From: a virus
Lineage: Duplodnaviria; Caudoviricetes
Virus record (IMG/VR): IMGVR_UViG_3300012352_000629
Location: 1-52,603 of that record
Length of the DNA: 52,603 nucleotides
Strand: one strand, 5' to 3'
In this document: in pieces, positions 1 through 52,603 of the stretch
Layout of the letters: the number at the start of each line of letters is the position of its first letter
Position numbering within the stretch: position 1 is the stretch's first letter
Translations under genes and position numbers: made by a program
Notes under the pieces: model-generated
Databases searched by the model: none
What the model was told of the DNA's origin: nothing
The model's input: only the letters and a program-made list of their open reading frames with translations

Positions 1-91
1 CACGAACTTCTACCAACTGCTTTACCTGCTCAAGAACAACCTTGGTTGCCTTGGTGGTCTTGGTGCTCTGGGTCTTTACTGCTACTGACAT
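1..91 (-). CDS. Hypothetical protein, N-terminal part (MSVAVKTQSTKTTKATKVVLEQVKQLVEVR...), runs off the window
   Basis: ATG at 91 with GAAAGGG RBS and upstream promoter; open to the window edge. Confidence 0.75.
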   Translation of the reverse strand, partial: MSVAVKTQSTKTTKATKVVLEQVKQLVEVR

Positions 92-135
92 TTTGTATCC
101 CTTTCATTTGATTCAACCTTTTGGCTGATGTAATC

Positions 136-164
136 AGCATAGCCTATGCCAAAACAAAAAGCAA
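136..164 (-). promoter_or_regulatory. sigma70-type promoter TTGCTT-17-TATGCT, with GACAC box at 179-183
   Basis: Read directly; same layout as other units. Confidence 0.75.
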
Positions 165-267
165 ATCTTTTTTCTGGCGTGTCGCCTCTGCTAGAAAAAA
201 TAACTACGGCTCCAACTTTTCACGAAAAAGAAAAACCCCGCCGAAGCGGGGTCTTGGTTGTCGAGGG

Positions 268-516
268 CTACTCGGCAGGTTGAAGCAGGAACTCCAGCAG
301 GTCTGGAAGATTCTCACCGTGGAACATCGGGTCGTAGGCGTAGACGCTCCAGCGGTCACCGCAACATCCTGGGCAACCATCTGAGAAGTCAATGCCATAG
401 TTCTTGGCAATGGTCTCCGCCTCGGCGCGAGTCTCGGCAACGATGGTCGCCATCTGAGGCATACCCTCTAGGAAGTAGCCTCCAGCGTTGTTCTGGTCTA
501 GAACGAACTTGGTCAT
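268..516 (-). CDS. Phage hypothetical protein (QNNxGG...CPxCGDRW type)
   Basis: ORF; start moved to ATG 516 behind GAAGGGGG RBS. Confidence 0.8.
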   Translation of the reverse strand: MTKFVLDQNNAGGYFLEGMPQMATIVAETRAEAETIAKNYGIDFSDGCPGCCGDRWSVYAYDPMFHGENLPDLLEFLLQPAE

Positions 517-562
517 TTTGTCCCCCTTCGGACTTAGGCTTTCACTCTGAAAGCCTAGTAAT

Positions 563-592
563 AACTTATCACTATTCCGTGTCATTTGTCAA
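563..592 (-). promoter_or_regulatory. sigma70-type promoter TTGACA-18-TAAGTT
   Basis: Read directly upstream of 268..516. Confidence 0.65.
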
Positions 593-697
593 GCCGTGAA
601 TCTTACGCACGGAAGCTCTAAGAAAAAATAACTACGAGCTCAGCCCAGACGGCAAAAAGAAAACCCCGCCACATTGGGCGGGGTCTCTCTGGCTTGA

Positions 698-1051
698 TTA
701 CTTGAGAGCAACCTGAAGGCATTTGTGAGGGCTGTTGTCGGCCCACTCGACCTTGATTCCATTGTCCTCGAACGCCTTGAGAACAATCTCTCCAGCCGAA
801 GTCAATCCCTCTGCTGTGGCTAGGTTGCTGTGGTTGAAATACATCGTGTCGAAGTCGGCGTAGTTTCCAACAATCGAAGTGCGATTACCCTGTCCACCAT
901 AGTGCCAAACAACTGGCACATTGTCGGCCAGCCCAAGGTCAATACAACTACGGCAACATCCCATTACATTCTTGCGAGCAACGATTCCAGCCTTGCGAAT
1001 AGCCTTCATCGCCTTGTCCATACGAACCTCTAGGGTCTCTGTCTGCTCCAT
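698..1051 (-). CDS. Hypothetical protein, DUF6891-like (GIVARxNxxCCxSC)
   Basis: ORF with GAAAGGGG RBS; motif recognition. Confidence 0.75.
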   Translation of the reverse strand: MEQTETLEVRMDKAMKAIRKAGIVARKNVMGCCRSCIDLGLADNVPVVWHYGGQGNRTSIVGNYADFDTMYFNHSNLATAEGLTSAGEIVLKAFEDNGIKVEWADNSPHKCLQVALK

Positions 1052-1235
1052 TTGTTTCCCCTTTCATTGCGCAACCATTTTTGGTTACACCAAAAGCCTA
1101 CCCTATCTACGACAAAAAGCAAATCGAATCTCCGTGTCGTGTCGCTGTCAGAAAAAATAACTATGCCCTCGCACCACAGACAAAAAAAGAACGCCTGCCT
1201 TTCGGCAGACGCTCTCTCTTTAGGGGGGACTAAAT

Positions 1236-1439
1236 CTATTCTTTTGCTAACGGGACTGTGTTGAGAATCTCTAACGCAGGAAGATACTCTGTCTCATAAT
1301 CTTCCTCACGCCATTCGTTCGTCTCTGAATCCCAAACTCGTTCATCTTTGCCGAACCTTGCTATGAATGTTTCATCATCTATGAACGGCACACCTGAATC
1401 TAAATCAACGGTGACAACGAAATGGACTTCTCTACTCAT
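1236..1439 (-). CDS. Hypothetical protein (MSREVHFVV...)
   Basis: TAATG-coupled to the upstream gene. Confidence 0.7.
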   Translation of the reverse strand: MSREVHFVVTVDLDSGVPFIDDETFIARFGKDERVWDSETNEWREEDYETEYLPALEILNTVPLAKE

Positions 1440-1591
1440 TACGAACCAAACATTCCCATCTCGTGTTGTAGCCAATCATCAAACTCATTCTGGCAATCGG
1501 CACATAGGGGGTGAACCTGTCCGACTTCCGCTTCAATCTTTGTTTCACATTGGTAGCAAGTTGTCTGCTCTTTGAGAATAATCTGAGCCAT
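1439..1591 (-). CDS. 50-aa Zn-finger-like protein (CYQC...CADC), not in the ORF track
   Basis: Translated by hand; TAATG coupling on both sides. Confidence 0.7.
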   Translation of the reverse strand: MAQIILKEQTTCYQCETKIEAEVGQVHPLCADCQNEFDDWLQHEMGMFGS

Positions 1592-1764
1592 TACGCACCA
1601 ACCTTTTCACGCTCGAAGAAATCTTCCAACGCTTCCATTGTTCCGCACGCTGAACAAATCTCTGTCGTGTTGTCTCGGCGTGAAATCGCACCGGGGTATG
1701 CCCCCGGGGTCTTGTTGTTCGGAATGTAGCCAGCGCACTTAGGGCAACGCTTCAACTCGTTCAT
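1591..1764 (-). CDS. Small Zn-ribbon protein (CPKC...AISRRDN..ICSACG)
   Basis: ATG 1764 overlaps the stop of the upstream gene. Confidence 0.75.
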   Translation of the reverse strand: MNELKRCPKCAGYIPNNKTPGAYPGAISRRDNTTEICSACGTMEALEDFFEREKVGA

Positions 1765-1976
1765 ACTGCCCACGCTCCGAAATCTAGGTCGCTTGCTTCT
1801 CGGCGTGAATCGCTCCACGCAGACTCGCCATAGAAATACTTCCTCTTGCCAGTAGCCACATCTGTCATACGCCAGTAGTCCTCTGGAAACTCGGCAGTCC
1901 CGACTGCCAGTTCAACTAGTTCGCTTGCGTAAACTGTGTCCCACTCTTTTACTGCTGAAACGCTTGGCTTTGCCAT
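1761..1976 (-). CDS. Hypothetical protein
   Basis: ORF with AAAGGGG RBS, first gene of its unit. Confidence 0.75.
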   Translation of the reverse strand: MAKPSVSAVKEWDTVYASELVELAVGTAEFPEDYWRMTDVATGKRKYFYGESAWSDSRREASDLDFGAWAV

Positions 1977-2267
1977 AATCGCTTCCCCTTTCTTGATAGT
2001 CCAAACTTACCACATACCTCAGGTATAAGCAACTACGCAACTTCCGTGAAAAGTTTCCCGCACGCAGCAGAAAAAATAACTATGCTTCGCAACGCAAGGG
2101 CAAAAGAAAAACCCTCGCAAGCGGGGGACACCTGCGAGGGTTTGACTTGGGGGTTATTCAGTTGTGTGTTTGTTGTTAGGGACAACTCTATTTGGCGTGT
2201 CTGCCACGCCCCTTTGCGTGACGACCCTTGGGCTGAACTAGCCCGAAAATTGTTAGCAACTTCCTCA

Positions 2268-2498
2268 TTACTTACCCTCTCCAGATACGAATGAAACGAA
2301 CTTGTTGAACTGCGGTGAGAATGTAAACATCACCGCAACGATAATGCCAATGCTAATCCCATTGAAAAAGGTTTCGCTAATGGTCTGGTTTGGCTCTCCA
2401 CCAATCAGTAGCAACATTAGGTAAAGGAATACCCAAGCACCTGCTACGAATGGAATTGCTAGAACTCCTGCTACTGCTCTGCGAATGTAAAACTTCAT
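2268..2498 (-). CDS. Small two-TM membrane protein
   Basis: Two hydrophobic segments; RBS. Confidence 0.75.
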   Translation of the reverse strand: MKFYIRRAVAGVLAIPFVAGAWVFLYLMLLLIGGEPNQTISETFFNGISIGIIVAVMFTFSPQFNKFVSFVSGEGK

Positions 2499-2541
2499 TT
2501 TGTTCTCCCTAACTTTCTATCAGGTTTTCCTGATACGAATA

Positions 2542-2570
2542 ACTATACCTAACACCACATCTAAAGTCAA
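2542..2570 (-). promoter_or_regulatory. sigma70-type promoter TTGACT-17-TATAGT, with GACAC box at 2582-2586
   Basis: Read directly. Confidence 0.75.
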
Positions 2571-2678
2571 ACATCTTTCTCGTGTCTGCGGAAGCGTTAG
2601 AAAAAATAACTATGCTTCAAGAATTTACGGAAAAGAAAACCCCGCCAGTTTTCTGACGGGGTCTGCGAAACTATGAAA

Positions 2679-3356
2679 CTACTTCTTAGCCTTGCTCACT
2701 CTCTTTGGCTTTGGCTTGGTTACGCTGTGAACATCTATGCCCCAGTTAGCAAGAATCGAGGCTGTGCTTTGCTTCAATTCCATTACCTGCGCTAGGTAGA
2801 CTTCTTGCTTGTTTCTATCTTTTAGGTCGGCAATCAAACTATCCAGCGACTTCTGCCACTCGACTACTCGCCTCTTGGTAAGTCTGTTAGTTCCGACTAT
2901 CGTGCGATTACCTTTAGCCCACGCTCTTGAGTATTGAATGTCGTGTGGCGCACCCAACTCTCCAGACGCAATAGCGTAAGTTCTAGAATCTGGTCGGCGC
3001 TTCAATAGAGTAGCAATCTCGGCTGACATTACTTCATCTCTAATCGGCAAACGAACCTCTTCGGCGTTTAGGTAGTAAGTAGTCCTGCTTGGTGCTTCTA
3101 GTTTGCGTTTGAGTTCTGCCCTCAATGCCTTGGTGTGAATTTGAACATACTCGGCTTCCCAGTCGGAAACTTCTTTTTTGGCTTTTGCTATTGCGTCTGC
3201 GAACGCCTGCTCTTGCGCTTCAATCAATGACTCACTGTCGGCGACTATCGCCTTTATACCCTCTAGGTATCCAATCACCACATACTTATTGACTGTGCCT
3301 AGCAACTTCTCACTTGGTGTAGTTCTGTAAGCCATCATTTTATTGTTTACTAGCAT
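2679..3356 (-). CDS. Hypothetical protein, helical with basic C-terminus
   Basis: 225-aa ORF, AAAGGGAGG RBS. Confidence 0.8.
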   Translation of the reverse strand: MLVNNKMMAYRTTPSEKLLGTVNKYVVIGYLEGIKAIVADSESLIEAQEQAFADAIAKAKKEVSDWEAEYVQIHTKALRAELKRKLEAPSRTTYYLNAEEVRLPIRDEVMSAEIATLLKRRPDSRTYAIASGELGAPHDIQYSRAWAKGNRTIVGTNRLTKRRVVEWQKSLDSLIADLKDRNKQEVYLAQVMELKQSTASILANWGIDVHSVTKPKPKRVSKAKK

Positions 3357-3536
3357 TTATGCCTCCCTTTGTTATGAGCAAGTTTACCAACCACCACTGA
3401 CATTCCCGTGAACTTTTTACGAGTGTCGTATCCTGGCAGAAAAAATAACTATGCTTCGAAAAAGAACGGCAAGGGAAAACCCCCACTAGGGAAATGTCAG
3501 TAAACCTAGTGGGGGTCAGGGGGGTGTTAGGGGGAA

Positions 3537-3872
3537 CTAACTCTTTCTATTTCTAAACTCTTGCCATTCGTCATAAATCTCACTCCGCATACTTCTACGG
3601 CGACTCTTTGGGTAGCGACTCTGCTCTGCCAAGAAAAGTATGTGTTCTGCTTCTACGGCACTAATGCCACCTAGGAAAAACACTCCAATCAGAATCAGTA
3701 GTTCTACTGTCGTGTCTACTCCAGCAACCATAAACATAACCACACAAAACGCTGAACCAAGTGTCACGCCACGAAACATAGTTGCTATGTGTTCGGCGTG
3801 ATTCATTCGATTCAAATAGACGGCACGCTTGTATTGCCCTCTGCGTTTGCGTTCGTGATAACTAAGTGCCAT
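3537..3872 (-). CDS. Membrane protein (2 TM)
   Basis: ORF coupled to the upstream gene. Confidence 0.75.
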   Translation of the reverse strand: MALSYHERKRRGQYKRAVYLNRMNHAEHIATMFRGVTLGSAFCVVMFMVAGVDTTVELLILIGVFFLGGISAVEAEHILFLAEQSRYPKSRRRSMRSEIYDEWQEFRNRKS

Positions 3873-4117
3873 TAGATACCAAACACCTCTCGCAACTTTT
3901 CATCTAGGCGAGCAAGATTACGCTCTGCTCTTGCTGACGAACCTACCAAATACATACCAGACAAAATCTTTATCTCGGCATTGGCATAGCACTCTGACGA
4001 GATAGAGGCTTTGGTGCTGTCACCATAAACGCTCTCGCCACCAGCCAACTTCATAGCACGCTCAAAGGCGAACTCTGCGTATAACTCTTTTGCTACCTTG
4101 TTGAGAATCTTTGACAT
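3872..4117 (-). CDS. Hypothetical protein
   Basis: ORF, GAAAGGGG RBS. Confidence 0.75.
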   Translation of the reverse strand: MSKILNKVAKELYAEFAFERAMKLAGGESVYGDSTKASISSECYANAEIKILSGMYLVGSSARAERNLARLDEKLREVFGI

Positions 4118-4281
4118 TTTTGTATTCCCCTTTCATCAACTACATTACCAACCCCCTCTGACATTTTCAACTTTTCATCAACGGCGTGTCGAAGCTCCAG
4201 AAAAAATAACTATGCTTCCAAATAAACTGGCAAAAGAAAAAGTGCCCGCCTTTCGGCAAGCACTCTTTCGGATAAACCTTT

Positions 4282-4749
4282 TTATGAAACTGAAACGCCA
4301 CCAGACTTTTCGAGAAAAACGGCAACTCGCTTAATCTCTGTAAGGTCTAGATAATCAGCAAGGTCGAACGTATTCCGAGTAACGCCTAACCCTTGGCATT
4401 TCGCGCAGAAACTTATGTACTGAGGCTTACCGAGACTGTCCAGTTCAGTAGTGCCTACACCATCGCAGTGTTCGCAAGTAATAATCGGCGACTTGATTGC
4501 CTCGTCGCGTGAGGCTTTCTTATACTCGGCTACTTGCTTGAGGGTGACTTTGTTTAGCAGTTCAGCAATAGTCTTAGTGTCCTCTGCCGACCACAAGGCT
4601 CTGTATGCGCTGAAAAATTGCTCAAGTTCTTCCGACTTTAGTGTAGTTTTGGCAAACTCTTTGAGAGCACTGAACCCAGCGATGCCTAGCACTATCTCCT
4701 TTTCACCATACTTAAGTCCCTTTGTCTTTGCCCTTAGACTTACGCCCAT
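4282..4749 (-). CDS. Hypothetical protein with DnaJ-type CxxCxGxG zinc finger; paralog of 13923..14441
   Basis: CEHCDGVG and CAKCQGLG; shared C-terminal FLxxSGG. Confidence 0.8.
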   Translation of the reverse strand: MGVSLRAKTKGLKYGEKEIVLGIAGFSALKEFAKTTLKSEELEQFFSAYRALWSAEDTKTIAELLNKVTLKQVAEYKKASRDEAIKSPIITCEHCDGVGTTELDSLGKPQYISFCAKCQGLGVTRNTFDLADYLDLTEIKRVAVFLEKSGGVSVS

Positions 4750-4918
4750 TTTGTTCCCCTTGTCCCTTTCCTATCAACTTTTGTTGATACCTAAATCCTA
4801 TCAGTCCTTGACAAATAAGCAAACACGCACGTAAACCCTCTAGAAAAAATAACTATCCACCCCCGAGCGCGGGCAAAAGAAAACCCCCCACTTTCGTGAG
4901 GGGCTAACTTTTTACGAA

Positions 4919-5272
4919 CTATCCTGTGAAGGCTTTTCGTGTCTCTTCGACAAGTTCCAACATCTCTGCCACATCTGCGTCGCTCAAGCCAATGGTGTAA
5001 CCCTCTGGGTCTGTGCCACCTGTGAGAACTACTGTCCCAAAGATTGGGCGATTGCCACCAATCTCTGAGTAGAGTGCTGAACCAATAATGTTTGCTTCCA
5101 ACTCTGGGCGGAAGATGAACTCCTCGTTCACCCACATAATCACATCTGACGCAACGACTACTGCTTCGATGTAACCATCAACGGCCTTCTGAAGTTTGCT
5201 CAATTCATCCTGAGCAATGTCAATGACACTTGCTTCCAATGCTGGTGTGATTACTACTGCTGACTTTGACAT
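4919..5272 (-). CDS. DUF3846-like protein
   Basis: LQxAVxGYIE...VNEE...N...I.G.VVLTG pattern. Confidence 0.75.
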   Translation of the reverse strand: MSKSAVVITPALEASVIDIAQDELSKLQKAVDGYIEAVVVASDVIMWVNEEFIFRPELEANIIGSALYSEIGGNRPIFGTVVLTGGTDPEGYTIGLSDADVAEMLELVEETRKAFTG

Positions 5273-5442
5273 CTCTGTCCCCTTTTCTGTCAGAATCTCT
5301 GACTAAGAAAATCCTAACACCTTCCACCGCATTACGCAAATCCTTCATAAAAAGTTTCCACCGGCAGCAGAAAAAATAACTACAACTTTTACGGCAAGCA
5401 AAAAAATACCCCGCCATTTCTGACGGGGCATTTCTTATTTGG

Positions 5443-5709
5443 TTATTGGTGACAACCGCACTCGCAGGTTACTGTTCCGCGTTTGGCTTCACGCAACTCT
5501 TTACGCTCGTTAGCAAGTTCTTTCAACTTAGTGTTGAACTTCTTGACTTCCCTAGCCCACTTCGACAACTCATCTAGGTTTATGCCTAGGTTGTCTTCAA
5601 CCCCAAGGTCATTCACAAAGTTCATAGCCAACTCTCGGCGTTGCTCTACAACTTCGTTTATTTCTTCTTGAACAATGGCAAGTCTTGCCTTTATCTCGTT
5701 GGTGTCCAT
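5443..5709 (-). CDS. Coiled-coil hypothetical protein
   Basis: ORF, AAAGGAG RBS. Confidence 0.75.
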   Translation of the reverse strand: MDTNEIKARLAIVQEEINEVVEQRRELAMNFVNDLGVEDNLGINLDELSKWAREVKKFNTKLKELANERKELREAKRGTVTCECGCHQ

Positions 5710-5832
5710 ACCAACTCCTTTCGTAGTATTACTACTTTACCGCACCTACTTAGAAAAGTCAAGTTGCTCTGTCGTGTTCGTATTGCTCGCAGAAAAAATA
5801 ACTACACTTCAAAACTTCACGGCAAAAGAAAA

Positions 5833-5934
5833 GCGGCAGTAGATTGGGGGGAATCTACTGCCGCGACTAGGTAAAGGGGGGGTAACCTAGTATCTTCAAC
5901 TGTTAGTGAGCAACTTTGCTGCTATCCAGTTGAA
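5833..5934 (-). ncRNA. 6C-like structured RNA: two adjacent hairpins with C7 and C6 loops plus an upstream hairpin
   Basis: On -: ACTAGGT-TACCCCCCCTTT-ACCTAGT then GCGGCAGTAGATT-CCCCCC-AATCTACTGCCGC followed by a U-tract. Confidence 0.55.
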
Positions 5935-5941
5935 ATCTATA

Positions 5942-6226
5942 CTACTCTACAAATTCTTCTTCCGCATCCACGCACCACGCGTCAAGGTGGTGATTAATAA
6001 TAATCTCACGCGCTGGCGCTGTCTTCTTACCGCGATAAGTTACTCCCTCGGGTAAGTCAATCTCTTTGTCCAACTCATCTGCCCAATAGCAATCAATTGC
6101 TTCGACACAAGGTGTAATCATTGATGACGGCACCGGCGGGAAGTGGTTGCCCCTTAGGTGCCAATCTAGTTGTTGCTCTAAGGTCAAATTAGTTTCCGCA
6201 ATTCCCATTGCTGTTACGTGTCCCAT
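5942..6226 (-). CDS. Phage hypothetical protein (HLxxNHxPP...HHL.AW)
   Basis: ORF coupled to the upstream gene. Confidence 0.8.
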   Translation of the reverse strand: MGHVTAMGIAETNLTLEQQLDWHLRGNHFPPVPSSMITPCVEAIDCYWADELDKEIDLPEGVTYRGKKTAPAREIIINHHLDAWCVDAEEEFVE

Positions 6227-6618
6227 TAGTCTTCCTCTCCAGTTCCATAATACTCATTAACTAAGTCTTCCTGAATGTTATCGGCGATGATGAATTCTTC
6301 GAATGTCCATTCGTGTGAACCGAATGTAACTCGCTGATTAGGGAAGTCAATCACCGCGTGAAAATAACTTTCCTCGAATAGGTTATCGCTATCATTGCCT
6401 ACGGCAATCCCGAATCCAGTTACGCTGTCCCATTCGTTGCCAATAATCTGGCTGATAAAAATACGCACGCCATAACTCGTATCGCTCCAGCGTGGCATTG
6501 CGCTAATAAGCGCTCGCTGTGTGTCGGCAAACTTATCTTCTCCGCCATTGTGGCTGTAAAGGTGAACGGCGTTCCCGCTGTTGTCCTCTTTGATAATCCA
6601 CGCTGTTCTCGAACCCAT
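6226..6618 (-). CDS. Phage hypothetical protein (MGSR...LYSHxGG)
   Basis: Start moved to ATG 6618 behind GAAAGGGG. Confidence 0.8.
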   Translation of the reverse strand: MGSRTAWIIKEDNSGNAVHLYSHNGGEDKFADTQRALISAMPRWSDTSYGVRIFISQIIGNEWDSVTGFGIAVGNDSDNLFEESYFHAVIDFPNQRVTFGSHEWTFEEFIIADNIQEDLVNEYYGTGEED

Positions 6619-6786
6619 TTCGAAACCCCTTTCTAGGTATGCCCTAATTCTATCAATCTGTCGTGAAAAGTCAACTTCATCTGGCAGCGGCGATTCGCTG
6701 AAAGTGTGAGAAAAAATAACTACACTCGGCGAGCGCAAAAGGGTAAAAGAAAACCCCGCCTAAGCGGGGCTAACTTTTTATGGTGT

Positions 6787-7122
6787 TTAGTAAGTTGGGG
6801 TGTATTGAATGTTGAGCATACGAACCAATCGCTTTTTGTTTGGCGATGGTGAGTAATACGCTAGAAACTTCTCTACCGCAGTTGCTGGTAGTGACCTTAG
6901 GATTCTGCCTAGTAGCGTGCTAGTGGTCTGGCTAATCTGCCAATCTGCTAGAGAAACAATCTCGTGAGTGTGAATGTTGTATTCGAGAATCGTAGTTCTC
7001 CAGTGGACAATCGTGTAGATTCCAGTGTCGCTCATCTCAGCTACAATCGTGCCATTGTAGTTTACGAATGGCTGAAACTTCTTGATGTAGCCATTGATTT
7101 CATAGTTAGCAATTCTTGCCAT
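6787..7122 (-). CDS. Hypothetical protein
   Basis: ORF, GAAAGGGG RBS. Confidence 0.75.
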   Translation of the reverse strand: MARIANYEINGYIKKFQPFVNYNGTIVAEMSDTGIYTIVHWRTTILEYNIHTHEIVSLADWQISQTTSTLLGRILRSLPATAVEKFLAYYSPSPNKKRLVRMLNIQYTPTY

Positions 7123-7292
7123 TTTAGTTCCCCTTTCGAACTTGCTATAAGTTTACCAATACCCTACGACATTTTTCGTGTTCGTGAAAAGTTTCGTGAA
7201 AAGTCTGTCACCTCCAGAAAAAATAACTATGACTTTGATTTACAGCAAAAAAGAAACCCCCGCATTTCTGCGGGGGCTTCTCGTGATTCTGC

Positions 7293-7610
7293 TTAGTCCA
7301 ACTTAGCCAGTTCGCTGGTGAGGCAAGCAAGCAAGGCTTCTGCTTCTGCCTTGGTAAATCTGTGGCTCAAGATGTCCACGTGAGTCGTGATTGGCTCGTC
7401 ACCATAACTGATTGAAACGTAGGTGTGACCAGTAATCGAAACCCAGACATTGTTGTCGTCTGCGTCTGCGCTGGTGTAGATGTCAATCGAGTTTGACACA
7501 TAGGTGTCGCTCTCGTCGTTGCTTCTAACAGAAACCTTGGCAGAGCTTTGCTCTCCAAGTTCAGTAGCGAGGTCTAGAACGACCTGCTCCTTTACAGCTG
7601 TGGTAGTCAT
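7293..7610 (-). CDS. Hypothetical protein
   Basis: ORF, GAGGGG RBS. Confidence 0.75.
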   Translation of the reverse strand: MTTTAVKEQVVLDLATELGEQSSAKVSVRSNDESDTYVSNSIDIYTSADADDNNVWVSITGHTYVSISYGDEPITTHVDILSHRFTKAEAEALLACLTSELAKLD

Positions 7611-7805
7611 AATGACTTTCCCCTCGTTTTGTATAAGCCTTGTTGCTTATGGAATAAGCGTATACCCTATGGCTGACATTTGTCAAATCTTTCTCGTGTG
7701 GCGTGTCGTGCCAGAAAAAATAACTACACTCGAAAAAATGACGGCATAAAAAATCCCCCAATCTGGCTCGCTGTCCAAGATTATTGGGGGAAAACTTTTT
7801 ATGGA

Positions 7806-8015
7806 TTACAAATAGCAATCTCCGCATTTAGGGATTCTGCCACCCAGGCTCTCAATCCAATCTTGAGTTCGCTGGTCTACTGTGTAATCATCTCCGCACT
7901 TGTAGCAAGTGTGCGTGTAGCGTGGCTCGTCTGGTGATAGTCGTCTGCCACTTCTCATAGCGAGGTTCGTAAGTTCCTCGTCTGTGAGTTCTGGATTCTC
8001 GGCGTGTAGTCGCAT
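7806..8015 (-). CDS. Small Zn-ribbon protein (CYKC...CGDC)
   Basis: ORF coupled to the upstream gene. Confidence 0.7.
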   Translation of the reverse strand: MRLHAENPELTDEELTNLAMRSGRRLSPDEPRYTHTCYKCGDDYTVDQRTQDWIESLGGRIPKCGDCYL

Positions 8016-8266
8016 TAGTCCCTCTCATCTCTCCATTGGTCGTAAGCGGCATCTTCATCATAGCCACCCTCGTCTGCTATCTCTTTGGTGAGGATAGCCT
8101 TACAATCTGGACACTCCGCACTTGCGTTGTGTCCCCAATCATCTGTCTGCCCATCTAGCACGAACTCGTCTTCGCAGTTGTCGCAGTAGAAGATACCTGA
8201 ATAATCCTCTTGGTAGATACCTGACCCCATCATAGAGCCACCATCTCCATAACTCCCTAATGACAT
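8015..8266 (-). CDS. Acidic Zn-ribbon protein (CDNC...CPDC)
   Basis: Start moved to ATG 8266 behind GAAAGGA. Confidence 0.75.
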   Translation of the reverse strand: MSLGSYGDGGSMMGSGIYQEDYSGIFYCDNCEDEFVLDGQTDDWGHNASAECPDCKAILTKEIADEGGYDEDAAYDQWRDERD

Positions 8267-8437
8267 TTCTTGTCCTTTCTGTCTTTCGACAATCTGATTA
8301 TTACATAGTGGTCGGACATTTAGCAACTTTTTATCAGCGTGTCAAAGTTCTAGAAATCTATCAGAAAAAATAACTATGGGGAAAATCAAGACAAAGAAAA
8401 ACCCCTAGCAGTTCGCTAGGGGTCAAATCTTTTTTGG

Positions 8438-8752
8438 CTATCGCAGGTCTGCGTATTGCTTCTGCCAATCGAAGTTTCTGACTGACTCTGCTTCCAAAAT
8501 GCTTTCAGCATTGTCGGGAACTTGAGCCATACGAAGTCCAGCCTGAATCACAAGTTCATACGAACCTACACCCAGTCCGTCTGCGATTGACTGGATAATC
8601 CCACTCGAAGGACACTTGTGTCCTCGCTCTACCTCTGATAGGTAACCCAGAGCAAGGTATCCGTTAGCACTTAGGTTGCGTAGCGTCAACCCTTTAGCAA
8701 GCCGTTGCTCTCGCACAACCTCGCCGAAAGCGGTCTGAAAATCTGTTCCCAC
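8438..8752 (-). CDS. XRE-family HTH regulator, ClgR/PopR-like
   Basis: R..RL..GLTLR.LS....LALGYLSEVERG.K.PSS..I..IA..LGV resembles the actinobacterial ClgR HTH. Confidence 0.8.
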   Translation of the reverse strand: MGTDFQTAFGEVVREQRLAKGLTLRNLSANGYLALGYLSEVERGHKCPSSGIIQSIADGLGVGSYELVIQAGLRMAQVPDNAESILEAESVRNFDWQKQYADLR

Positions 8753-8754
8753 TT

Positions 8755-9108
8755 CTACTCCTCGCCGTCCGTGTGGTCGTGGTCGCAGTTAGCGTGAGGG
8801 TCTGACCAGTTCTTGCCTTCTTCTTGCCAGCCGTTCTGCTCGATAATCCGCTCAACAACCTCGCCACATTCCATAGCGGTTAGTTTCAGATTGGTAATCA
8901 ACTCGTCCACGCCGTTCATAAGGTCGGTGTTGTCCGTGCCTTCGTATTCAAGCCGTGCCTTGAACTGCTCGGCAAGTTGCTCTGTTGCTTTCAACGCCCG
9001 ATACATAGTTGGGTCTGCGTATCCGTCTTTCACATACGACTCAATAAGCACGCCGACTACTGTGAGGGTAAGTCCCGTGATGTCCTCTAGTTCCAATGGC
9101 TGATTCAT
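8755..9108 (-). CDS. Hypothetical protein
   Basis: ORF, AAAGGGG RBS. Confidence 0.75.
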   Translation of the reverse strand: MNQPLELEDITGLTLTVVGVLIESYVKDGYADPTMYRALKATEQLAEQFKARLEYEGTDNTDLMNGVDELITNLKLTAMECGEVVERIIEQNGWQEEGKNWSDPHANCDHDHTDGEE

Positions 9109-9258
9109 TCAGCACCCCTTTCCTTTGGTATCAGATTACCACTAACTTCCGACAATTTCCACTCATTTCCTAATCGTGTCAAACCTGCCAGAAAAAATAA
9201 CTATTCGTGTTGATGAGAAAAAAGGGGCAGGGCTTTCGCCCCACCCCTCTCTCTCGTG

Positions 9259-9603
9259 CTACTTCGCCTGTCGTGTCACAGAACGAATAGGGTATTGCTT
9301 CTTGGTGACGAGGCACGCCTCGTAGACCTCTGGGAACTTGGTCTTTAGAAGTTCCATGTCCACAGACTCTTTCGACTGCTCTGCGATAACCGCAACCTCA
9401 ACGCCATTGTGGATTAGGGTCTGGGCTTTCTCGCCCACTACGGCAAAGATGTCTTTGCGTAGTTCGTCTACACGCTTGGTCGCCGAGTTCGCAATCGCAC
9501 GAACATCTTTCAGTTCGTCCAACATAGCCACGAACTTCTTTGTGACCTTGACGACCTCTGCTACTGGTGTTGCCTGTGTTGCTTGGGAAATGACCTTAGT
9601 CAT
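9259..9603 (-). CDS. Hypothetical protein (coiled coil, VD..LK..FPEVY motif)
   Basis: ORF, GAGGGGG RBS. Confidence 0.75.
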   Translation of the reverse strand: MTKVISQATQATPVAEVVKVTKKFVAMLDELKDVRAIANSATKRVDELRKDIFAVVGEKAQTLIHNGVEVAVIAEQSKESVDMELLKTKFPEVYEACLVTKKQYPIRSVTRQAK

Positions 9604-9962
9604 GACTTCCCCCCTCTTGGGCTACTTCTGTTTCACCCTGATTGGATACTCCAATCCTACCTCTTTTCAACCAAAAAGCAAATCAAAGTTTCCTGCGTGT
9701 CGCACCAGAAAAAATAACTATTGGGCTGGCAATCCGGGCTGGGGAGTGCCAACTTTTTACGAGCTAAAGAAAGTCAGAGCGGCAACTTTTATGATCACTA
9801 GAACTCCCAGAGCGATACCTCGGGAAAGGCGAAACCCCTACCAAGACTTGGGGGAAGCAACTTGATAGGGGTTTCTATTGACTATCCGTTGGGAACTAGT
9901 GTCAGGTGAAAGGGGGGAACTCCCGAGTTTCGCTCAACCTCTAGATAGGCAATCCGTTGTGC

Positions 9963-11828
9963 TTAGGTGAGTGAACCCACCTTTGCTAAGGCTTCGCTTG
10001 CCGACTTGCCGACTAGCAGGGCAATCTCGGCGGTGTCTAGGTTGTCCAAGTGAACTCCCCACGCCGATTCTCGGATAATGCTTCTAGCACCAATCGAGTA
10101 GCAATCTTTCGGTGTAATCCAGAGAACCGCCACGCCGTTCGCTTTACACTCTCGTAGAACCTTGACTGCCCATTCCGTCTGCTTCGGTGTGTAGTTGCCG
10201 TCTGAAACGATAACCAACATTCTCACGCCGTCACCGAAAGTCAATCCGAGTTCGCCGTCCAACGCCTCAAACGCCTCGCCAAACATTTCCGTTCCGTCTG
10301 GTGCGGTGTAAATCGTGACCTCGTTCAAACGCTGTCCACGCTTGAGAGTTGGAAAGATACCCGAGCCGTAGTAAATCATAGCCGTTTCAGCCTGAATCCT
10401 GCGACCTGCTTCGGAGAGAACCCACGCTGTCGTTCCCATAGCGTTCATAGCCGAACCCATAGAACCCGAGATGTCCACCATTACGCCAAGACGAAGTGTT
10501 GGGTCGTCTGTGTGCTTGCGTGTCTTTGACTTCCAAGTTGGGAGTTCGCCACGCATACCCATAGATTCGACTGCTCGATTCTGAATCAGATTCCTAGCAA
10601 TCAGTTTTCCCTGTGGCATTTGGGTCTTGCGAATGTGAACAGAGCGTTCACGATACTTCGCCTTTTCCAAAGACTTCGCAATCGAAACGGCACTTGCTCG
10701 CTCTGCCCCAGTTGGCTGTCTGCGAGTGTCCACTCGTGAACTTGAGCCACTTCCAGTTTCAGGGCTGTGGGTCTTGTCGAAAACCTGCTTCGCCTTTTGC
10801 TTGCGTTCGTTGCTCTTGTTCGCTTCGCTCTGGCGTGCCTTTGACTGCTCTTGAAACTGCTCGTGCTTCTCTTGGTCTGCGAGAGAATCGCTGGCGTTCA
10901 TCTCTGCTTCTGTGGCAGACTGCGAAAGTTTAGCAATCATCTTTTTCATAGTGTCAGACATTTCGCCCTCGCCAGATTCGCCCTCGCCCTCGCCCTCGCC
11001 AGATTCGCCCTCTGATTCCTCGAAAGGGTTGCCAACTGAACCTGCCTGTGGCTCGCCCTCTGGGTCTGCCTCACGCAAAAGTTCAACCCACTTCTTTGAG
11101 AGTTGAATCGCACGCTCGACCTGTGGCACGCCTAGCGACTGAAACTCAATCCAGACTTTGCGTAGTTCGTCAAACAAATCCTGACCAATAACTGAAACGA
11201 CTTCTCGATAGATGTCAGAGATGTCTGCCACCTCTAGCACGCCAGAATCTACTCGTGAGATTGCCAGACCTGCTAGTTGGGCTGTGTTCCAGATGTCACC
11301 TGCTAGGTTGCCAAGTGACTGCTCATTGACACCCTCAAGTGCCATTTCCAAAGCCGAAGTGCGTAGGAACAAACGATTCTCTGGTCGCTCTTTGATTCCC
11401 TTTGCTTCGATACGAGATTCCTCAAGCAACATAAATGCCTGTGCCTCAAGTGGCTCAAGTTGGGTGCTTAGGTATTTGGTATCCCACTTGGTATGACGAG
11501 CGTGTAGTGCTTCGTGGAATAGGATTCCAGTTGCCATTGGGAACTCATACTGAACTGCCTTGTCCATAATGTTTCCGACAAACTCTGCTGGCGTGAACTC
11601 TCCAAATGCTTTCGGCAAGTTCACCTCAATCTCGGCAATCTCTGAATAAAAAGCGGCGACTGCTCGACCCTCGGCAGAATCCTCACCTGCGTAAACTACT
11701 AGGTCGCTTCTCCAAGACCAGTCATTGACCAGTCGTCCAATCTGTGAACAAACTCGCAACCACTCTGGGTTGGTTGTCGCTGTTCGAGTTGTAAGTCTTG
11801 ACTTACCCTTTGCTTCGTAGTGTGCCAT
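9963..11828 (-). CDS. VWA (MIDAS) domain protein with N-terminal HExxH motif, CobT-like partner of the MoxR ATPase
   Basis: HEALH, EESRIE, acidic GE linker, VDISGSM MIDAS, IVSDG. Confidence 0.88.
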   Translation of the reverse strand: MAHYEAKGKSRLTTRTATTNPEWLRVCSQIGRLVNDWSWRSDLVVYAGEDSAEGRAVAAFYSEIAEIEVNLPKAFGEFTPAEFVGNIMDKAVQYEFPMATGILFHEALHARHTKWDTKYLSTQLEPLEAQAFMLLEESRIEAKGIKERPENRLFLRTSALEMALEGVNEQSLGNLAGDIWNTAQLAGLAISRVDSGVLEVADISDIYREVVSVIGQDLFDELRKVWIEFQSLGVPQVERAIQLSKKWVELLREADPEGEPQAGSVGNPFEESEGESGEGEGEGESGEGEMSDTMKKMIAKLSQSATEAEMNASDSLADQEKHEQFQEQSKARQSEANKSNERKQKAKQVFDKTHSPETGSGSSSRVDTRRQPTGAERASAVSIAKSLEKAKYRERSVHIRKTQMPQGKLIARNLIQNRAVESMGMRGELPTWKSKTRKHTDDPTLRLGVMVDISGSMGSAMNAMGTTAWVLSEAGRRIQAETAMIYYGSGIFPTLKRGQRLNEVTIYTAPDGTEMFGEAFEALDGELGLTFGDGVRMLVIVSDGNYTPKQTEWAVKVLRECKANGVAVLWITPKDCYSIGARSIIRESAWGVHLDNLDTAEIALLVGKSASEALAKVGSLT

Positions 11829-11946
11829 TTGCTTCCCTTTCATTTGGCTTATGTGTCTAGTTTACCCTTTTCGGGGAAAGTGTCAAGTCCATTTTGAAAA
11901 AACTTTTTCGACACTTCCCCCTCGGGTTATTTAGGGGACACGAACC

Positions 11947-13014
11947 CTAAATCTTTGCTGGCAGAATCGCCTCTCCGAATACTCGGGTGAATACATCACT
12001 AGCGATTGCTCTGTCAATCTCTGGTGCGGAAGCGAGCAAGTTTTGAACCGCCCACTTAGTTCCGAACAACTTGGTCAAATCTCTAAACGCTAGAAGTTCA
12101 CGCATTTGAGGCGACCACGAAGTTTCACCATTTTCCATTTTCTTTGCCAAGTTCTGTGAGGCGACAACCGCACTCTGCGGAACGCCCAACTTCTTTGCCA
12201 AGTTCCAGTCAGTTGTCAGTTCTGCCTGAATCGCAAAGCGAGATAGAAGTGCCTCGCTCAAACGAACACCTGCGACATTTGGGTTGGTCGCACTCACGAC
12301 ATAAAAGCCCTCTTGTGCTTTCACAACTCCACGCTCGGGATTCGCTGTGACGACCAGTTCTTTTCTTCCGTCCATTAGACCATAGACCACCGAAAGAACC
12401 TTTGGGTCAATCAGACCAATCTCGTCAATCAAAAGCACCTTGCCCTCGGAAGCCGCTTTTGTCAAAACTCCGTCCACCCACTCGAAACCGCCACTTGGGG
12501 TCTGGACATAGCCACCCACCAAGTCAGCAACCTCTGTGTCGCCAGAGCCAAGAATCGTGTAGAGTTCGTCTGGAAAAGCGGCTTCGACCATAGCAGTCTT
12601 ACCAGTTCCAGGGACTCCATAGAGCATTACATAGGCACTTGCTTCTCGTGCTTTGCGTAGCACTTCGACATCAGTATTTTCGCCCCACTTGCGACCAAAG
12701 TAAAGGTCGCCATTAGGTCGTGCGTATGATTCCGCACCCTCTAATGATTCTGCTGTTTCCATAACTTCCTCGAACTTGACTGGCTCGGCGATTGCCTCTG
12801 CTGAATCTAGTTTAGTCGGAGTTGAAACCTTAGTTCCAGACTTGGCTCGAAGTGTTGCTCGACCTGCTGGAGTTAGATGTTCGTCAAGAATCGAAGTCGT
12901 GATTCCGAAACTCGCACCTGATACCGCACCTGCTACCTGCTCGACCAACTTGTCGAAGTCAAGACCTGCGATAGTTGGGTCTGGGTGTTCTGCTACTACT
13001 TTGTTCTGATACAT
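11947..13014 (-). CDS. MoxR/CbbQ/CobS-type AAA+ ATPase
   Basis: Walker A GVPGTGKT, Walker B LLIDE, ATNP, ALLSRF. Confidence 0.92.
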   Translation of the reverse strand: MYQNKVVAEHPDPTIAGLDFDKLVEQVAGAVSGASFGITTSILDEHLTPAGRATLRAKSGTKVSTPTKLDSAEAIAEPVKFEEVMETAESLEGAESYARPNGDLYFGRKWGENTDVEVLRKAREASAYVMLYGVPGTGKTAMVEAAFPDELYTILGSGDTEVADLVGGYVQTPSGGFEWVDGVLTKAASEGKVLLIDEIGLIDPKVLSVVYGLMDGRKELVVTANPERGVVKAQEGFYVVSATNPNVAGVRLSEALLSRFAIQAELTTDWNLAKKLGVPQSAVVASQNLAKKMENGETSWSPQMRELLAFRDLTKLFGTKWAVQNLLASAPEIDRAIASDVFTRVFGEAILPAKI

Positions 13015-13058
13015 TTGGCTTCCGCCCTTTCGTGTCGTGTCTTTGTATCTGACTTGTA

Positions 13059-13673
13059 TTATGCCAGTTTTGTTGGGAACTTGTCAAGTGATTCACGAAC
13101 CTTGTTGATTCGGCGAATAACTGCTTGTGGAGTTTTGCGATTGAGGTGTAGGTCTGCGTAATCTTGGTCAGTCAGTTCGACTGCGATTGGCTTGCTATCA
13201 CGAACTACCCAACCCTGCTTTGCGATAGTCGAGCGATTGCCCTCTGAATCTGGCTCGCTGTAAGTTGTCGAGATAGTGTAGTTGCGTAGGAGATTTGCGA
13301 TTGCTCGCTTTCGAGAATCAAACTTCTCTCGCTCTGTGAGTTCGTCCCACTCGGCGTTGCTGTATGAGTTGTAGTTCACATACGAATCATTAGCAGAGTG
13401 AGCCTCTGCTGGCTTCAAACGGAATCTGTCTGTGTAGGTGAAATCCCATTGTGCCTTTGGCGAGAATGATGAAACTAGGCGTTCCATAACTACCGCACTC
13501 CACACTTTGCCTGTGTCGTCTTGATACTCTGGGAAAATAAGAATCTGCTTAGTTCCCTCGAACTGCCAACCCAACAAAGAGCGAAGTTCGTCCTTGTCCA
13601 TACTGCTGTCGCCAACCAACTCTAGGTAGAGTGCCTTGCCGACAATCTTTGGTGCTACTGCTGTGGTAGTCAT
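13059..13673 (-). CDS. Hypothetical protein upstream of the AAA/VWA pair
   Basis: 204-aa ORF, GAAAGGGG RBS. Confidence 0.8.
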   Translation of the reverse strand: MTTTAVAPKIVGKALYLELVGDSSMDKDELRSLLGWQFEGTKQILIFPEYQDDTGKVWSAVVMERLVSSFSPKAQWDFTYTDRFRLKPAEAHSANDSYVNYNSYSNAEWDELTEREKFDSRKRAIANLLRNYTISTTYSEPDSEGNRSTIAKQGWVVRDSKPIAVELTDQDYADLHLNRKTPQAVIRRINKVRESLDKFPTKLA

Positions 13674-13922
13674 TTGACTATCCCCTTTCGTGTCGTGTCG
13701 CTGGATTTTTCCAACAAGTAGATTGAAGCATACTTTTTACGGAATGTCAAATGTATCTCATAAAAAGTTTCATAACAAACTGATAACGGAACTTTTTTAG
13801 CAACCTGTAAGAAAAAATAACTACAAAGCAAAAATCTGCTAGAAAAAATAACTACAAATCTGGGCAAAGAAAAAGAGCCAGTTTAGACACTTGGCTCAGG
13901 TGTTTGACTTTACAGTCGGGGT

Positions 13923-14441
13923 CTAGCAGATTTCAAAACCACCAGAGTCTATTAGGAACTCTGCGAAGTCTTTGACATCATCTGGCTCTAGGTAATAGGA
14001 GGTGGCGAAGTTCTCACGCTTGCCAACTCCAGAGCAGGCATTACACGAACCCTTGGTGCGACCAACAATAATCGCAATGTCTGGCTCAAGTTCTTTTTCA
14101 GGCCACCCAGACTCTATGCCCAGTTGGTCTGTGCGAATACCTGTGCCTTCACAGATTTGGCAATCCTCGAATGGCAACTCAGACAGAGCCTTGTTTCGCT
14201 CGGCAACATACTCGACAACTTTTCCAGAGGTGTAGTCCTCCATCAAAAGTTTTGCCAACTTGGTGGCATTTCGTGAACCCAGTCCATCGCCATCGTTGGT
14301 GTGTGCGTGTTCAACCAACTCAGCAATCTCTGGGTGATTGTCCTCTACATAACCCCATAGTGGATGCCAGCCCCATACATTCCTACGGAAGTATTGACCA
14401 GCCTCTGACTTTGGGTTTTTCCCATAAACATCCATACCCAT
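13923..14441 (-). CDS. Phage protein (MGMDV...YFRRNVWGWHPLW) with DnaJ-type zinc finger
   Basis: CQICEGTG and CNACSGVG; RBS. Confidence 0.85.
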   Translation of the reverse strand: MGMDVYGKNPKSEAGQYFRRNVWGWHPLWGYVEDNHPEIAELVEHAHTNDGDGLGSRNATKLAKLLMEDYTSGKVVEYVAERNKALSELPFEDCQICEGTGIRTDQLGIESGWPEKELEPDIAIIVGRTKGSCNACSGVGKRENFATSYYLEPDDVKDFAEFLIDSGGFEIC

Positions 14442-14544
14442 TTAGGTATCCCCTTTCTTTGGTAGTTCAAGTAAACCATAAAAGGGTATAAGTGTCAAGT
14501 CAAATCAGACGCACTTATTTAGTGTCAGAAAAAATAACTATGAA

Positions 14545-14871
14545 TCAGAAAAAGTCGTATTCGTCATCATCAGCTTGGAAGTGACTTTTAACGACTGGAG
14601 GAAAGAAGGCGTCCACGTAGTCAAGCACTGGACTTGCGCACTCTTCACATACGACCCAGTCCTGGTCGTTCTCGTCAACTACTAGTACGAAGGGTTCGAA
14701 CTCGCATGTTGGGTTCGAGTAGCAAAGCTTCTCCTTGCACTCAGAGCAGTCCGTTACAGCTAGCTGCTCTGGCAGGATCAGACCAGAGGTGAGGGCGAGC
14801 TCTAGGTCTCGCTCGGTTTCAAAATAGTGGACTTCTAATGAACGCATGAGTATAGCATACAGCGAGCGCAT
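14545..14871 (-). CDS. Zn-binding hypothetical protein
   Basis: CSEC and CEEC; start may be 14847. Confidence 0.7.
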   Translation of the reverse strand: MRSLYAILMRSLEVHYFETERDLELALTSGLILPEQLAVTDCSECKEKLCYSNPTCEFEPFVLVVDENDQDWVVCEECASPVLDYVDAFFPPVVKSHFQADDDEYDFF

Positions 14872-14913
14872 GCCGTTGATTTGGAACGCGCTCGCCGTAG
14901 TGCTATAGCAGGC

Positions 14914-15387
14914 CTACCAACTTGAGTTGTAGTAGAAATCGTATCCGTTCATACCATCAGGCAGGCCAAGTATTTGGGCAAGCCGTTTTGCTGTCCAGTC
15001 GGTGGACTCAAAGTAGTACTCGTCATAGTCCGTGCCACCAAAGAAGAACCCACTCGCCGTTGGTAAATACTTAGCGGCTACCTCGCCCGTGCCACCTTCA
15101 ACAACCTTGCGGCAGGCCTCTTCAAGTTCTATCAACTTTTCACGAGAGACGTAGTAAGTCTTGCAGTCATCCGTGCCGTCTTGAACATTCTTCACAAACC
15201 ACTCGTGAATGTGATTGACCTTCCGCCAGTAAGCAACGTTCACGCTTACCGTAGCGAAGCGCTCATCGTGCATGTCTTGCAGCCCGACGGCTTCAGTTAT
15301 GTTCTTGAAGAGTTCTTGCTCTTCTGGCTTGGTGTGTGAATATCCGCTCACAAATTTGCGAGCCTCTAGGTACATGTCCAATCCCAT
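14914..15387 (-). CDS. Phage protein (MGLDMYL...YWRKxNxIHxWF...GFFFG...YxSSW)
   Basis: Recognisable phage hypothetical family motif. Confidence 0.85.
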   Translation of the reverse strand: MGLDMYLEARKFVSGYSHTKPEEQELFKNITEAVGLQDMHDERFATVSVNVAYWRKVNHIHEWFVKNVQDGTDDCKTYYVSREKLIELEEACRKVVEGGTGEVAAKYLPTASGFFFGGTDYDEYYFESTDWTAKRLAQILGLPDGMNGYDFYYNSSW

Positions 15388-15389
15388 GG

Positions 15390-15545
15390 CTAGCCCTCAA
15401 TCTCTACTAGTTCAGTTAGCAAGTCATCTGCCTGCTCTTCAGTTATGTATTCGAACTCCTGTGCGTTATCTACAGCACAAGTCAGTCCATCATTGAAGCC
15501 CATCTGGTAGGCCTTCTTTAGTTCTGGGTTTCCATAGAAGTCCAT
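15390..15545 (-). CDS. 51-aa hypothetical protein, not in the ORF track
   Basis: Hand translation MDFYGNPELKKAYQMGFNDG...; fills the gap. Confidence 0.65.
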   Translation of the reverse strand: MDFYGNPELKKAYQMGFNDGLTCAVDNAQEFEYITEEQADDLLTELVEIEG

Positions 15546-15546
15546 G

Positions 15547-15726
15547 TTAGTTGTCGTCCCTACTTACTTCATAGGTGACGCTACCATCTAGGAACTCGGC
15601 GTCATCTTGGTATTCGACGGGCAGGGTTGCCGCCTCGTAGTTATCTGTGATGTGTTTCTGGATAGTGTCATTGAACTCATCCATCTCTACTTCATAGGTT
15701 GAAACAATGGTGATTGTGACTTTCAT
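15547..15726 (-). CDS. 59-aa acidic hypothetical protein, not in the ORF track
   Basis: Hand translation MKVTITIVSTYEVE...; GAAAGGGG RBS. Confidence 0.7.
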   Translation of the reverse strand: MKVTITIVSTYEVEMDEFNDTIQKHITDNYEAATLPVEYQDDAEFLDGSVTYEVSRDDN

Positions 15727-15749
15727 CTGAAGCCCCTTTCTTTGTGTGT

Positions 15750-16034
15750 CTAAACAATAGCAGACGCTGCTACTTTTGTCAACCTACTTTTTAGGCGTGT
15801 CGAACCTAGGAACAAGTTCATTGAATTCAGCGGCGCAGCAGTGAAATCATCTTTCGTTAAAAGTTTTCCCAGGCGGGACTCCAGGCACCCAATACATAAC
15901 ATTCCACGCTTCTTCGAAAACGCTGAGCTCCAGACATCGTCATGGACCATGTAGTACTCACCGTTACAGTTCGTGCACATTGCGCAGTCCGCGCATCGAA
16001 ACATCTTGTAGTCACTGCAGGTGCAATCCGTCAT
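15750..16034 (-). CDS. Cys-rich phage protein (YMVHD.VW...LCIGCLE.RLG..L...DF)
   Basis: Motif familiar from actinophage hypothetical proteins. Confidence 0.75.
   Translation of the reverse strand: MTDCTCSDYKMFRCADCAMCTNCNGEYYMVHDDVWSSAFSKKRGMLCIGCLESRLGKLLTKDDFTAAPLNSMNLFLGSTRLKSRLTKVAASAIV
15754..15782 (-). promoter_or_regulatory. sigma70-type promoter TTGACA-17-TATTGT, GACAC at 15797-15801, no 14-mer
   Basis: Read directly. Confidence 0.7.
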
Positions 16035-16152
16035 GTGTTAACTGTAGCACTTCAGTGTCGAGAAGTCAAGTCCAGGCGGACCGTCTGCATTCGAAGCTTC
16101 CAGGCCGCAGCGTTAACGGGCCGTTAAAAGTTTGGATCCGGTTAGGTTACCC

Positions 16153-16338
16153 TTAGACCTTTTCCCACATGCGGATGTCCGTGAAGGTCTTCCGTATGCT
16201 GTCCGCGGTTTCTTCATCCGGAGCTGTGATGATGAGCTCGCCGTCCATCAATGATTCGTTAAAAGTTAGGATCATCCCGTTCTCCCGGTAAAAGTCGAGA
16301 GCTACTTCAGGGATGACCCGGTACTTGTAAGTATTCAT
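16153..16338 (-). CDS. Hypothetical protein
   Basis: ORF, GGAGG RBS. Confidence 0.7.
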   Translation of the reverse strand: MNTYKYRVIPEVALDFYRENGMILTFNESLMDGELIITAPDEETADSIRKTFTDIRMWEKV

Positions 16339-16396
16339 GAAACCTCCAGCAGCTGGCCGCCGGTCCCGGCAGCAGGTTTTATTGTTCGTTAAAAGT

Positions 16397-16750
16397 TTAG
16401 ATCCCGCATGCAGCGCGAGTTAATTCAGACTCCGGCACGCCGCCAACAATTAACGTAGCGTGAGAGTTATGCATGTTGCTGCAGACGAAGTAGCCTAGCC
16501 GGCCCTTAACGCGTAACCCATTGCGAAGCTTCAGCGCTCCATCTTCGTCGCGATATAGCGTCCACTGCTTCTGGTTGTACTGGGAGACTACGTACTCCCA
16601 CTGGGCACCCTCGTGAAGGTATAGCAGGCCGCCAAATGCAGCAGCGCCATCAATCTGGTTTGCCTCAGGGCGGTATGCCTGAACCCAGTCTCTGTACGTG
16701 ATGTGCTCTTCTTCGTACTTGTAGTTATCTGGATTGAATTCTTTAGCCAT
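16397..16750 (-). CDS. Hypothetical protein
   Basis: Start moved to MAKEF (16750). Confidence 0.7.
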   Translation of the reverse strand: MAKEFNPDNYKYEEEHITYRDWVQAYRPEANQIDGAAAFGGLLYLHEGAQWEYVVSQYNQKQWTLYRDEDGALKLRNGLRVKGRLGYFVCSNMHNSHATLIVGGVPESELTRAACGI

Positions 16751-16958
16751 CTTGCTGCACGTCTTTCTTTTTTGATGAGTCGACAACAGTCTTCAGCTTA
16801 TCCCAATCTCCATGTGGTGAACCTTGGTATACCTGGCCAGTCTCTCGATCGATGAGTAACCACTTCTCCGGACTCTTGGTATACACCGTCATGATAATCG
16901 GTGAGCTGTACTCAGGGTAGTGGTGAGCTGTGCGATCACCCGTTGCATCATTAAGCAT
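16743..16958 (-). CDS. Hypothetical protein (TKSPEKWLLIDRETGQVY)
   Basis: Overlap-coupled ORF. Confidence 0.7.
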   Translation of the reverse strand: MLNDATGDRTAHHYPEYSSPIIMTVYTKSPEKWLLIDRETGQVYQGSPHGDWDKLKTVVDSSKKKDVQQDG

Positions 16959-17823
16959 CGATCCTGAACAATCCTGTCTGCTGCGCTAACCGGTTAAGCG
17001 TCCTTACATCAGGCAAGCCGGTTACGTCCTTACCAACAAATCCTAGCATACGTTGGTATCTAGAGCAAGCCGCTGCGGTCACTGAGTCCCACTTACCTGG
17101 TTCACATCCGCGGAGATCCGTTACCGTCGCTAGCGCTAGCTGAATTGTTTCGACGCGCTTATTCCGGTCCCCGTGTTTGATCTCGCCGTTCGTTAAAAGT
17201 TTGACCCGGGCCTTCGCTGCAGCTTCGAGCTCAGCCATATCCGAGCCGTCAAAAGTTGTGCGGCCGCGATCCAGGAGCTTCATTAACCATTCGTTAAAAG
17301 TTACCCGTCGCTGCGGGCCCTCGAACTTTGGATGACAGAACACAACAACGTCGTTGATGCTGCGGACTTTTTGATAGACGCCGTCCTTCTTCTGGTAAGC
17401 GCCGGCACCTTCAGTGTTTCCCTCAACTGTGACGAAACGTCCAGTCTCCTGGAATTCACGTACGTCGATAACAATCCCACAGTGTGGCATGCTAAAAGCG
17501 CTCGCCGCAGCTCCAACGTTTGATGAAAAGTTATAGATCGCGATAGCTCCTGGCCGGGCTTCTCGTGAAAAGTTTCCCTCCCTGAGGAATTCCGCGAGCG
17601 CGGCCGGAGTGTAAACAAAAGAAGGAAGCTGCAGGCCGGCATCTTTTGCACAGACGTCAATGAATGCGCCGGCCCATGGCTGCGCGTCGTAACCAACCTT
17701 TTGACCAAAGATGTTTCGGCCGCCTAGGTCCACAGTGTAGCTCAAGTACTGCTGTGCTGTCTTCATGAAAAGTTCAGCAGCAGCTGCAGGATTCTTGCGT
17801 TTACGTAGTATCACGTAAACCAT
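16951..17823 (-). CDS. CHAP/NlpC-P60-like protein with C-terminal peptidoglycan-binding-like domain
   Basis: N.FG....Y..QPW..AF, HCGIV, TVEGNT; C-terminal IQ.AL...G.W...T..A...YQ. Confidence 0.7.
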   Translation of the reverse strand: MVYVILRKRKNPAAAAELFMKTAQQYLSYTVDLGGRNIFGQKVGYDAQPWAGAFIDVCAKDAGLQLPSFVYTPAALAEFLREGNFSREARPGAIAIYNFSSNVGAAASAFSMPHCGIVIDVREFQETGRFVTVEGNTEGAGAYQKKDGVYQKVRSINDVVVFCHPKFEGPQRRVTFNEWLMKLLDRGRTTFDGSDMAELEAAAKARVKLLTNGEIKHGDRNKRVETIQLALATVTDLRGCEPGKWDSVTAAACSRYQRMLGFVGKDVTGLPDVRTLNRLAQQTGLFRIDA

Positions 17824-17824
17824 C

Positions 17825-18121
17825 CTACTCTAAACGAAGCGGCGGGGTATAAGGAGATTTAAATTCCGGTAGATCCAATTGGTTTTCACGTTCCATGGAT
17901 TCTTCCAGGATCTGCTGATGCGTACGTTCAGCGGTGTGAGTGTAGACGAGTCCCGCATTGAAGGAACGTAACTCAACGTACAGGTTATGAGCTTCCTGGG
18001 CAAGAGCGGTTAAGCGAATGTGCTCTACACGATTATGCGCGTTTGAGATATCCGTCTTCAGGTTCTCGTAGTGTATCCGGGCCGTCTCTACGATATCGCT
18101 GAACTCCTGGTTAATTCGCAC
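17825..18121 (-). CDS. Hypothetical protein
   Basis: ORF in the operon. Confidence 0.7.
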   Translation of the reverse strand: MRINQEFSDIVETARIHYENLKTDISNAHNRVEHIRLTALAQEAHNLYVELRSFNAGLVYTHTAERTHQQILEESMERENQLDLPEFKSPYTPPLRLE

Positions 18122-18127
18122 GGTCCG

Positions 18128-19111
18128 TTACTTCTCTTCCTGGTTTGTAGTAGTAGCAGGCCGTTCTTCAGTTTCGGATCCGGTAGCTGCAGCTTTTGAT
18201 TCTTCGTTAAAAGTTTCAGATCCGGCGCTCGCCGGTTCCTCGACGACAACTTCAGCGTCTATGGTTTCCACGCCGTCGTCCGTCAAAAGTCTCGCCGCCG
18301 TGGCCGCGCCTAATGTCAGACGCTCCAACCGTTCAGCAATAATCTGTGCTGCAGGACGAACGTCGATATTGACATTGGTATCAATCTCCACGCCGCCTCG
18401 AACTCCAGCTCGGTCCAAGATCTCGGTTGCTGCTTTGAGCTTAACAGGTTCTGACTCGGCAAACTCCATAAGCTCTTCAAGTTTGTCAACTGCGAATGGC
18501 GCAGCTTGCATCAACTTTTCACGAGCTCGTTCAATGTCGTCGCTGGTCTTGTGTTTAACACTGCGCAAATGTACACGACACAGGCCGTCATCCTTTGGAC
18601 GCCCTGAACCCCAAAGCATGCATCGAATGCCATCGGTCTTAATGTGACGACAACGATGAGGTTGAGCTAGAGGTTGACGCTTTGGGTTTAGGTGACCCGT
18701 CTCTTGTTCTTTTAAATATAGCCTAGTTGCGTTTACTACCCAAGGTGGTACCAGGTAGTCGGAAGCTTCTTCGGCTATGAGATCCAGGCCGGTTAAGTAA
18801 TCTGAGTTGTTATCCGTTGGAACGGAAAGTATTGGACGCTTCTCTGCTAATGAGAGTAGACGGCGCTCGCGGGTTGATTCAGCGGTGCGTACTTTGATCA
18901 GGCCGGTTGAAGAACCTGCGCTGGAATATACCGGTTCCCATTGTAAGCGGGCCCGTCTTAATATAGCACGGTGTTCAAAGGTGTCCTCGCAGATACCCTT
19001 GTCAACTTCTTCGATACCAAGCTCTGATAGGTCCTGGAGGATGGAGACTGGCTCGTCTACTACGTAATCCAGGCCGTCTTCTTTAGTGGACTCGCCGTTT
19101 AATTCTAGCAA
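18128..19111 (-). CDS. Putative terminase small subunit-like protein
   Basis: CxxxxxxGxRC...CxxH zinc motif followed by A..L.ELM..AESE.VKL.AA.EILDRAG helical motif, as seen in phage TerS-like proteins. Confidence 0.55.
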   Translation of the reverse strand: MLELNGESTKEDGLDYVVDEPVSILQDLSELGIEEVDKGICEDTFEHRAILRRARLQWEPVYSSAGSSTGLIKVRTAESTRERRLLSLAEKRPILSVPTDNNSDYLTGLDLIAEEASDYLVPPWVVNATRLYLKEQETGHLNPKRQPLAQPHRCRHIKTDGIRCMLWGSGRPKDDGLCRVHLRSVKHKTSDDIERAREKLMQAAPFAVDKLEELMEFAESEPVKLKAATEILDRAGVRGGVEIDTNVNIDVRPAAQIIAERLERLTLGAATAARLLTDDGVETIDAEVVVEEPASAGSETFNEESKAAATGSETEERPATTTNQEEK

Positions 19112-19357
19112 TCTTGGCTCCTATTGTCAAACCAAGTAAGGGAAGACGACCCGTACAACTGGGGAGAGGACTGTATACGGGCCGCCTTCACCATTAATTG
19201 TAAGGGATGCACGCCGTTATTAGTTTTAGCGGAAGTATTCGAGGTAAACATAGCAACAATTGTACAATGATGAAAAGTTGTTGAGTTAGAGTTCGGACGA
19301 ATTTTTGCGCGAGGTGAGAGGAAACGCAGGGGTTTGCCCCTTTCATTAACAACGAGT

Positions 19358-19624
19358 CTATTCTCCATGACTCTGCTCCCCCTCCTCGGACCTGCTTTTG
19401 AATCGTCCATTAGCATCTCTTTTAGTACCTTGACCAGAGATGAGCTGAGATAGGGTCTTCCGGATGTTCTTCTGCTCTAGCCAAACTTCGTATGCATCCA
19501 TGCGGTTTACATACCCTGGCTTGACCATCTTAAGTTTCTCGTGGCTGATCCAGTTGTAGATAGTTTTAACAGAAACGCCAAGTTCCTCAGCCATGAGGAT
19601 GACCTTCACTGAATCTGATTCCAA
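19358..19624 (-). CDS. HTH DNA-binding protein (excisionase/MerR-like)
   Basis: AEELGVSVKTIYNWI. Confidence 0.75.
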   Translation of the reverse strand: MESDSVKVILMAEELGVSVKTIYNWISHEKLKMVKPGYVNRMDAYEVWLEQKNIRKTLSQLISGQGTKRDANGRFKSRSEEGEQSHGE

Positions 19625-19637
19625 GTTAAACTCCTAC

Positions 19638-19785
19638 AAAAAAGGACCGCCCCATCACTCTAACATGATGAGGCGGTCGAATAACCCTAGCTTGGGTTAT
19701 TTTGTTTCCCTCTCTCCCAAGAGGAAACAAATCTGCGTGTTGGTCCCGGTTCTTCCCAGCCTTCCCAGACTGCCGGGACCTTCAC
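19638..19785 (-). ncRNA. Candidate sRNA with four consecutive hairpins
   Basis: TATAAT at 19792-19797, three hairpins, then terminator hairpin with U-tract; no credible ORF. Confidence 0.5.
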
Positions 19786-19800
19786 ATTTTTATTATAGTA

Positions 19801-20151
19801 CTACTTTTTCTTAGGAGTTGCCTTCTTGGTTGAAGTTGCTGCTGGCTTAGCCTTTGGTGCTTCAGCCTTCTTAGCAGCAGGCTTTGCTGCTGGCTTTACA
19901 GCAGGTGCAACCTGAGGCTTTGCAGCTGCCTTAACTTCAGCAACCTTCTTTGCAGCCTTTGCAGCCTGTGCCTTTGCGTACTCTTCTTCGGCTGCCTTAG
20001 CCTTAGCCTGCTGTGCAAGAACTGCTTCGCGGGCTGCTCGGCGCTGGGCCTCAAGCTCTGCCTGCTCTCGGACAAGTTCTGCTACTAGCTTCTCGCTGTA
20101 GCCTAGACCGACTGCACTACGGAACTTCTCCCATGCTGAGATTTTTGCCAT
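19801..20151 (-). CDS. Lys/Ala/Pro-rich histone-H1-like protein
   Basis: KPAAKPAAKKA-type tail. Confidence 0.75.
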   Translation of the reverse strand: MAKISAWEKFRSAVGLGYSEKLVAELVREQAELEAQRRAAREAVLAQQAKAKAAEEEYAKAQAAKAAKKVAEVKAAAKPQVAPAVKPAAKPAAKKAEAPKAKPAATSTKKATPKKK

Positions 20152-20195
20152 TGTATTTCCTAACTTAGTTATTTGTTGTTTTTGATGTTAACACA

Positions 20196-20681
20196 TTAAG
20201 CGCTGTGTTCGCGGGGGTCTCTACAATCTGCGCAAAGGAATGCTGTGACTCCTTGGTCGTCTTCACTGTCGAGTAGTGCAACGCCAGTAGATGTAACTCT
20301 GACTGGGTAGTAAGGGGCTTCGACCTTGCAGATTTCACACTGCTTAGGGATGAGCCACTCAACCTTCTGAGTGAACTCTTCGTCGCCATAGGTTTCCTTG
20401 GATGCTGCATACCCCATTGCTAGGGCATGCTTCTTCCCTGAGCCATGACTCTTCCTCATGAAGAATCTGGTATTAGGAACTTCTAGCACCGCACGTTGGT
20501 TGATGCATGGACATGCATATGCTCCAGGCTTACAGAAGTGTCTGTTCTGGAATTTGTCATACTTGTGTCTAGACATACCATGACCACAGGCACATATGCG
20601 CCTATCGTCATTTCGTACGGTTACGAGAAGGTTCTCCTTGGACTCAAGGACTTCGTCGTAATCTAGATCAAAATCGTCCAT
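20196..20681 (-). CDS. Cys/His-rich Zn-binding protein
   Basis: CACGH...H...C...CPC, CEIC, CADC. Confidence 0.8.
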   Translation of the reverse strand: MDDFDLDYDEVLESKENLLVTVRNDDRRICACGHGMSRHKYDKFQNRHFCKPGAYACPCINQRAVLEVPNTRFFMRKSHGSGKKHALAMGYAASKETYGDEEFTQKVEWLIPKQCEICKVEAPYYPVRVTSTGVALLDSEDDQGVTAFLCADCRDPREHSA

Positions 20682-21038
20682 TTAGTTGCTTGCTCCGAAC
20701 ATGTATGTCGAATCTGTTGGTGCTGATACTCCTGCTCCAACCATGATGTTCATAATCTTTGCAAGTTCTGCATAGATTGGGCTGCCCATTGCTGCTGCTG
20801 CAATCTTGGTGCCCTGCTCAACTAGACGCTCTTGTAGGCTGTCATCCCATTCTGATTCTGGTACTTCAGAAACCGGGTGCCAGTTCTCACCGTCAAAGAC
20901 GGCAGGATATCCTTCGCCGTAAACGATAACGTAGCCATACTGCATACCAGTCTCATCAGTGAATGGTGAAAACAATACGCCATCTGGGTCTCGCATTACA
21001 CGAACTCCACGCATCTTCCCTGCATTTGCTTTAATCAT
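20682..21038 (-). CDS. Hypothetical protein
   Basis: ORF, AAGGAG RBS. Confidence 0.75.
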   Translation of the reverse strand: MIKANAGKMRGVRVMRDPDGVLFSPFTDETGMQYGYVIVYGEGYPAVFDGENWHPVSEVPESEWDDSLQERLVEQGTKIAAAAMGSPIYAELAKIMNIMVGAGVSAPTDSTYMFGASN

Positions 21039-21046
21039 TTTTCTCC

Positions 21047-21496
21047 TTAGCCTAGAAATTCTAGGTGATTTGTCTCTTTCTTGCTAGGCACATTACCTAA
21101 CCAAGTTTCTCCATCGAACTGATACAGGTCTCCCTTAGAGTCCTGATACCAGCCAATCTCATATGACTCTGGCTCTTGAATTTCGATCTTCTCTCCTACG
21201 GAACCTAACTCAGCTCGTAGTGTAGCTAGATCTACGTCCTCAAGCTTTGCACCATGAACATCAGTAATCACGGCGACATCTGTAGGATCAAGCTTCTCCC
21301 ATTTGTTGCTCTTGTGATGGGCAACTTTCATTACATAGATAATCCCATTTTTCTTGCGAAGTTGGATCATGTCATTGTCATCTGTTGCAATGCGATTTGC
21401 CCAAGCTTTGACAGTGTTGATGGAAGGAACAGGTCCATAGTCTTCATCTAGCTCTGAGATATCATCATCAATTACTTCTACCATTAGTGGCTTCAT
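21047..21496 (-). CDS. Hypothetical protein with C-terminal GWYQ..GDL.Q.DG module
   Basis: ORF; module shared with the neighbour. Confidence 0.75.
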   Translation of the reverse strand: MKPLMVEVIDDDISELDEDYGPVPSINTVKAWANRIATDDNDMIQLRKKNGIIYVMKVAHHKSNKWEKLDPTDVAVITDVHGAKLEDVDLATLRAELGSVGEKIEIQEPESYEIGWYQDSKGDLYQFDGETWLGNVPSKKETNHLEFLG

Positions 21497-21702
21497 CCTA
21501 GGTACTCCAAACTTCTTAGTGATTGATCTGGGACCTTATCCCAAATCACTCCGTCGTATTGAAACAGATCTCCTCGGTCACTCTGATACCAACCAGGCTT
21601 CAACTCAGGCATTCTCTTTAATTCCTCTGCCCTGATGTATCTATAAAGCTCTTCCTTGTCAAACTCACCGAGGTGCTTCTTGTAATCTGTCTCGTTCTTC
21701 AT
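21493..21702 (-). CDS. Hypothetical protein with GWYQ..GDL.Q.DG module
   Basis: ORF, GAGGAG RBS. Confidence 0.75.
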   Translation of the reverse strand: MKNETDYKKHLGEFDKEELYRYIRAEELKRMPELKPGWYQSDRGDLFQYDGVIWDKVPDQSLRSLEYLG

Positions 21703-21734
21703 ATCTCCTCATTCTAGAAAACTGAATCCTATTT

Positions 21735-22140
21735 GTCAAGTACCTTCTATATTTCTTACTTTACTTTTCCACGCAAGTGGAAATCCACTAAGAGTCTAGC
21801 AGATTCTTATATTTCTTATTTTCTACCCTACTAGGCACTTAATTGATACTGTTACAATATTTTTGCATAAGGCTATCACACACACGTCACGCGTATTAGA
21901 GATTATTGTTGCAGTATAAAGTAACTTAGTAGATATATAGAAATATTATCAACTTTTTCCCCTACCCCTTTATCATTTCTTGCTAATACGAAAAAAATAT
22001 ATTAGCAGAAATCAATTTTCCCTACACTCTTCGTCGTCTTTGGATTTTAATATCGGCGTCCAGTATTTTCCCATACCTAAAACAATTTCCTGCTAATAGC
22101 CTCAGCCAAATAGCCCCCGCCACATCCCCGTAAACTGTTT
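21735..22140. other. AT-rich non-coding region with direct and inverted repeats (origin-like)
   Basis: About 400 bp between divergent genes; repeats TATATTTCTTA, TTTTCCCTAC and ATTTCyTGCTAATA. Confidence 0.45.
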
Positions 22141-22142
22141 TC

Positions 22143-22376
22143 ATGGCAAGCAGCAACCTACCTAATACGTCTCTAGATGTAGCCTTAAGGCGTCTAGAGC
22201 TTTGTACTTATGCTGTTCAGGAGATTCACATAGAGCTGAATCAGCCCCAGGACCCAGACTCAAAGGCGGATCTTATTCTCGCCACAGAGAAGTTGGTTGC
22301 AGAGACGGTTGACCTATATCAAACCGTTAGGGTTTATGTTTGGGGAGAAGACGAACCCGAAGAAGACGAAGACTAG
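22143..22376 (+). CDS. Hypothetical protein
   Basis: ORF preceded closely by TAAACT (possibly leaderless). Confidence 0.7.
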   Translation: MASSNLPNTSLDVALRRLELCTYAVQEIHIELNQPQDPDSKADLILATEKLVAETVDLYQTVRVYVWGEDEPEEDED

Positions 22377-22378
22377 AC

Positions 22379-22579
22379 CTAGCGATGAAACCTAGGCGGA
22401 AATAGCGCCTTTACTAGTTGCTTCCGGATTCTGGCTTGTTCTGCACTGTCTGCATTCTTTAGCGCTTCCTCTACGTGACGGCGCACAGACATATATAGAA
22501 GCGCAAAAGCGGTGATGCCTGAAAACAGGAACACCACCGCAATCACAAAGATTACATTTAAGAAATCATGGTTAGCCAT
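22379..22579 (-). CDS. Small membrane protein
   Basis: Start moved to MANHDF; one TM. Confidence 0.65.
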   Translation of the reverse strand: MANHDFLNVIFVIAVVFLFSGITAFALLYMSVRRHVEEALKNADSAEQARIRKQLVKALFPPRFHR

Positions 22580-22592
22580 GATTCTATTGTAT

Positions 22593-22790
22593 CTACTTAT
22601 TCTTTCCTGATTCCTTGGACCAAGCATTAAGAGCCTGCTCCATAGCGCCCCAGCCATCCTTAGCCTGCTTCTTACGCTTAGTGTACTGGCGTCCAGCAAT
22701 CCAGAATAGGACCACAATCTCAAGAACCAAAAGGCTCAAAGCTCCGACAGCGAAAGCCCACCAACTCCATGTAAAAGTCAAAGTGACCAT
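22593..22790 (-). CDS. Small membrane protein
   Basis: One TM, AAGGAG RBS. Confidence 0.7.
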   Translation of the reverse strand: MVTLTFTWSWWAFAVGALSLLVLEIVVLFWIAGRQYTKRKKQAKDGWGAMEQALNAWSKESGKNK

Positions 22791-22819
22791 AACTCTCTCC
22801 TTACTCCTTATTCTCTAGG

Positions 22820-23086
22820 TTAGTTTACAAACTCTAGTTTAATGTTATTTAACCACTGGACAACTTCGACGCGCAATACCGGAACGATGGTTCCGTCTGC
22901 CTCTTCGATGCCCTTCATGTTAAGTTCCATGTCTCCCGCGCAGTCAGCACAGACGTCTACGTTCATGGAGATGTCTCCAAAGTCGTCTTCCTCTACGATT
23001 GCTCGCACGCGATTCATTTCATATGCCTCGAAGACTTCGTCACAGTTGTCGCAGGTGAAATCTACGTTAGTAGTTGTAGTAGCCAT
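22820..23086 (-). CDS. Zn-ribbon protein (CDNC...CADC)
   Basis: ORF with RBS and TTGACA promoter. Confidence 0.75.
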   Translation of the reverse strand: MATTTTNVDFTCDNCDEVFEAYEMNRVRAIVEEDDFGDISMNVDVCADCAGDMELNMKGIEEADGTIVPVLRVEVVQWLNNIKLEFVN

Positions 23087-23161
23087 TTGTTTGTTCCTTG
23101 TTCCTTTCTGTTTGTATTTAGACCATACACCCTAATAAATTTCTTGTCAAGCACAAACTAA

Positions 23162-23283
23162 CAAAAAGGGAAAAGAAAACGGCCCAGAGAAATGCGACAA
23201 ACTCTGGACCGTCTTCACAACAGAAAGGAGTGACAGGGAAAAATGATAAACCCTGGACTACCCGTAAACCCTAGTAAACAGGC
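23162..23283 (-). ncRNA. Candidate sRNA with an exposed anti-Shine-Dalgarno tract
   Basis: TTGCTA/TACGAT promoter at about 23290-23317, hairpin, unpaired CACUCCUUUCUG, terminator; no ORF. Confidence 0.45.
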
Positions 23284-23369
23284 AAGTACATCGTAACACA
23301 TCTAGATACGTCTAGCAACATTTCTGGTAAAATATTTATAGGCTGGGGAGCCATCAGGAGTCCCCTAAA

Positions 23370-23678
23370 ATGTCAGCCAAGTCTGCTAACACTAAAGCAA
23401 AAAACAACTCTAAGTTTCACTTAACGCTTGACATCACCTACAGGGTGATCGCCACTTTCATTGCATCCGCGCTCAGCGTTATTGGTGCAGGCTCAATTAT
23501 TGGTTTAGATCTATGGATGTCTGCCGCGCTCGGCGGACTATTGGCAGTTGCCAAGGTTGTAGAGAAACTAGCCCTCGCTTTCCTAGAGGACGGGAAAATC
23601 GACCGCAAAGAAGTTAATGCCATCTTCTCTCAAGTTGTCCGCCTAAAGAACGCCGAAGAGCTAGGAGACAAGAAATAA
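23370..23678 (+). CDS. Membrane protein, holin-like
   Basis: Two hydrophobic helices, charged C-terminus. Confidence 0.7.
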
Positions 23679-25984
23679 TGTCAAAGACCAGCAAAGTCCT
23701 AAGAGTATATCTAGCCACAGCCCTAACATTCGGCTGGACCTTAGCCGTTGGTGCTACCGCTTCGTTCGCGGAAGAACCAGCCCCAACAGAGCCAGTAGTT
23801 GTTGTAGTCACTACTCCAGGTGGCGATGACTCGTCTTACCAGATCCCACTGACAACCACTGTAACTTTTGACGGAGTTGAATACAGCAACGTCTACGCTA
23901 CAACTAACTCAGTCATAACCTTTGGTCGTCCAGACGGAACTTACTGGACTTACCCAGCAACCCCATCAATCTCCCTTTACTCTATGGACTGGGTTGTCTA
24001 CCCTAACGCTCGTGCAGACGAGCACCTAATCATCCGCGCATCTGACGGAGGATTCCAGGTTGACATCTCGGCTCGTCCTATCTGGCTACAGCAAGCTACA
24101 GAACCAACGAACATCAATATTGTTGCCGCTATCAACGTTGACGGAACAGTTGCCATTTCTTACTCGCTAACTGGCCCAAGCTACGAAGCACAGACTCGCA
24201 CAGGCGTTCGTCTAACTAGTGGTCAGGTTGTAACCCTAGAAGAGTATGGCGTTATTCAGGTTGAAGAACCTCCTGTACTTACACCAGAGCCAGTAGTTCC
24301 TACCCCAGAGCCAACTCCAACTACAAGCCCAGAACCTACCCCGACTGTAAGTCCAGAACCAACACCAACGGCAAGTCCAGAGCCGACTCCAACTCCTACC
24401 CAGTCACCAGAGCCAGCTCCAAGTCTTAACGCACCAACAAACGTTCGAGTGCAGCAACTTTCTGACGGTCGGGTAGAAATCCTTTGGGACGCACCAGCTA
24501 CAACAAGCACCGCAATAGAACGCTATGCAGTTACTTGGTCTACTCCACAAGGAGGCTGGGGGATACCTGCTACAGGAACCAGTCTGATTGTTCCTGCTGA
24601 CGTTGCAATGTTCCAGGGCGGGTTAAACACTAACTACTCATTCACAGTTCGTGCAGACAACGACACACTGGGCGTCTACTCACCAGTGTCCACAGCAGTA
24701 GAGATTCCAGTTAACGCTCCAATCACAAGACCTTACATTCCACAAGGTGCAACCGTACTGGGTGAAGGCTCGTCAATTGAAGTCGTTGCTCCAGCAGGTC
24801 AAAGGATTCAAAGTATTACAGCTTGGTATGGCGACCCTGACAACGCTACCCGAGGTATCGATGTTTCATCAGAGCTGACTCAGTTAGCAGGTGGAAGAAC
24901 ATCTGTAACTATTGATTCAAACAATGCCTTCGGTGACCCAGCAGGTGGCACAGTTAAGGTCCTCATCTTCTTAGTTAACTACGAAGACATCGTCCTAACC
25001 CCTGAGCAAATAGCTGCCATCGAAGCAGAAGAGCGTGCACGTCAAGAGCGCATCGCTGCCGAAGCTGCCGCCGCAGAAGCTGCCCGACTAGAGGAGCAAG
25101 CTCGCATCGCTGCAGAGGAAGCAGCCCGAGTAGCAGCCGAACAAGCAGCAATTGCCGAGAGAGCACGTATAGAAGCAGAGCGTCTAGCGGCCGAACAAGC
25201 TGCAGAAGCCGCAAGGATCGAAGCTGAAAGAGCCGCAGCTGAAGCAGCCGCCGCAGCTGAAGCAGCGAGACTTGAAGCCGAAAGACTTGAAGCAGAGCGC
25301 ATCGCCGCTGAAGCAAGAGCAGAAGAAGCCAGATTAGAAGCTGAAAGATTAGCAGCAGAGCAAGCAGCCAAAGCAGAAGCGGAACGTATTGCAGCTGAAC
25401 AGGCAGCAGAGAAGGCTCGCTTAGAAGCTGAAGAAGCAGCCAGACTAGCAGCTGAAGCCGAGGCTTCGAAGCCAGAGCCTGAACCAGAAGAGCCAGTCGT
25501 TGAAGAAGAGGAAGAGCTGACCACAGCTGAAGAACTTCCAGAAGTTATCAGCGCTGAACTTCTAACCCACATCGACCTAAAAGAAATCGTTGCAACTGAC
25601 CTTACAGAAGCACAGGCAGAAGCCCTAAAGGAAGCAGCCCTCGAAACCTTCGAGACAGCAGCTCCTGGTAGCGAAGCTTACGAGCAAGCTCTTGACGCAC
25701 TGTACGTTGCAGCCGCAGCTGACGACATCGTTATCTCCGAAGAACTTGCAGCCATTCCAGGTGCTGCAGCCCTTGTTGACGCAATCAACATGCTGGGTAA
25801 CGCAGGTGCCGACATGTCTCCTCAGGTTCGTGAAGAGTCAGAGAAGGTCGTTGTTGCAGCCGTTGTTGCTGGTAACGCAGCTATTGCAGCAGCAACAGGT
25901 GCCGCGAGCGCAGCAACTTCAGCAGCAGCCAGTGCAGGAGGAGGCGTCTCAGGCGGCTCATCATCAGGAAGAAGGATCAAATAA
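23678..25984 (+). CDS. Large secreted/surface protein: signal peptide, PT linker, FN3, SUEL-lectin-like domain, Ala/Glu/Arg coiled coil
   Basis: PEPTPT repeats; APTNV...W.AP...Y.V..Y.F.VRA.N (FN3); FGDP.GGT.K.L; EAERLAAE repeats. Confidence 0.85.
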
Positions 25985-26388
25985 TGTACGAATACAGAGT
26001 TAAGTCAGTACTAGCAGTTATCGACGGCGACACAATCGACGTAGAGATTGACTTAGGGTTTGACATCTCAATCATGAAGCGCGTCCGTCTTGCAGGTATC
26101 GATACCCCAGAGTCTCGCACAACTGATAAGAACGAGAAGACCCTTGGCCTAGAAGCTAAAGCACTTCTTAAGCAACAGCTTGCAGGTGCCAAGACAATCA
26201 TTATTAAGACAGAGAAGCCAGACTCATCAGAGAAGTATGGACGAGTCCTGGGCTGGGTTTACCTGGACGGAGCTGCCACATCTTTTAACGAGACGATGAT
26301 TGCTTCCGGCTACGCATGGTCTTACATGGGAGACACCAAGGTCAAAGATTTTGACGAACTACTACAGAAAAGAAAGATGCACCAATGA
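25984..26388 (+). CDS. Thermonuclease (SNase-like)
   Basis: VIDGDTI, RVRLAGIDTPE, KYGRVL. Confidence 0.9.
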   Translation: MYEYRVKSVLAVIDGDTIDVEIDLGFDISIMKRVRLAGIDTPESRTTDKNEKTLGLEAKALLKQQLAGAKTIIIKTEKPDSSEKYGRVLGWVYLDGAATSFNETMIASGYAWSYMGDTKVKDFDELLQKRKMHQ

Positions 26389-26612
26389 AAGAAAAAACCA
26401 TGCTCATCCTCGCATCAGGAGTCATGCTTGCAATCTTGTTTGCAATCGTTGGCGACTATGTAGTGGCAGCCATTGAAACCCAAACAACTGGTGAAGCCGT
26501 AGAAGTTTCGTCAGATGTTATGACCCTAGTACAGACAGCCCTCGGCGGTATCATCGGTATTCTCGGTGGCTACTTCGGAGCTAAAGCAAACAACAAGAAA
26601 GATGAAGACTAA
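26385..26612 (+). CDS. Small membrane protein
   Basis: Two TM. Confidence 0.75.
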   Translation: MKEKTMLILASGVMLAILFAIVGDYVVAAIETQTTGEAVEVSSDVMTLVQTALGGIIGILGGYFGAKANNKKDED

Positions 26613-26809
26613 TGAAGAACTTCCTCGTAGCCCTATTCAAGGACATCATTGACCAGGCTTGGACCCTACTTGGTATGGTCGTTGCATGGCTTGTTCTTGA
26701 AGGCTCAGCTAAAGAGCTAACCGGAAATCTTATTCTCGTAGTACTCGCGATCTGGGTAATCACATTCCCACTTCGTTACGAGAAGCCAGAAGACCCAGAC
26801 AAAGAATAA
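26612..26809 (+). CDS. Small membrane protein
   Basis: Two TM. Confidence 0.75.
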   Translation: MKNFLVALFKDIIDQAWTLLGMVVAWLVLEGSAKELTGNLILVVLAIWVITFPLRYEKPEDPDKE

Positions 26810-26823
26810 GCATCTCCAAACCC

Positions 26824-26855
26824 AAAGCCCCCGCTCAAAACGGGGGTTTTGTTTT
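26824..26855 (+). terminator. Intrinsic terminator
   Basis: CCCCCG/CGGGGG hairpin plus T-tract. Confidence 0.75.
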
Positions 26856-26872
26856 AGGGTAAAATTGGTCAC

Positions 26873-27130
26873 ATGAGAGGACCCTCCCGCCTTTTCTGGT
26901 ACCTGGTATATTTCTTCCAGGCAGAGACGTCAGCCCTACGTAAAGAGGCATTCGAAGCAGCACGCTTATATTACTCAAAACGCCCTCTAAGATCTGCGCG
27001 TAATCAGTTCCCACGAGTCGTCGAGTATCAGCAAAGACGCGAAGACTTTCAGAGATACCAAAGAGCATATGTAAACTCCAGATGCTCTCACATAGCTAAA
27101 GAAAAACTAGCCCTTAAATACGGCGAGTAA
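26873..27130 (+). CDS. Basic hypothetical protein
   Basis: ORF just after GGTAAAAT -10. Confidence 0.6.
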   Translation: MRGPSRLFWYLVYFFQAETSALRKEAFEAARLYYSKRPLRSARNQFPRVVEYQQRREDFQRYQRAYVNSRCSHIAKEKLALKYGE

Positions 27131-27162
27131 AATTTAAGTAACCCTACTAACAAGGAATCACA

Positions 27163-27996
27163 ATGGCAAAAGCACAGTATCCAATCGATGGAAAGCTTGG
27201 CAAAGACTTCAAGGCTACCAGCCTCATGGGCATGCGTATCCACCCAGTCACCAAGGTAAAGAAGCACCACAATGGAACCGACATCTGGTCTCCACACGAG
27301 CCATGCATCATCGAGGCTCCATATGACGGCAAGGTCCTAGAGGCCAGAAAGTCTACAGCTGCAGGTGGTGGCTTTGGTAACTACGTCATTCTTCTTCACA
27401 AGATTGATGGCAAGTTCTACACCACACTTTATGCTCACATGAAGGATGGCTCAATCAAGGTTAAGAAGGGCCAGAAGGTAGAAGCTGGTCAGATGCTCGG
27501 CAAGATGGGCACCACTGGTATGTCTACTGGTAAGCACCTACACTGGGAACTTCGTCTCGGCAAGGTTCACACATGGGATGCAATGGGCAAGAACTACATC
27601 GAACCAATCGGTTTCTTCAAGGCTCTTATTGCCAAAGAGAAAGCTATTGCTTCAGCTGCAGTTGTCGCAACTGATGACGATCCAGTAGAAGATGCACCGG
27701 AGCACAACGAAGCTCAGGCGGCTAAGGTCGATGAAGCACTAAAGGCAAAGAAGGAAGCTTCAGCAGTGGCAAAGCCAGCTGCAGTAGCTAAGATGGCTAA
27801 CCCAGGTTACCCAGGACACTACCTGCAAAAGGGCTCCACCAGTGACCACGTAAAGTTCATTCAACAGCAGCTAAACCTGAAGGTTGACGGAATCTTCGGA
27901 GACAAGACCCACGTAGCAGTCGAATCACTACAAAGAAAACATGGTCTTTTAGTCGACGGAATTGTTGGACCAAAGACCTGGGCTTTCCTAGACTAA
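27163..27996 (+). CDS. Endolysin: M23 peptidase plus peptidoglycan-binding domain
   Basis: HNGTD, YAHM, STGKHLHWE; C-terminal VDGIFG..T / VDGIVGPKTW. Confidence 0.92.
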   Translation: MAKAQYPIDGKLGKDFKATSLMGMRIHPVTKVKKHHNGTDIWSPHEPCIIEAPYDGKVLEARKSTAAGGGFGNYVILLHKIDGKFYTTLYAHMKDGSIKVKKGQKVEAGQMLGKMGTTGMSTGKHLHWELRLGKVHTWDAMGKNYIEPIGFFKALIAKEKAIASAAVVATDDDPVEDAPEHNEAQAAKVDEALKAKKEASAVAKPAAVAKMANPGYPGHYLQKGSTSDHVKFIQQQLNLKVDGIFGDKTHVAVESLQRKHGLLVDGIVGPKTWAFLD

Positions 27997-28010
27997 ATCT
28001 AACAAACAGA

Positions 28011-28045
28011 GAAAACCCCCTGCTAAACACAGGGGGCTTTCTTTT
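28011..28045. terminator. Bidirectional terminator between convergent genes
   Basis: AAAACCCCCTG...CAGGGGGCTTTCTTTT. Confidence 0.8.
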
Positions 28046-28052
28046 GTCTTAA

Positions 28053-29189
28053 TTAGTTAGTTACAGTCACTGCCTGAGTCACAGTACTGCTTGGCTCAAA
28101 TACTCCATTGCCATTTATGTACGCACTGATGTTACATGTACCTACAGACTTCAATAGAATCTTTTCACCGACAACTTCACATACTGCAGAGGTTGTTGAC
28201 CAGATAACTGGAGTTGCTTCGAATCCAAGAGTCACCGACTTACTGGTTGCCTTTAGATTAGCGAACCAGCTGATTCCGATTGGACCCCAGGTCTTAAGCG
28301 AGTAAGAACGAGTCAAAGACAGGGTTGCCTTCTGAGCGAACTTTGTTGCCAAGTTGATGTTTACGGTTGTAGCAGAAGGGTTAACCACAGGATACTTCGA
28401 AGGGTCTGCAACTACAGAGCCACAGGTACCAATTTCAGTCTCACCAGAGTTTGCGTCATAGATGCTTTCGAAGCAAGTAGTAGATGCTGAACCACCAGAG
28501 ATAACTCTAGGTAGTGTCACGTTGGTTGCTCCAGTGTTTGCATAAGACCAGTAGTCAGCTGAACTACATCCATATGCATTACACGAAGCCACGTCAATGA
28601 TGTACATGAAGCCTCGCTCAACAGAAAGACTCGTGGCTACATCTGACACAACTGACTCGACCTTGGTTGCGTTGATAGGCGAACCCTTAGTGTCTGACTT
28701 CCAGTAAGTTACTTTATATCCATATAGAGGAGCACCGCCAGTATTAGAGTTAGGCACCCAAGCAACATCCACCTTAGTCGGTGAGACTACCTTAGATACA
28801 ACAGCCAGCGGGGCAAGAGCAATTGAAGCAGCTGACACTGCGTTAGAGGCGTTAGACAGAGAAGTAAGGGCTGAACCCTTCTTTGTTGAAACAGTAAATG
28901 TGTACCGGTTGGTATAGCCCAAAGCGCTAGTAGAGAAGGTGCAAGACTTAGCAGTAGCACCAGAGACAGCACAGGTCTGCCCACCAGGGGTAGCAGTTAC
29001 TACATAGCCAGTGATGCCAGATCGATCAACTGGAGCCTTCCAGCCGACCATATAGCCAAGATCCACTCGGTAATAGGCACTTACATCCGTAACGCCCTGA
29101 GAGCCTGTAGCGGCGTTAGCAGGAGCTCCCGATAGGGATACACCAATAGAGAGAGTAGCTACAGCGATTGCTGCAATCATTTTGTTCAT
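28053..29189 (-). CDS. Secreted fibronectin type III domain protein
   Basis: Signal peptide; W.AP....ITGY.VT..PGG.TC; second FN3. Confidence 0.85.
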   Translation of the reverse strand: MNKMIAAIAVATLSIGVSLSGAPANAATGSQGVTDVSAYYRVDLGYMVGWKAPVDRSGITGYVVTATPGGQTCAVSGATAKSCTFSTSALGYTNRYTFTVSTKKGSALTSLSNASNAVSAASIALAPLAVVSKVVSPTKVDVAWVPNSNTGGAPLYGYKVTYWKSDTKGSPINATKVESVVSDVATSLSVERGFMYIIDVASCNAYGCSSADYWSYANTGATNVTLPRVISGGSASTTCFESIYDANSGETEIGTCGSVVADPSKYPVVNPSATTVNINLATKFAQKATLSLTRSYSLKTWGPIGISWFANLKATSKSVTLGFEATPVIWSTTSAVCEVVGEKILLKSVGTCNISAYINGNGVFEPSSTVTQAVTVTN

Positions 29190-29255
29190 TTCAGATCCTT
29201 TCATCTGTTATGAGAAAGAATCTATACCACAAAATTTAATTTGTCAAGTTAATTA

Positions 29256-29564
29256 CTAAAAGTCTTTTCTTCGGTCTGGACCATCGAAATCATCGCCCTC
29301 GTCCTGATCTAGAGCATCGTTAAGCATGTTTGCAACACTCTCTACAATGTCGTCAAACGAGTCATTTACTCGCATAATCTGACGGTCTCGCATGAAGACT
29401 TCCATCATTTCAGCCTTGTAGACAAGCTTGATCAGCTTCTTCTGGTCTCGCTCATTCAGGTTCTTAAATAGTGGATTATTTAGGACCATAAGCTTAATGT
29501 CATATAGATGGCGCTGCTGTTGAAGCTTGCGCATCTGTCGCTCAGTGGCTCGAATGCTGCTCAT
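29256..29564 (-). CDS. Hypothetical protein
   Basis: ORF. Confidence 0.7.
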   Translation of the reverse strand: MSSIRATERQMRKLQQQRHLYDIKLMVLNNPLFKNLNERDQKKLIKLVYKAEMMEVFMRDRQIMRVNDSFDDIVESVANMLNDALDQDEGDDFDGPDRRKDF

Positions 29565-29787
29565 GTTCCTCTATCTTTTCGGTTATGTTGTAACAGTTTA
29601 TATCAACACGTATCAAATAGTTTAAACCATAAGGCTCTAAATAAACAATACGAGGAGATTTAGATGCCTCGATGTATCTGACAATTCCGTTTATGCACAA
29701 CGGATCTGACCAGAATTTAGGTGCAGCAAAATGCACATAGGTGTCTAATAACTTGGGGACGTCACTAGCAGAGAAGGGGGTCCCCAT
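29542..29787 (-). CDS. Hypothetical protein
   Basis: ORF. Confidence 0.6.
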   Translation of the reverse strand: MGTPFSASDVPKLLDTYVHFAAPKFWSDPLCINGIVRYIEASKSPRIVYLEPYGLNYLIRVDINCYNITEKIEEHEQHSSH

Positions 29788-29795
29788 GGAAACCC

Positions 29796-29984
29796 CTACA
29801 GGTATTTTCTGGAGAGCTTAGTCGAGAGGTCTTGGACCCACTCTTTAGTCGGTGCTTCTAGATCAGCAGAGCTAGCAGCTGATTCAAGTTCGTGGAGAAC
29901 TTCAGCAATACCGGCCTTGAATCCTTCATCCCATTTACCCTGCTCTTCGGCTTCGCGAGCAAACATTGGCGGGTGGTTAGTCAT
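29796..29984 (-). CDS. Hypothetical protein
   Basis: ORF, AGGAG RBS. Confidence 0.7.
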   Translation of the reverse strand: MTNHPPMFAREAEEQGKWDEGFKAGIAEVLHELESAASSADLEAPTKEWVQDLSTKLSRKYL

Positions 29985-30114
29985 AACATATCTCCTAATA
30001 GACTTAGAATAATTTTATCAATGACTATTTAGGTTGAGTTTTTGCACCACCTCAGGTAGGAGGAGATTTTGTGTAGCCTACTATATGCTTAGTGTGCTAT
30101 AGTCTACAATTTAT

Positions 30115-30402
30115 CTATTCAGTTGGCCATTTTTCGTCAAGCACCATCATTGCAATAATGCTATAGTTCGCAAGATCTAGGAACGAATCCCGCAAACTTT
30201 CGTTTTCCGGGGTAGCACCAGAGTCAATCAGGTGGTTAATACGAGAAAGCTTGTCGTGCATACGAACACGAAGACCATTCAAAGGCCCACCAGGCGCTCG
30301 TGCAATGTTTAGAGGGCCGTAATCGCTTTGCTTCTTAACAAGGACCTGGTAAGTCTCGCTATAGAAAGGTTTAGATACTTCTTTAAATTCTTCAATGTCC
30401 AT
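30115..30402 (-). CDS. DUF1599 / nucleotide-modification-associated domain 1 protein
   Basis: KKxxDYG...RMxDKxxR...ESLxDxxxDLANY. Confidence 0.85.
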   Translation of the reverse strand: MDIEEFKEVSKPFYSETYQVLVKKQSDYGPLNIARAPGGPLNGLRVRMHDKLSRINHLIDSGATPENESLRDSFLDLANYSIIAMMVLDEKWPTE

Positions 30403-30689
30403 TAGTTTTTCCTCCTAAGGATGTACGTTACTAGATCTTTTGCAGTTTTCTTGTCCTCATTAGGCAAGGCTCCGTACCTATGGAGAATGCGTAATAATAT
30501 AGAAGCATACAGGATTTCATCCATAAATGCGATTCCAGGGATCCAGTCAAATGGGTCCGGCAAAAGTATTAAAGCAATTAAAACCCAGGTAGCAGTCTTA
30601 ACCAAAAATGGCGACCGACCGTACTGAGCAATAAGCGGCTCAGCTATCTGCTTCGCCCTCTTCCGTAGTGTCAAAATCAATCCAATCAA
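30402..30689 (-). CDS. DUF1232/YkvA-like membrane protein
   Basis: LLPDPFDWIPGIAFMDE. Confidence 0.65.
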   Translation of the reverse strand: MIGLILTLRKRAKQIAEPLIAQYGRSPFLVKTATWVLIALILLPDPFDWIPGIAFMDEILYASILLRILHRYGALPNEDKKTAKDLVTYILRRKN

Positions 30690-31140
30690 CTTCTAGCTGA
30701 AGCATGGCGCATTCATAGCAAACATGCCAAAGAATGTCATTCTCTTCACCTTTTAATGCGGTCAAATAAAAGCCATTAACCATGGCAACTTCAGTTTCAA
30801 AATCTCTGTGCTCTCCACAAGTGGCGCACTTAAACATTTTTGTGTGAGTAAAGTCTTGCTTATCTTCATCTAACTGCACCCGGAAAGTTATGCCGTTGTC
30901 GTTAGATTGGAACTCCATGAGCGCAGCAATTCCGTAGCCATCAGCATAAGCTTCGTTGTATAGCTCTTCTTCTTCAGCTGTAGCTTTTCTATACTTAACA
31001 TTTGCCGCAGAAGATCTGTACTCGGAAACTTCGATCGGCTCCAGCCAAACCCAATCTACATAAGTAAATTCGTCTAGTGGTTCGTAATATTCAAATCTAT
31101 ATAAGTTTGCAGACTCTTTATTTGTTGACACCAAAATCAC
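30640..31140 (-). CDS. Acidic Zn-binding hypothetical protein
   Basis: CATC...CYEC. Confidence 0.7.
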   Translation of the reverse strand: MILVSTNKESANLYRFEYYEPLDEFTYVDWVWLEPIEVSEYRSSAANVKYRKATAEEEELYNEAYADGYGIAALMEFQSNDNGITFRVQLDEDKQDFTHTKMFKCATCGEHRDFETEVAMVNGFYLTALKGEENDILWHVCYECAMLQLEVDWIDFDTTEEGEADS

Positions 31141-31369
31141 CCTCGCGGATCATCTTTATACAATACCGGAGGCCTTCTACCCATTCTAAGTTAGGGTCAC
31201 CATCGACTTCATCAAGATAAGACTTGATGTCATCTTGAAAGAAAGAAACGGCGGCTTCTCTAAAACGAAGCTCGCCTTCCTTCATTACTACTTTTACAGC
31301 TAATTCCTGAGCATCTGTCATGTCAATTAGCTCTACTTGCCGATCATAGTTGTCGGCATAGTTGCTCAC
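31118..31369 (-). CDS. Hypothetical protein
   Basis: Coupled ORF. Confidence 0.7.
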   Translation of the reverse strand: MSNYADNYDRQVELIDMTDAQELAVKVVMKEGELRFREAAVSFFQDDIKSYLDEVDGDPNLEWVEGLRYCIKMIREGDFGVNK

Positions 31370-31563
31370 GCAGATCTCTTCTCTATGATGAAGTTATACA
31401 TATACTCGATTCTCATCATAGTTGTCGAGGTTTCAACATCACCAGAACCAAAGGTGTCGTGGTACTTCTTTAGAATCTTTACGAGACGCTCGCGTTCGTC
31501 AGCAATTCCCTGCTTGTATGCAGCCACCTCTTCAGGGGTTCCAACAAATTCTTTCTTAGCCAT
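31366..31563 (-). CDS. Hypothetical protein
   Basis: ORF, AAGGAG RBS. Confidence 0.7.
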   Translation of the reverse strand: MAKKEFVGTPEEVAAYKQGIADERERLVKILKKYHDTFGSGDVETSTTMMRIEYMYNFIIEKRSA

Positions 31564-31863
31564 TTACTCTCCTTTTATACAGCAACCATCGCAGCCATGC
31601 ACTACATCTAATGTAATCTCATCCGGGTCTGGATGACCTATACCGTGGGGGCACATTCTTTCCATCATGTGACGATCCTGCCTCCACCTCTGTGGAAATC
31701 CTATCATGTGGTGATTAGATGGATTATGTAAGGTGCAGAAGTCATTTCTACATTGGTTACTTGAATGGACGCTCACAATCACGTGGTTGTAGTCGTCCAC
31801 CCAAGAATTATTACCAAGGTATGCAGCAGGCATTATGCGCTGTGTAGCTCTCCAGTAGTCCAA
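31564..31863 (-). CDS. His/Cys-rich phage protein (HNPSxH...ERxCPHGIGHPDPD...HGCDGCC)
   Basis: Motif recognition. Confidence 0.8.
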   Translation of the reverse strand: MDYWRATQRIMPAAYLGNNSWVDDYNHVIVSVHSSNQCRNDFCTLHNPSNHHMIGFPQRWRQDRHMMERMCPHGIGHPDPDEITLDVVHGCDGCCIKGE

Positions 31864-32111
31864 ACAATTTCTTCGTACCCATCGCGATCGATGATTCTGA
31901 AGTTAGCACCGTCTGGAATCTCCACAATTGCCAAGCTAGAACCGCCATCGCCACGATTATCTCCGGCTTCAAACGACTCGATCAACTCTGGACGAGCTCG
32001 ATCTACATCCGAGACCTTCATGTACTGGACTGTATTCAACTCTGGGAATAGCGCCTTCTGTCGCTCAGACAAAGTAAATCCGTGCGAGCAGTGATTAACT
32101 AGTACTTTCAT
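31833..32111 (-). CDS. Phage hypothetical protein (VEIPDG...I...DG.E)
   Basis: ORF, motif recognition. Confidence 0.75.
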   Translation of the reverse strand: MKVLVNHCSHGFTLSERQKALFPELNTVQYMKVSDVDRARPELIESFEAGDNRGDGGSSLAIVEIPDGANFRIIDRDGYEEIVWTTGELHSA

Positions 32112-32259
32112 TTCTCTCCTTATACTCTTCCAGGAGAAACTTATCTCCTAGATTTAATTTTAGTTCATTCAATAGTTTAGCCAATGAACTAGCGTCATTG
32201 GATATCCAAATAGCCTGACCGCTACTTTTATCGCAAATAGCCCAGGTATTATTCGCCAT
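32095..32259 (-). CDS. Hypothetical protein
   Basis: Start moved to MANNTW. Confidence 0.6.
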   Translation of the reverse strand: MANNTWAICDKSSGQAIWISNDASSLAKLLNELKLNLGDKFLLEEYKERNESTS

Positions 32260-32719
32260 TCGACTTGTCTCTAAATCTTTTTGGTGGCCATACCTGAACT
32301 GGCTCACCATCAATAATTTCCATGACAGTAGTTCTATCTTTGACTAGGTCCCACATCTCAGCTGCAAAGTTGTCCATCTCCAACAAGTCTTCTTCGGTAG
32401 GACTGTACTTCATAGCCTGAGCGTGCCACTCCTTCATAACCTTCAGAGCCTCGTCCACCGTCTGGAAGTAGTGGTTCCGTTCCCCGAAGTTTGGATAAGA
32501 AGGGGTACTCGACGCAACTACATAAGAATATATGCTTACGCTCACACTTGGTTCTACTGGCGTTTCTTGTCTGTTCCATACGTTCCCAAAATTCACTTCG
32601 ATATTAATAGAGCCATCGCTACTTTTGGCGTGACCATCAAACTTGTGCAAGTGCCAGAAAGCTTCGTCATGTAGACGAGATATCTCGGCAATCTTGTGTA
32701 GGTCCTCTTTACTTATCAT
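32249..32719 (-). CDS. Hypothetical protein
   Basis: ORF. Confidence 0.75.
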   Translation of the reverse strand: MISKEDLHKIAEISRLHDEAFWHLHKFDGHAKSSDGSINIEVNFGNVWNRQETPVEPSVSVSIYSYVVASSTPSYPNFGERNHYFQTVDEALKVMKEWHAQAMKYSPTEEDLLEMDNFAAEMWDLVKDRTTVMEIIDGEPVQVWPPKRFRDKSNGE

Positions 32720-32918
32720 CAGACTTCCTATATTGATTTAGGTCTACCCATTGGCGAATGCCATCACCAACTCTAAAGATATCAGTGTCAGTTTCGTAGC
32801 CAATCTCATCTGCATCTAACACTGGATTAACTTCTTCCCATCTAGCAGCAGTGTCTCGGCGGACTACAACATCAATCTCATGCAACTTAATCCTAGGATT
32901 CATCAGAAAGACCCGCAC
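32709..32918 (-). CDS. Stand-alone Mtd_N-like (tail-fibre N-terminal) domain protein
   Basis: RRDTAA.W...NPVL...EIGYETDT...+VGDG...W..L. Confidence 0.75.
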   Translation of the reverse strand: MRVFLMNPRIKLHEIDVVVRRDTAARWEEVNPVLDADEIGYETDTDIFRVGDGIRQWVDLNQYRKSDDK

Positions 32919-33196
32919 TCAGGGCAGCCGACATTGTCTTCATATCCACGAAGGTTCCGAATAAAACGAAGAGCCATCTCCATGCCGCGAGCCTGCTGAG
33001 CAAAGACGTCACGACCGTCGACAAAGTCAGACTTGTCAGAGAACTCTCGCAACTGCCCTGCGCGACGCTCAAGTTCGGCAATAATCATGCCACGCTCCCC
33101 ATGAGCCCCGAGAATCTGATGTTCCAGAGTTAGTTCGTCATACTCGTCAAGAGTAAGCTGATGGGTGATCTTTTTATCTTGTTCTTTCTTTTTCAT
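32903..33196 (-). CDS. Hypothetical protein
   Basis: ORF. Confidence 0.7.
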   Translation of the reverse strand: MKKKEQDKKITHQLTLDEYDELTLEHQILGAHGERGMIIAELERRAGQLREFSDKSDFVDGRDVFAQQARGMEMALRFIRNLRGYEDNVGCPECGSF

Positions 33197-33678
33197 TTAC
33201 TTCTTTCCTTTGTTATCGCATCAAATGCTACGGGCGTGTAGTTAGTCTGCTCAACACTTACATTTATGTACCATGGGTCATCCATAATCTTTTCATGTAG
33301 GTGTCCGTGGATGTTACCATCAGGGTATCGCTCCCATTGCTCTCTATTCACAGGGATATGAGTAAGAATAAAGCTACCTAACTCATGCGATCCACGAATG
33401 TCATAGAAGTGTGGAGTGTAGAACTTCAACTTCTGGGTGTCGTGGTTGCCTTTAATCAGAACTTTACGCCCATTCAACCTAGACATAATGTCTAGACTCT
33501 TAGAGTTCATAGTTACATCACCAAGGTGATACACCTTATCTCCCTGCTTAACAACAGAGTTCCAGTTCTCCACTAGCGCCTCGTTCATCTCTTCTACAGA
33601 GTCAAAAGGACGGTTGGCATACTTAATAATGTTTGCATGCCCAAAGTGAGTATCACTTATCAGAAAAACATTACTCAT
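33193..33678 (-). CDS. Calcineurin-like metallophosphoesterase
   Basis: SDTHFGH, HLGD, GNHD, HGHLH. Confidence 0.92.
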   Translation of the reverse strand: MSNVFLISDTHFGHANIIKYANRPFDSVEEMNEALVENWNSVVKQGDKVYHLGDVTMNSKSLDIMSRLNGRKVLIKGNHDTQKLKFYTPHFYDIRGSHELGSFILTHIPVNREQWERYPDGNIHGHLHEKIMDDPWYINVSVEQTNYTPVAFDAITKERSK

Positions 33679-33973
33679 CTATGCCCATAATTTTTCTAAC
33701 CCGCGCCCTCGCTTCGGGCGAAGTCACATAAGGTTCAATAGTCACGTCTAAGTTTTCGTATTCTTTTTCAATACGACGACGAGCACCGCCGATATCATGA
33801 CCAGCTTGCTCATGCGCATCTAAGTGCTTCAAGGCTTCACGAGGAGTTGGTAGCGCCAATAGCCATTCGTCGCTATCAATCTCGTCAGCTAGCTGACAAC
33901 CACAGCATTGAATAAATCCATTAGCGTGCTCAAAGATGTAAACATCCGAGCTGCTGAATCTCTCGAAGCTCAT
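33671..33973 (-). CDS. Hypothetical protein
   Basis: Coupled ORF. Confidence 0.7.
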   Translation of the reverse strand: MSFERFSSSDVYIFEHANGFIQCCGCQLADEIDSDEWLLALPTPREALKHLDAHEQAGHDIGGARRRIEKEYENLDVTIEPYVTSPEARARVRKIMGIDE

Positions 33974-34122
33974 TAGTTTATCTTTTTTAGTATTTCTAGA
34001 ACCATAGCCTCTGCTATGTCCTCAGCAAAACCCTGGGAGATAAACTGCTTTTTCATCCCACCAAGTAGCTCGCCATAGGCAGTGACAGCGTCCATCATCT
34101 TTGCAATTTCTTCTGGCTTCAT
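33973..34122 (-). CDS. 49-aa hypothetical protein, not in the ORF track
   Basis: Hand translation MKPEEIAKMMDAV...; GGAGG RBS. Confidence 0.65.
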   Translation of the reverse strand: MKPEEIAKMMDAVTAYGELLGGMKKQFISQGFAEDIAEAMVLEILKKIN

Positions 34123-34287
34123 TTAGTCCTCCAAGAGGTTGTTAGCCATACGGTAAAACTTAATGTCAGTTTCCGCTTGCTTAGCCATGTCAGCGCCCAT
34201 CTTCATGAGAAGCTTAGCTACTTCGAGCTTTGCGTATATGTCCGCAATTTGATCGTTAGAGTATTTAAACTCGTTATTCTCGCTCAT
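34123..34287 (-). CDS. 54-aa hypothetical protein, not in the ORF track
   Basis: Hand translation MSENNEFKYSNDQ... Confidence 0.6.
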   Translation of the reverse strand: MSENNEFKYSNDQIADIYAKLEVAKLLMKMGADMAKQAETDIKFYRMANNLLED

Positions 34288-34609
34288 CTTGGTCTATCAT
34301 CTTTCTGATTAAGTGGATCGTCATAATGGCGTCCTCTTCAGAATCTAGCAGACTATCTTCTAATTTGTCAAGCGTGTCGCGAAATTTCTTTTCCGCCAGC
34401 TTTTCACCGAGCTCGAACCAAGATTCACCAGAAGCGTCCATAAGAGCGTCGATAGCTTTGTACGCCTCTTGCTTCTTCAGTATTGCCTTAGCAATGCTGA
34501 CTTCAAGCACTTCCATGTCGCCTTCCTCAAAGGTAGAGAAGATGGCGGATGCCTCTTGTTCTTCCTTTGCAGGGTCAAAGTCAAGGTATTCGAAGTCGTT
34601 TAGGCTCAT
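34274..34609 (-). CDS. Acidic hypothetical protein
   Basis: Coupled ORF. Confidence 0.7.
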   Translation of the reverse strand: MSLNDFEYLDFDPAKEEQEASAIFSTFEEGDMEVLEVSIAKAILKKQEAYKAIDALMDASGESWFELGEKLAEKKFRDTLDKLEDSLLDSEEDAIMTIHLIRKMIDQDERE

Positions 34610-35310
34610 GGAGCTACTCTACCATTTTTGTTAAAGGTTTCGTAGGTGATAGGCATCTTCTCTGCGAAGAACTCTTCCATCTTCTCAGCCACCATCTCGA
34701 TCTCCCGCTGAGGGAAAGAAGGAAAGTGTGTACCTTCACGCATGGTGCGTAGGCTTAGGAAGTTCATGAGACTGCGAGCATTCATAGTCACATACATCGC
34801 TGAGTAGGTATTGACTGGTAGCACTGCGCGAGCGACTTCACGGGCAACACCCTTATCTAGCATTCTGGTGTAGGCAGTGTATGCCTCCTTGCAAGCACGT
34901 TTAATCTCGGCAGGGACCATAACTCTCTGATCGTAGCTACCATCTTCAAACGTGTAAGCCCCGGGCTTACCAACCTGAACTAACTTGCGGTTCTCGTCTG
35001 GTACATAGAAAACTGGAGACAGCTCCTTGTAGCGTCCACTCTCTTCATTGTATGAGGCAATGCGGTGACGCATAAACTCACGGAACACAAAGATAGGTGC
35101 TTCAATATAGAAGGTAAAAGCATTGTGCTCAAAAGGTGATCCGTGACGATCGCGCATCAAATAGTTGATTAGTCCTTCTTCTTTGGTTCCCATATCAACA
35201 TTGCGACTATCACTGCTAGTAGACACACGAGCACTGCGAACAACTGCATCATCTCCTCCCATAGACTGGATTAGTTCTACGGTCACATCTGACCTATAAG
35301 TGATTACCAT
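34606..35310 (-). CDS. thyX: FAD-dependent thymidylate synthase
   Basis: HGSPFEH, RHRxxSYNEESGRY signature, EVARAVLP, N.RSL.NFL.LR. Confidence 0.96.
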   Translation of the reverse strand: MVITYRSDVTVELIQSMGGDDAVVRSARVSTSSDSRNVDMGTKEEGLINYLMRDRHGSPFEHNAFTFYIEAPIFVFREFMRHRIASYNEESGRYKELSPVFYVPDENRKLVQVGKPGAYTFEDGSYDQRVMVPAEIKRACKEAYTAYTRMLDKGVAREVARAVLPVNTYSAMYVTMNARSLMNFLSLRTMREGTHFPSFPQREIEMVAEKMEEFFAEKMPITYETFNKNGRVAP

Positions 35311-35918
35311 CCGACTCCTAGCGCTTTGTTAGCGCGTCTTCTGTCAATTTCTTTCATTATGTCTCTTACTATAATGCCTGCTGTTGCCTCAGCATCACCA
35401 TTTCTGTAAATATATAAGTTACGGTCATCTGCGTATTCAGAGAAGTTCTCCTGGGTCAGATCCACTGCCGTATATTCGCTAGCATCCCCCGACGGAATAG
35501 CGTTGAAATAGTACTTAGCTGATTTGTTTTCTGCTAAACCCACTAACTCTTTCCAGTGATTAGAGACTAGTCCCTTGCTGCAGGCATGGAACCAGTAGCC
35601 TCTGTTTAGCAGATTGAATACTAGCTCCTTAGAGCTATCAGAATAAGGAGTGCAGTCAACTACAGTGTCGTGGCCATCAGAGTTTAGGAGCCACTCCAGG
35701 TCATCACCAATAGTGGTTTCCAGTTCAGTTTCAAATGTCTCATCGTTAATTTTCCACTGATGGTTAGAGTTCTTTTTGGCCTCTGGATACTTAGACATGT
35801 CAGGCACATAGATAGTGTGAATTCGCCAGTCAACATTAAAGCCAGGCACTGACTTAAGTTGTCGATAAACTTCTTTACCAACTGCGCCGAAGCCCAGGAT
35901 GCATAAGCTAACTAGCAT
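35304..35918 (-). CDS. NAD(P)-binding Rossmann protein, homoserine dehydrogenase N-domain-like
   Basis: ILGFGAVG, D.VVDCT; too short for a full enzyme. Confidence 0.6.
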   Translation of the reverse strand: MLVSLCILGFGAVGKEVYRQLKSVPGFNVDWRIHTIYVPDMSKYPEAKKNSNHQWKINDETFETELETTIGDDLEWLLNSDGHDTVVDCTPYSDSSKELVFNLLNRGYWFHACSKGLVSNHWKELVGLAENKSAKYYFNAIPSGDASEYTAVDLTQENFSEYADDRNLYIYRNGDAEATAGIIVRDIMKEIDRRRANKALGVGW

Positions 35919-36532
35919 TAGTGCTCAAAAAACATTCTGCCAGAAGAGACATTTCCTCTTTTAGCCCAGAAAAATACGATGTTTTTTCTTTCTCCGGACT
36001 CAACGACATTAACACCATGTCTGTGGGTGATGTCACCCTTGAATAGAACCAAGTCACCAGTCTGCGGTCTCACAGTTAGATCAAACTCCGGAAAGACTAT
36101 TTCACCGCCGGTAAAGTCTTTTCCGTAACTATTTAGATAAAGCAGCCCACTCCACTCAATTTCTTCGGGAGTGCCGTCTGGCTGTATAGGACTTCCGTCT
36201 AAATTAACCGAGTCAGCGTGCATTGGATTAGATCCGCCAGGAAGCATTAATTGATAGTTACTTTGGCATAGGTCTAGCTCTAGATGGAAAATACCCTGAG
36301 CTTTTTCTTTTATCTCACTGAACAATCTACCAAGCTCAAAATTAACTTCTTCTTTGTTCCCCAGAATGACGCCAGTCGACTCACTTACAGTTGAGGCTTC
36401 AAGAGAGTCGCTGTACCCCAAAGCATTTATGATCTCTGGTCTCTGGGTTGTTCTGGAGTGCGAATCTAGAAACTTGCAAAATCTTTCAGCAGTAGTTTCA
36501 GAAATATAGTTTTTCGTGATAGAGACGGACAT
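35918..36532 (-). CDS. 2OG-Fe(II) oxygenase (prolyl-4-hydroxylase-like)
   Basis: HAD, LYLN...GGE..F, HGV..V..G.R. Confidence 0.9.
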   Translation of the reverse strand: MSVSITKNYISETTAERFCKFLDSHSRTTQRPEIINALGYSDSLEASTVSESTGVILGNKEEVNFELGRLFSEIKEKAQGIFHLELDLCQSNYQLMLPGGSNPMHADSVNLDGSPIQPDGTPEEIEWSGLLYLNSYGKDFTGGEIVFPEFDLTVRPQTGDLVLFKGDITHRHGVNVVESGERKNIVFFWAKRGNVSSGRMFFEH

Positions 36533-36557
36533 GCTTAAATCTTACCAAAAAGACTGA

Positions 36558-36770
36558 CTACTTGTATATAACCCTAGTGACCTTGTCCCACGGGAAAAGA
36601 TTCAATCTATCAGGATCTCCACCTATCAGAAGATATAGTCCATAAGGGCGTTCATCCTGGATAACTCCATCAAACTGAAGCCCATCCTTTAACACCACGC
36701 TAGCCCACATGCCAACGGTTCCGTTATTCTCCACGAACCTCTCCGATACTGTCATCTTGAGCCTTCCCAT
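36558..36770 (-). CDS. Small Sm/SH3-like beta protein
   Basis: VVLKDG..F.G.I pattern; start may be 36755. Confidence 0.55.
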   Translation of the reverse strand: MGRLKMTVSERFVENNGTVGMWASVVLKDGLQFDGVIQDERPYGLYLLIGGDPDRLNLFPWDKVTRVIYK

Positions 36771-36912
36771 GGCACTCGCACGAGCACCTATGTCCAGTGA
36801 AAGTTACCACACATCCACCGTGATGTCCAGTCATGCACCATCCAAATGGTACAACTTTCTCCGGACCTGTTGGTACAACAATAGGTACGTCAACTTTTTT
36901 ACTTCTTGCCAC
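36724..36912 (-). CDS. Cys/His-rich hypothetical protein (FGWC.TGHH..C...CxCxCH)
   Basis: ORF. Confidence 0.7.
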   Translation of the reverse strand: MARSKKVDVPIVVPTGPEKVVPFGWCMTGHHGGCVVTFTGHRCSCECHGKAQDDSIGEVRGE

Positions 36913-37112
36913 TAGTCCTTACCCCAGTCGAGCTTTAACCACACCCGCTCGTGTAAGTAGTACAGGATGAAGTTAATCAAGTTCGATACAAATGTCAGCG
37001 AGGCAGCAAAAGTCAGGCTACCAGTCATAAGGTAGCCGATGCCAAAAGTGCTAACAATAGCGATAACTCGCCAAGTTAGTGATTTAGCTAAAGATCGTTT
37101 TTTAGTTGCCAT
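36912..37112 (-). CDS. DUF2061 membrane protein
   Basis: RSLAKSLTWR...YYLHERVW. Confidence 0.85.
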   Translation of the reverse strand: MATKKRSLAKSLTWRVIAIVSTFGIGYLMTGSLTFAASLTFVSNLINFILYYLHERVWLKLDWGKD

Positions 37113-37145
37113 GTCCCTGCCGTCGGACGAAATAAGAATATAAGA

Positions 37146-37379
37146 CTATTCTACAGGCAGTTTTTCGGCTAGCTCAAGATATGCCCAACTTAAAACTTGG
37201 ACTGCTATCTCGTCATTCTCCGCTTGCTTCTCACTCATTAGCTGACGAAAAGCATCAAAGAAGTCTTGTCTAGACTTCATTTCACCGAGCTTTACAAAAG
37301 ACTCGACTAGTAGGGAGAGTCTAGTTTCCAAGATTAAATAGTCGGAATCAAGCTCGCCAGGGAGATTACTAGCTTTCAT
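37146..37379 (-). CDS. Hypothetical protein
   Basis: ORF after GGTAAAAT. Confidence 0.7.
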   Translation of the reverse strand: MKASNLPGELDSDYLILETRLSLLVESFVKLGEMKSRQDFFDAFRQLMSEKQAENDEIAVQVLSWAYLELAEKLPVE

Positions 37380-37397
37380 TGTTTAATTTTACCAGAG

Positions 37398-37470
37398 TCC
37401 CCTATGAGAGATTCGAACTCCCGACCTTACGGGTAGAAACCGTCTGCGCTATCCACTGCGCCAATAGGGG
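37398..37470 (-). tRNA. tRNA-Arg(TCT)
   Basis: Cloverleaf CCCCTAT/ATAGGGG, anticodon loop TTTCTAC, GTTCGAATC. Confidence 0.9.
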
Positions 37471-37645
37471 TTAGGTGCTAGTCGTGCTCACCTTTTGGTT
37501 AAGGAACTATTGCCACTAGCTGTACATCCTAGTCCTCGCTTCTACACAAAGTCCATAGGTCTGAATACCTTCACTCCACGGCTGGGACAGCGTAATTTTC
37601 GGATGCACCTATCTACACATAAGTTATTCAGACTTATGCTTCGAG

Positions 37646-37719
37646 CGATCCTGACGGGACTTGAACCCGCGACCTCCGCCGTGACAGGGCGGCGCTCTAA
37701 CCAACTGAGCTACAGAATC
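37646..37719 (-). tRNA. tRNA-Asp(GTC)
   Basis: Cloverleaf, anticodon loop CTGTCAC. Confidence 0.93.
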
Positions 37720-37743
37720 TTATTTACTTATTCCATTATAGGG

Positions 37744-37816
37744 TCCCCGCCATCGGACTCGAACCGATACTGAACCGATTTTAAGTCGGGTCCCTCTGCC
37801 ATTGGGGTACACGGGG
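37744..37816 (-). tRNA. tRNA-Leu(TAA), short variable arm
   Basis: Cloverleaf, anticodon loop CTTAAAA. Confidence 0.88.
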
Positions 37817-37822
37817 TTTAGA

Positions 37823-38254
37823 TTAAAGCTGCTGTTTTCGCTTAAGATCTCTTGCAGCCTGGTACTGAGATTTTTTATTTCTCATATACTCGGCCTTTTT
37901 TAATTTACATGGCTCGCACTTGCAGTTTCTTTTACCGCTGTTACCGCCGCCATGTTCAACATTTTTCATATCTCCGGCTTCTCGGCTTTTTTCTAAGTGA
38001 CACTCTTTGCAGAGAAGCTGACATTTATCTATCTCTAGTTTTAGCTCTTCATAGTTCATCGAAACCATGCGCTTAGCTATCTCAAAAGATTTAGAAAGCC
38101 TATCTATGTGATCAAACTCCAGACTTTGATCAGTCCCGCAACGGACGCAAGATCCTCCTAAATACTCTATAAATTCTGATCTTCTAGTTTGATACTTATT
38201 AACCAGGTGCACTCTCGTGTACTCATTGTATTTATCTTTATCTGAAATGGGCAT
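37823..38254 (-). CDS. HNH endonuclease within the tRNA cluster
   Basis: CVRCG...LEFDHID...KCQLLCKECH. Confidence 0.9.
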   Translation of the reverse strand: MPISDKDKYNEYTRVHLVNKYQTRRSEFIEYLGGSCVRCGTDQSLEFDHIDRLSKSFEIAKRMVSMNYEELKLEIDKCQLLCKECHLEKSREAGDMKNVEHGGGNSGKRNCKCEPCKLKKAEYMRNKKSQYQAARDLKRKQQL

Positions 38255-38289
38255 GCGTCTATAGTATCTTTTGTAATTAATTTGTCAAG

Positions 38290-38363
38290 TCGAGACTGTG
38301 GGACTTGAACCCACGACCGACGGATTATGAGTCCGCTGCTCTAACCGGCTGAGCTAAGTCTCG
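38290..38363 (-). tRNA. tRNA-CAT (elongator Met or Ile2)
   Basis: Cloverleaf, anticodon loop CTCATAA. Confidence 0.9.
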
Positions 38364-38367
38364 TAAA

Positions 38368-38449
38368 ATGAGCTACCTGGATTCGAACCAAGATTTCAGA
38401 TTATGTCCTGCATTCAGACCTCTGCGTACTGCCGTTGTACTATAGCTCC
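38368..38449 (-). ncRNA. tRNA-like element with an expanded anticodon arm
   Basis: Acceptor, D and T arms intact; about 20 nt in place of the 7-nt anticodon loop. Confidence 0.65.
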
Positions 38450-38495
38450 AGGTTCAGCTTGTCTCAGATGCCTCCGAGATAGTTCCTCTGCCTGT

Positions 38496-38570
<75 letters not shown>

Positions 38571-38571
38571 G

Positions 38572-38647
38572 TGGTAGTCCCAACGGGATTCGAACCCGTG
38601 CTACTGCCGTGAAAGGGCAGCGTCCTAGGCCACTAAACGATGGGACC
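38572..38647 (-). tRNA. tRNA-Glu(TTC), encoded CCA
   Basis: Cloverleaf, anticodon loop CTTTCAC. Confidence 0.95.
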
Positions 38648-38655
38648 AGAGTTGC

Positions 38656-39324
38656 TTAACGAAGTTCGTAAGCAATTCCTTTGTGATGCTTAACTTTAAC
38701 GGTTGGATCAACGTATGTCAAAATTCCGTTTCGTCTTGCATTCACACAAAAAGAATAATCCTCTCCAATGTTTAAGTCAAATTCAAGATGATCCCAGCGA
38801 ATTCTTTCCATCAAGAACCAAGGTCGATCGCACTTCTCGAATACTCCACTTTTCATTGCGACGAATCCAAAACCAATGCCATAACATTCCTGAGGCTCAG
38901 GGTCTAACATAATAAAGTCTTGTTCACGAACTATGGTTGGCTGATCTGCGCCATCAAAGAACGCTACTGCAACTCGACCATCTGGAGCTGTTTGATATAG
39001 ACCACCAACAATCTCTAGGTCACTTTCATAAATAGTTGCAAAAGCTTCGACAGTCCACTCTATGTCAGAGTCAATCCAAAAGATTTTTCCGTAGGTGTAC
39101 TCTCCACCGCCAACTTCGCGAGTCTCCCAGTTTGGCTTGTAGGAGTCCAAGGCAGTCATCTCTCTAGTACTAGATATCAACGAGCCTTGCTTATTCAAAA
39201 ACTTATAGGTTAGGCCTTTGGATTCTAGCCACGTAATTGTCTCTACCAAGCTTGAAACATACTCGGCATGTAGCATTTTGCCGGGGGTAGCTATCAATAC
39301 GTCATAGTGAGGCTTATCTATCAT
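38656..39324 (-). CDS. GT-A fold glycosyltransferase (family 2-like)
   Basis: WIDSDI DxD motif, GFGF, GEDYSFC. Confidence 0.85.
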   Translation of the reverse strand: MIDKPHYDVLIATPGKMLHAEYVSSLVETITWLESKGLTYKFLNKQGSLISSTREMTALDSYKPNWETREVGGGEYTYGKIFWIDSDIEWTVEAFATIYESDLEIVGGLYQTAPDGRVAVAFFDGADQPTIVREQDFIMLDPEPQECYGIGFGFVAMKSGVFEKCDRPWFLMERIRWDHLEFDLNIGEDYSFCVNARRNGILTYVDPTVKVKHHKGIAYELR

Positions 39325-39836
39325 TACGCACCTTTTGTTCTAGTTTTCAGCCATGAAACTAATTCTTCCATAGGTTTCAGATATTCACGGTTAACTGTGA
39401 GCCAAGTTTCGAAGATGCCTCGTACTCGGTCATATTTACTTTCTGACCCCCAGCTAGCAGAGGTGCTGACAGGCACTACTAACATAGATGAAGTTTTCTG
39501 GCTAACTAAGACGACAGCAAGTGGCTTCTCTTTTTTCTTGTTCCAACCGTCTAAGGTGTCGACAAAAGCGGAGTCATATGGGTAGCTTTCCATGGAGTCC
39601 CCGAAAGAAAGATTTCTAGATTTGACCTCTAAGTGACCAGACATATCAGTAAAAACAATGTCTTTCTCGTTCTCCGAGAATGAAGATATCTCTGATATGT
39701 GGGATCTAACTTTGCCTTCAGGCGTGTAGCAGGGAACCCCCACGGAGTTCAAATGGGAAGCCACGAAGTTTGCCCACTTATTTCCAGTTGCTAGCTCTTT
39801 AAAGAAGAGCTCGTCATTTTGAATCCAAGATGTCAT
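39324..39836 (-). CDS. PD-(D/E)xK nuclease-like protein
   Basis: DIVF...LEVKSR. Confidence 0.6.
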   Translation of the reverse strand: MTSWIQNDELFFKELATGNKWANFVASHLNSVGVPCYTPEGKVRSHISEISSFSENEKDIVFTDMSGHLEVKSRNLSFGDSMESYPYDSAFVDTLDGWNKKKEKPLAVVLVSQKTSSMLVVPVSTSASWGSESKYDRVRGIFETWLTVNREYLKPMEELVSWLKTRTKGA

Positions 39837-39877
39837 TTTTATCCAGTCTGTAGTTAAGACTGATCTTAGATTATTTT

Positions 39878-40717
39878 CTAGCTTTCAGCAAGACCTAGGG
39901 TCTTTAGCTCATTGCTGTCTGGAGAAATCTCGTGTCTTCTGGTGAAAAATCCAGAGAACTCTCGCTCTCCTTTATAAAATCCACCGGTAACTGCGTGATA
40001 CATTCTGAAAATGTCAGCAATAATTACGTCGTTTTGCTTCCATTTTTGTACGATCCTGAGGTCCGTGCTGTTGTAGACAATGTTCTCAACTTCAGTCATT
40101 ATCCTTAGAAACAACAAAGCTTCATCCACCGATGGTTCTCGTCCCTCATATGTATAGAGATAAGTAGGGAATGGTCTAGATACGTCTACATCCAACCTGA
40201 TTACTGGTTCTTTAGTGTAGAAGTGTCTCTCGACTGCAGGCGTAACAAATGGCCCGGTACCGTCAAACTGATCCCAGCAAACTACCGACTTGTCCAAAAA
40301 CTCCTGCCAATCTTTTGACAGAGAGTTGTAGATAGATCTTCCATCCATGAAGTATGTCATGCCAGACCCATGAGCCGCAGAGAATGTGTGCATGTTCCAT
40401 ATGCCAGCCCAGATCGGGTTTACATACTCCACATGCTCCATGTGCCAAGGTAGGAAGACTTCATCTGGTCGTCTGTCCCAAGTGACTTCTTGCTCGTGAT
40501 TGCAGGTGTAAAAATCGACCTTAGTCTCGTGGGAGTTATTAGGCCACCAACCCAAATCATCGCCCAATTCCCGTATAAGCCAGTCCTGATCAGCGTACTC
40601 GAACTTAAAGTCAGAGATGACTAAAATACCGTCAGATAGAAAAGAATCTAAAATCTCTTCTTTTATATTTAATATGTCTTCTCTACTGGAGACACTGAAA
40701 GATTTAGGAACGAGCAT
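39878..40717 (-). CDS. TauD/TfdA-like Fe(II)/2OG dioxygenase
   Basis: WHxE, G.T.F.D, W...D..I.D....HA..G. Confidence 0.8.
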   Translation of the reverse strand: MLVPKSFSVSSREDILNIKEEILDSFLSDGILVISDFKFEYADQDWLIRELGDDLGWWPNNSHETKVDFYTCNHEQEVTWDRRPDEVFLPWHMEHVEYVNPIWAGIWNMHTFSAAHGSGMTYFMDGRSIYNSLSKDWQEFLDKSVVCWDQFDGTGPFVTPAVERHFYTKEPVIRLDVDVSRPFPTYLYTYEGREPSVDEALLFLRIMTEVENIVYNSTDLRIVQKWKQNDVIIADIFRMYHAVTGGFYKGEREFSGFFTRRHEISPDSNELKTLGLAES

Positions 40718-40804
40718 TTAATAAATAAACTTGTCTTTTTCGTTCTTCTTAGGCGGAAAAATAAACGACTTCACTTTCAAGTAAATTCGCTCTAAGTAGT
40801 ACAT
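40718..40804 (-). CDS. 28-aa peptide ending in FIY, downstream of the carbamoyltransferase
   Basis: Hand translation MYYLERIYLKVKSFIFPPKKNEKDKFIY. Confidence 0.5.
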   Translation of the reverse strand: MYYLERIYLKVKSFIFPPKKNEKDKFIY

Positions 40805-40809
40805 AAAAC

Positions 40810-42246
40810 TCATCTAATTACTCCTTTTTTGTAGAATCTCTCCCACGCATCGACATCGGCCTCATCGTTAAGTATCGGCTGACCCTTAATGTTTAAGCTG
40901 GTATTTAATAGTACAGGAACGCCAGTGAGCTCATACCATCGCTTTAGGACTGCATACAGCCCTGGGTGCTGCTTCTCATTTACAGTTTGCACTCTAGATG
41001 TGCCATCAGCGTGGACAACACTAGGGATTAGTTCTGGCTTAAGGCACTTAGGCGTGAACTGCATATACGGCGACGCATAGTTCATATCGAACCACTCGCT
41101 CGCATGCTCTTCCATAACTACAGGAGCAAATGGTCTAAACAACTCTCGCTGCTTAATCTTGTTTACTTTTTCCTTAATATTAGGATCGCGAGGATCAGCA
41201 AGAATACTGCGGTTCCCCAATGCTCTTGGCCCATACTCGGCCCTTCCTGTCGCTACTGGAGCGATCTTATCTTCAATAAGGGCGTTCACAATCTTGTCTA
41301 CAGGGTACTCACCCGAGATATTAGTTCCAAGATACGGTCCAGCCCAGTCAAGCTTTCTCTCGTAAAAAGCTGCCGCTGCACCTAGAGATGATCCAGCATC
41401 TCCAGGGTTTGGCATAATCCACACATCATCAAACAAATCCCAAAGCTCAGTGTTAGCTTTACTATTTAATGCACATCCACCCATGAAGACCAAGTTTTTC
41501 TTGCCAGTCTTCTTTTTTGCATAGAGCATGAACTCTCGAAGGCGTAGCTCATAAACCTTCTGGGCTGCAGCAGCAATATCAAATCGATCTTGTTCTGTTA
41601 TCTCCTGGCCCCAGTTACCTATGCCTTTATGGAAGTTGTAGGTTTGATAGTCAAAGCTAGGAAAGTAGTGAAGAACTTTGTAGTAGTACTTAGTCCAGTC
41701 GCCATAGGCGGCCATCCCCATCATGATGTACTCTTCTTCATTTGGTTTAAGTCCAATCAAATGAGTGAAGCCAGAGTAGAACAGTCCATAGCTGAATGGG
41801 TACTTCCAGCGCTTAACTTGCTTAAGGTCGTCGCCTTCACCAACCCAGATAGAGCTAGTGGTAAATTCACCTATAGCATCTAAGACAACAACTACAGCAT
41901 CATCAAACGGCGATGTGTAGTAGCCAGCGGAAGCATGCGAGTGGTGGTGATAGGCAACATAAGTTGGAATGCCTTTAAGTTCAGGCATGCTTTTGTAGAA
42001 TGGTTTGCCGCCACCCAAACCACCGCGTGAAAGAATTCGCCACTTCTTTAGCCAGCGGTCTTCGTAGTAAGCGATTTTGTCTGGTCTACCGTAGGACAGC
42101 GCCTCAAGAATTAGTTCGCGATTGGTGTACCAGTCGTTCTTCTTTTTAGAGTAACGCTCAGCATGAGCAGCAAAGAGGACTTTACCGTCTTCTATGACGC
42201 AAACAGCAGCATCATGCGTAGTCTCATTTATACCAAGAATTCTCAT
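40810..42246 (-). CDS. Carbamoyltransferase (NodU/CmcH family)
   Basis: HDAA, ER.S..K, HHxSHA, GGCALN, PGDAG, EYGPRALGNRS, RPFAP, LNTS.N. Confidence 0.95.
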   Translation of the reverse strand: MRILGINETTHDAAVCVIEDGKVLFAAHAERYSKKKNDWYTNRELILEALSYGRPDKIAYYEDRWLKKWRILSRGGLGGGKPFYKSMPELKGIPTYVAYHHHSHASAGYYTSPFDDAVVVVLDAIGEFTTSSIWVGEGDDLKQVKRWKYPFSYGLFYSGFTHLIGLKPNEEEYIMMGMAAYGDWTKYYYKVLHYFPSFDYQTYNFHKGIGNWGQEITEQDRFDIAAAAQKVYELRLREFMLYAKKKTGKKNLVFMGGCALNSKANTELWDLFDDVWIMPNPGDAGSSLGAAAAFYERKLDWAGPYLGTNISGEYPVDKIVNALIEDKIAPVATGRAEYGPRALGNRSILADPRDPNIKEKVNKIKQRELFRPFAPVVMEEHASEWFDMNYASPYMQFTPKCLKPELIPSVVHADGTSRVQTVNEKQHPGLYAVLKRWYELTGVPVLLNTSLNIKGQPILNDEADVDAWERFYKKGVIR

Positions 42247-42255
42247 GGTACAAGT

Positions 42256-43839
42256 CTACATTCCTTGATACCCGACGATCCCGATGACTTTTTTAGAGCC
42301 GTCAGACAGAGTCACACTGACTTTAAGTAAGTATTGAACAGTAAGGCCGGCAACAAACTTAATACTTGTACCAGCAGTAGATCTGAGCAACAACCAACTT
42401 TCACCGTTAGTATTCGAGATCTCTACATCGTATTTTGTTGCGCCAGTAACAGAAGTCCAAGTGATGTCACCGACACTAGACCCAGCACCACCCCGCTGTG
42501 TAGCAACTACAGAACTACTAGTTGGAGGAGCTATTTGAACTGGAGGTGTTATCAGATTTGCAGCTGATGCGCCAGAGTTACGGATACCATCAGTAGCTGG
42601 TCCAAATCCTTTAGGGGTCTTAGCCAAAACTCTGTATATAGAAGAGTCACTGGTACTTCCTCTAGGTAGGGCATACATTAGATTGCCAGTTTCAGCTATG
42701 GTCACCCACTTGTCAGATAGATACTGCTGAACTATGTAAGTAACTCTTGCATAACTTGACGAGTAGGTAGGTCTAGTCCACGTTAGTTTGTTGTACTTGA
42801 TTGTAAATTTACCCGGAGACGAGATGCTTTTATCGATAGCCAAGGTGACAACAGGCGATTCTGGAAGTGGAGACACCGGAATTACGATTGGCGTGTCGGC
42901 AATAACCTTTGCCACATTAAGAAGATCACTAGTTCTAGACCTAGAGTCTGAAACTACAGACTTCTGCGAGAAAGAAGTTATGGCATTTAGTGCACCAGAA
43001 TAGTTAGATACGTACCCGGCGGACACGTAGGTGGCCACTGCTCCAGAAACAAAAGCAGCTGCCTGAGAGGTACCGCTTTTCTGCGAGAACCGTCCGCCCA
43101 TCGCACTGGAAGTTATCTTAGATCCCGGTGCAAAGATATCAATACAATCTCCCCAGTTGGAGAATGGTGACCTAGCATCTTGTTCGTTTACAGATCCAAC
43201 GCTAATAACTCCGGGAGTACTTGCAGGAGAGAATGTACAAGCATCTAGCGTGGAGTTTCCCGCAGCTGTAATTACTACCATTCCAGCTTCTACTAGTTTA
43301 GAAGTAGCGGCGTTTACTGCAGCATCTTTCGGCCCACCGAGACTCATGTTGATAATGGCAGGTTGACCTAGCGGGTGGTTACGCAGAATCCAATTAATGC
43401 CTGCAGTAAGTGTCGAGGTAGTTCCCTGACCAGAGCAGTTCAACACCCTAACCGGAACTATAGTTGCAGCCTTTGCCACACCGTAAATGGAGCCACCGAC
43501 AATCCCGGCAATGTGAGTGCCATGTCCGTTACAGTCTGCTTGATCTAAGTTTTGATTGAAAGCATCAAAGCCGTCTAGTACTCGTCCGGAGAAATCAGAA
43601 TGAGTAGCGTCTACTCCCGTGTCTACAATGTAGATGCGTACGCCAACGCCATCACTTAAGTATTCATAGGAACCATTAGCGGTTCCGTCTATTCTGTCTA
43701 GCCCCCAGGTTGGTCCAGATTGGACCTCCATAGTGGTATATATGTTCTCGCTGTAGGCAGTAGTCACTGGACCGCCACTTATGGCAGTTCCGACTAATAG
43801 AGCTGAAACACCTACAATGCTGCATATTTTTCTAATCAT
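42256..43839 (-). CDS. Secreted S8 subtilisin-like protease (aqualysin/proteinase K type) with C-terminal FN3-like region
   Basis: VDTG, HGTH, AAGN, SGTSQA; signal peptide. Confidence 0.93.
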   Translation of the reverse strand: MIRKICSIVGVSALLVGTAISGGPVTTAYSENIYTTMEVQSGPTWGLDRIDGTANGSYEYLSDGVGVRIYIVDTGVDATHSDFSGRVLDGFDAFNQNLDQADCNGHGTHIAGIVGGSIYGVAKAATIVPVRVLNCSGQGTTSTLTAGINWILRNHPLGQPAIINMSLGGPKDAAVNAATSKLVEAGMVVITAAGNSTLDACTFSPASTPGVISVGSVNEQDARSPFSNWGDCIDIFAPGSKITSSAMGGRFSQKSGTSQAAAFVSGAVATYVSAGYVSNYSGALNAITSFSQKSVVSDSRSRTSDLLNVAKVIADTPIVIPVSPLPESPVVTLAIDKSISSPGKFTIKYNKLTWTRPTYSSSYARVTYIVQQYLSDKWVTIAETGNLMYALPRGSTSDSSIYRVLAKTPKGFGPATDGIRNSGASAANLITPPVQIAPPTSSSVVATQRGGAGSSVGDITWTSVTGATKYDVEISNTNGESWLLLRSTAGTSIKFVAGLTVQYLLKVSVTLSDGSKKVIGIVGYQGM

Positions 43840-43877
43840 GCTTAGAAACTAGCACACAATTAGCTATTACGCAAGAA

Positions 43878-44831
43878 CTAGATACAACCTAATTCTTTAA
43901 GCTTTTGGTGGAACCTTTCGGCAACATGTATGTTGGCATGGTAGCCCATATGCGATGTTCCATAGATGTTGCCATCTGCAGCATAGTCGAAGAGGTCTCC
44001 GGCTTCACCCCTATACTCCTCGTGGCATCCTTGCTGAAGATCTATATGGGTGGCATCAAACATCGGGACATACGATAACTTGTCGATAGGGATACTTTTG
44101 TAGAAATCATTGAAGATTATGTCTTCAAATAGGTAGGAGCTATGCTCATGCCACGAGCCCCAGACGAGGTGTATATTTACATCTTTACAGTAGTCAACTA
44201 GTCGCTGAATAGCGTAGATTGCGTCTGCAATAGGGAACTCGTAAGGGAGAACTTCCTTTAAATTATGAGGAGTTTTAGAGTACTTAGGGACAATTCGGTC
44301 CAGCTCTAGGGATGTTCTCAATATCCCAGCGGAAGCACCAGCCATATCCGGGCGCGTGCCCTCCGCCCAAGGTACCGCAACGTCGGTGTTATACGGGATA
44401 GCTAGCCTATACGGGTCAGGTAGCATTACTGCTATGACCTTAGGCTGACCATATCGTCTAATGTAGTTGAAGATATTTAATACTATTGTCCCGATCGACC
44501 AGCCAGAGAATGAAAGATTTACATTCCTTTCAGTGCCAAGCTTGCTAGCCAGTAGGTTCCCCCACATATGTTCTTCAAGAATCCCCTCGCCAAAAGTCTG
44601 GGAGCAGCCAGCAACTAATAAATCCGGGTTATCTAGAAATTCTCTAGATCGGTATCCCATGGAGTTGACGTTGTAGCTTTTAACTAATGGGTGGTCAAAT
44701 GCCAAATTATCTTTACGAACACCGGCACTGTTATCTTCTAGGTCAAATCTATTCCAAAAGTTACCCTGTAAGTACTTACCTTTAAACAGGTGCCATATAT
44801 TATGAAACTCTCGTGAGTAGATTTCTTCCAT
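43878..44831 (-). CDS. SGNH-like protein, paralog 1
   Basis: NSxGYRS.EF, GCSQTFG.G, NLS..G.S, C-terminal H.G...N. Confidence 0.75.
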   Translation of the reverse strand: MEEIYSREFHNIWHLFKGKYLQGNFWNRFDLEDNSAGVRKDNLAFDHPLVKSYNVNSMGYRSREFLDNPDLLVAGCSQTFGEGILEEHMWGNLLASKLGTERNVNLSFSGWSIGTIVLNIFNYIRRYGQPKVIAVMLPDPYRLAIPYNTDVAVPWAEGTRPDMAGASAGILRTSLELDRIVPKYSKTPHNLKEVLPYEFPIADAIYAIQRLVDYCKDVNIHLVWGSWHEHSSYLFEDIIFNDFYKSIPIDKLSYVPMFDATHIDLQQGCHEEYRGEAGDLFDYAADGNIYGTSHMGYHANIHVAERFHQKLKELGCI

Positions 44832-44847
44832 TTGCTCTGGAGTGAAG

Positions 44848-45765
44848 TTAATTTTTGCTCACCTGTTTCATAAAAGCCTCAGCAATGTGAATATTATTAT
44901 GATACCCCAAGTGCTGGGAGTCAGCCGCTTTATCAAATAAGTCACCAGAGTTTGGCTTTTCTTCGAGGTGGCACGATCGCTTATCAGTATCTACCTCAGT
45001 AAAAGTATCAACATAAGATGACAAATCGAAATGCAGGCCAATAGCAGGTAGAAACTCTAAAAACGTACGATGCGTGTCTGTATCCCAAGTTCCCCAAGTC
45101 AGATCAATTCCGCTTGCGGTGCAGTATTGGATTAAGTGTTGTATGGCTGTTATGGATAGATATATAGGCAGCTCTATAGGGGTGATGTCATATTGATTGT
45201 GCGGCCGTTTAGAGTAATTAGGTATAGAGTATCGATTACGTAGGTGCACGGTCTCTACTCCAGAGTGTGGGTGCATATCTGATTTTTTAGCTCCAGGAAC
45301 CCATGGAGTGGTTATCTCGGAATTATATGGAGACACGTATCTAAGCATGTCTGGGAACAGTACATATATCTTTTTAGGATGCCCATATAGAAGAAAGTAG
45401 TTCATCAAACCATTAACTATGCCCTGAATAGATTGCCCCGGCTGAGACAAGTTTACGTACTTGGAAACACCCAATCTTTTCGACATTATGTTCGACCACA
45501 TGTACTCTTCAGGCACTCCAATCCCATAGGTCTGAGAGCAGCCAGAGTAGATAATTTTCGGGTTTTGTGTGAATTCAGGCGACCTATACCCGTTGGAATT
45601 TAGGTGGTACTTGCTTATCCTAGGGTGCGAAAAGTCCAGGGGATTATTCTTCATGTAAGACTTATCTTCAAAAGATAGCCACCTATCGAATGTGCCCTTC
45701 GAGTACTTACCTAAAAATACACTTTCAACGGTGTACTCATCGATAGGGAAATCCCTTTCCCCCAC
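44848..45765 (-). CDS. SGNH-like protein, paralog 2
   Basis: Same motifs; DSQHLG. Confidence 0.75.
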   Translation of the reverse strand: MGERDFPIDEYTVESVFLGKYSKGTFDRWLSFEDKSYMKNNPLDFSHPRISKYHLNSNGYRSPEFTQNPKIIYSGCSQTYGIGVPEEYMWSNIMSKRLGVSKYVNLSQPGQSIQGIVNGLMNYFLLYGHPKKIYVLFPDMLRYVSPYNSEITTPWVPGAKKSDMHPHSGVETVHLRNRYSIPNYSKRPHNQYDITPIELPIYLSITAIQHLIQYCTASGIDLTWGTWDTDTHRTFLEFLPAIGLHFDLSSYVDTFTEVDTDKRSCHLEEKPNSGDLFDKAADSQHLGYHNNIHIAEAFMKQVSKN

Positions 45766-46193
45766 TATGACTTAATCCCGGTGGAACCAAATCCACCTTC
45801 GCCTCTGTCACTTTCAGTAAGGGCGTCTACAACTTTAAACTCTGCGGTCTCAACCTTTTGGATGACCAGCTGTGCAATTCGATCTCCGGCTTTCACCTCA
45901 AAGTCAAGCGACCCAGTGTTTAGCAAGATAACGCCGACCTCTCCGCGATACCCAGCATCAATTGTCCCAGGAGCATTAAGCACAGTAATGCCATGCTTGA
46001 GCGCCAACCCACTGCGAGGGTGGACAAGTCCAACATAACCCTCAGGGATTGCAATCTTGATACCAGTCTTAACTAAAACTCGCTGATGCGCCGCAATTCG
46101 AACATCTTCTGCTGAAACTAAATCAGCGCCAGCATCTCCTGCAGTTGCGTACTTAGGGACGTTTCCCCCTACAACCTCAATTAATACGGACAT
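45765..46193 (-). CDS. dut: Trimeric dUTPase
   Basis: [38 protein letters not shown]. Confidence 0.97.
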
Positions 46194-46305
46194 ACTTTGC
46201 CTCCTCTATTAGTTTCCCTCGACATATTGGACATAGTCCATGCATAAGGGCGTTTATTTTGTACCATACGCCACATTTGTGACAGCAGTCTTTGTCGTCA
46301 TTCAT
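46177..46305 (-). CDS. 42-aa Zn-finger peptide (CHKC...CPIC), not in the ORF track
   Basis: Hand translation. Confidence 0.55.
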
Positions 46306-46648
46306 CGTCATTATTTTCTAATTCAGCTCGCTTAGCAGCAAGTTTTTGTTTATGTTCAATAGCTAAATTTGCTACTGTCTGATTCTTGTAGTGTACACGC
46401 TTAATGCGTTCCATGTAAAAGCTTCTGCAGTTCTCTGCACCTTTAGGGCCGCCCCAAACATCTACCCACTCCACGCCCTTGTGGTTAGTGACCTGCTGTA
46501 TGAATCTGAATCGACCACGTTCGCCAGATATCTTTAGCTCGGTGCCAGGCGATACATTTCTACCGTTTATTTGAATTTCAGTCTGGTAGATCCAGTCATC
46601 GTTTGGCTTTGGCCCTTGCTGAATCTGGGATTTCTTTTTTCGCCCCAC
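46298..46648 (-). CDS. Hypothetical protein (SH3-like; GERGRFRF)
   Basis: ORF. Confidence 0.7.
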   Translation of the reverse strand: MGRKKKSQIQQGPKPNDDWIYQTEIQINGRNVSPGTELKISGERGRFRFIQQVTNHKGVEWVDVWGGPKGAENCRSFYMERIKRVHYKNQTVANLAIEHKQKLAAKRAELENNDDE

Positions 46649-47000
46649 TGATAAAGTCCTCTTCTATTTGCATCCACTTAACAACTTCTGGGTTGTCTTT
46701 TATGAACGATAGCATAGGTGCTTCCCAAAGTCCAATAAAGTGGTGTTCCCAGATATCGTATTCATCTTTTGGTTTAGGTTGAACTTGACCAGCGTACACC
46801 ATAGTTATGACGTGGATGATTTCATGCAGAAGAGTTTGCTGTTTTTTGTTCAGGGAAATACTGACATCTAAGACAATGATGTTCCCCGCATCGAGCGTAT
46901 ATCCGTAAGAATTATCGTTCAGTGTTCCATCTTGCTTGACGGTTCTTTCCTCGATCTTGAACACCTGACCACCGATTTTAACTCTCTTCGGCGTCTCCAT
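46596..47000 (-). CDS. HExxH metallopeptidase-like protein
   Basis: QTLLHEIIH. Confidence 0.7.
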   Translation of the reverse strand: METPKRVKIGGQVFKIEERTVKQDGTLNDNSYGYTLDAGNIIVLDVSISLNKKQQTLLHEIIHVITMVYAGQVQPKPKDEYDIWEHHFIGLWEAPMLSFIKDNPEVVKWMQIEEDFISGAKKEIPDSARAKAKR

Positions 47001-47673
47001 TTTGTTCCTCCAGGTTAAGGGCGTCTACGATATTCTTGATACTAGAAGGATACCAGCTACCCCCTCTAGGGGTCTGGATGCCGCTTGAATTAAGGGCGTC
47101 TGCGATAGCCTGGAAAGAATACCCTAATTTTCTCTTTAAAGCAACTTGATCTCGAACCTCATCCTGGATCACCTGCCTTGGGCCCATGTCCTTACCCCAG
47201 ACTACGCCACGCTGTCTGCGGTCCTTGTGGATGTCTTTAGCTCGTTCCGCAATGATCCCTCGCTCCATCTCCGCGAGCGCCGACATAATCGTAACCACGA
47301 ACCTACCTTGATACGTAGACGTGTCGAGATTCAAATCCAAAAGGATAAGTCTCCAGTTATTCTTGTTGGCCCTGTCCACAATATCCAAGAAGTCTTTAGT
47401 TGACCTAGCCAGCCTGTCAATCCTAGTGACAATAAGGGCGTCTGCTTCTTTGTTGTCTAACCGCTTAAGGGCGTTTATTAATTTAGGTCTACCAGAAACA
47501 TTCTTACCGGAGCGCCCCTCTTCTTTGACTAGCTCGCTCTCAGTAAACCCGTACATTTCTCCGGCTTGTCTCAGGGTTCTTTCTTGAACATCTAACGACA
47601 CGCCATCTTCAACCTGCATGGTTGTCGACACGCGGGCATATAGAAGTGCTTTACCAGTAGGGGCGTCTATCAT
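46978..47673 (-). CDS. Serine recombinase (resolvase catalytic domain plus short C-terminal DNA-binding region)
   Basis: YARVST, SG....RP, RIDRLARS, AEMER..I.ER, IA..LN..GI.T.RGG.W. Confidence 0.93.
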   Translation of the reverse strand: MIDAPTGKALLYARVSTTMQVEDGVSLDVQERTLRQAGEMYGFTESELVKEEGRSGKNVSGRPKLINALKRLDNKEADALIVTRIDRLARSTKDFLDIVDRANKNNWRLILLDLNLDTSTYQGRFVVTIMSALAEMERGIIAERAKDIHKDRRQRGVVWGKDMGPRQVIQDEVRDQVALKRKLGYSFQAIADALNSSGIQTPRGGSWYPSSIKNIVDALNLEEQNGDAEES

Positions 47674-48662
47674 TTTTTAGTTTTTATGAACGCTTCAAAT
47701 TCTTCAGCCAAGTGAACGTGCTCGTGGAGGGTCATGTGACTAGGGTTGCCGAATGCCTCGTTGAAGTTCTCTTCGTACTGATCTTTAACATCTAAGTGAC
47801 AGTCAGAGTGCTTACTAATAAAGTCTGGTTTTTCAGGGATATCTCTATAGATAAACCCAGACATGTCTAGTTCGTTATACCCTTCTAGCGATAGACATCT
47901 ATATAGGTCTAGAACTGGCTGATTCCAGCTGCTCCAGATAAGTTCTATGCCGCTAGCCTTGCAGTACGAAACGAGAGTGGCCAAAGCCTGAGCCGAGAAG
48001 TAGAAAGGTAGCTCGTAAGGGGTTACCTCATATAAGTCATAAGGTTTCTTTATGAACTTGTATCTAGGCCCATATGCACCTTTAGGGTTGTTGTTCGCAT
48101 AGTTAAGAGTAGTGACTACAATCTCATCGCTATTCTTCTTATTGCCGTCTTTCCAGCCCAAGAAACTATTTACGTCTCTCCTTAGAGGCATAACTATTCG
48201 CCTAAAGTCAGGAATCAGAGCTACAACGTACTTAGGCTTTCCGTACAAGTTGACATGACGCATGACAGCATTAGTTATATCTTGTACTGACCAGCCAGGG
48301 GCAGCGTAGCTCACGTGAGAAAGGCCCAAGTTAGATGCCAAGACCTCGGTCCAGATCTTCTCTTGAGCAACACCCACACCAAAAGTCTGGGAACATCCTG
48401 CCATAACGAGGTCTACCTGCTCGCCAGGCTCAGGGGACCTGAATCCAAGAGAGTTTACAGCGTACTTATTCTTTGAATCACCGTAGATACTTTCATCATC
48501 AGGTGATATTTTGTGCTGCTTAGTTATGAGCTCAGTGAAATTGAAAACCGTATTGTCTACAGAAGCTCCCTTAAAGACCTGCTGAGATAGGTTGAGTCGC
48601 TGGGCTATACCGTTTTCACCAGTGAATAGGCCAGGATTTGGGAGTTTTCTATTAGATCTCAT
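47670..48662 (-). CDS. SGNH-like protein, paralog 3
   Basis: NSLGFRS, GCSQTFGVG, C-terminal SHM. Confidence 0.75.
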   Translation of the reverse strand: MRSNRKLPNPGLFTGENGIAQRLNLSQQVFKGASVDNTVFNFTELITKQHKISPDDESIYGDSKNKYAVNSLGFRSPEPGEQVDLVMAGCSQTFGVGVAQEKIWTEVLASNLGLSHVSYAAPGWSVQDITNAVMRHVNLYGKPKYVVALIPDFRRIVMPLRRDVNSFLGWKDGNKKNSDEIVVTTLNYANNNPKGAYGPRYKFIKKPYDLYEVTPYELPFYFSAQALATLVSYCKASGIELIWSSWNQPVLDLYRCLSLEGYNELDMSGFIYRDIPEKPDFISKHSDCHLDVKDQYEENFNEAFGNPSHMTLHEHVHLAEEFEAFIKTKK

Positions 48663-48706
48663 GCTTACAGTATAATATAGTTAGGCCCCCATATCTAAGG
48701 TATAAA

Positions 48707-49381
48707 GTGGACAACCAAAGCTCGTATCACATAATCGAAGACTTCTTGACCAAAGAAGAATGCGCTCAATTCACTGAGATAGTTCTAGCTAACCCAGAGG
48801 GAAACCACGACAGGTATCCCCTATTTGACTGGATGCAGATGCCTAACTTCGCTATTCTGGCGGAAATGCCTAGACCATGGGACCAAGAGGTTGTCTTCAT
48901 AAAGAAGCTAAATGAGGCCATTAAGACTTCTTACAACTTCTTAGTTAACAACTACACGATGACCGGGACTAAATTCGGACTAAACCGTATACATGGAAAC
49001 ATCATGACTACAGGTGCAAGCTTCGATACTCACGTGGATGAGCAGCCAAACGAAGATGGCATCTATGACGGTCAGAAGAAGACCTATGTAGGTGCGTTGT
49101 TTCTAAACGACGATTACGAAGGTGGCGAGTACTACTTTAAGGACCAAGATGCCGAGTTCAAGCCAAAGGCTGGTAGCATAGTTCTTTTCCCTGGGTACTG
49201 CACACCGCACGAGATACGAGAAATAACTGGTGGCACAAGGGTAAATGTTCTAATAGTTTTCTATGACTATCTAAAAGAGAACTACGACGAGCTTCTTTCT
49301 TACTACGCGTCAGAGACTGGCGAGATGGTCTTCTCCACTGAAACCCAGAAAGAGATCAATCTCCACACTCGTCGCGGTTAG
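48707..49381 (+). CDS. 2OG-Fe(II) oxygenase
   Basis: HVD, FLNDDYEGGE, HE...I..G.R. Confidence 0.9.
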   Translation: MDNQSSYHIIEDFLTKEECAQFTEIVLANPEGNHDRYPLFDWMQMPNFAILAEMPRPWDQEVVFIKKLNEAIKTSYNFLVNNYTMTGTKFGLNRIHGNIMTTGASFDTHVDEQPNEDGIYDGQKKTYVGALFLNDDYEGGEYYFKDQDAEFKPKAGSIVLFPGYCTPHEIREITGGTRVNVLIVFYDYLKENYDELLSYYASETGEMVFSTETQKEINLHTRRG

Positions 49382-49998
49382 CTAGTGCCTAATCCAGCGA
49401 CAGTGTCGTAGGTGTGTGGGTCAAACTCTGAGATTATGATCTCATCGGCTGGGTCGTAGTCCTTGAAGAATAAGACATAATTTGTTCTTTTTCCAGAAAT
49501 AACGGCGTTTACTCCGTGGTGGTTCTTTCCCTCAAACAGGATAAGACTTCTAGCTGGTGGCACTAGGCTCACGTTAAACTCCGGGAAAAAGAGCTCCCCG
49601 CCCTCATAATCATCAGTCAGGAATAGCAACCCCGAGTAGTGCTTCTCATTCTTCCTGCGACCCTGGTAGAGGTCATCATCATCGCTGTGTTGCTGGAGGC
49701 TAGCGCCTTCGCCCATACTTCCCATGAATCCGCGCTTATACTCGAAAACGTTCTTCATTTCGTAGTTATCCAAGAAGTAATTCTTACCCTGCTCGATAAC
49801 CCTTAGCAACGGGAGAACCTCTGGCTCTACGGTGCTAAGTTCGGCTAGCCCATTGGTGTACTGGTGCATGTTAGCAATAGGGCAAAACTCCCACCCCGGG
49901 CGTGGGTCTGGCTGCTTATTGGCCTCGAAGAACTCTAATAAGCCAGCTAGCTCGTCTTCCGAGATGGCGTCTTCAATCAAATGGTACGGCTTAGTCAT
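49378..49998 (-). CDS. 2OG-Fe(II) oxygenase
   Basis: HSD, DDYEGGEL, HGV..V..G.R. Confidence 0.9.
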   Translation of the reverse strand: MTKPYHLIEDAISEDELAGLLEFFEANKQPDPRPGWEFCPIANMHQYTNGLAELSTVEPEVLPLLRVIEQGKNYFLDNYEMKNVFEYKRGFMGSMGEGASLQQHSDDDDLYQGRRKNEKHYSGLLFLTDDYEGGELFFPEFNVSLVPPARSLILFEGKNHHGVNAVISGKRTNYVLFFKDYDPADEIIISEFDPHTYDTVAGLGTS

Positions 49999-50203
49999 AA
50001 GTTAAGTCTATATCAAGGAAGTGCTCCATATTTATACAAGCTTAGGTCTAAGTTTGTATGACATTTATGTACACAACCTTTTGTACATTAACCAGCAAAA
50101 TACTGGTATACAGTATGCTATATTTAGTACCTTATTATATACTCTAGCAGTATAGTATATTTAACCATATATACTAGAGAGATGGAGATACCTATAACGA
50201 TAG

Positions 50204-50830
50204 TTGGAAACCGTGGCAAACAGTAACTTATATTATCTAGTTAAAAACGCACTTCCAGCAGCAGAGATAGATGCTCTACACAAGTACGTGCATGTAGGTA
50301 CAGAGCCAGATAGAAGGCCAAACTACACTCATAAAGGAATCACAATCCAAGATTTCTATGAAGCAGCCTCACCCGAGATATTGTCGCTTCATCGCGTTAT
50401 AGAGATTTGCCACAAGACATTCACTAAAAACTACACATTTAAGTACAACAGATTCGAGCTAAAGAGGCTGTTTGGCAACATCATGAGCGTGGGGGCACTC
50501 AACGAGGCCCACGATGATGATGGTGATGTGTACCCGGGGAAGCCTGAAATTGAAGAGCACTACTCGGCGATATTGATGCTCACCAGCGACTACTCCGGTG
50601 GAGAGCTCTACTTTGAACATCACGGGGTAGAGCTGAAGCTAGATGCCGGAGATTTGATAATGTTTAGAGGTAATGCAGCTAACCTGCATGGAGTTAGAGA
50701 GGTACTCTCGGGGGAGAGGGCTAACGTGATTATTTTCTTTAGGAACTACCCGACCGACGTTGATATAGACGACGATGAGTGGCTGGAGCTATCGTCCACT
50801 TGGGAGAGGTCAGACAGTGATTTCGTATAA
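50204..50830 (+). CDS. 2OG-Fe(II) oxygenase
   Basis: HDD, DYSGGEL, HGV..V..GER. Confidence 0.9.
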   Translation: METVANSNLYYLVKNALPAAEIDALHKYVHVGTEPDRRPNYTHKGITIQDFYEAASPEILSLHRVIEICHKTFTKNYTFKYNRFELKRLFGNIMSVGALNEAHDDDGDVYPGKPEIEEHYSAILMLTSDYSGGELYFEHHGVELKLDAGDLIMFRGNAANLHGVREVLSGERANVIIFFRNYPTDVDIDDDEWLELSSTWERSDSDFV

Positions 50831-51845
50831 AGGCAGCTCGTTACCCTCCAACTGGGATATATCAACCGCGACACCATTTTCAGGCACTTCCCATATATGC
50901 CTGGAGCTAGTTAGTCACGATTTCTACTTCGAGTCGCTAGAAGAACTACAGTCAAAAACAATGCACAATTTTAGGTTGGAGTCTAGTGACTTACTCAAAG
51001 CAGCGCCTACTAAGTACCTAATCAGACTTGATGACCCGTTTTTTCATGTAATTTATGACTCTTTGACACTAGTACTGGCACTACATCGATTAGACCCTTC
51101 CGGTATTTTCATCTTATATAGGCCAAGGATAGAGTCGAAAAGTACCAGAAAGATATATGACTACTTTGAAGAACTCTTTAAATCCAAAAACATATCATAT
51201 CTGATGCTTTACCCGGCCAGGGACGAGCTTATCGACAAGATGGGATACTATTCTCCAGTTATAGAGACTCATAACTACATAGACATAGTCAGGTATTTAA
51301 ACGATAACGACATTAAGTTCACCCTTGATGACTATCTATTTGCGTCTAGAGAGGTTCTAGCCCACCTTGGACCCAGTGCTACCGAACCCCACAGAAGAGT
51401 GTACTTGTCCCGATCCCACATAGATCATAGGCAGTACGAGACAAGAGATGACCACGTTGGGTATAAGGACGACGTAAGGCTGGAGAATGAAGAACTTTTA
51501 GAGGATTTTTTTAGGTCTAACGGCTATGAAATAGTTGTTCCCGAGCATAAATTCAGCACCTTCAGGGAGCAGCTTGAGTACATGAGGTCAGTAAAAGTTC
51601 TAGCTTCCGTGACTAGCTCAGGATTGACAAATGCTCTTTTTATGGAAGACGGTCAAATTGTCATTGAAATAGTGGCAGAGTTAGTATTTCCAGGCGAAGA
51701 TCTAACTACAGAGCAAACATTGTTTGGCAATTACATTCAAACCTCTTACGAAAAGCGTCATACGCATGTGTGTATCCCATCTAGGCGTGACCCAAAACCA
51801 GTGATCAAAACGTTAGAGACCTTAGTAGCCACGCTTAACTTATGA
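50775..51845 (+). CDS. Glycosyltransferase family 61 (DUF563)-like
   Basis: RVYLSR...R.L.NE..L...F...G..+V.PE.....EQ......SGLTN..FM.....VIE. Confidence 0.8.
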   Translation: MSGWSYRPLGRGQTVISYKGSSLPSNWDISTATPFSGTSHICLELVSHDFYFESLEELQSKTMHNFRLESSDLLKAAPTKYLIRLDDPFFHVIYDSLTLVLALHRLDPSGIFILYRPRIESKSTRKIYDYFEELFKSKNISYLMLYPARDELIDKMGYYSPVIETHNYIDIVRYLNDNDIKFTLDDYLFASREVLAHLGPSATEPHRRVYLSRSHIDHRQYETRDDHVGYKDDVRLENEELLEDFFRSNGYEIVVPEHKFSTFREQLEYMRSVKVLASVTSSGLTNALFMEDGQIVIEIVAELVFPGEDLTTEQTLFGNYIQTSYEKRHTHVCIPSRRDPKPVIKTLETLVATLNL

Positions 51846-52465
51846 GACCAGCAATCATTTTTGACTTAGATGGTGTACTTATAGACAGTAAAGAGCTTCA
51901 CTACGATGCCCTCAATCTTGCGCTAAAGAGCATTAACGAAAAGTACATGATATCTAGACAAGAACAAGCTTCCATCTACGAAGGTCTAACTACTAGATCA
52001 AAGTTAGACATTCTTACGCACACGAAAGCTCTTCCGAGAGATCTGCACGAACATATCTGGAGACTTAAGCAGCAATACTCGTCTGCAATGTTTGAGGATA
52101 TGCCTTTAGATTCAGAGCTAGTAGGTATCTTTAAATATATTAGAAAGCAAGGAATTGCTTTAGGGATAGCCAGCAATAGCATCAGAGAGACTCTAACTAC
52201 CTGCTTACGCTCAATAGGCGTTTACGAATACGTTGATGTGTGCTTAAGCAACGAAGACGTAGATAACCCGAAACCTAGCCCCGAGATATACAATCTCTGC
52301 ATGCTAATGCTGGGCTCGGCTCCAGAAAGCACTGTCATTTTTGAAGATAGTAATATAGGTAGAGAAGCCGCCAGACAGAGCGGTGCATTTTTGGTAGAAG
52401 TTGGTAGTAGGCAGGATCTAACCATGAGGTTTATCTCGAATAAGATAGCGAGCTATCTTGAATAA
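51842..52465 (+). CDS. HAD-family phosphatase
   Basis: FDLDGVL, ASNS, KPSPEIY, FEDS. Confidence 0.92.
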   Translation: MRPAIIFDLDGVLIDSKELHYDALNLALKSINEKYMISRQEQASIYEGLTTRSKLDILTHTKALPRDLHEHIWRLKQQYSSAMFEDMPLDSELVGIFKYIRKQGIALGIASNSIRETLTTCLRSIGVYEYVDVCLSNEDVDNPKPSPEIYNLCMLMLGSAPESTVIFEDSNIGREAARQSGAFLVEVGSRQDLTMRFISNKIASYLE

Positions 52466-52603
52466 GCCAAATATCCTAATCCCAATGGCGGGTCTAGGAA
52501 GTAGATTTGCTGATAAAGGTTACGATCTACCAAAGCCGCTAATTAAATTTTTCGGTAAGCCGATGATTCAGCACGTGGTGGAGAGCTTGGCCATCGACGG
52601 TCA
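52458..52603 (+). CDS. Sugar nucleotidyltransferase, N-terminal part (truncated by the window)
   Basis: ILIPMAGLGSRF...PKPLI...KPMI..VV. Confidence 0.88.
   Translation, partial: MNKPNILIPMAGLGSRFADKGYDLPKPLIKFFGKPMIQHVVESLAIDG

Follow-up and report, generated by a model that had tools for sequence, protein, structure and literature searches.

In the window (the whole 52,603-nt stretch of DNA analysed, which is the complete IMG/VR record), an array of small-gene cassettes carried 19 exact copies of a 14-nt motif (AGAAAAAATAACTA, all on the plus strand between 193 and 14540). Whole cassettes were gained and lost at this motif among close relatives, and the motif itself kept a preferred, helically phased distance to predicted promoters. 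From these comparisons we postulate, with moderate confidence, that the 14-mer is a putative protein-binding element of early promoters, specific to each phage lineage, that also serves as a preferred short-homology crossover point. The array came from a phage of ~130-155 kb with a freshwater actinobacterial host, and the pattern was family-wide, with such arrays found on 15 of 55 related viral contigs.

No copy of the 14-mer was expected by chance (mean 0.00, maximum 0 in 100 dinucleotide-preserving shuffles), and the whole record held 19 forward and no reverse copies. A scan of the window allowing two mismatches added one unrelated match on the opposite strand (20166-20179, two mismatches; 0.8 expected), so degenerate copies were lacking, and the motif did not recur past 14540. 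All copies were intergenic and the array ORFs lay on the minus strand; the motif therefore reads TAGTTATTTTTTCT on the coding strand. Most junctions comprised a G+C-rich hairpin with a T-tract, a spacer, the motif, -35/-10-like hexamers and a ribosome-binding site. A terminator stood directly ahead of the motif at 15 of the 19 junctions, and was missing ahead of the copies at 9707, 13810, 13841 and 14527. Exactly 14 positions were 100% conserved; one base further out, on both sides, conservation was 30-60%, apart from the base following the motif, which was G in ~60-80% of cases. The 14-nt block was non-palindromic, without inverted-repeat arms, and its flanks were not conserved; terminators and promoters differed from junction to junction while the 14-mer stayed constant. 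Among the perfect repeats of the region it was the longest, occurring once per junction and in a single orientation. A preliminary description of the window had reported 19 exact, co-oriented, intergenic copies of a non-palindromic motif and none past 14540, and both counts and scans bear this out; its junction order of stop, terminator, spacer, motif, promoter and ribosome-binding site was borne out at most junctions, the exceptions being the four copies without a terminator. The box that it had often seen between motif and -35 was present, in the form [GA]ACAC, at nine of the 19 sites.

Promoters and transcription starts were predicted from hexamer matches. On the coding (minus) strand, the -35 lay 28 nt downstream of motif copies 1 (193..206; TTGCTT at 164..159), 2 (621..634; TTGACA at 592..587), 5 (2599..2612; TTGACT at 2570..2565), 7 (4199..4212; -35 at 4170..4165) and 10 (5791..5804; TTGACT at 5762..5757). 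The distance was 27 nt for copy 3 (1150..1163; 1122..1117), 26 nt for copy 13 (7713..7726; TTGACA at 7686..7681), 29 nt for copy 9 (5369..5382; 5339..5334) and 25 nt for copy 16 (9707..9720; 9681..9676). Copies 4 (2069..2082; 2032..2027), 8 (4842..4855; 4822..4817) and 11 (6709..6722; 6674..6669) had spacings of 36, 19 and 34 nt, respectively, and promoter calls were weak for copies 6 (3438..3451), 12 (7216..7229), 14 (8363..8376) and 15 (9190..9203). Copies 17 (13810..13823) and 18 (13841..13854) formed a tandem 31 bp apart, with TTGACA at 13750..13745, 59 nt from copy 17. Copy 19 (14527..14540), the first in the direction of transcription, was situated directly 3' of a stop codon and was followed after 23 nt by TTGACT (14503..14498).

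We evaluated this spacing in 13 genomes with 187 motif sites, of which 144 gave a good -35/-10 call. Measured from the 3' end of the motif, the -35 was 26-32 nt away at 82 of the 144 sites, with a mode of 28 nt, and in the window alone it was 26-29 nt away at eight of 13 well-scored promoters. Side peaks at 19-20, 36-40 and 48-50 nt were separated by nearly empty gaps, the vector strength at a period of 10-10.5 was 0.48 (Rayleigh p~1e-15 over the 144 promoter-called sites), and 49 of the remaining 62 sites fell within +-2 of the 10-bp phase. Since the spacing was phased by ~10 bp around 26-32 nt, the motif centre is placed near -70, with a span of ~-77 to -64 at the modal spacing; a separate A-tract adjoined many -35 hexamers. 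The terminator-to-motif distance was broad (15-42 nt, no peak), and the motif is coupled to the promoter rather than to the terminator. The modal spacing could partly reflect inheritance, as cassette promoters share ancestry, but the 10-bp side peaks argue against it. The earlier placement of the motif outside the promoter was misleading, as the 14-mer acts like a promoter element situated far upstream. Under a strict consensus scan, promoters were not enriched (20 found versus 17.3 expected); terminator-like sites numbered 33 versus 18.6 expected. Promoter-like sites elsewhere in the window, such as those at 19130, 15782 and 16069, had no motif copy.

Among related phages, each lineage possessed its own version of the motif (TATTTATTTTTTGT, TATCCACTTTTTTA, TATGTATTTTTTCC and others; at least eight variants), all retaining an invariant run of T5-6, and the variant was essentially invariant within one genome. 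In four type-A genomes, 72 of 72 sites were identical over 14 nt in genomes whose shared DNA was only ~70-75% identical. In complete genomes of 152-154 kb the motif was restricted to one array of 13-17 kb, the array of G002 and G003 being 13 kb long. Genomes G006 and G007 were 94-99.5% identical over 6 kb, and two of their orthologous junctions differed in variant (TATTCATTTTTTCTTG versus TATCCACTTTTTTACT) within replaced patches of 35-55 nt, which suggests that motif identity is actively maintained despite exchange of the surrounding DNA. G006 itself carried two variants, three sites of one kind and one of another. Three arrays (G001, G002 and G010) had an inverted copy at their distal end, still ahead of a same-direction promoter module, and motif-less close relatives (L177, L138 and L142-L144) had similar promoters.

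Cassette families were common to several genomes, with their order shuffled. When relatives were aligned, as the preliminary description had proposed, four of six whole-cassette indels (events A to D) had their junction exactly in the motif, with flanks identical up to it on each side and the motif alone in common, and a fifth (event F) had its junction at a variant copy. The event A cassette (4213..4841, minus strand), lying between copies 7 and 8, encoded a 155-aa protein (4282-4749) that is a paralogue of the ORF at 13923-14441; it was present in the window and run X2, and absent from L186, L187 and run X4. Event B comprised two window cassettes (207..1149, minus strand; left end at copy 3) absent from L186, with ORFs at 268-585 and 698-1051, the latter a DUF6891 gene. 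The cassette inserted in event C had a motif variant of its own (TATCTAC) at the 5' end. One cassette deletion ran through two terminator stems with 9 nt in common, not through the motif, and several replacement boundaries lay off the motif, some of them 16-20 nt away. A conserved cassette order with breakpoints unrelated to the motif, which the preliminary description had set against recombination, was not what we saw. The terminator-stem deletion, the off-motif boundaries and the recombinase searches described below point to recombination driven by homology rather than by a specific enzyme. The choice first offered between a crossover site and an operator probably does not hold, as the motif junctions support the one, the -35 phasing and lineage variants support the other, and the two are probably not alternatives.

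We postulate that the 14-mer belongs to a sigma-70/sigmaA-type early promoter class of a hyperplastic small-gene array. The motif copies would share one helical face, with their centre near -70 or alternatively near -62, -81 or -91, a geometry in which class-I-type factors touch RNA polymerase. A sequence-specific factor, most likely phage-encoded and differing in specificity between phage lineages, would read it and turn all promoters of the early class on, or at a later stage off, in concert. A cassette consists of motif, promoter, gene or genes and terminator; such expression units are deleted, inserted and reordered whole, like the PeSL units of T4-type phages, because the longest repeat, present once per junction in one orientation, offers the preferred recombination point. 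Confinement of the motif to one array in G002 and G003, with none at other promoter-like sites, argues for class specificity, and the 72 identical sites, sharp edges and lineage variants speak for recognition that is stringent and differs by lineage. Against this explanation, the lack of any substitution in 72 sites exceeds the stringency of most operator sets and would suit an enzymatic or copy-paste process equally well, and the inverted copies in G001, G002 and G010 are not predicted by a simple oriented activator; the two variants within G006 and the lack of promoter enrichment in the strict scan also count against it.

An enzyme could act on the motif directly, as the att-like core of a dedicated site-specific recombination system in which an unrecognised phage enzyme moves promoter-bearing cassettes. 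This may involve the F0 family gene (9259..9603, minus strand, 114 aa), whose cassette is headed by copy 16. Close F0 homologues co-occurred with T-run motif arrays, being found at 15 of 15 array loci versus 1 of 40 others, and F0 resembled the C-terminal part of RecE/YqaJ-type exonucleases (PHROG 434, E 1e-6; weak BFVD fold matches). The indel junctions at the motif, its extreme invariance and sharp edges, the replacement patches centred on it, the private variant of the event C insert and an ATPase tree that requires 4-5 changes of motif label are also in keeping with such a system. However, no catalytic domain was recognisable in F0, and a distant homologue occurred in the array-less G011. 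A tyrosine recombinase (PF00589) was absent from all five records searched, two of them complete, in a search whose control was detected in 14 of 14 genomes. A resolvase-type serine recombinase was missing from the complete, array-bearing G003 and present in the array-less G012, and is thus uncoupled from the arrays; neither YqaJ nor RecT was found. The motif lacks arms for a recombinase dimer, one deletion used terminators, several boundaries were off the motif, and the -35 phasing would be left unexplained. Overall, we consider an att-like core unlikely, and similarly improbable its extension to a 'phage integron', in which an unrecognised enzyme or mediator, with F0 as lead candidate, would use the site variants as private exchange codes. 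The integron-like, dedicated recombination of the preliminary description is not supported by these results.

The array also carried a conserved gene pair (9963..13014, minus strand), preceded by the tandem motif and comprising a MoxR/CobS-like AAA ATPase (11947-13014, minus strand) and a CobT-like protein (9963-11843, minus strand; Pfam match VWA_CoxE, sub-threshold only). An HTH_3 (XRE-type) protein encoded in an array cassette (8438..8752, minus strand, 104 aa) was rejected as the motif reader, as it did not co-vary with motif type. The same was true of F0 and of all local protein families, so the earlier suggestion of looking for a DNA-binding protein yielded no co-varying candidate.

Alternatively, the motif might be a polar roadblock or insulator, where a bound protein, rather than activating, halts read-through polymerases or turns the early class off. 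Cluster A stoperators, as portrayed in the cited part of a 2019 report, are asymmetric sites 13-14 bp long that point along the direction of transcription, number 20-30 in a genome and differ in consensus between lineages (Mavrich & Hatfull 2019, PMC6550527; see also PMC9283540). The 14-mer is likewise asymmetric, oriented, lineage-specific and present many times per genome, the hosts are actinobacterial in both cases, and its usual place directly behind a terminator would suit a roadblock. In the cited part of that report, stoperators are spread genome-wide and mostly not associated with promoters, and in these temperate phages the immunity repressor binds them to block elongation (PMC6550527). 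In contrast, the 14-mer is confined to one early array and phase-locked upstream of promoters, in mostly untranscribed DNA between terminator and promoter, with a loose distance to the former and a phased distance to the -35. A Pfam scan of 20 array proteins recognised no homologue of a repressor, and an integrase was not found in the five records searched for tyrosine recombinases. We regard a roadblock as doubtful; the stoperator analogy first drawn holds for asymmetry, orientation and lineage-specific consensus, and fails for dispersal (13-17 kb of 152-154 kb) and promoter independence.

It is also rather improbable that no dedicated protein is involved, and that the T6 tract and its flank form a far-upstream UP-like or curved-DNA element whose copies are kept identical by gene conversion. 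The element is T-rich, with the T run common to all lineage variants, and promoter phasing is what curvature or alpha-CTD contacts require. However, its G and C positions show no more variation than the T run and are the ones that change from lineage to lineage, similar promoters occur in the motif-less relatives, and a sharp-edged patch of 14 nt is unlike the product of homology-driven conversion. UP elements are A/T-rich and adjoin the -35 on its upstream side (about -40 to -60); the 14-mer lies further upstream. Very unlikely, finally, is a nickase or endonuclease target (a T5-like interruption or inter-phage marker exclusion) whose breaks cause conversions and cassette losses: copies on one strand, enzyme-like invariance, indel junctions at the site and short patches of variable length centred on it in otherwise ~99% identical DNA would fit, but no nuclease was linked to the arrays, and promoter phasing and intergenic restriction would be left unexplained.

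At base-pair resolution, the arrays reveal how accessory early genes turn over in a large phage of virulent type that infects abundant freshwater Actinobacteria: they are swapped as ready-made expression units whose boundary is a discrete, lineage-private 14-mer and not the promoter or terminator. If the 14-mer is a promoter element read by a cognate factor, the lineages would hold naturally orthogonal motif/factor pairs, each controlling a whole promoter class, which could act as a regulatory incompatibility barrier between co-infecting relatives and provide a useful toolkit. Because motif identity seems to be maintained amid exchange in G006 and G007, co-evolution of the sites and their reader is directly testable.

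Several known systems resemble these arrays in part. Class I sites, such as those of CRP type near -61.5, -71.5, -82.5 and -92.5 and the FIS site at -71 of rrnB P1, have degenerate, mostly palindromic sequences to which host regulators bind; the 14-mer shares with them centres one helical turn apart upstream of the -35, and differs in being asymmetric, invariant and specific to phage lineages. Start-associated sequences of Cluster K mycobacteriophages sit immediately upstream of translation starts, and the likeness to them proposed earlier falls away, as the motif lies upstream of the promoter, some 80-130 nt ahead of the start codon. As in integrons, short cassettes form a one-directional array with a recurring site at which they are gained and lost. 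However, attC sites are imperfect inverted repeats of 57-141 bp that fold, and integron cassettes are promoterless and expressed from a common Pc, whereas the arrays have no IntI and no folded attC, and their cassettes have their own predicted promoter and mostly a terminator. Repeated intergenic sequences tied to promoters also occur in the halovirus HF2, whose repeats are not known to serve as cassette junctions. These repeats, of 29 and 58 bp, are described in the cited part of the source as archaeal promoters themselves (PMC8707807). PeSLs of T4-type phages, in the cited parts of two reports, are intergenic modules of a terminator and an early promoter in a hyperplastic ORFan region; where close relatives differ by an indel, the modules stand on either side of it, genes travel with their own promoter and terminator, and the mechanism put forward is recombination between the repeated copies of these regulatory sequences (Arbiol et al. 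2010, PMC2839356; Comeau et al. 2014, PMC4122927). Here too, sigma-70-like early promoters and stem-loop terminators are clustered in a hyperplastic region and indels are bounded by the elements (events A-D and F), the terminator-stem deletion being the exception. The conserved part of a PeSL, as given in the cited part of the earlier report, spans ~100 bp with a promoter consensus, an AT-rich upstream region and a stem-loop that is often inside the promoter (PMC2839356). In the actinophages and their actinobacterial host, unlike the T4-type phages, only a discrete, lineage-specific 14-mer ~28 nt upstream of the -35 is invariant, and terminators and promoters vary. The PeSL analogy therefore stands for promoter/terminator cassettes with indels at the elements, and parts from these arrays at the conserved ~100-bp consensus, in place of which they have 14 nt with sharp edges.

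The array, in which an exact 14-mer (the motif) precedes cassettes of promoter, gene(s) and terminator, is real and extends over a whole group of uncultured actinophages. With about an even chance of being right, we postulate that the motif is a lineage-specific, promoter-phased and putatively protein-binding element of early cassette promoters and also the chief crossover site in the turnover of cassettes: a factor would bind it upstream of the promoters, and the same bases would form the principal site at which cassettes cross over. The preliminary description had offered a crossover site and an operator as alternatives; our reading joins the two, the first role from indel junctions at the motif and the second from its phasing to the predicted -35.

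The window is an entire IMG/VR virus record, estimated to be ~40% complete, and encoded a MoxR/CobS-like ATPase, a CobT-like protein and endolysin-like proteins. Two separate endolysin/peptidase-like genes lay on opposite strands (16951-17823 and 27163-27996), and a cluster of seven tRNA genes (Arg, Asp, Leu, Met, Gln, Thr, Glu) occupied 37397-38647 on the minus strand. Three genes at 34606-35310, 40810-42246 and 48707-49381 encoded a homologue of thymidylate synthase, a Nol-like carbamoyltransferase and a 2OG-Fe(II) oxygenase; one might speculate that the three jointly modify a DNA base, which would touch the T-rich motif. Megablast of window positions 1-15000 found no match among 50,697 phage records, and a distant search yielded only a CobS-like gene in the MAG phage DSL-LC01. 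At the protein level the closest relatives were actinophages, led by the lake MAG DSL-LC01 (39.5% identity), with Microbacterium and Gordonia phages next. Gene order in DSL-LC01 was the same: the ATPase and the CobT-like gene, then many small genes in a row. The repeat of its array (related locus L231, positions 30262-44020 of the DSL-LC01 record) was a 15-mer, TCTAAAGATGTTATA, in 12 copies, not the T-run motif. This array also contained a whiB gene. Two WhiB-like proteins were encoded by each of three related genomes, the complete G002 and G003 and the 75%-complete G004, so the host is very probably an actinobacterium; among 14 control genomes, the family matched Corynebacterium only. The 22 sequencing runs listed as containing the sequence were mostly freshwater metagenomes, none of them RNA. 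Freshwater actinophages encoding whiB have already been revealed by metagenomics, as outlined in PMC10914622.

As claimed in the preliminary description, a whole-window scan recovered 19 exact copies of AGAAAAAATAACTA, all on the plus strand from 193 to 14540, and all intergenic among minus-strand genes; on this coding strand of the array region the motif reads TAGTTATTTTTTCT. No copy occurred in 100 dinucleotide-preserving shuffles of the window, and allowing up to two mismatches across the window added just one unrelated opposite-strand match at 20166 (0.8 expected), so the copies are exact and have no degenerate halo. Conservation was 100% across exactly 14 positions and 30-60% at the adjoining bases. 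The motif had no dyad symmetry, window positions 1-16000 had no Rfam match at gathering thresholds, and the literature searched yielded no published description. Scanning IMG/VR with the bare 14-mer gave at least 117 stretches, with a single match in each of the 80 listed. The proposed junction layout of G+C-rich hairpin with T-tract, spacer, motif, -35/-10-like hexamers and RBS was recovered, except that four copies (9707, 13810, 13841 and 14527) had no terminator ahead. A GACAC box, described as frequent, was recovered as [GA]ACAC at nine of the 19 window sites, where it separates the motif from the -35. A tandem pair of copies, 31 bp apart, precedes the conserved ATPase operon of the window, and a second tandem case, 17 bp apart, occurred at another junction of the related locus L128.

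Relatives gathered via the ATPase comprised 55 viral loci (L numbers), 15 of which carried T-run motif arrays. The variant in L128 was identical to that of the window (TAGTTATTTTTTCT, type A); the others were TATTTATTTTTTGT (GT type; L131, L145), TATTTATTTTTTCT (L136, L140, L141), TATCCACTTTTTG.. (L126, L127), TATCCACTTTTTTA (L132-L134), TATGTATTTTTTCC (L135), TATTCATTTTTTAT (L175), TATTCATTTTTTCT (L130) and TTTTCACTTTTTC (L179). Further scans added genomes of the window type (L186, L187, L219-L222, L224), the TATTTATTTTTTGT type (L189, L223, L225, L226, L229) and the TATCCACTTTTTTA type (L227, L228). Within genomes the variant was identical at 19/19 sites in the window, 24/24 in L181, 19/19 in L219, 14/14 in L183 and 16/16 in L136; deviation was limited to single TGGTTATTTTTTCT copies in L221 and L224, a single TAGTTATTTTTTGT copy in L229 and TATCTAC at 3 of 18 sites in L184. 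In both complete genomes with terminal repeats the copies were restricted to a single block, at 59302-72553 of 154,192 in G002 and 108649-121687 of 152,411 in G003. In the ATPase tree, for which 12 of the 55 loci had been set aside as duplicated or overly short, window-type L128 and GT-type L131 were sisters, making motif type discordant with the tree; motif-bearing and motif-less arrays were intermixed and the label needed 4-5 changes, with L129 scored as lacking the motif solely because its locus stops directly past the ATPase gene. An inverted copy stood at the distal array end, and once within the array, in G001, G002 and G010 (L181 18210; L182 10569 and 15554; G010 19104). In the two cases examined (L181/G001 and L182/G002) it still fronted a same-direction promoter module at the usual place, accompanied in G001 by a GACACG box. 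Such inverted copies and the tandem pairs are unexplained by our best explanation. Nor does it cover the finding of zero substitutions in 72 sites across four diverged genomes, which exceeds the strictness expected of an ordinary operator set.

Small gene families were shared among the arrays of different genomes but arranged in differing order, and a homologous cassette in the window and L181 had unlike neighbours, with similarity stopping near the motif on both sides. Five whole-cassette presence/absence differences (events A-D and F) were resolved at their junctions. In event A, a 643-bp unit between window motifs 4842 and 4199 (ORF 4282-4749) was missing from L187 (96-98% identical to the window) and L186 (92-94%); the left flank matched base for base as far as the motif and the right flank onward from it, and the two window copies have only the motif in common. 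Sequencing run X4 repeated this gap, with depth zero over 4273-4806 and a loose end continuing below the 4199 copy, and a 23.9-kb contig from run X2 was colinear with the window. Two cassettes between window motifs 1150 and 193 were missing from L186 (event B), and a 504-bp cassette carrying a gene of the family F0 was present in L183 versus one motif copy in L189 (event D), both with the junction in the motif. In event C, a 528-bp cassette between two copies in L184 faced a single copy in the 97% identical L132; the flanks matched at 100% as far as the motif, and the copy belonging to the extra cassette was TATCTAC. A cassette of L219/L220 was missing from L224, where the junction was the variant copy TGGTTATTTTTTCT with ~12 diverged bases on each side (event F). 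The suggestion that breakpoints fall at the motif stood for events A-D and, at a variant copy, for F, but not throughout. A contig of run X1 lacked window 246-677, a cassette-sized deletion with its junction in two terminator stems sharing 9 bases; between L219 and L222 one replacement began 16-17 nt past a motif and another stopped exactly at one; near window position 9772 a replacement began in the terminator tail; and several small-ORF insertions fell inside cassettes. The terminator-stem deletion, off-motif boundaries and cassette-internal insertions count against a strict site rule. Run joints with a shorter side below 30 letters (2085 to 9822, 8159 to 14523 and others) were left out. Assembly artefacts are an unlikely source of the cassette differences, since assemblers use k-mers longer than the 14-bp repeat.

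Two side observations concern these cassettes. ORFs 13923-14441 and 4282-4749 (the latter from event A) were distant paralogues, with 23-28% identity to relatives' copies and a weak CXXC zinc-motif match. The terminator of the extra event C cassette (L184 ~13440-13499) was a hairpin of three consensus DnaA-box-like 9-mers, TTATCCACA twice and TGTGGATAA once, which the TATCCAC motif of the L184 lineage resembles.

Replacement of the motif itself emerged from a comparison with the 55-kb genome G006 (locus L130), mostly a distinct lineage that was 70-90% identical to G004 or unalignable. G006 and G007/G004 had a 6-kb stretch in common (94% identical overall), ~2.2 kb of which showed 0-2 differences per 200 bases. 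Two orthologous junctions read TATTCATTTTTTCTTG in G006 versus TATCCACTTTTTTACT in G007, and the replaced patches of ~35 and ~55 nt explained both sharp mismatch peaks. Such small patches in DNA otherwise up to ~99-100% identical show that the motif can be exchanged independently of its surroundings. G006 is a two-variant genome (50496, 54586 and 55095, equal to L130 9176, 13266 and 13775), and its fourth site, of TATCCAC type, is 370 bases from the contig end. An 18-mer scan for other contigs of the G006 variant type gave two matches only in G006, and 21 other stretches had a single match.

A dedicated site-specific exchange system would share with our reading the junctions in the motif, yet we consider it improbable. 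The preliminary description had proposed looking for a recombinase in the rest of the genome; tyrosine recombinase domains were found in 0/5 related genomes (G000-G004; control positive in 14/14), and YqaJ and RecT domains in none of the five. A resolvase/invertase-type serine recombinase of 231 aa was present (46978-47673) but uncoupled from the arrays: it had homologues in G002 and G004 and none in the complete G003, and its domain occurred in the array-less complete G012, so it was rejected as a partner of the motif. Together with the lack of dyad symmetry, these results and the terminator-mediated deletion favour cassette turnover via short-homology recombination at the longest available repeat, the involvement of an unrecognised enzyme being less probable. 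Short homology at repeats is also how recombination at promoter-early stem-loops (PeSLs) of T4-type phages is proposed to work in PMC2839356.

Promoter coupling was evaluated with a two-block model refined on 110 nt downstream of 187 motif sites in 13 genomes. Spacing was counted from the last base of the motif to the first of the -35 at the 144 sites scoring at least 8 (the 43 scoring below 8 were omitted). It fell at 26-32 nt in 82 sites (mode 28, 26 sites), 36-40 nt in 22, 19-20 nt in 13 and 48-50 nt in 7, with nearly empty gaps between peaks. Vector strength was 0.48 at a period of 10-10.5 (Rayleigh p ~1e-15) and weaker at 7, 8 and 12, and 49 of 62 off-peak sites lay within two bases of the 10-bp phase. 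At the 128 sites that had an upstream hairpin, its distance to the motif varied over 15-42 nt with no preferred value. For the 13 best-scored window promoters spacing was 19, 23, 25, 26, 27, 28 (five times), 29, 34 and 36 nt. Taking the -35 hexamer of the predicted promoters at -35 to -30, the modal motif spans -77 to -64 (centre ~-70.5), with side-peak centres near -62, -81 and -91. These are positions at which RNA polymerase is touched by class I activators and, in rrnB P1, from the FIS site. Common ancestry of the cassette promoters may bear on the modal spacing. A strict consensus scan found 20 promoters versus 17.3 expected, no enrichment, because the -10 elements are loose (TAnnnT type). 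Promoter-like sites outside the array (19130, 16069 and 15782) had no copy, so the motif marks one class of predicted promoters. A stoperator-like roadblock at the motif seems rather unlikely, and an upstream DNA element working independently of any protein quite unlikely. Across the wider family, an extended early-promoter core, TTGACAAATGTC(A/G), was also seen, with a conserved AATGTC box in the spacer directly after the -35 (window 4170-4142 and 7686-7657, and many relatives, including L150 and L151 with CTTGACAAATGTCA ten times).

Under the reading of a bound and recombining promoter element, a protein would read the motif. An XRE-type HTH protein in the array (8438-8752; HTH_3, E 2.6e-7) was rejected: its recognition helices were near-identical in L181 (type A) and L182 (type B, the variant of another lineage) and differed between the window and L181, both type A. 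No array or upstream-flank family was more alike between same-motif than different-motif genomes. The family F0 (window 9259-9603, minus strand, 114 aa) is a lead rather than a finding. Its tblastn homologues (E <=1e-6) occurred in 15/15 array loci versus 1/40 others, a co-occurrence maintained through the 4-5 changes of label in the ATPase tree. In most cases F0 stands at the head of the first cassette that follows the CobT-like gene, and frequently at the head of the final cassette as well. It matched the C-terminal part of PHROG 434, 'RecE-like recombination exonuclease' (E 1.1e-6 and 3.9e-6), and the predicted model (mean pLDDT 78.8) consisted of a 35-residue helix and a small mixed domain. 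No Pfam match of F0 passed a curated threshold (best E 0.0091), PDB sequence matches did not go below E 0.013, and no PDB fold match had E <1; weak BFVD fold matches (E 0.05-1) involved the C-terminal ends of YqaJ/COG5377 endonucleases as well as small proteins of actinophages, and ESM Atlas returned viral hypothetical proteins only. A simple link between F0 and the motif is weakened by distant homologues in the array-less G011 (profile search), by subfamilies unsorted by motif type, and by near-identical F0 genes behind different variants in G006 and G007. We regard it as very unlikely that the motif is a nuclease or nickase target.

Other repeats were observed in motif-less relatives. The more distant L151, L165 and L174 carried GGGT-N5-6-TTTTCCATG(y)A, or TTTTCCGTGTA in L174, at many places (e.g., L151 13602 and L165 13476). 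Its copies took either orientation and frequently faced each other in pairs across a short palindrome, which may represent a separate operator system. Two close relatives without the array, L138 and L142, had a palindromic repeat between genes, CTGATCGATCAC, some copies of which stood upstream of promoters (L138 9311, 11108, 13234, 13449, 15761 and 19975; six forward and three reverse at <=1 mismatch).

Known elements were compared with the motif. A DnaA-box reading of the TATCCAC variant was rejected as the remaining variants are unlike it, FIS and IHF consensus sequences (compared by eye) did not fit, and a T4-late-promoter-like reading of the reverse strand suits one variant only. Integrons differ from the motif array in their defining features. 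Stoperators, the repressor sites of Cluster A mycobacteriophages, are similar in form, yet the motif lacks the features that define them. PeSLs resemble the motif in genome plasticity, although their defining features are likewise not those of the motif.

Follow-up and report, generated by a model that had tools for sequence, protein, structure and literature searches.

The first 14.5 kb of the window (the whole stretch analysed here, 52,603 nt of IMG/VR record IMGVR_UViG_3300012352_000629) form a block that has been cleared of nearly all short palindromic words of the restriction type. The block has sharp edges, the selection acts on words of double-stranded DNA, and the depletion is conserved in relatives, where it is being maintained. 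We lean, with slightly more confidence than doubt, towards the reading that this block is a 'stealth' leader segment, T5-like and first exposed to the host, of a large (~150 kb) actinophage.

The window possesses 123 GATC sites, one of which (9793-9796, unstranded) is located in positions 1-14540 and 122 in the other 38 kb. Exactly eighteen GATC sites lie between 14776 and 18896, just right of the block edge. The initial annotation had reported one GATC on the left, at 9793, and about eighteen at 14.7-18.9 kb, and the computed counts and places agree with it. The scarcity of five further words on the left, also noticed there, is evident in the counts for positions 1-14540 and 14541-52603 (TGCA 0/172, GTAC 1/133, CATG 2/157, AGCT 7/243, and CCGG 5/79). 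Words that had not been mentioned before are similarly distributed, including ATAT (0/154), TTAA (4/180), ACGT (5/94), GGCC (4/73), AATT (15/129), TATA (10/138), CGCG (10/57), and GCGC (16/86). With the exception of CTAG and TCGA, the four-base palindromes (fourteen out of sixteen) are depleted 3- to >100-fold in the block. The ratio of observed to Markov-expected counts is 0.00-0.33 for these fourteen, 0.86 for CTAG, and 0.69 for TCGA. In a ranking of all 256 four-mers by their ratio of left to right counts, palindromes occupy the ten most depleted places. Interrupted palindromes are also depleted (left/right GGNCC 1/81, GCNGC 12/192, and CCNGG 8/108), and GANTC, TGNCA, and TCNGA show no depletion in the block. 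The depletion is thus confirmed, and is stronger than first described.

The fourteen avoided palindromes correspond to 80 sites in positions 1-14570 versus 1817 in the remainder of the window. The maximum-likelihood change point is 14570, which fits the abrupt end near 14.5 kb that had been proposed by eye. The last avoided site within the block is found at 14487 and the first beyond it at 14572, so that the step falls at 14.49-14.57 kb; we delimit the block at positions 1-14544 (unstranded). Between 9793 and 14101 (4308 nt) not a single site of the fourteen palindromes is present. On the other side the block reaches position 1, which is the end of the contig, and the far edge lies outside the window, which corrects the initial annotation. 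A tandem repeat as a trivial cause was rejected, as only a 51-nt array was found, at 10962-11012.

The block harbours 19 exact copies of an invariant 14-mer, TAGTTATTTTTTCT, each heading a promoter-gene-terminator cassette. No exact copy of this 14-mer is present elsewhere in the window; by chance, 0.8 matches are expected at up to two mismatches. The first, most upstream copy (14527-14540, minus strand) marks the near edge of the block, starting 4 nt past the stop codon of the last ordinary gene, and the gene of the last copy in the window (193-206, minus strand) runs off the contig end. The other copies start at 621, 1150, 2069, 2599, 3438, 4199, 4842, 5369, 5791, 6709, 7216, 7713, 8363, 9190, 9707, 13810, and 13841. 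A cassette combines the 14-mer and a host-type promoter with a strong ribosome-binding site, between one and three small genes, and a terminator. About 19 cassettes, transcribed in one direction throughout, are co-extensive with the block; the sharp step and this coincidence bear out the claim that the depletion is confined to the cassette array. The predicted promoter of the first cassette is sigma-70-like by consensus match (TTGACT, 17 nt, TATGGT; 14475-14503, minus strand) and is followed by a strong ribosome-binding site. The block is dense in promoters and terminators, and transcription is probably high. A block-confined exact repeat that coincides with the block is present in each of five genomes, with 19, 14, 14, 15, and 18 copies.

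The cassette genes discussed here are all encoded on the minus strand. The first cassette possesses a highly conserved gene (13923-14441) for an acidic protein of 172 aa with two CxxC pairs, with a mean column identity of 76% over 21 orthologues. Its structural model (pLDDT 83.5) had no PDB match (best E 1.1); lambda Q was discarded as a structural match (E 1.1, TM 0.1-0.2) and is not evidence. The search in Pfam and PHROGs revealed weak zinc-ribbon or 'Q-like' matches (E 0.003-0.01), and in the Atlas this protein matched viral 'hypothetical protein' clusters alone. The next protein, of 204 aa (13059-13673), has no Pfam or PHROG match, and its best Atlas score of 0.80 was within the chance range and is a lead at most. 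A MoxR/CobS-like AAA+ ATPase (11947-13014; PF07728 AAA_5, E 1.5e-21; phrog_16448, E 6.7e-52) is encoded in the most thoroughly purged part, between 9793 and 14101. Its partner is a 626-aa CobT-like protein (9963-11843), with 40-45% identity to the 'cobalamin biosynthesis protein' of phage DSL-LC01 and a possible VWA domain (Pfam VWA_CoxE below cut-off, E 0.0055). The block also encodes a helix-turn-helix (XRE-type) DNA-binding protein (8438-8752; PF01381 HTH_3, E 2.6e-7, above cut-off), a candidate regulator of the cassette array, an acidic DUF3846 protein with a pI of 4.1 (4919-5272; PF12957, E 2.8e-17), and a DUF6891-like protein (698-1051; PF21831, E 4.8e-6, at cut-off). The cassette genes may play a role in anti-defence. 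Scans of 20 block proteins revealed no match to a family named for anti-restriction, and the sole match named for a nuclease, to a RecE-like PHROG, was weak (E 1.1e-6 over 86 residues).

The last gene beyond the block (14545-14871, minus strand) encodes a protein of 108 aa, has a normal palindrome density, with avoided sites at 14572, 14588, 14615 and onward, and is conserved in relatives. Its orthologues precede the block in the three relatives G001-G003 and in many other loci. An endolysin-like gene (16951-17823, minus strand; phrog_9589, E 1.7e-15), syntenic with the endolysin of DSL-LC01, is located 2.4 kb upstream of the block.

The words that are avoided indicate what selects against them. 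Shuffling synonymous codons within the 19 block genes (9186 nt; 300 shuffles) predicted 401±18 sites, with a minimum of 345, versus 45 observed; the same shuffle in 25 genes outside the block predicted 871±24 versus 867 observed. Composition, codon usage, and amino-acid usage are therefore ruled out as the cause. When the five genomes were pooled (77 kb of block versus 483 kb outside), the thirteen most depleted strand-symmetrised four-mers were all palindromes. Non-palindromic words are depleted as well, such as GCATC (0.08), GGATG (0.16), GAATGC (0.06), CTACAG (0.04), GTTGAC (0.11), and CTCTTC (0.14), as are ATCGAT (0 versus 17.4 expected) and GCTAGC (0.07). GACGC was dropped from the avoided words, as its apparent depletion occurs within a hexamer and not as a 5-mer. 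On the sense strand both orientations are depleted (GCATC 0.07 and GATGC 0.10; GAATGC 0.06 and GCATTC 0.07), and therefore the agent, like a restriction enzyme, recognises DNA in its double-stranded form.

The core set of words is largely common to the five genomes, all of which spare CTAG and TCGA, and the avoidance of CATG, GCGC, AGCT, and GANTC varies among lineages. Some words are missing genome-wide in relatives, namely GATC and CCGG in G001, and CCGG in G002 and G004, which indicates restriction-type pressure in those hosts. Sequence specificity, depletion in both orientations, and slight variation among lineages support restriction enzymes as the agent behind the word list, and restriction as the driver of the depletion is well supported. 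DNA methyltransferases of the families PF01555, PF00145, and PF02086 were not found in the five records, and therefore self-methylation by those families does not shield the site-rich remainder. For the same reason, phage-borne methyltransferases of these three families were rejected as an explanation for the sparing of CTAG and TCGA. The most strongly avoided word is ATAT, and we know of no enzyme that recognises it.

The three complete relatives of ~153 kb each possess exactly one block, of 13.9-14.2 kb (~9% of the genome), in the same place. In G002 and G003 neither edge is broader than 200 nt. A strong step is evident in 30 out of 65 distinct relatives with enough flank, and a weaker one in 14 more. 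Over 10.8 kb of the block, 1676 substitutions (15.5% divergence) separate contig L099 (55 sites) from the window (62 sites). The same substitutions placed at random would lead to 330±17 sites, versus 55 in L099; outside the block the window, L099, and random placement give 279, 258, and 278±14 sites. The avoidance is under current selection, kept through 15.5% divergence, and is not a relic. In contigs L023 and L041 the purged stretch is restricted to ~3 kb around the ATPase, and therefore it can persist, or move, outside a full block. The gene of the first cassette is found downstream of the ATPase in seven loci (L023, L028, L052, L054, L141, L143, and L156); the differing positions indicate that the cassettes move. 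The block is absent in DSL-LC01 and GodonK, cultured relatives by terminase or ATPase, and in phage BRock. A search of open-access articles without their supplements revealed no phage for which palindrome avoidance limited to a block has been described, and the text of PMC6802176 does not contain 'restriction', 'palindrom' or 'terminal repeat'.

The phage is an uncultured freshwater virus with a large genome. WhiB (PF02467) was detected above cut-off in four out of five records, with two copies in each of the three complete relatives, and was not found in the window, which corresponds to ~40% of a genome. As a regulator, WhiB is confined to Actinobacteria and the phages that infect them, and PMC6802176 uses it as a criterion. 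The closest relatives in culture are actinophages. Judging from these gene contents, the phage probably belongs to a WhiB-encoding actinophage clade, with an actinobacterial host.

The near edge of the block has no spacer, as the 14.5-kb junction is located 4-6 nt past the stop codon of a conserved gene, and it is spanned by one contig in 27 out of 135 related loci; a simple, non-redundant end at this junction is therefore unlikely. Contig ends of related loci do not pile up at the near edge; the sole contig to begin there is L130, 58 nt ahead of the first gene. At the far edge the three complete relatives all possess a non-coding gap of 740-890 nt with simple repeats and a conserved unique element, CACCCGCCAAAAGCAGT, which is found ~0.85 kb beyond the left end of the window. 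Contig L088 ends 37 nt after this element, beside a C run that could break assembly. The ends of the window share no direct or inverted repeat of at least 10 nt. Relatives assemble as circles with overlaps of 124-127 nt, which fits a collapsed repeat but also permuted genomes. Depth was obtained from four sets of assembled Logan contigs, and the ratios of mean contig depth in the block to that outside (0.95 in X1, 1.25 in X4, and 2.1 in X5) sum several strains and cannot rank the regions. The remaining set, X3, is a single contig that covers positions 1-20000 and extends 1555 nt past position 1. The block may enter first and may be terminally redundant, and the genome may end at 14.5 kb (14.5-16 kb in the initial annotation).

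The initial annotation had started from the premise that the first-entering DNA of T5 and T7 is depleted of restriction sites. What stands is that sites in first-entering DNA decide restriction (PMC10644984, PMC12455610), and T5-like phages are described as restricted solely through sites in the first-entering segment (PMC10644984). A general depletion of the T5 segment does not stand, as it contains 68.6 four-base palindromes per kb versus 64.3 in the next 30 kb, unlike the block here. The T5 first-step-transfer (FST) segment corresponds to ~8% of the genome (it lies inside the left repeat, 10,219 bp out of 121,750 bp), and the block to ~9%. Similar to the T5 segment, the block contains small early genes with host-type promoters, adjoins a lysis/tRNA-rich early region, and, in the complete relatives, has a long non-coding region at one border, which at the inner border in T5 is described as the injection-stop region (PMC10644984). 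Homologues of T5 A1, A2, and dmp were not found when 15 T5 pre-early proteins were searched against the five genomes with local tblastn (best E 0.04-0.66). Unlike T5, the phage here probably has an actinobacterial host, as indicated by WhiB. T5 has terminal redundancy and staged entry, both of which the phage here may share. The far-edge gap, recalling the T5 injection-stop region, was counted for the leader reading. The missing spacer at the near edge, the contigs that span this edge and do not pile up there, the undepleted T5 segment, the lack of A1, A2, and dmp homologues, the block-less cultured relatives, the lack of an anti-restriction match, ATAT, and the L023 and L041 cores were counted against it.

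In T7-like phages, it is the host polymerase that transcribes the early genes, in the direction away from the end that enters. In these Autographiviridae the first-entering part decides restriction sensitivity, and specifically Type I sensitivity depends on the early-injected region, according to PMC12455610, whose authors also state that avoidance studies ignored the location of sites. T7-like phages are ~40-kb podoviruses with their own RNA polymerase and one early operon, whereas the phage here has ~150 kb and ~19 separate promoter-terminator units. Genome-wide avoidance is described in phages and plasmids, in which selection depletes Type II recognition words (PMC6286503 and PMC10359461). 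In contrast, the avoidance here stays within a single contiguous block whose edges are defined to 200 nt or better, and instead of the sites of one host's enzymes it concerns almost every short palindrome. In the promoter-stem-loop cassettes of T4-type phages, small, shuffled genes without a known function lie between repeated units of an early promoter and a terminator; the host-takeover module of SPO1 has such units in a ~13-kb terminal repeat. The array here resembles both in its repeated promoter-terminator units around small genes; to our knowledge, no site avoidance has been reported in T4-type or SPO1 arrays.

In the leader reading, selection has stripped many Type II recognition words from the block base by base, mostly at synonymous positions, and the other ~90% of the genome keeps them at random frequency. 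The purge is most likely limited to the block because it alone meets host nucleases before the phage can protect itself; it would enter first, as T5 first-step-transfer DNA does. Host RNA polymerase would then express the block genes, at least one product of which would neutralise restriction or let the remainder enter. Staged entry, the edge that would form the genome end, terminal redundancy, and the gene products that would act are what we infer in this reading. A more specific version is possible, and we propose it tentatively: an uncultured freshwater actinophage clade may have independently evolved T5-style two-step delivery. The block would then be terminally redundant first-step DNA with an end at the 14.54-kb junction and CACCCGCCAAAAGCAGT as stop signal. 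Anti-restriction, or the second step of entry, would be driven by the products of the most strictly purged genes, the MoxR-type ATPase and the CobT-like protein that partners it.

The restriction purge could be real and delivery not staged, if base modification or a packaged protein shields the remainder, or if the block is a temporary separate early molecule. The window also encodes ThyX, dUTPase, three 2OG-Fe(II) oxygenase-like proteins, a carbamoyltransferase, and a HAD hydrolase, which could be part of a nucleotide-modification pathway; contigs span both block edges, and the circular assembly of relatives also fits headful packaging. However, the sharp double edge and the single promoter class fit better with a physical or temporal boundary, we know of no mechanism that would leave one contiguous 9% of a genome unmodified, and we consider this explanation unlikely. 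It is quite improbable that the block avoids early nucleases of the phage itself that cut host DNA at short words, which would still need staged entry. A precedent may be found in the pre-early functions of T5, which destroy host DNA, the sparing of its own DNA being described as unclear (PMC10644984), and a core word set largely shared by the five genomes is what a conserved phage activity predicts. Nevertheless, a large number of nucleases would have to exist to account for the more than 20 distinct words, the block proteins scanned contain no nuclease family apart from the weak RecE-like match, and the genome-wide missing words and lineage differences fit better with variable host enzymes.

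That the block is a historical relic of another purged replicon, such as a phage or a plasmid leading region, and now neutral, is very improbable. The mobile cassettes in seven loci and the 3-kb purged cores of L023 and L041 would agree with such an origin, but the 55 sites in L099, where 330±17 are expected, and the same block position in three complete genomes argue against it. Selection on RNA or DNA secondary structure in early transcripts (hairpins, RNase targets, or mRNA-cleaving toxins) could be imagined in a block packed with promoters and terminators and probably highly transcribed. It is hardly credible, since non-palindromic words are equally depleted in both sense-strand orientations, CTAG, TCGA, GANTC, and TGNCA are spared, and four-base palindromes are too short for stable hairpins.

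That restriction mainly hits first-entering phage DNA is already known from a few laboratory phages, where it was shown for single sites. The phage here appears to follow this logic at genome scale: a contiguous ~9% lacks over 20 recognition words almost completely and has edges sharp to within 200 nt. Dozens of uncultured genomes share the pattern, on which selection still acts. If the block indeed enters in a first stage, the order of DNA entry and the pre-early gene set would be predictable from sequence for phages that cannot be grown, and the list of avoided words would indirectly record which restriction enzymes abundant freshwater Actinobacteria possess. New anti-restriction mechanisms could then be sought among about 25 small proteins without a known function, many of them acidic. 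If two-step delivery is true, the inferred host repertoire would include specificities without a known enzyme, such as ATAT, and block-limited avoidance would serve as a purely computational finder of first-entering DNA and pre-early genes.

The window, a whole virus record of 52,603 bp classed as linear and about 40% complete by CheckV, contains 123 GATC sites, and no terminal repeat of at least 10 nt was found at its ends. One GATC lies within 1-14540 (at 9793) and 18 lie within 14776-18896, in agreement with the initial annotation, which had seen by eye a near absence left of about 14.5 kb and about 18 sites just to its right. That annotation also described other palindromes as scarce on the left, and the depletion proved wider, affecting 14 of the 16 four-base palindromes, whose observed to Markov-expected ratios are 0.00-0.33 left of the boundary compared with 0.78-1.12 to its right. 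The avoided palindromes include ATAT, TGCA, GTAC, GATC, TTAA, ACGT, GGCC, CCGG, AGCT and AATT, and the two exceptions in the block are CTAG (0.86) and TCGA (0.69). When all 256 four-mers were ranked by depletion on the left, the top ten were palindromes. The 14 avoided words have 80 sites in 1-14570 vs 1817 in the other 38 kb, or one per 182 bp in the block vs one per 21 bp outside, and none was found in 9793-14101. The abrupt end proposed near 14.5 kb was recovered from observed/expected palindrome counts as a likelihood change point at 14570, the final inside site being at 14487 and the earliest outside site at 14572; G+C content does not change at this step. Six-base palindromes number 29 in the block vs 576 outside, and the interrupted palindromes GGNCC (1/81, block/outside), GCNGC (12/192) and CCNGG (8/108) are also depleted. 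GANTC, TGNCA and TCNGA are not depleted in the block. CTCGAG is absent from the entire window (expected 3.7 in the block and 5.2 outside). No tandem repeat that could account for the depletion is present, and this trivial cause was rejected.

Synonymous codons were shuffled 300 times in 19 block genes (9186 nt), with 25 outside genes for comparison. The block genes contain 45 sites vs 401±18 after shuffling (minimum 345 in 300) and 409±17 when the outside genes' codon usage is imposed on them, while the outside genes contain 867 sites vs 871±24 after shuffling. Therefore, codon usage is the same inside and outside the block, and the avoidance lies only in codon arrangement. The depletion is selection on DNA words rather than composition. 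In a survey pooled over five genomes (77 kb of block vs 483 kb outside), palindromes fill the first 13 ranks when strand-symmetrised four-mers are ordered by depletion. In each of the five, CTAG and TCGA escape the avoidance. The strictest avoidance is of ATAT, for which we know of no enzyme. Longer words containing none of those depleted four-mers, and depleted in all or nearly all five genomes, include GGWCC (block/outside density ratio 0.04), GCATC (0.08), GCWGC (0.09), CCWGG (0.12), GGATG (0.16), CCATC (0.26), CCTTC (0.27), CTNAG-type words (0.25), CTACAG (0.04), GAATGC (0.06), GCTAGC (0.07), GTTGAC (0.11), CTCTTC (0.14), and ATCGAT (0 in the block vs 17.4 expected). Taken together, they resemble a list of Type II and IIS recognition sequences. 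For non-palindromic words, the sense strand is depleted of both orientations, so the agent reads double-stranded DNA and an RNA-level cause is excluded.

All genes of the block are on the minus strand and organised in cassettes. The repeat TAGTTATTTTTTCT (minus strand) occurs in 19 exact copies from 193 to 14540, the first of which (14527-14540) begins 4 nt past the stop codon that ends the last ordinary gene. No exact copy is present elsewhere in the window; the sole other match, at 20166 on the opposite strand, has two mismatches (chance expectation 0.8). Each copy is preceded by a terminator and followed, after a variable 7-34 nt, by a predicted TTGAC-type −35 and −10, a GAAAGGGGA-like ribosome site and one to three small genes. 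Block products include a MoxR/CobS-like AAA+ ATPase (11947-13014, minus), its partner, a CobT-like protein of 626 aa, and XRE-type HTH, DUF3846 and DUF6891 proteins, all three and the CobT-like protein also on the minus strand. Protein-family scans gave no family match for the other block products, and many block proteins are small and acidic (pI 4.1-4.6). The first cassette protein (172 aa, two CxxC pairs) is strongly conserved, at a mean column identity of 76% over 21 sequences, and is modelled with a confident fold (pLDDT 83.5), and the model has no match among solved structures (best E 1.1). In seven relatives (L023, L028, L052, L054, L141, L143 and L156) the conserved first-cassette gene is found downstream of the ATPase, at a distance of 4-8 kb, so the order of cassettes in the array has changed.

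With the ATPase as query, 55 IMG/VR loci and 80 metagenome loci were retrieved. Three complete relatives (G001-G003) of 152-154 kb are closed by 124-127-nt overlaps at non-syntenic positions, and are therefore circular assemblies. Each possesses exactly one depleted block of 13.9-14.2 kb (8-11 sites/kb vs 43-50 outside), which begins some 2 kb upstream of the ATPase and stops 5-8 kb short of the large terminase gene. In the partial record G004 the block spans at least 20.8 kb at a density of 1.5 sites per kb. Each of these genomes carries an exact repeat word of its own, confined to the block (14, 14, 15 and 18 copies), so the repeat evolves in concert within a genome, which points to a putative co-evolving recognition factor or to gene conversion. 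In loci L023 and L041 only the ATPase/CobT-like pair is purged (about 3 kb, 2-11 sites/kb) between ordinary flanks (45-70 per kb); the pair may be either a core without the full block or a recently transferred module.

The near edge has the same make-up in every case: a conserved gene's stop codon, 4-6 nt and the first repeat. The far edge, in the complete relatives, lies inside a 740-890-nt non-coding gap past the last cassette, the initial 550-650 nt of which still lack avoided words and contain simple repeats. In G002 and G003 the change at both edges takes place within 200 nt. Avoided words restart at a conserved element …CACCCGCCAAAAGCAGT…, unique on that strand in each genome; beyond it lie an A/T-rich stretch and a promoter-like site for the genes that follow. 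The element was found at the same transition in eight related contigs, and four of the twelve pattern matches are unrelated chance hits. The palindrome-free part of the G002 gap has a CACATCA-unit run and many CATAG/TAGA words (122500-122600), and the A/T-rich AAAATTTCCAAAAAATTTTTTAAAA stands after the conserved element. By comparison with G002, the window probably ends about 0.85 kb short of the far edge. A related contig in the metagenome run X3 extends 1555 nt past window position 1.

Among 103 distinct ATPase orthologues, 65 had at least 2 kb of upstream flank. A strong step (at least 35 sites per kb upstream, and at most 0.3 of that in the ATPase) was found in 30 of these, a weaker one in 14 and none in 18, and three are low throughout; across relatives, the density in the ATPase gene itself varies between 0 and 55 sites per kb. 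The closest relative, L099 (148-kb contig, 93% ATPase identity), has the same 14-mer in 15 copies and the same step. Between the two blocks there are 1676 substitutions in 10,834 aligned bases (15.5%), and they contain 62 (window) and 55 (L099) sites, whereas random placement of the same substitutions gives 330±17; selection against the avoided words is therefore ongoing. Outside the block (20.4% divergence) the counts are 279 and 258, with 278±14 under random placement. The block has diverged less from L099 than this adjoining ordinary region.

WhiB is encoded in four of the five records, with two copies per complete genome. Among named relatives, Actinomycetia phage DSL-LC01 is nearest (69% for the ATPase, 73% for the terminase), and Microbacterium and Gordonia phages come next. 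The runs holding the sequence are mostly labelled as freshwater metagenomes, with two labelled shale gas and several plain 'metagenome'. The clade is predicted to consist of freshwater actinophages; isolates are reported for phages of 'Ca. Nanopelagicales' (PMC10202952). Additional to the block, word loss over whole genomes is present in a lineage-specific manner: GATC and CCGG are essentially absent from the entire 154 kb of G001, and G002 and G004 lack CCGG throughout. DSL-LC01 (OQ999401.1, 1-50000) has zero ATAT and TTAA in 50 kb at 55% G+C and no regional block, a pattern suggestive of avoidance of these two A/T palindromes across its genome. The absences in all four relatives are the classical signature of restriction pressure. 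DNA methyltransferases of three major Pfam families were not detected in any of the five records.

Outside the block, the window encodes an endolysin-like protein, ThyX, dUTPase, three 2OG-Fe(II) oxygenase-like proteins, a carbamoyltransferase, a serine recombinase, a HAD hydrolase and seven tRNAs. Structural genes were not seen in the window; it is therefore one piece of a large phage genome. The three oxygenase-like paralogues and the Nol-type carbamoyltransferase (35918-36532, 48707-49381, 49378-49998 and 40810-42246), together with ThyX, dUTPase and the HAD hydrolase, may constitute a set of enzymes for modifying nucleotides or DNA. The sole long plus-strand gene run (22800-28000), in which AT skew is strongly positive and reaches 0.23, encodes a 768-aa protein without known function and a peptidase/endolysin-like protein (27163-27996). 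The tRNA cluster (37397-38647, minus) comprises Arg, Asp, Leu, Met, Gln, Thr and Glu genes, several of which share 87-98% identity with tRNAs from unrelated large phages. The serine recombinase/invertase gene (46978-47673, minus) is also present in DSL-LC01, G001 and G004.

Avoidance limited to one segment would pay only if that segment is exposed and the rest is not. It is established that T5-like phages are restricted only via sites in first-step-transfer DNA (PMC10644984), and likewise that in Autographiviridae the exposed part is the early-injected region (PMC12455610). The initial annotation had assumed that the first-entering DNA of T5 is depleted of sites; the dependence of restriction on that segment stands, but the segment is not generally depleted of palindromes (68.6 per kb vs 64.3 in the next 30 kb), in which T5 differs from the block. 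Similar to T5, the block represents about 9% of the genome, carries small early genes with predicted host-type promoters, has lysis and tRNA genes nearby, and borders a non-coding region on one side. By this analogy, the near edge at 14.54 kb would be the entering end and the non-coding far edge the stop region. In the window, G001, L099 and L102 the near end is the most thoroughly purged part of the block, a comparison confounded by gene conservation, and no cleaner near end was found in G003 and G004. No spacer lies at the near edge, which single contigs span in 27 of 135 loci, so a genome end there would need terminal redundancy or concatemer-derived reads. No homologues of T5 A1, A2 and dmp were found, and GodonK, BRock and DSL-LC01 have no block.

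A search of open-access articles found no description of such a block, and the authors of PMC12455610 remark that avoidance studies have ignored site location. The earlier observation is confirmed and extended, within the block to many further restriction-type words, and to the blocks of relatives. There is good support for restriction-type selection acting on a defined early block; first entry of the block is the best explanation and is held to be slightly more likely than not.

Follow-up and report, generated by a model that had tools for sequence, protein, structure and literature searches.

A conserved three-hairpin RNA with C-rich loops and a likeness to actinobacterial 6C RNA at the 3' end of an early phage operon

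A genome fragment of a freshwater phage encodes, at the 3' terminus of an early operon, a conserved three-hairpin RNA with two C-rich loops. This element shares the architecture of the actinobacterial 6C RNA and has a detectable likeness to it, although it does not reach the score of the Rfam 6C model (RF01066) and lacks the features of a stand-alone gene. One of its loops is exactly complementary to a G-run ribosome-binding site (RBS) that the phage reserves for its early genes, and the element lies among these sites. Our prediction, made with moderate confidence, is that this 6C-like RNA has an anti-RBS function and thereby exerts feedback on early translation. The window analyzed here (i.e., the whole 52.6-kb stretch of DNA) is a fragment of a virus record, is estimated to be ~40% complete, and has a G+C content of ~45%. 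The 6C RNA (family RF01066; named B11/ncRv13660c in mycobacteria) is among the few small RNAs (sRNAs) conserved across Actinomycetota and controls mycobacterial replication, secretion, and growth.

Structure and genomic setting of the element

Direct reading of the minus strand from 5934 to 5824 reveals three hairpins (HP1 to HP3) directly 3' of the stop codon of a gene for a 94-aa protein (Table 1). The element starts ~10 nt past this stop codon and spans ~110 nt, counted from HP1 through the tail. Its HP2 loop holds a C7 run (5882-5876) followed by UUU and thus contains CCCCUUU. Exactly the same three hairpins are present in the MFE and centroid structures computed with RNAfold, with a folding energy of -45.4 kcal/mol (z = -5.23), and none of 200 shuffled sequences was as stable. 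A preliminary description of this DNA had reported adjacent hairpins with C7 and C6 loops behind a third hairpin at 5895-5934; these coordinates are correct and agree with RNAfold. It had also placed the element in a cassette 3' untranslated region (3' UTR) and taken the last hairpin as the terminator, and both points stand: a terminator scan reported HP3 as a terminator-like site of 13 pairs (7 G-C) followed by TTTTCTTTT, HP3 has the properties of an intrinsic terminator, and the next promoter module comes after it. With its U tract, HP3 therefore doubles as the terminator of the unit. No recognizable promoter of its own was found at the element.

Several other roles were considered for this position and rejected. 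A put-type or nut-type antitermination RNA was rejected because the element, itself a terminator, closes the transcription unit, and a Rho utilization site was rejected because the C runs are short and enclosed in hairpin loops. A function on the plus strand was likewise rejected, as plus-strand genes are absent nearby.

Table 1. Positions of the element, its cassette, and C-run modules in the early region of the window
Feature	Position	Strand	Description
HP1	5895..5934	-	Bipartite; 8-bp outer stem, inner stem of 4-5 bp, 4-nt loop
HP2	5866..5891	-	Perfect 7-bp stem; 12-nt loop at 5884-5873
HP3	5833..5864	-	Perfect 13-bp stem; C6 loop at 5851-5846; terminator hairpin
U tract	5824..5832	-	UUUUCUUUU, of the intrinsic terminator
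94-aa protein gene	5942..6226	-	Stop codon TAG at 5944-5942, just ahead of the element
First gene of the cassette (phrog_31860)	6226..6632	-	Unknown function; ATG at 6618; RBS AAAGGGG at 6632-6626
Promoter-like site of the cassette	6647..6674	-	TTGACT-16-TAGAAT; consensus match only
Early-cassette region	1058..15739	-	Ten AAAGGGG-N5-9-ATG RBS sites
Sites of runs of at least five C's	~1223, 2123-2153, 3511-3534, 5846-5882, 9850-9917	-	
Second C-run 3' UTR module	9824..9947	-	CCCCCCUUUC at 9917-9908; terminator-like hairpin with a C5 loop; 20.1 bits with model R1
Third C-run 3' UTR module	3469..3566	-	C5 and C6 upstream of the terminator, C5 in the terminator stem; 20.1 bits with model R1
Fourth C-run 3' UTR module	2100..2206	-	C5 run; terminator with a C5 loop; 23.6 bits with model R1
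Fifth C-run 3' UTR	1175..1238	-	C6 between UAG-AUUUAGU and UAAAG, with the terminator immediately after

The element constitutes the 3' end of a cassette composed of a promoter (6674-6647), a first gene, and the 94-aa gene. This cassette is one of ~17 to 19 small minus-strand cassettes that occupy the first ~15 kb of the window in a very regular layout, including a terminator hairpin with a U tract, a RTAGTTATTTTT motif (19 copies versus 0.33 expected), a sigma-70-like promoter, and a leader with the RBS GAAAGGGGA. All cassettes have a terminator hairpin at their 3' ends. The 94-aa protein matched no Pfam or PHROG family. Its AF2 model is confident (pLDDT 88.9) and had no match in the PDB at E<1, and a protein atlas search gave sub-threshold leads only (score, 0.87); His/Cys positions are invariant among its relatives. 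Among cultured phage records, none matched positions 4500-7500 (megablast) or the 94-aa protein (tblastn).

C-rich 3' UTRs are not restricted to this cassette. The five runs of at least six C's on the transcribed strand (at 1223, 3519, 5846, 5876, and 9912) are all located in 3' UTRs of early cassettes, and runs of at least five C's on the RNA strand cluster in the 3' UTRs of five early cassettes. The RNA strand is G-rich overall (i.e., the GC skew of the plus strand is negative), and the C runs therefore run counter to its composition. Over the whole window, G6/C6 runs are not enriched (8 matches versus 11.2 expected). At the place homologous to the fifth C-run 3' UTR, the related complete genome G001 carries a C11 run. 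Such 3' UTRs are found in ~5 of the ~17 early cassettes, and G-run RBSs are found in nearly all of them.

Covariation among related phage loci

Aquatic metagenomes and viral contigs commonly encode relatives of the 94-aa protein: a metagenome scan detected 496 and a viral scan 192, and the best 80 of each were used. Among the 118 distinct downstream sequences from these best-80 sets, 26 contain at least two runs of five or more C's in the 170 nt behind the stop codon. Such runs are present at 23 of the 39 loci with a protein identity of at least 60%, versus 3 of the 79 below 60%. The related loci fold alike, with the same three-hairpin layout built from quite different stem sequences. For example, the HP1 inner stem of locus L094 stays paired because an A-U pair is replaced there by a compensatory G-C pair, and the HP1 outer stem of locus L095 has a wholly different sequence.

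Alignment of 17 sequences with MAFFT and RNAalifold yielded a poor consensus because the variable stems were misaligned, and it was replaced by a 10-sequence MAFFT alignment with a hand-written structure (A3) and then by model-based realignment. Within A3, 96.2% of the cells are paired and 11 of the 24 pairs show double changes. The covariance model derived from A3 (R1) identified 24 distinct phage loci at E<=1e-7. In the alignment of these loci, which was fitted to R1 and thus favors structure, 96.0% of the cells are paired and both sides have changed in 20 of the 24 pairs; the MAFFT-only A3 agrees in direction. None of 500 shuffles reached any of five measures computed for the 24-locus alignment, and slid controls paired only 21-57%. 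Double changes affect all 7 pairs of the HP2 stem and 10 of the 12 pairs of the HP3 stem. The element is a conserved structured RNA and not a product of chance.

In contrast to the stems, which vary, the C loops are retained. At least four consecutive C's are found in the HP2 loop of 22 of the 24 aligned elements and in the HP3 loop of 23, and the C run is followed by at least two U's in 21 (HP2) and 13 (HP3). Loss of the C loops from homologous cassettes was part of the outcome that the preliminary description had named as speaking against its proposal, and the opposite was found. The U-rich tail starts with UUU in 23 of the 24 elements, the remaining one (L061) starting with CUUUU. Deviations were also seen: the hairpins of L039 are kept with both C runs lost, and HP2 of L038 has only C3. 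Twenty-one of the 24 strong matches lie directly behind a homologue of the 94-aa gene, and the element is found elsewhere in L018, L061, and L127. Complete relatives carry one strong R1 copy per genome together with one or two weak copies nearby. Similarly, R1 gave weak matches (20-24 bits) to three other C-run 3' UTRs of the window. No R1 element was found in the complete relative genome G004, and loci L022 to L025 have G-run RBSs with no element at this place.

Relationship to actinobacterial 6C RNA

According to an excerpt of PMC6486639, 6C RNA comprises 93 nt followed by polyU and has three loops, with conserved C-rich sequences in two of them (L2 and L3). These loops bind G-rich RBSs, such as the AGGGGGG of panD, without a chaperone; overexpression of the RNA inhibits growth through the C loops, and deletion of the loops did not lower its stability (PMC6486639, same excerpt). 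The phage element resembles this RNA in having adjacent hairpins with loops of about six C's (C7 and C6 in the phage), in having a U tail after the second C-loop hairpin (~110 nt in the phage versus ~90-100 nt), and in having loops complementary to G-rich RBSs. It differs in its setting, since 6C RNA is a stand-alone chromosomal gene of Actinomycetota, whereas the phage element follows the stop codon of a phage gene in an early operon, is carried by a virus, and is not surrounded by the genes that flank 6C (~500 aa and ~290 aa). The HP2 stem is also short (6-10 bp), and U's follow the C run in the HP2 loops of the phages (21 of 24), whereas the displayed host 6C loops all lack them.

Searches with the Rfam model gave no support for membership in the 6C family. 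RF01066 had no match in the window either at the gathering score (47 bits) or at E<=10, and nothing was found at E<=10 in 17 related loci. At the gathering score, the only Rfam matches in the whole window were 7 tRNAs, and at E<=10, region 5600-6100 showed only chance-level matches to ctRNA_p42d and mir-1000. RF01066 was also without a match in five MAGs with the neighboring gene. One MAG carrying a homologue of the 94-aa gene is labeled Aquiluna, and among the 41 genomes of its family, RF01066 matched 22, each once, at 36-49 bits. The 6C RNAs matched in this family have two hairpins, both with a C6 loop, ahead of a U-rich tail. None of the 9 genomes under 2 Mb in the family was matched.

The phage-derived model R1, on the other hand, recognizes 6C RNA. 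It matched 6 of 10 RF01066 loci exactly on the 6C RNA, at 17-24 bits. Over the 41 genomes of the family, it produced a single match in each of five genomes and none besides (G020, 36.1 bits; G046, 31.3 bits; G005, 29.5 bits; G022, 26.5 bits; and G027, 23.8 bits); the E-values of R1 are rough because its calibration was shortened. Four of these five loci (G020, G005, G046, and G022) are flanked on both sides by the ~500-aa and ~290-aa genes of RF01066 loci. At the fifth (G027), one of the two 6C flanks lies within the fetched piece, and the sequence is plainly 6C-like. The match in G022 coincides with an RF01066 match, and those in G005 and G020 are syntenic 6C orthologues without an RF01066 match as run here. 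As a by-product, R1 thus detects syntenic 6C orthologues in small freshwater genomes of the Microbacteriaceae family that RF01066, as run here, did not match, a result suggesting that 6C RNAs of lower-GC lineages are under-detected by RF01066.

R1 aligns HP2 with the first 6C hairpin and HP3 with the second hairpin plus the U tail. The 14-mer at the apex of HP3 recurs unchanged at the apex of hairpin 1 of the 6C RNAs in L181 to L185, L187, and L188 (Microbacteriaceae-family genomes), and the base of HP3 (GCGGC...GCCGC) resembles that of the second 6C hairpin (GGCGGC...GCCGCC). The phage element may thus be a relative or a mimic of 6C RNA, and capture and convergence are both compatible with these data. 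The interpretation offered by the preliminary description is thus partly supported. The location of the element in a cassette 3' UTR, its terminator, its conserved C loops, and its resemblance to actinobacterial 6C are borne out, whereas the Rfam 6C model suggested there as a check found no match and the element does not form an sRNA gene of its own.

The host of the phage is likely actinobacterial. WhiB (PF02467), which is typical of Actinomycetota and their phages, is encoded in all four related complete or near-complete genomes, so an actinobacterial host is probable; no WhiB gene was found in the window, a fragment that is ~40% complete. Five of the eight MAG contigs with the neighboring gene are labeled Actinomycetota (i.e., Aquiluna, Clavibacter, two unnamed, and Nocardioidaceae), the binning of phage contigs into MAGs being error-prone. 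The public sequencing runs with a share of at least 0.2 for this stretch are labeled as freshwater, shale-gas, or plain metagenomes, and no RNA run was found among the public runs.

Complementarity to early ribosome-binding sites

The CCCCUUU of the HP2 loop complements GAAAGGGG, the RBS motif of the early genes; the U's behind the C run in the phage HP2 loops correspond to the AAA of this RBS. Of the 13 copies of AAAGGGG on the minus strand of the window, 10, all in the first 16 kb, lie 5-9 nt before an ATG (first bases at 15739, 14456, 13688, 9121, 7136, 6632, 5285, 4133, 1991, and 1064), in accord with the earlier remark that the loop is the exact complement of these RBSs. The RNA strand of the window has three copies of CCCCUUU itself: besides the one in the HP2 loop, a copy lies in the 3' UTR at 9915 and another in the stem of a terminator at 9227. 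Near ORF starts, AAAGGGG was found for 9 of 60 ORFs in positions 1-16000 and for 0 of 117 in the rest of the window. A 240-kb sample of G020, which belongs to the same family as the Aquiluna-labeled MAG and is not shown to be a host, had this motif at 1 of 260 ORFs, its RBSs being mostly of the GAGG or AGGAG type. The AAAGGGG RBS is thus confined to early genes and is not generic.

Related genomes show a similar arrangement. G001, which has the R1 element, contains 12 AAAGGGG-N4-10-ATG sites, all at 107.6-121.8 kb, and 3 of its 4 CCCCTTT copies are located there on the same strand. G002, which also has the element, contains 9 such sites, all at 59.8-72.1 kb, and 5 of its 7 CCCCTTT copies lie at 64.3-73.2 kb on the same strand. 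These two genomes are complete and diverged, and in both of them the RBS cluster surrounds the element. In G004, where R1 found no element, there are 3 scattered sites, and CCCCTTT is scattered as well. The early RBS motif and the element therefore cluster together in three genomes, within a comparison of four non-independent genomes.

Folding of the 820-nt cassette RNA predicts that the RBS at 6632-6626 pairs with the HP2 loop at a probability (P) of 0.62-0.84. Among relatives (L013 and L094 are left out of this comparison), the predicted cis pairing reaches P >0.7 in L019, L095, L028, and L048 and stays at P <0.35 in L016, L065, L104, and L017. Of five control cassettes without C loops, one is also predicted to pair its RBS into the 3' end. 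The mean duplex energy of the HP2 loop with the early RBSs is -11.2 kcal/mol, compared with -9.5 +/- 1.1 kcal/mol for shuffled loops; these energies come mostly from composition (i.e., C content). A comparison of duplex energies between early and late genes was dropped. The late starts were those of the longest ORFs, and the anti-SD control reached only -3.6 kcal/mol there, indicating that the late-gene starts are unreliable.

Predicted function and alternative explanations

In the mechanism that we propose, the element resides in the 3' end of the early operon mRNA, where HP3 also ends transcription, and its two C-rich loops (consensus CCCCC, then U's) would serve as anti-RBS sequences. These loops would pair with the G-run SD variant GAAAGGGG, which the phage uses solely for early cassettes, in cis between the 5' UTR and the 3' UTR of one transcript, as in icaR, and in trans with other early transcripts, as 6C does. 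As early RNA builds up, early translation would be damped or shut off. We infer that such pairing takes place in the cell and that it represses translation. The private RBS and the anti-RBS loop make a matched pair that is directly testable by compensatory mutations. Several of the results described above speak against this self-directed role: the absence of an RF01066 match, the largely compositional duplex energies, the uneven cis pairing predicted among relatives, the presence of C-run 3' UTRs in only a minority of the early cassettes, the loss of the C runs in L039, the G-run RBSs of L022 to L025 without an element, and a co-occurrence that stems from four non-independent genomes.

A more specific scenario, which we put forward tentatively and consider somewhat unlikely, is that a clade of freshwater actinophages captured a host 6C RNA, fused it to an early operon, and co-evolved it with a private SD as a timer of early translation. 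Ribosomes would then read the GAAAGGGG of early genes through G-U wobble, and the captured loops would have turned into CCCCCUUU, the perfect complement of GAAAGGGG. The private SD and the loops would jointly constitute a timer made solely of RNA, by which early translation is shut off, and the host-like HP3 loop may still act on the host 6C regulon simultaneously. The self-directed and host-directed readings are mutually compatible. Should the proposed function prove correct, the element would clearly exemplify the reuse of a core host regulatory RNA by a virus.

A role directed at the host would mean that the early mRNA 3' end, either intact or after processing, amounts to a 6C overdose for host takeover, repressing host mRNAs with G-rich leaders (in mycobacteria, dnaB and panD), with the match to the phage RBSs being secondary. 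The matches of R1 in the family of the Aquiluna-labeled MAG, which are exclusively 6C loci, and the HP3 apex shared with host 6C hairpins agree with this idea, as does the growth inhibition that excess 6C causes through its C loops (PMC6486639, in excerpt). In addition, extra copies of 6C on plasmids are reported in an excerpt of PMC9569102, which implies that this RNA is mobile and does move. We nevertheless regard the host-directed role as unlikely, because the majority of the phage loops no longer have the host form, a C run plus AA, and have changed to a C run plus U's; these U-type loops fit the RBS found only in the phage and not the displayed 6C loops, and the AAAGGGG leader is rare in the sampled genome of the family.

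The element could also be a purely structural 3' end, i.e., tandem hairpins that terminate transcription and block 3' exonucleases, with the C loops serving termination or stability and not base pairing. HP3 is indeed a canonical intrinsic terminator, every cassette ends in a terminator, and C-rich stem-loops have been viewed as alternative termination structures, a view quoted in the excerpt of PMC6486639. Yet C-run loops are missing from 9 of the 11 strong terminators on the minus strand in positions 1-20000, and HP1 and HP2, which termination does not require, covary and keep the loop motif. The C runs, moreover, oppose the G-rich composition of the RNA strand, and the excerpt mentioned above describes no loss of stability of 6C upon loop deletion, all of which makes a structural role quite improbable. 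We consider it very improbable that the C-rich loops are a platform for an RNA-binding protein of the phage or the host, such as the co-conserved 94-aa protein (in autoregulation) or a host C-binding protein of the KH type. The position of the element right behind the 94-aa gene in most strong matches fits such a platform, and the protein folds confidently, its His/Cys positions are invariant, and it lacks known relatives. However, it matched no RNA-binding family or fold, the gene mostly occurs without the element (fewer than two runs of at least five C's downstream at 92 of the 118 distinct loci), and the element lies away from the gene in three loci. Furthermore, host 6C acts without a chaperone in the account excerpted from PMC6486639.

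Comparison with known regulatory systems

Regulatory RNAs that target SD sequences through C-rich loops are already known, namely, 6C, the icaR 3' UTR, and the staphylococcal Rsa motif. The Firmicutes sRNAs RsaE/RoxS and others with the Rsa UCCC motif keep the C runs of their loops unpaired and target G-rich SD regions. The phage element shares the unpaired loop C runs with these sRNAs, whereas they are chromosomal, stand-alone, and from another phylum; no Rfam family of the RsaE/RoxS kind was matched at E<=10. Among phages, T4 shuts off early translation at its own early RBSs with the repressor RegA and the endoribonuclease RegB. The effectors of T4 are proteins, whereas the effector proposed here is an RNA, and if the proposal is true, the element would be an RNA counterpart of the protein systems by which phages end their early phase. 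A literature search of the main text of openly accessible articles found neither a phage-borne copy or mimic of 6C nor a phage 3' UTR module with C loops, the only extra 6C copies reported there being those on plasmids.

The closest parallel for pairing within one transcript is the icaR mRNA of Staphylococcus aureus, whose 3' UTR carries the anti-SD motif UCCCC (PMC3868564, in excerpt). In icaR, the C-rich 3' UTR motif complements the SD of its own mRNA, as the phage CCCCUUU complements the AAAGGGG at 6632-6626, and the long-range 5'-3' pairing of icaR has its counterpart in the pairing predicted for the phage cassette at P 0.62-0.84. The two come from different phyla, and their sequences are unrelated. 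Compared with icaR, the phage element has two C loops, which are part of a conserved three-hairpin terminator module, and many other transcripts of the phage carry the target.

Organization of the early cassettes

A repeated motif accompanies the early cassettes: RTAGTTATTTTT occurs in 19 copies on the minus strand (window positions 196-14541), against 0.33 expected. Each copy is located approximately 10-20 nt past the U tract of a terminator and approximately 30-50 nt ahead of a promoter-like -35 sequence. Related phages carry different T-rich versions in its place (e.g., GTATCCACTTTTTT and TATTTATTTTTTG), and the complete related phage genome G001 contains 14 copies of TATTTATTTTTTG. The motif could be a regulator site or a UP-like site, defining the early cassettes. 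Many early promoters of the window also share AATGTCAG, which is positioned in the spacer after a -35-like TTGAC or TTGCT (examples are listed in the table). This signature is present in distant relatives as well (including loci L006, L007, L034, and L100), and these promoters may represent a class specific to this phage group.

Variation of the C runs and the adjacent protein

The C runs of the second and third hairpins of the 6C-like element differ by single residues among near-identical phages (C7/C6 in the window, C6/C6 in L093, and C6/C5 in L094), and a poly-C tract just past a stop codon ranges from C6 in the window to C11 in G001 and C12 in related locus L099. These length differences look like homopolymer slippage. 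A variant of the element in three related loci (L039, L040, and L041; positions ~1792-1904) retains the three hairpins without C runs, having a U-rich loop in the second hairpin and a very short loop in the third, and might be usable as a naturally occurring loss-of-loop control.

Relatives of the 94-aa protein encoded beside the element number in the hundreds in metagenomes, and the protein has invariant His/Cys positions. AF2 models it with confidence (pLDDT, 88.9), yet searches for Pfam, PHROG, and PDB matches found none.

Other genes and 6C orthologues

The window also carries a tRNA gene cluster and a Nol-like carbamoyltransferase gene (phrog_1601; E value, 8e-102), the latter adjoining a gene whose product contains an S8/subtilisin-like protease domain; the closest phage-record matches to this product show ~49% identity across 44% of its length.

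Coordinates of the features discussed
Feature	Location	Strand
Poly-C tract after stop codon, window	1223-1228	-
Poly-C tract after stop codon, G001	119900-119910	
Poly-C tract after stop codon, L099	~1771-1782	
94-aa protein gene, adjoining the element	5942-6226	-
Early promoters with AATGTCAG (examples)	window 4190-4150, 7700-7660, 8320-8290	
tRNA gene cluster (n = 7)	window 37398-38647	-
Nol-like carbamoyltransferase and S8/subtilisin-like protease-domain protein	window 40810-43839	-
Syntenic 6C orthologues (loci L191, L192, L227)	G020:C1:1105590-1105716; G005:C15:13679-13793; G046:C3:125229-125345	

In the family of the Aquiluna-labelled MAG, the Rfam 6C model (RF01066), as run here, gave matches in none of the nine genomes of <2 Mb. 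A syntenic 6C orthologue is present in small-genome members of this family, and three of these orthologues, in G020, G005, and G046, were picked up by the phage-derived covariance model.
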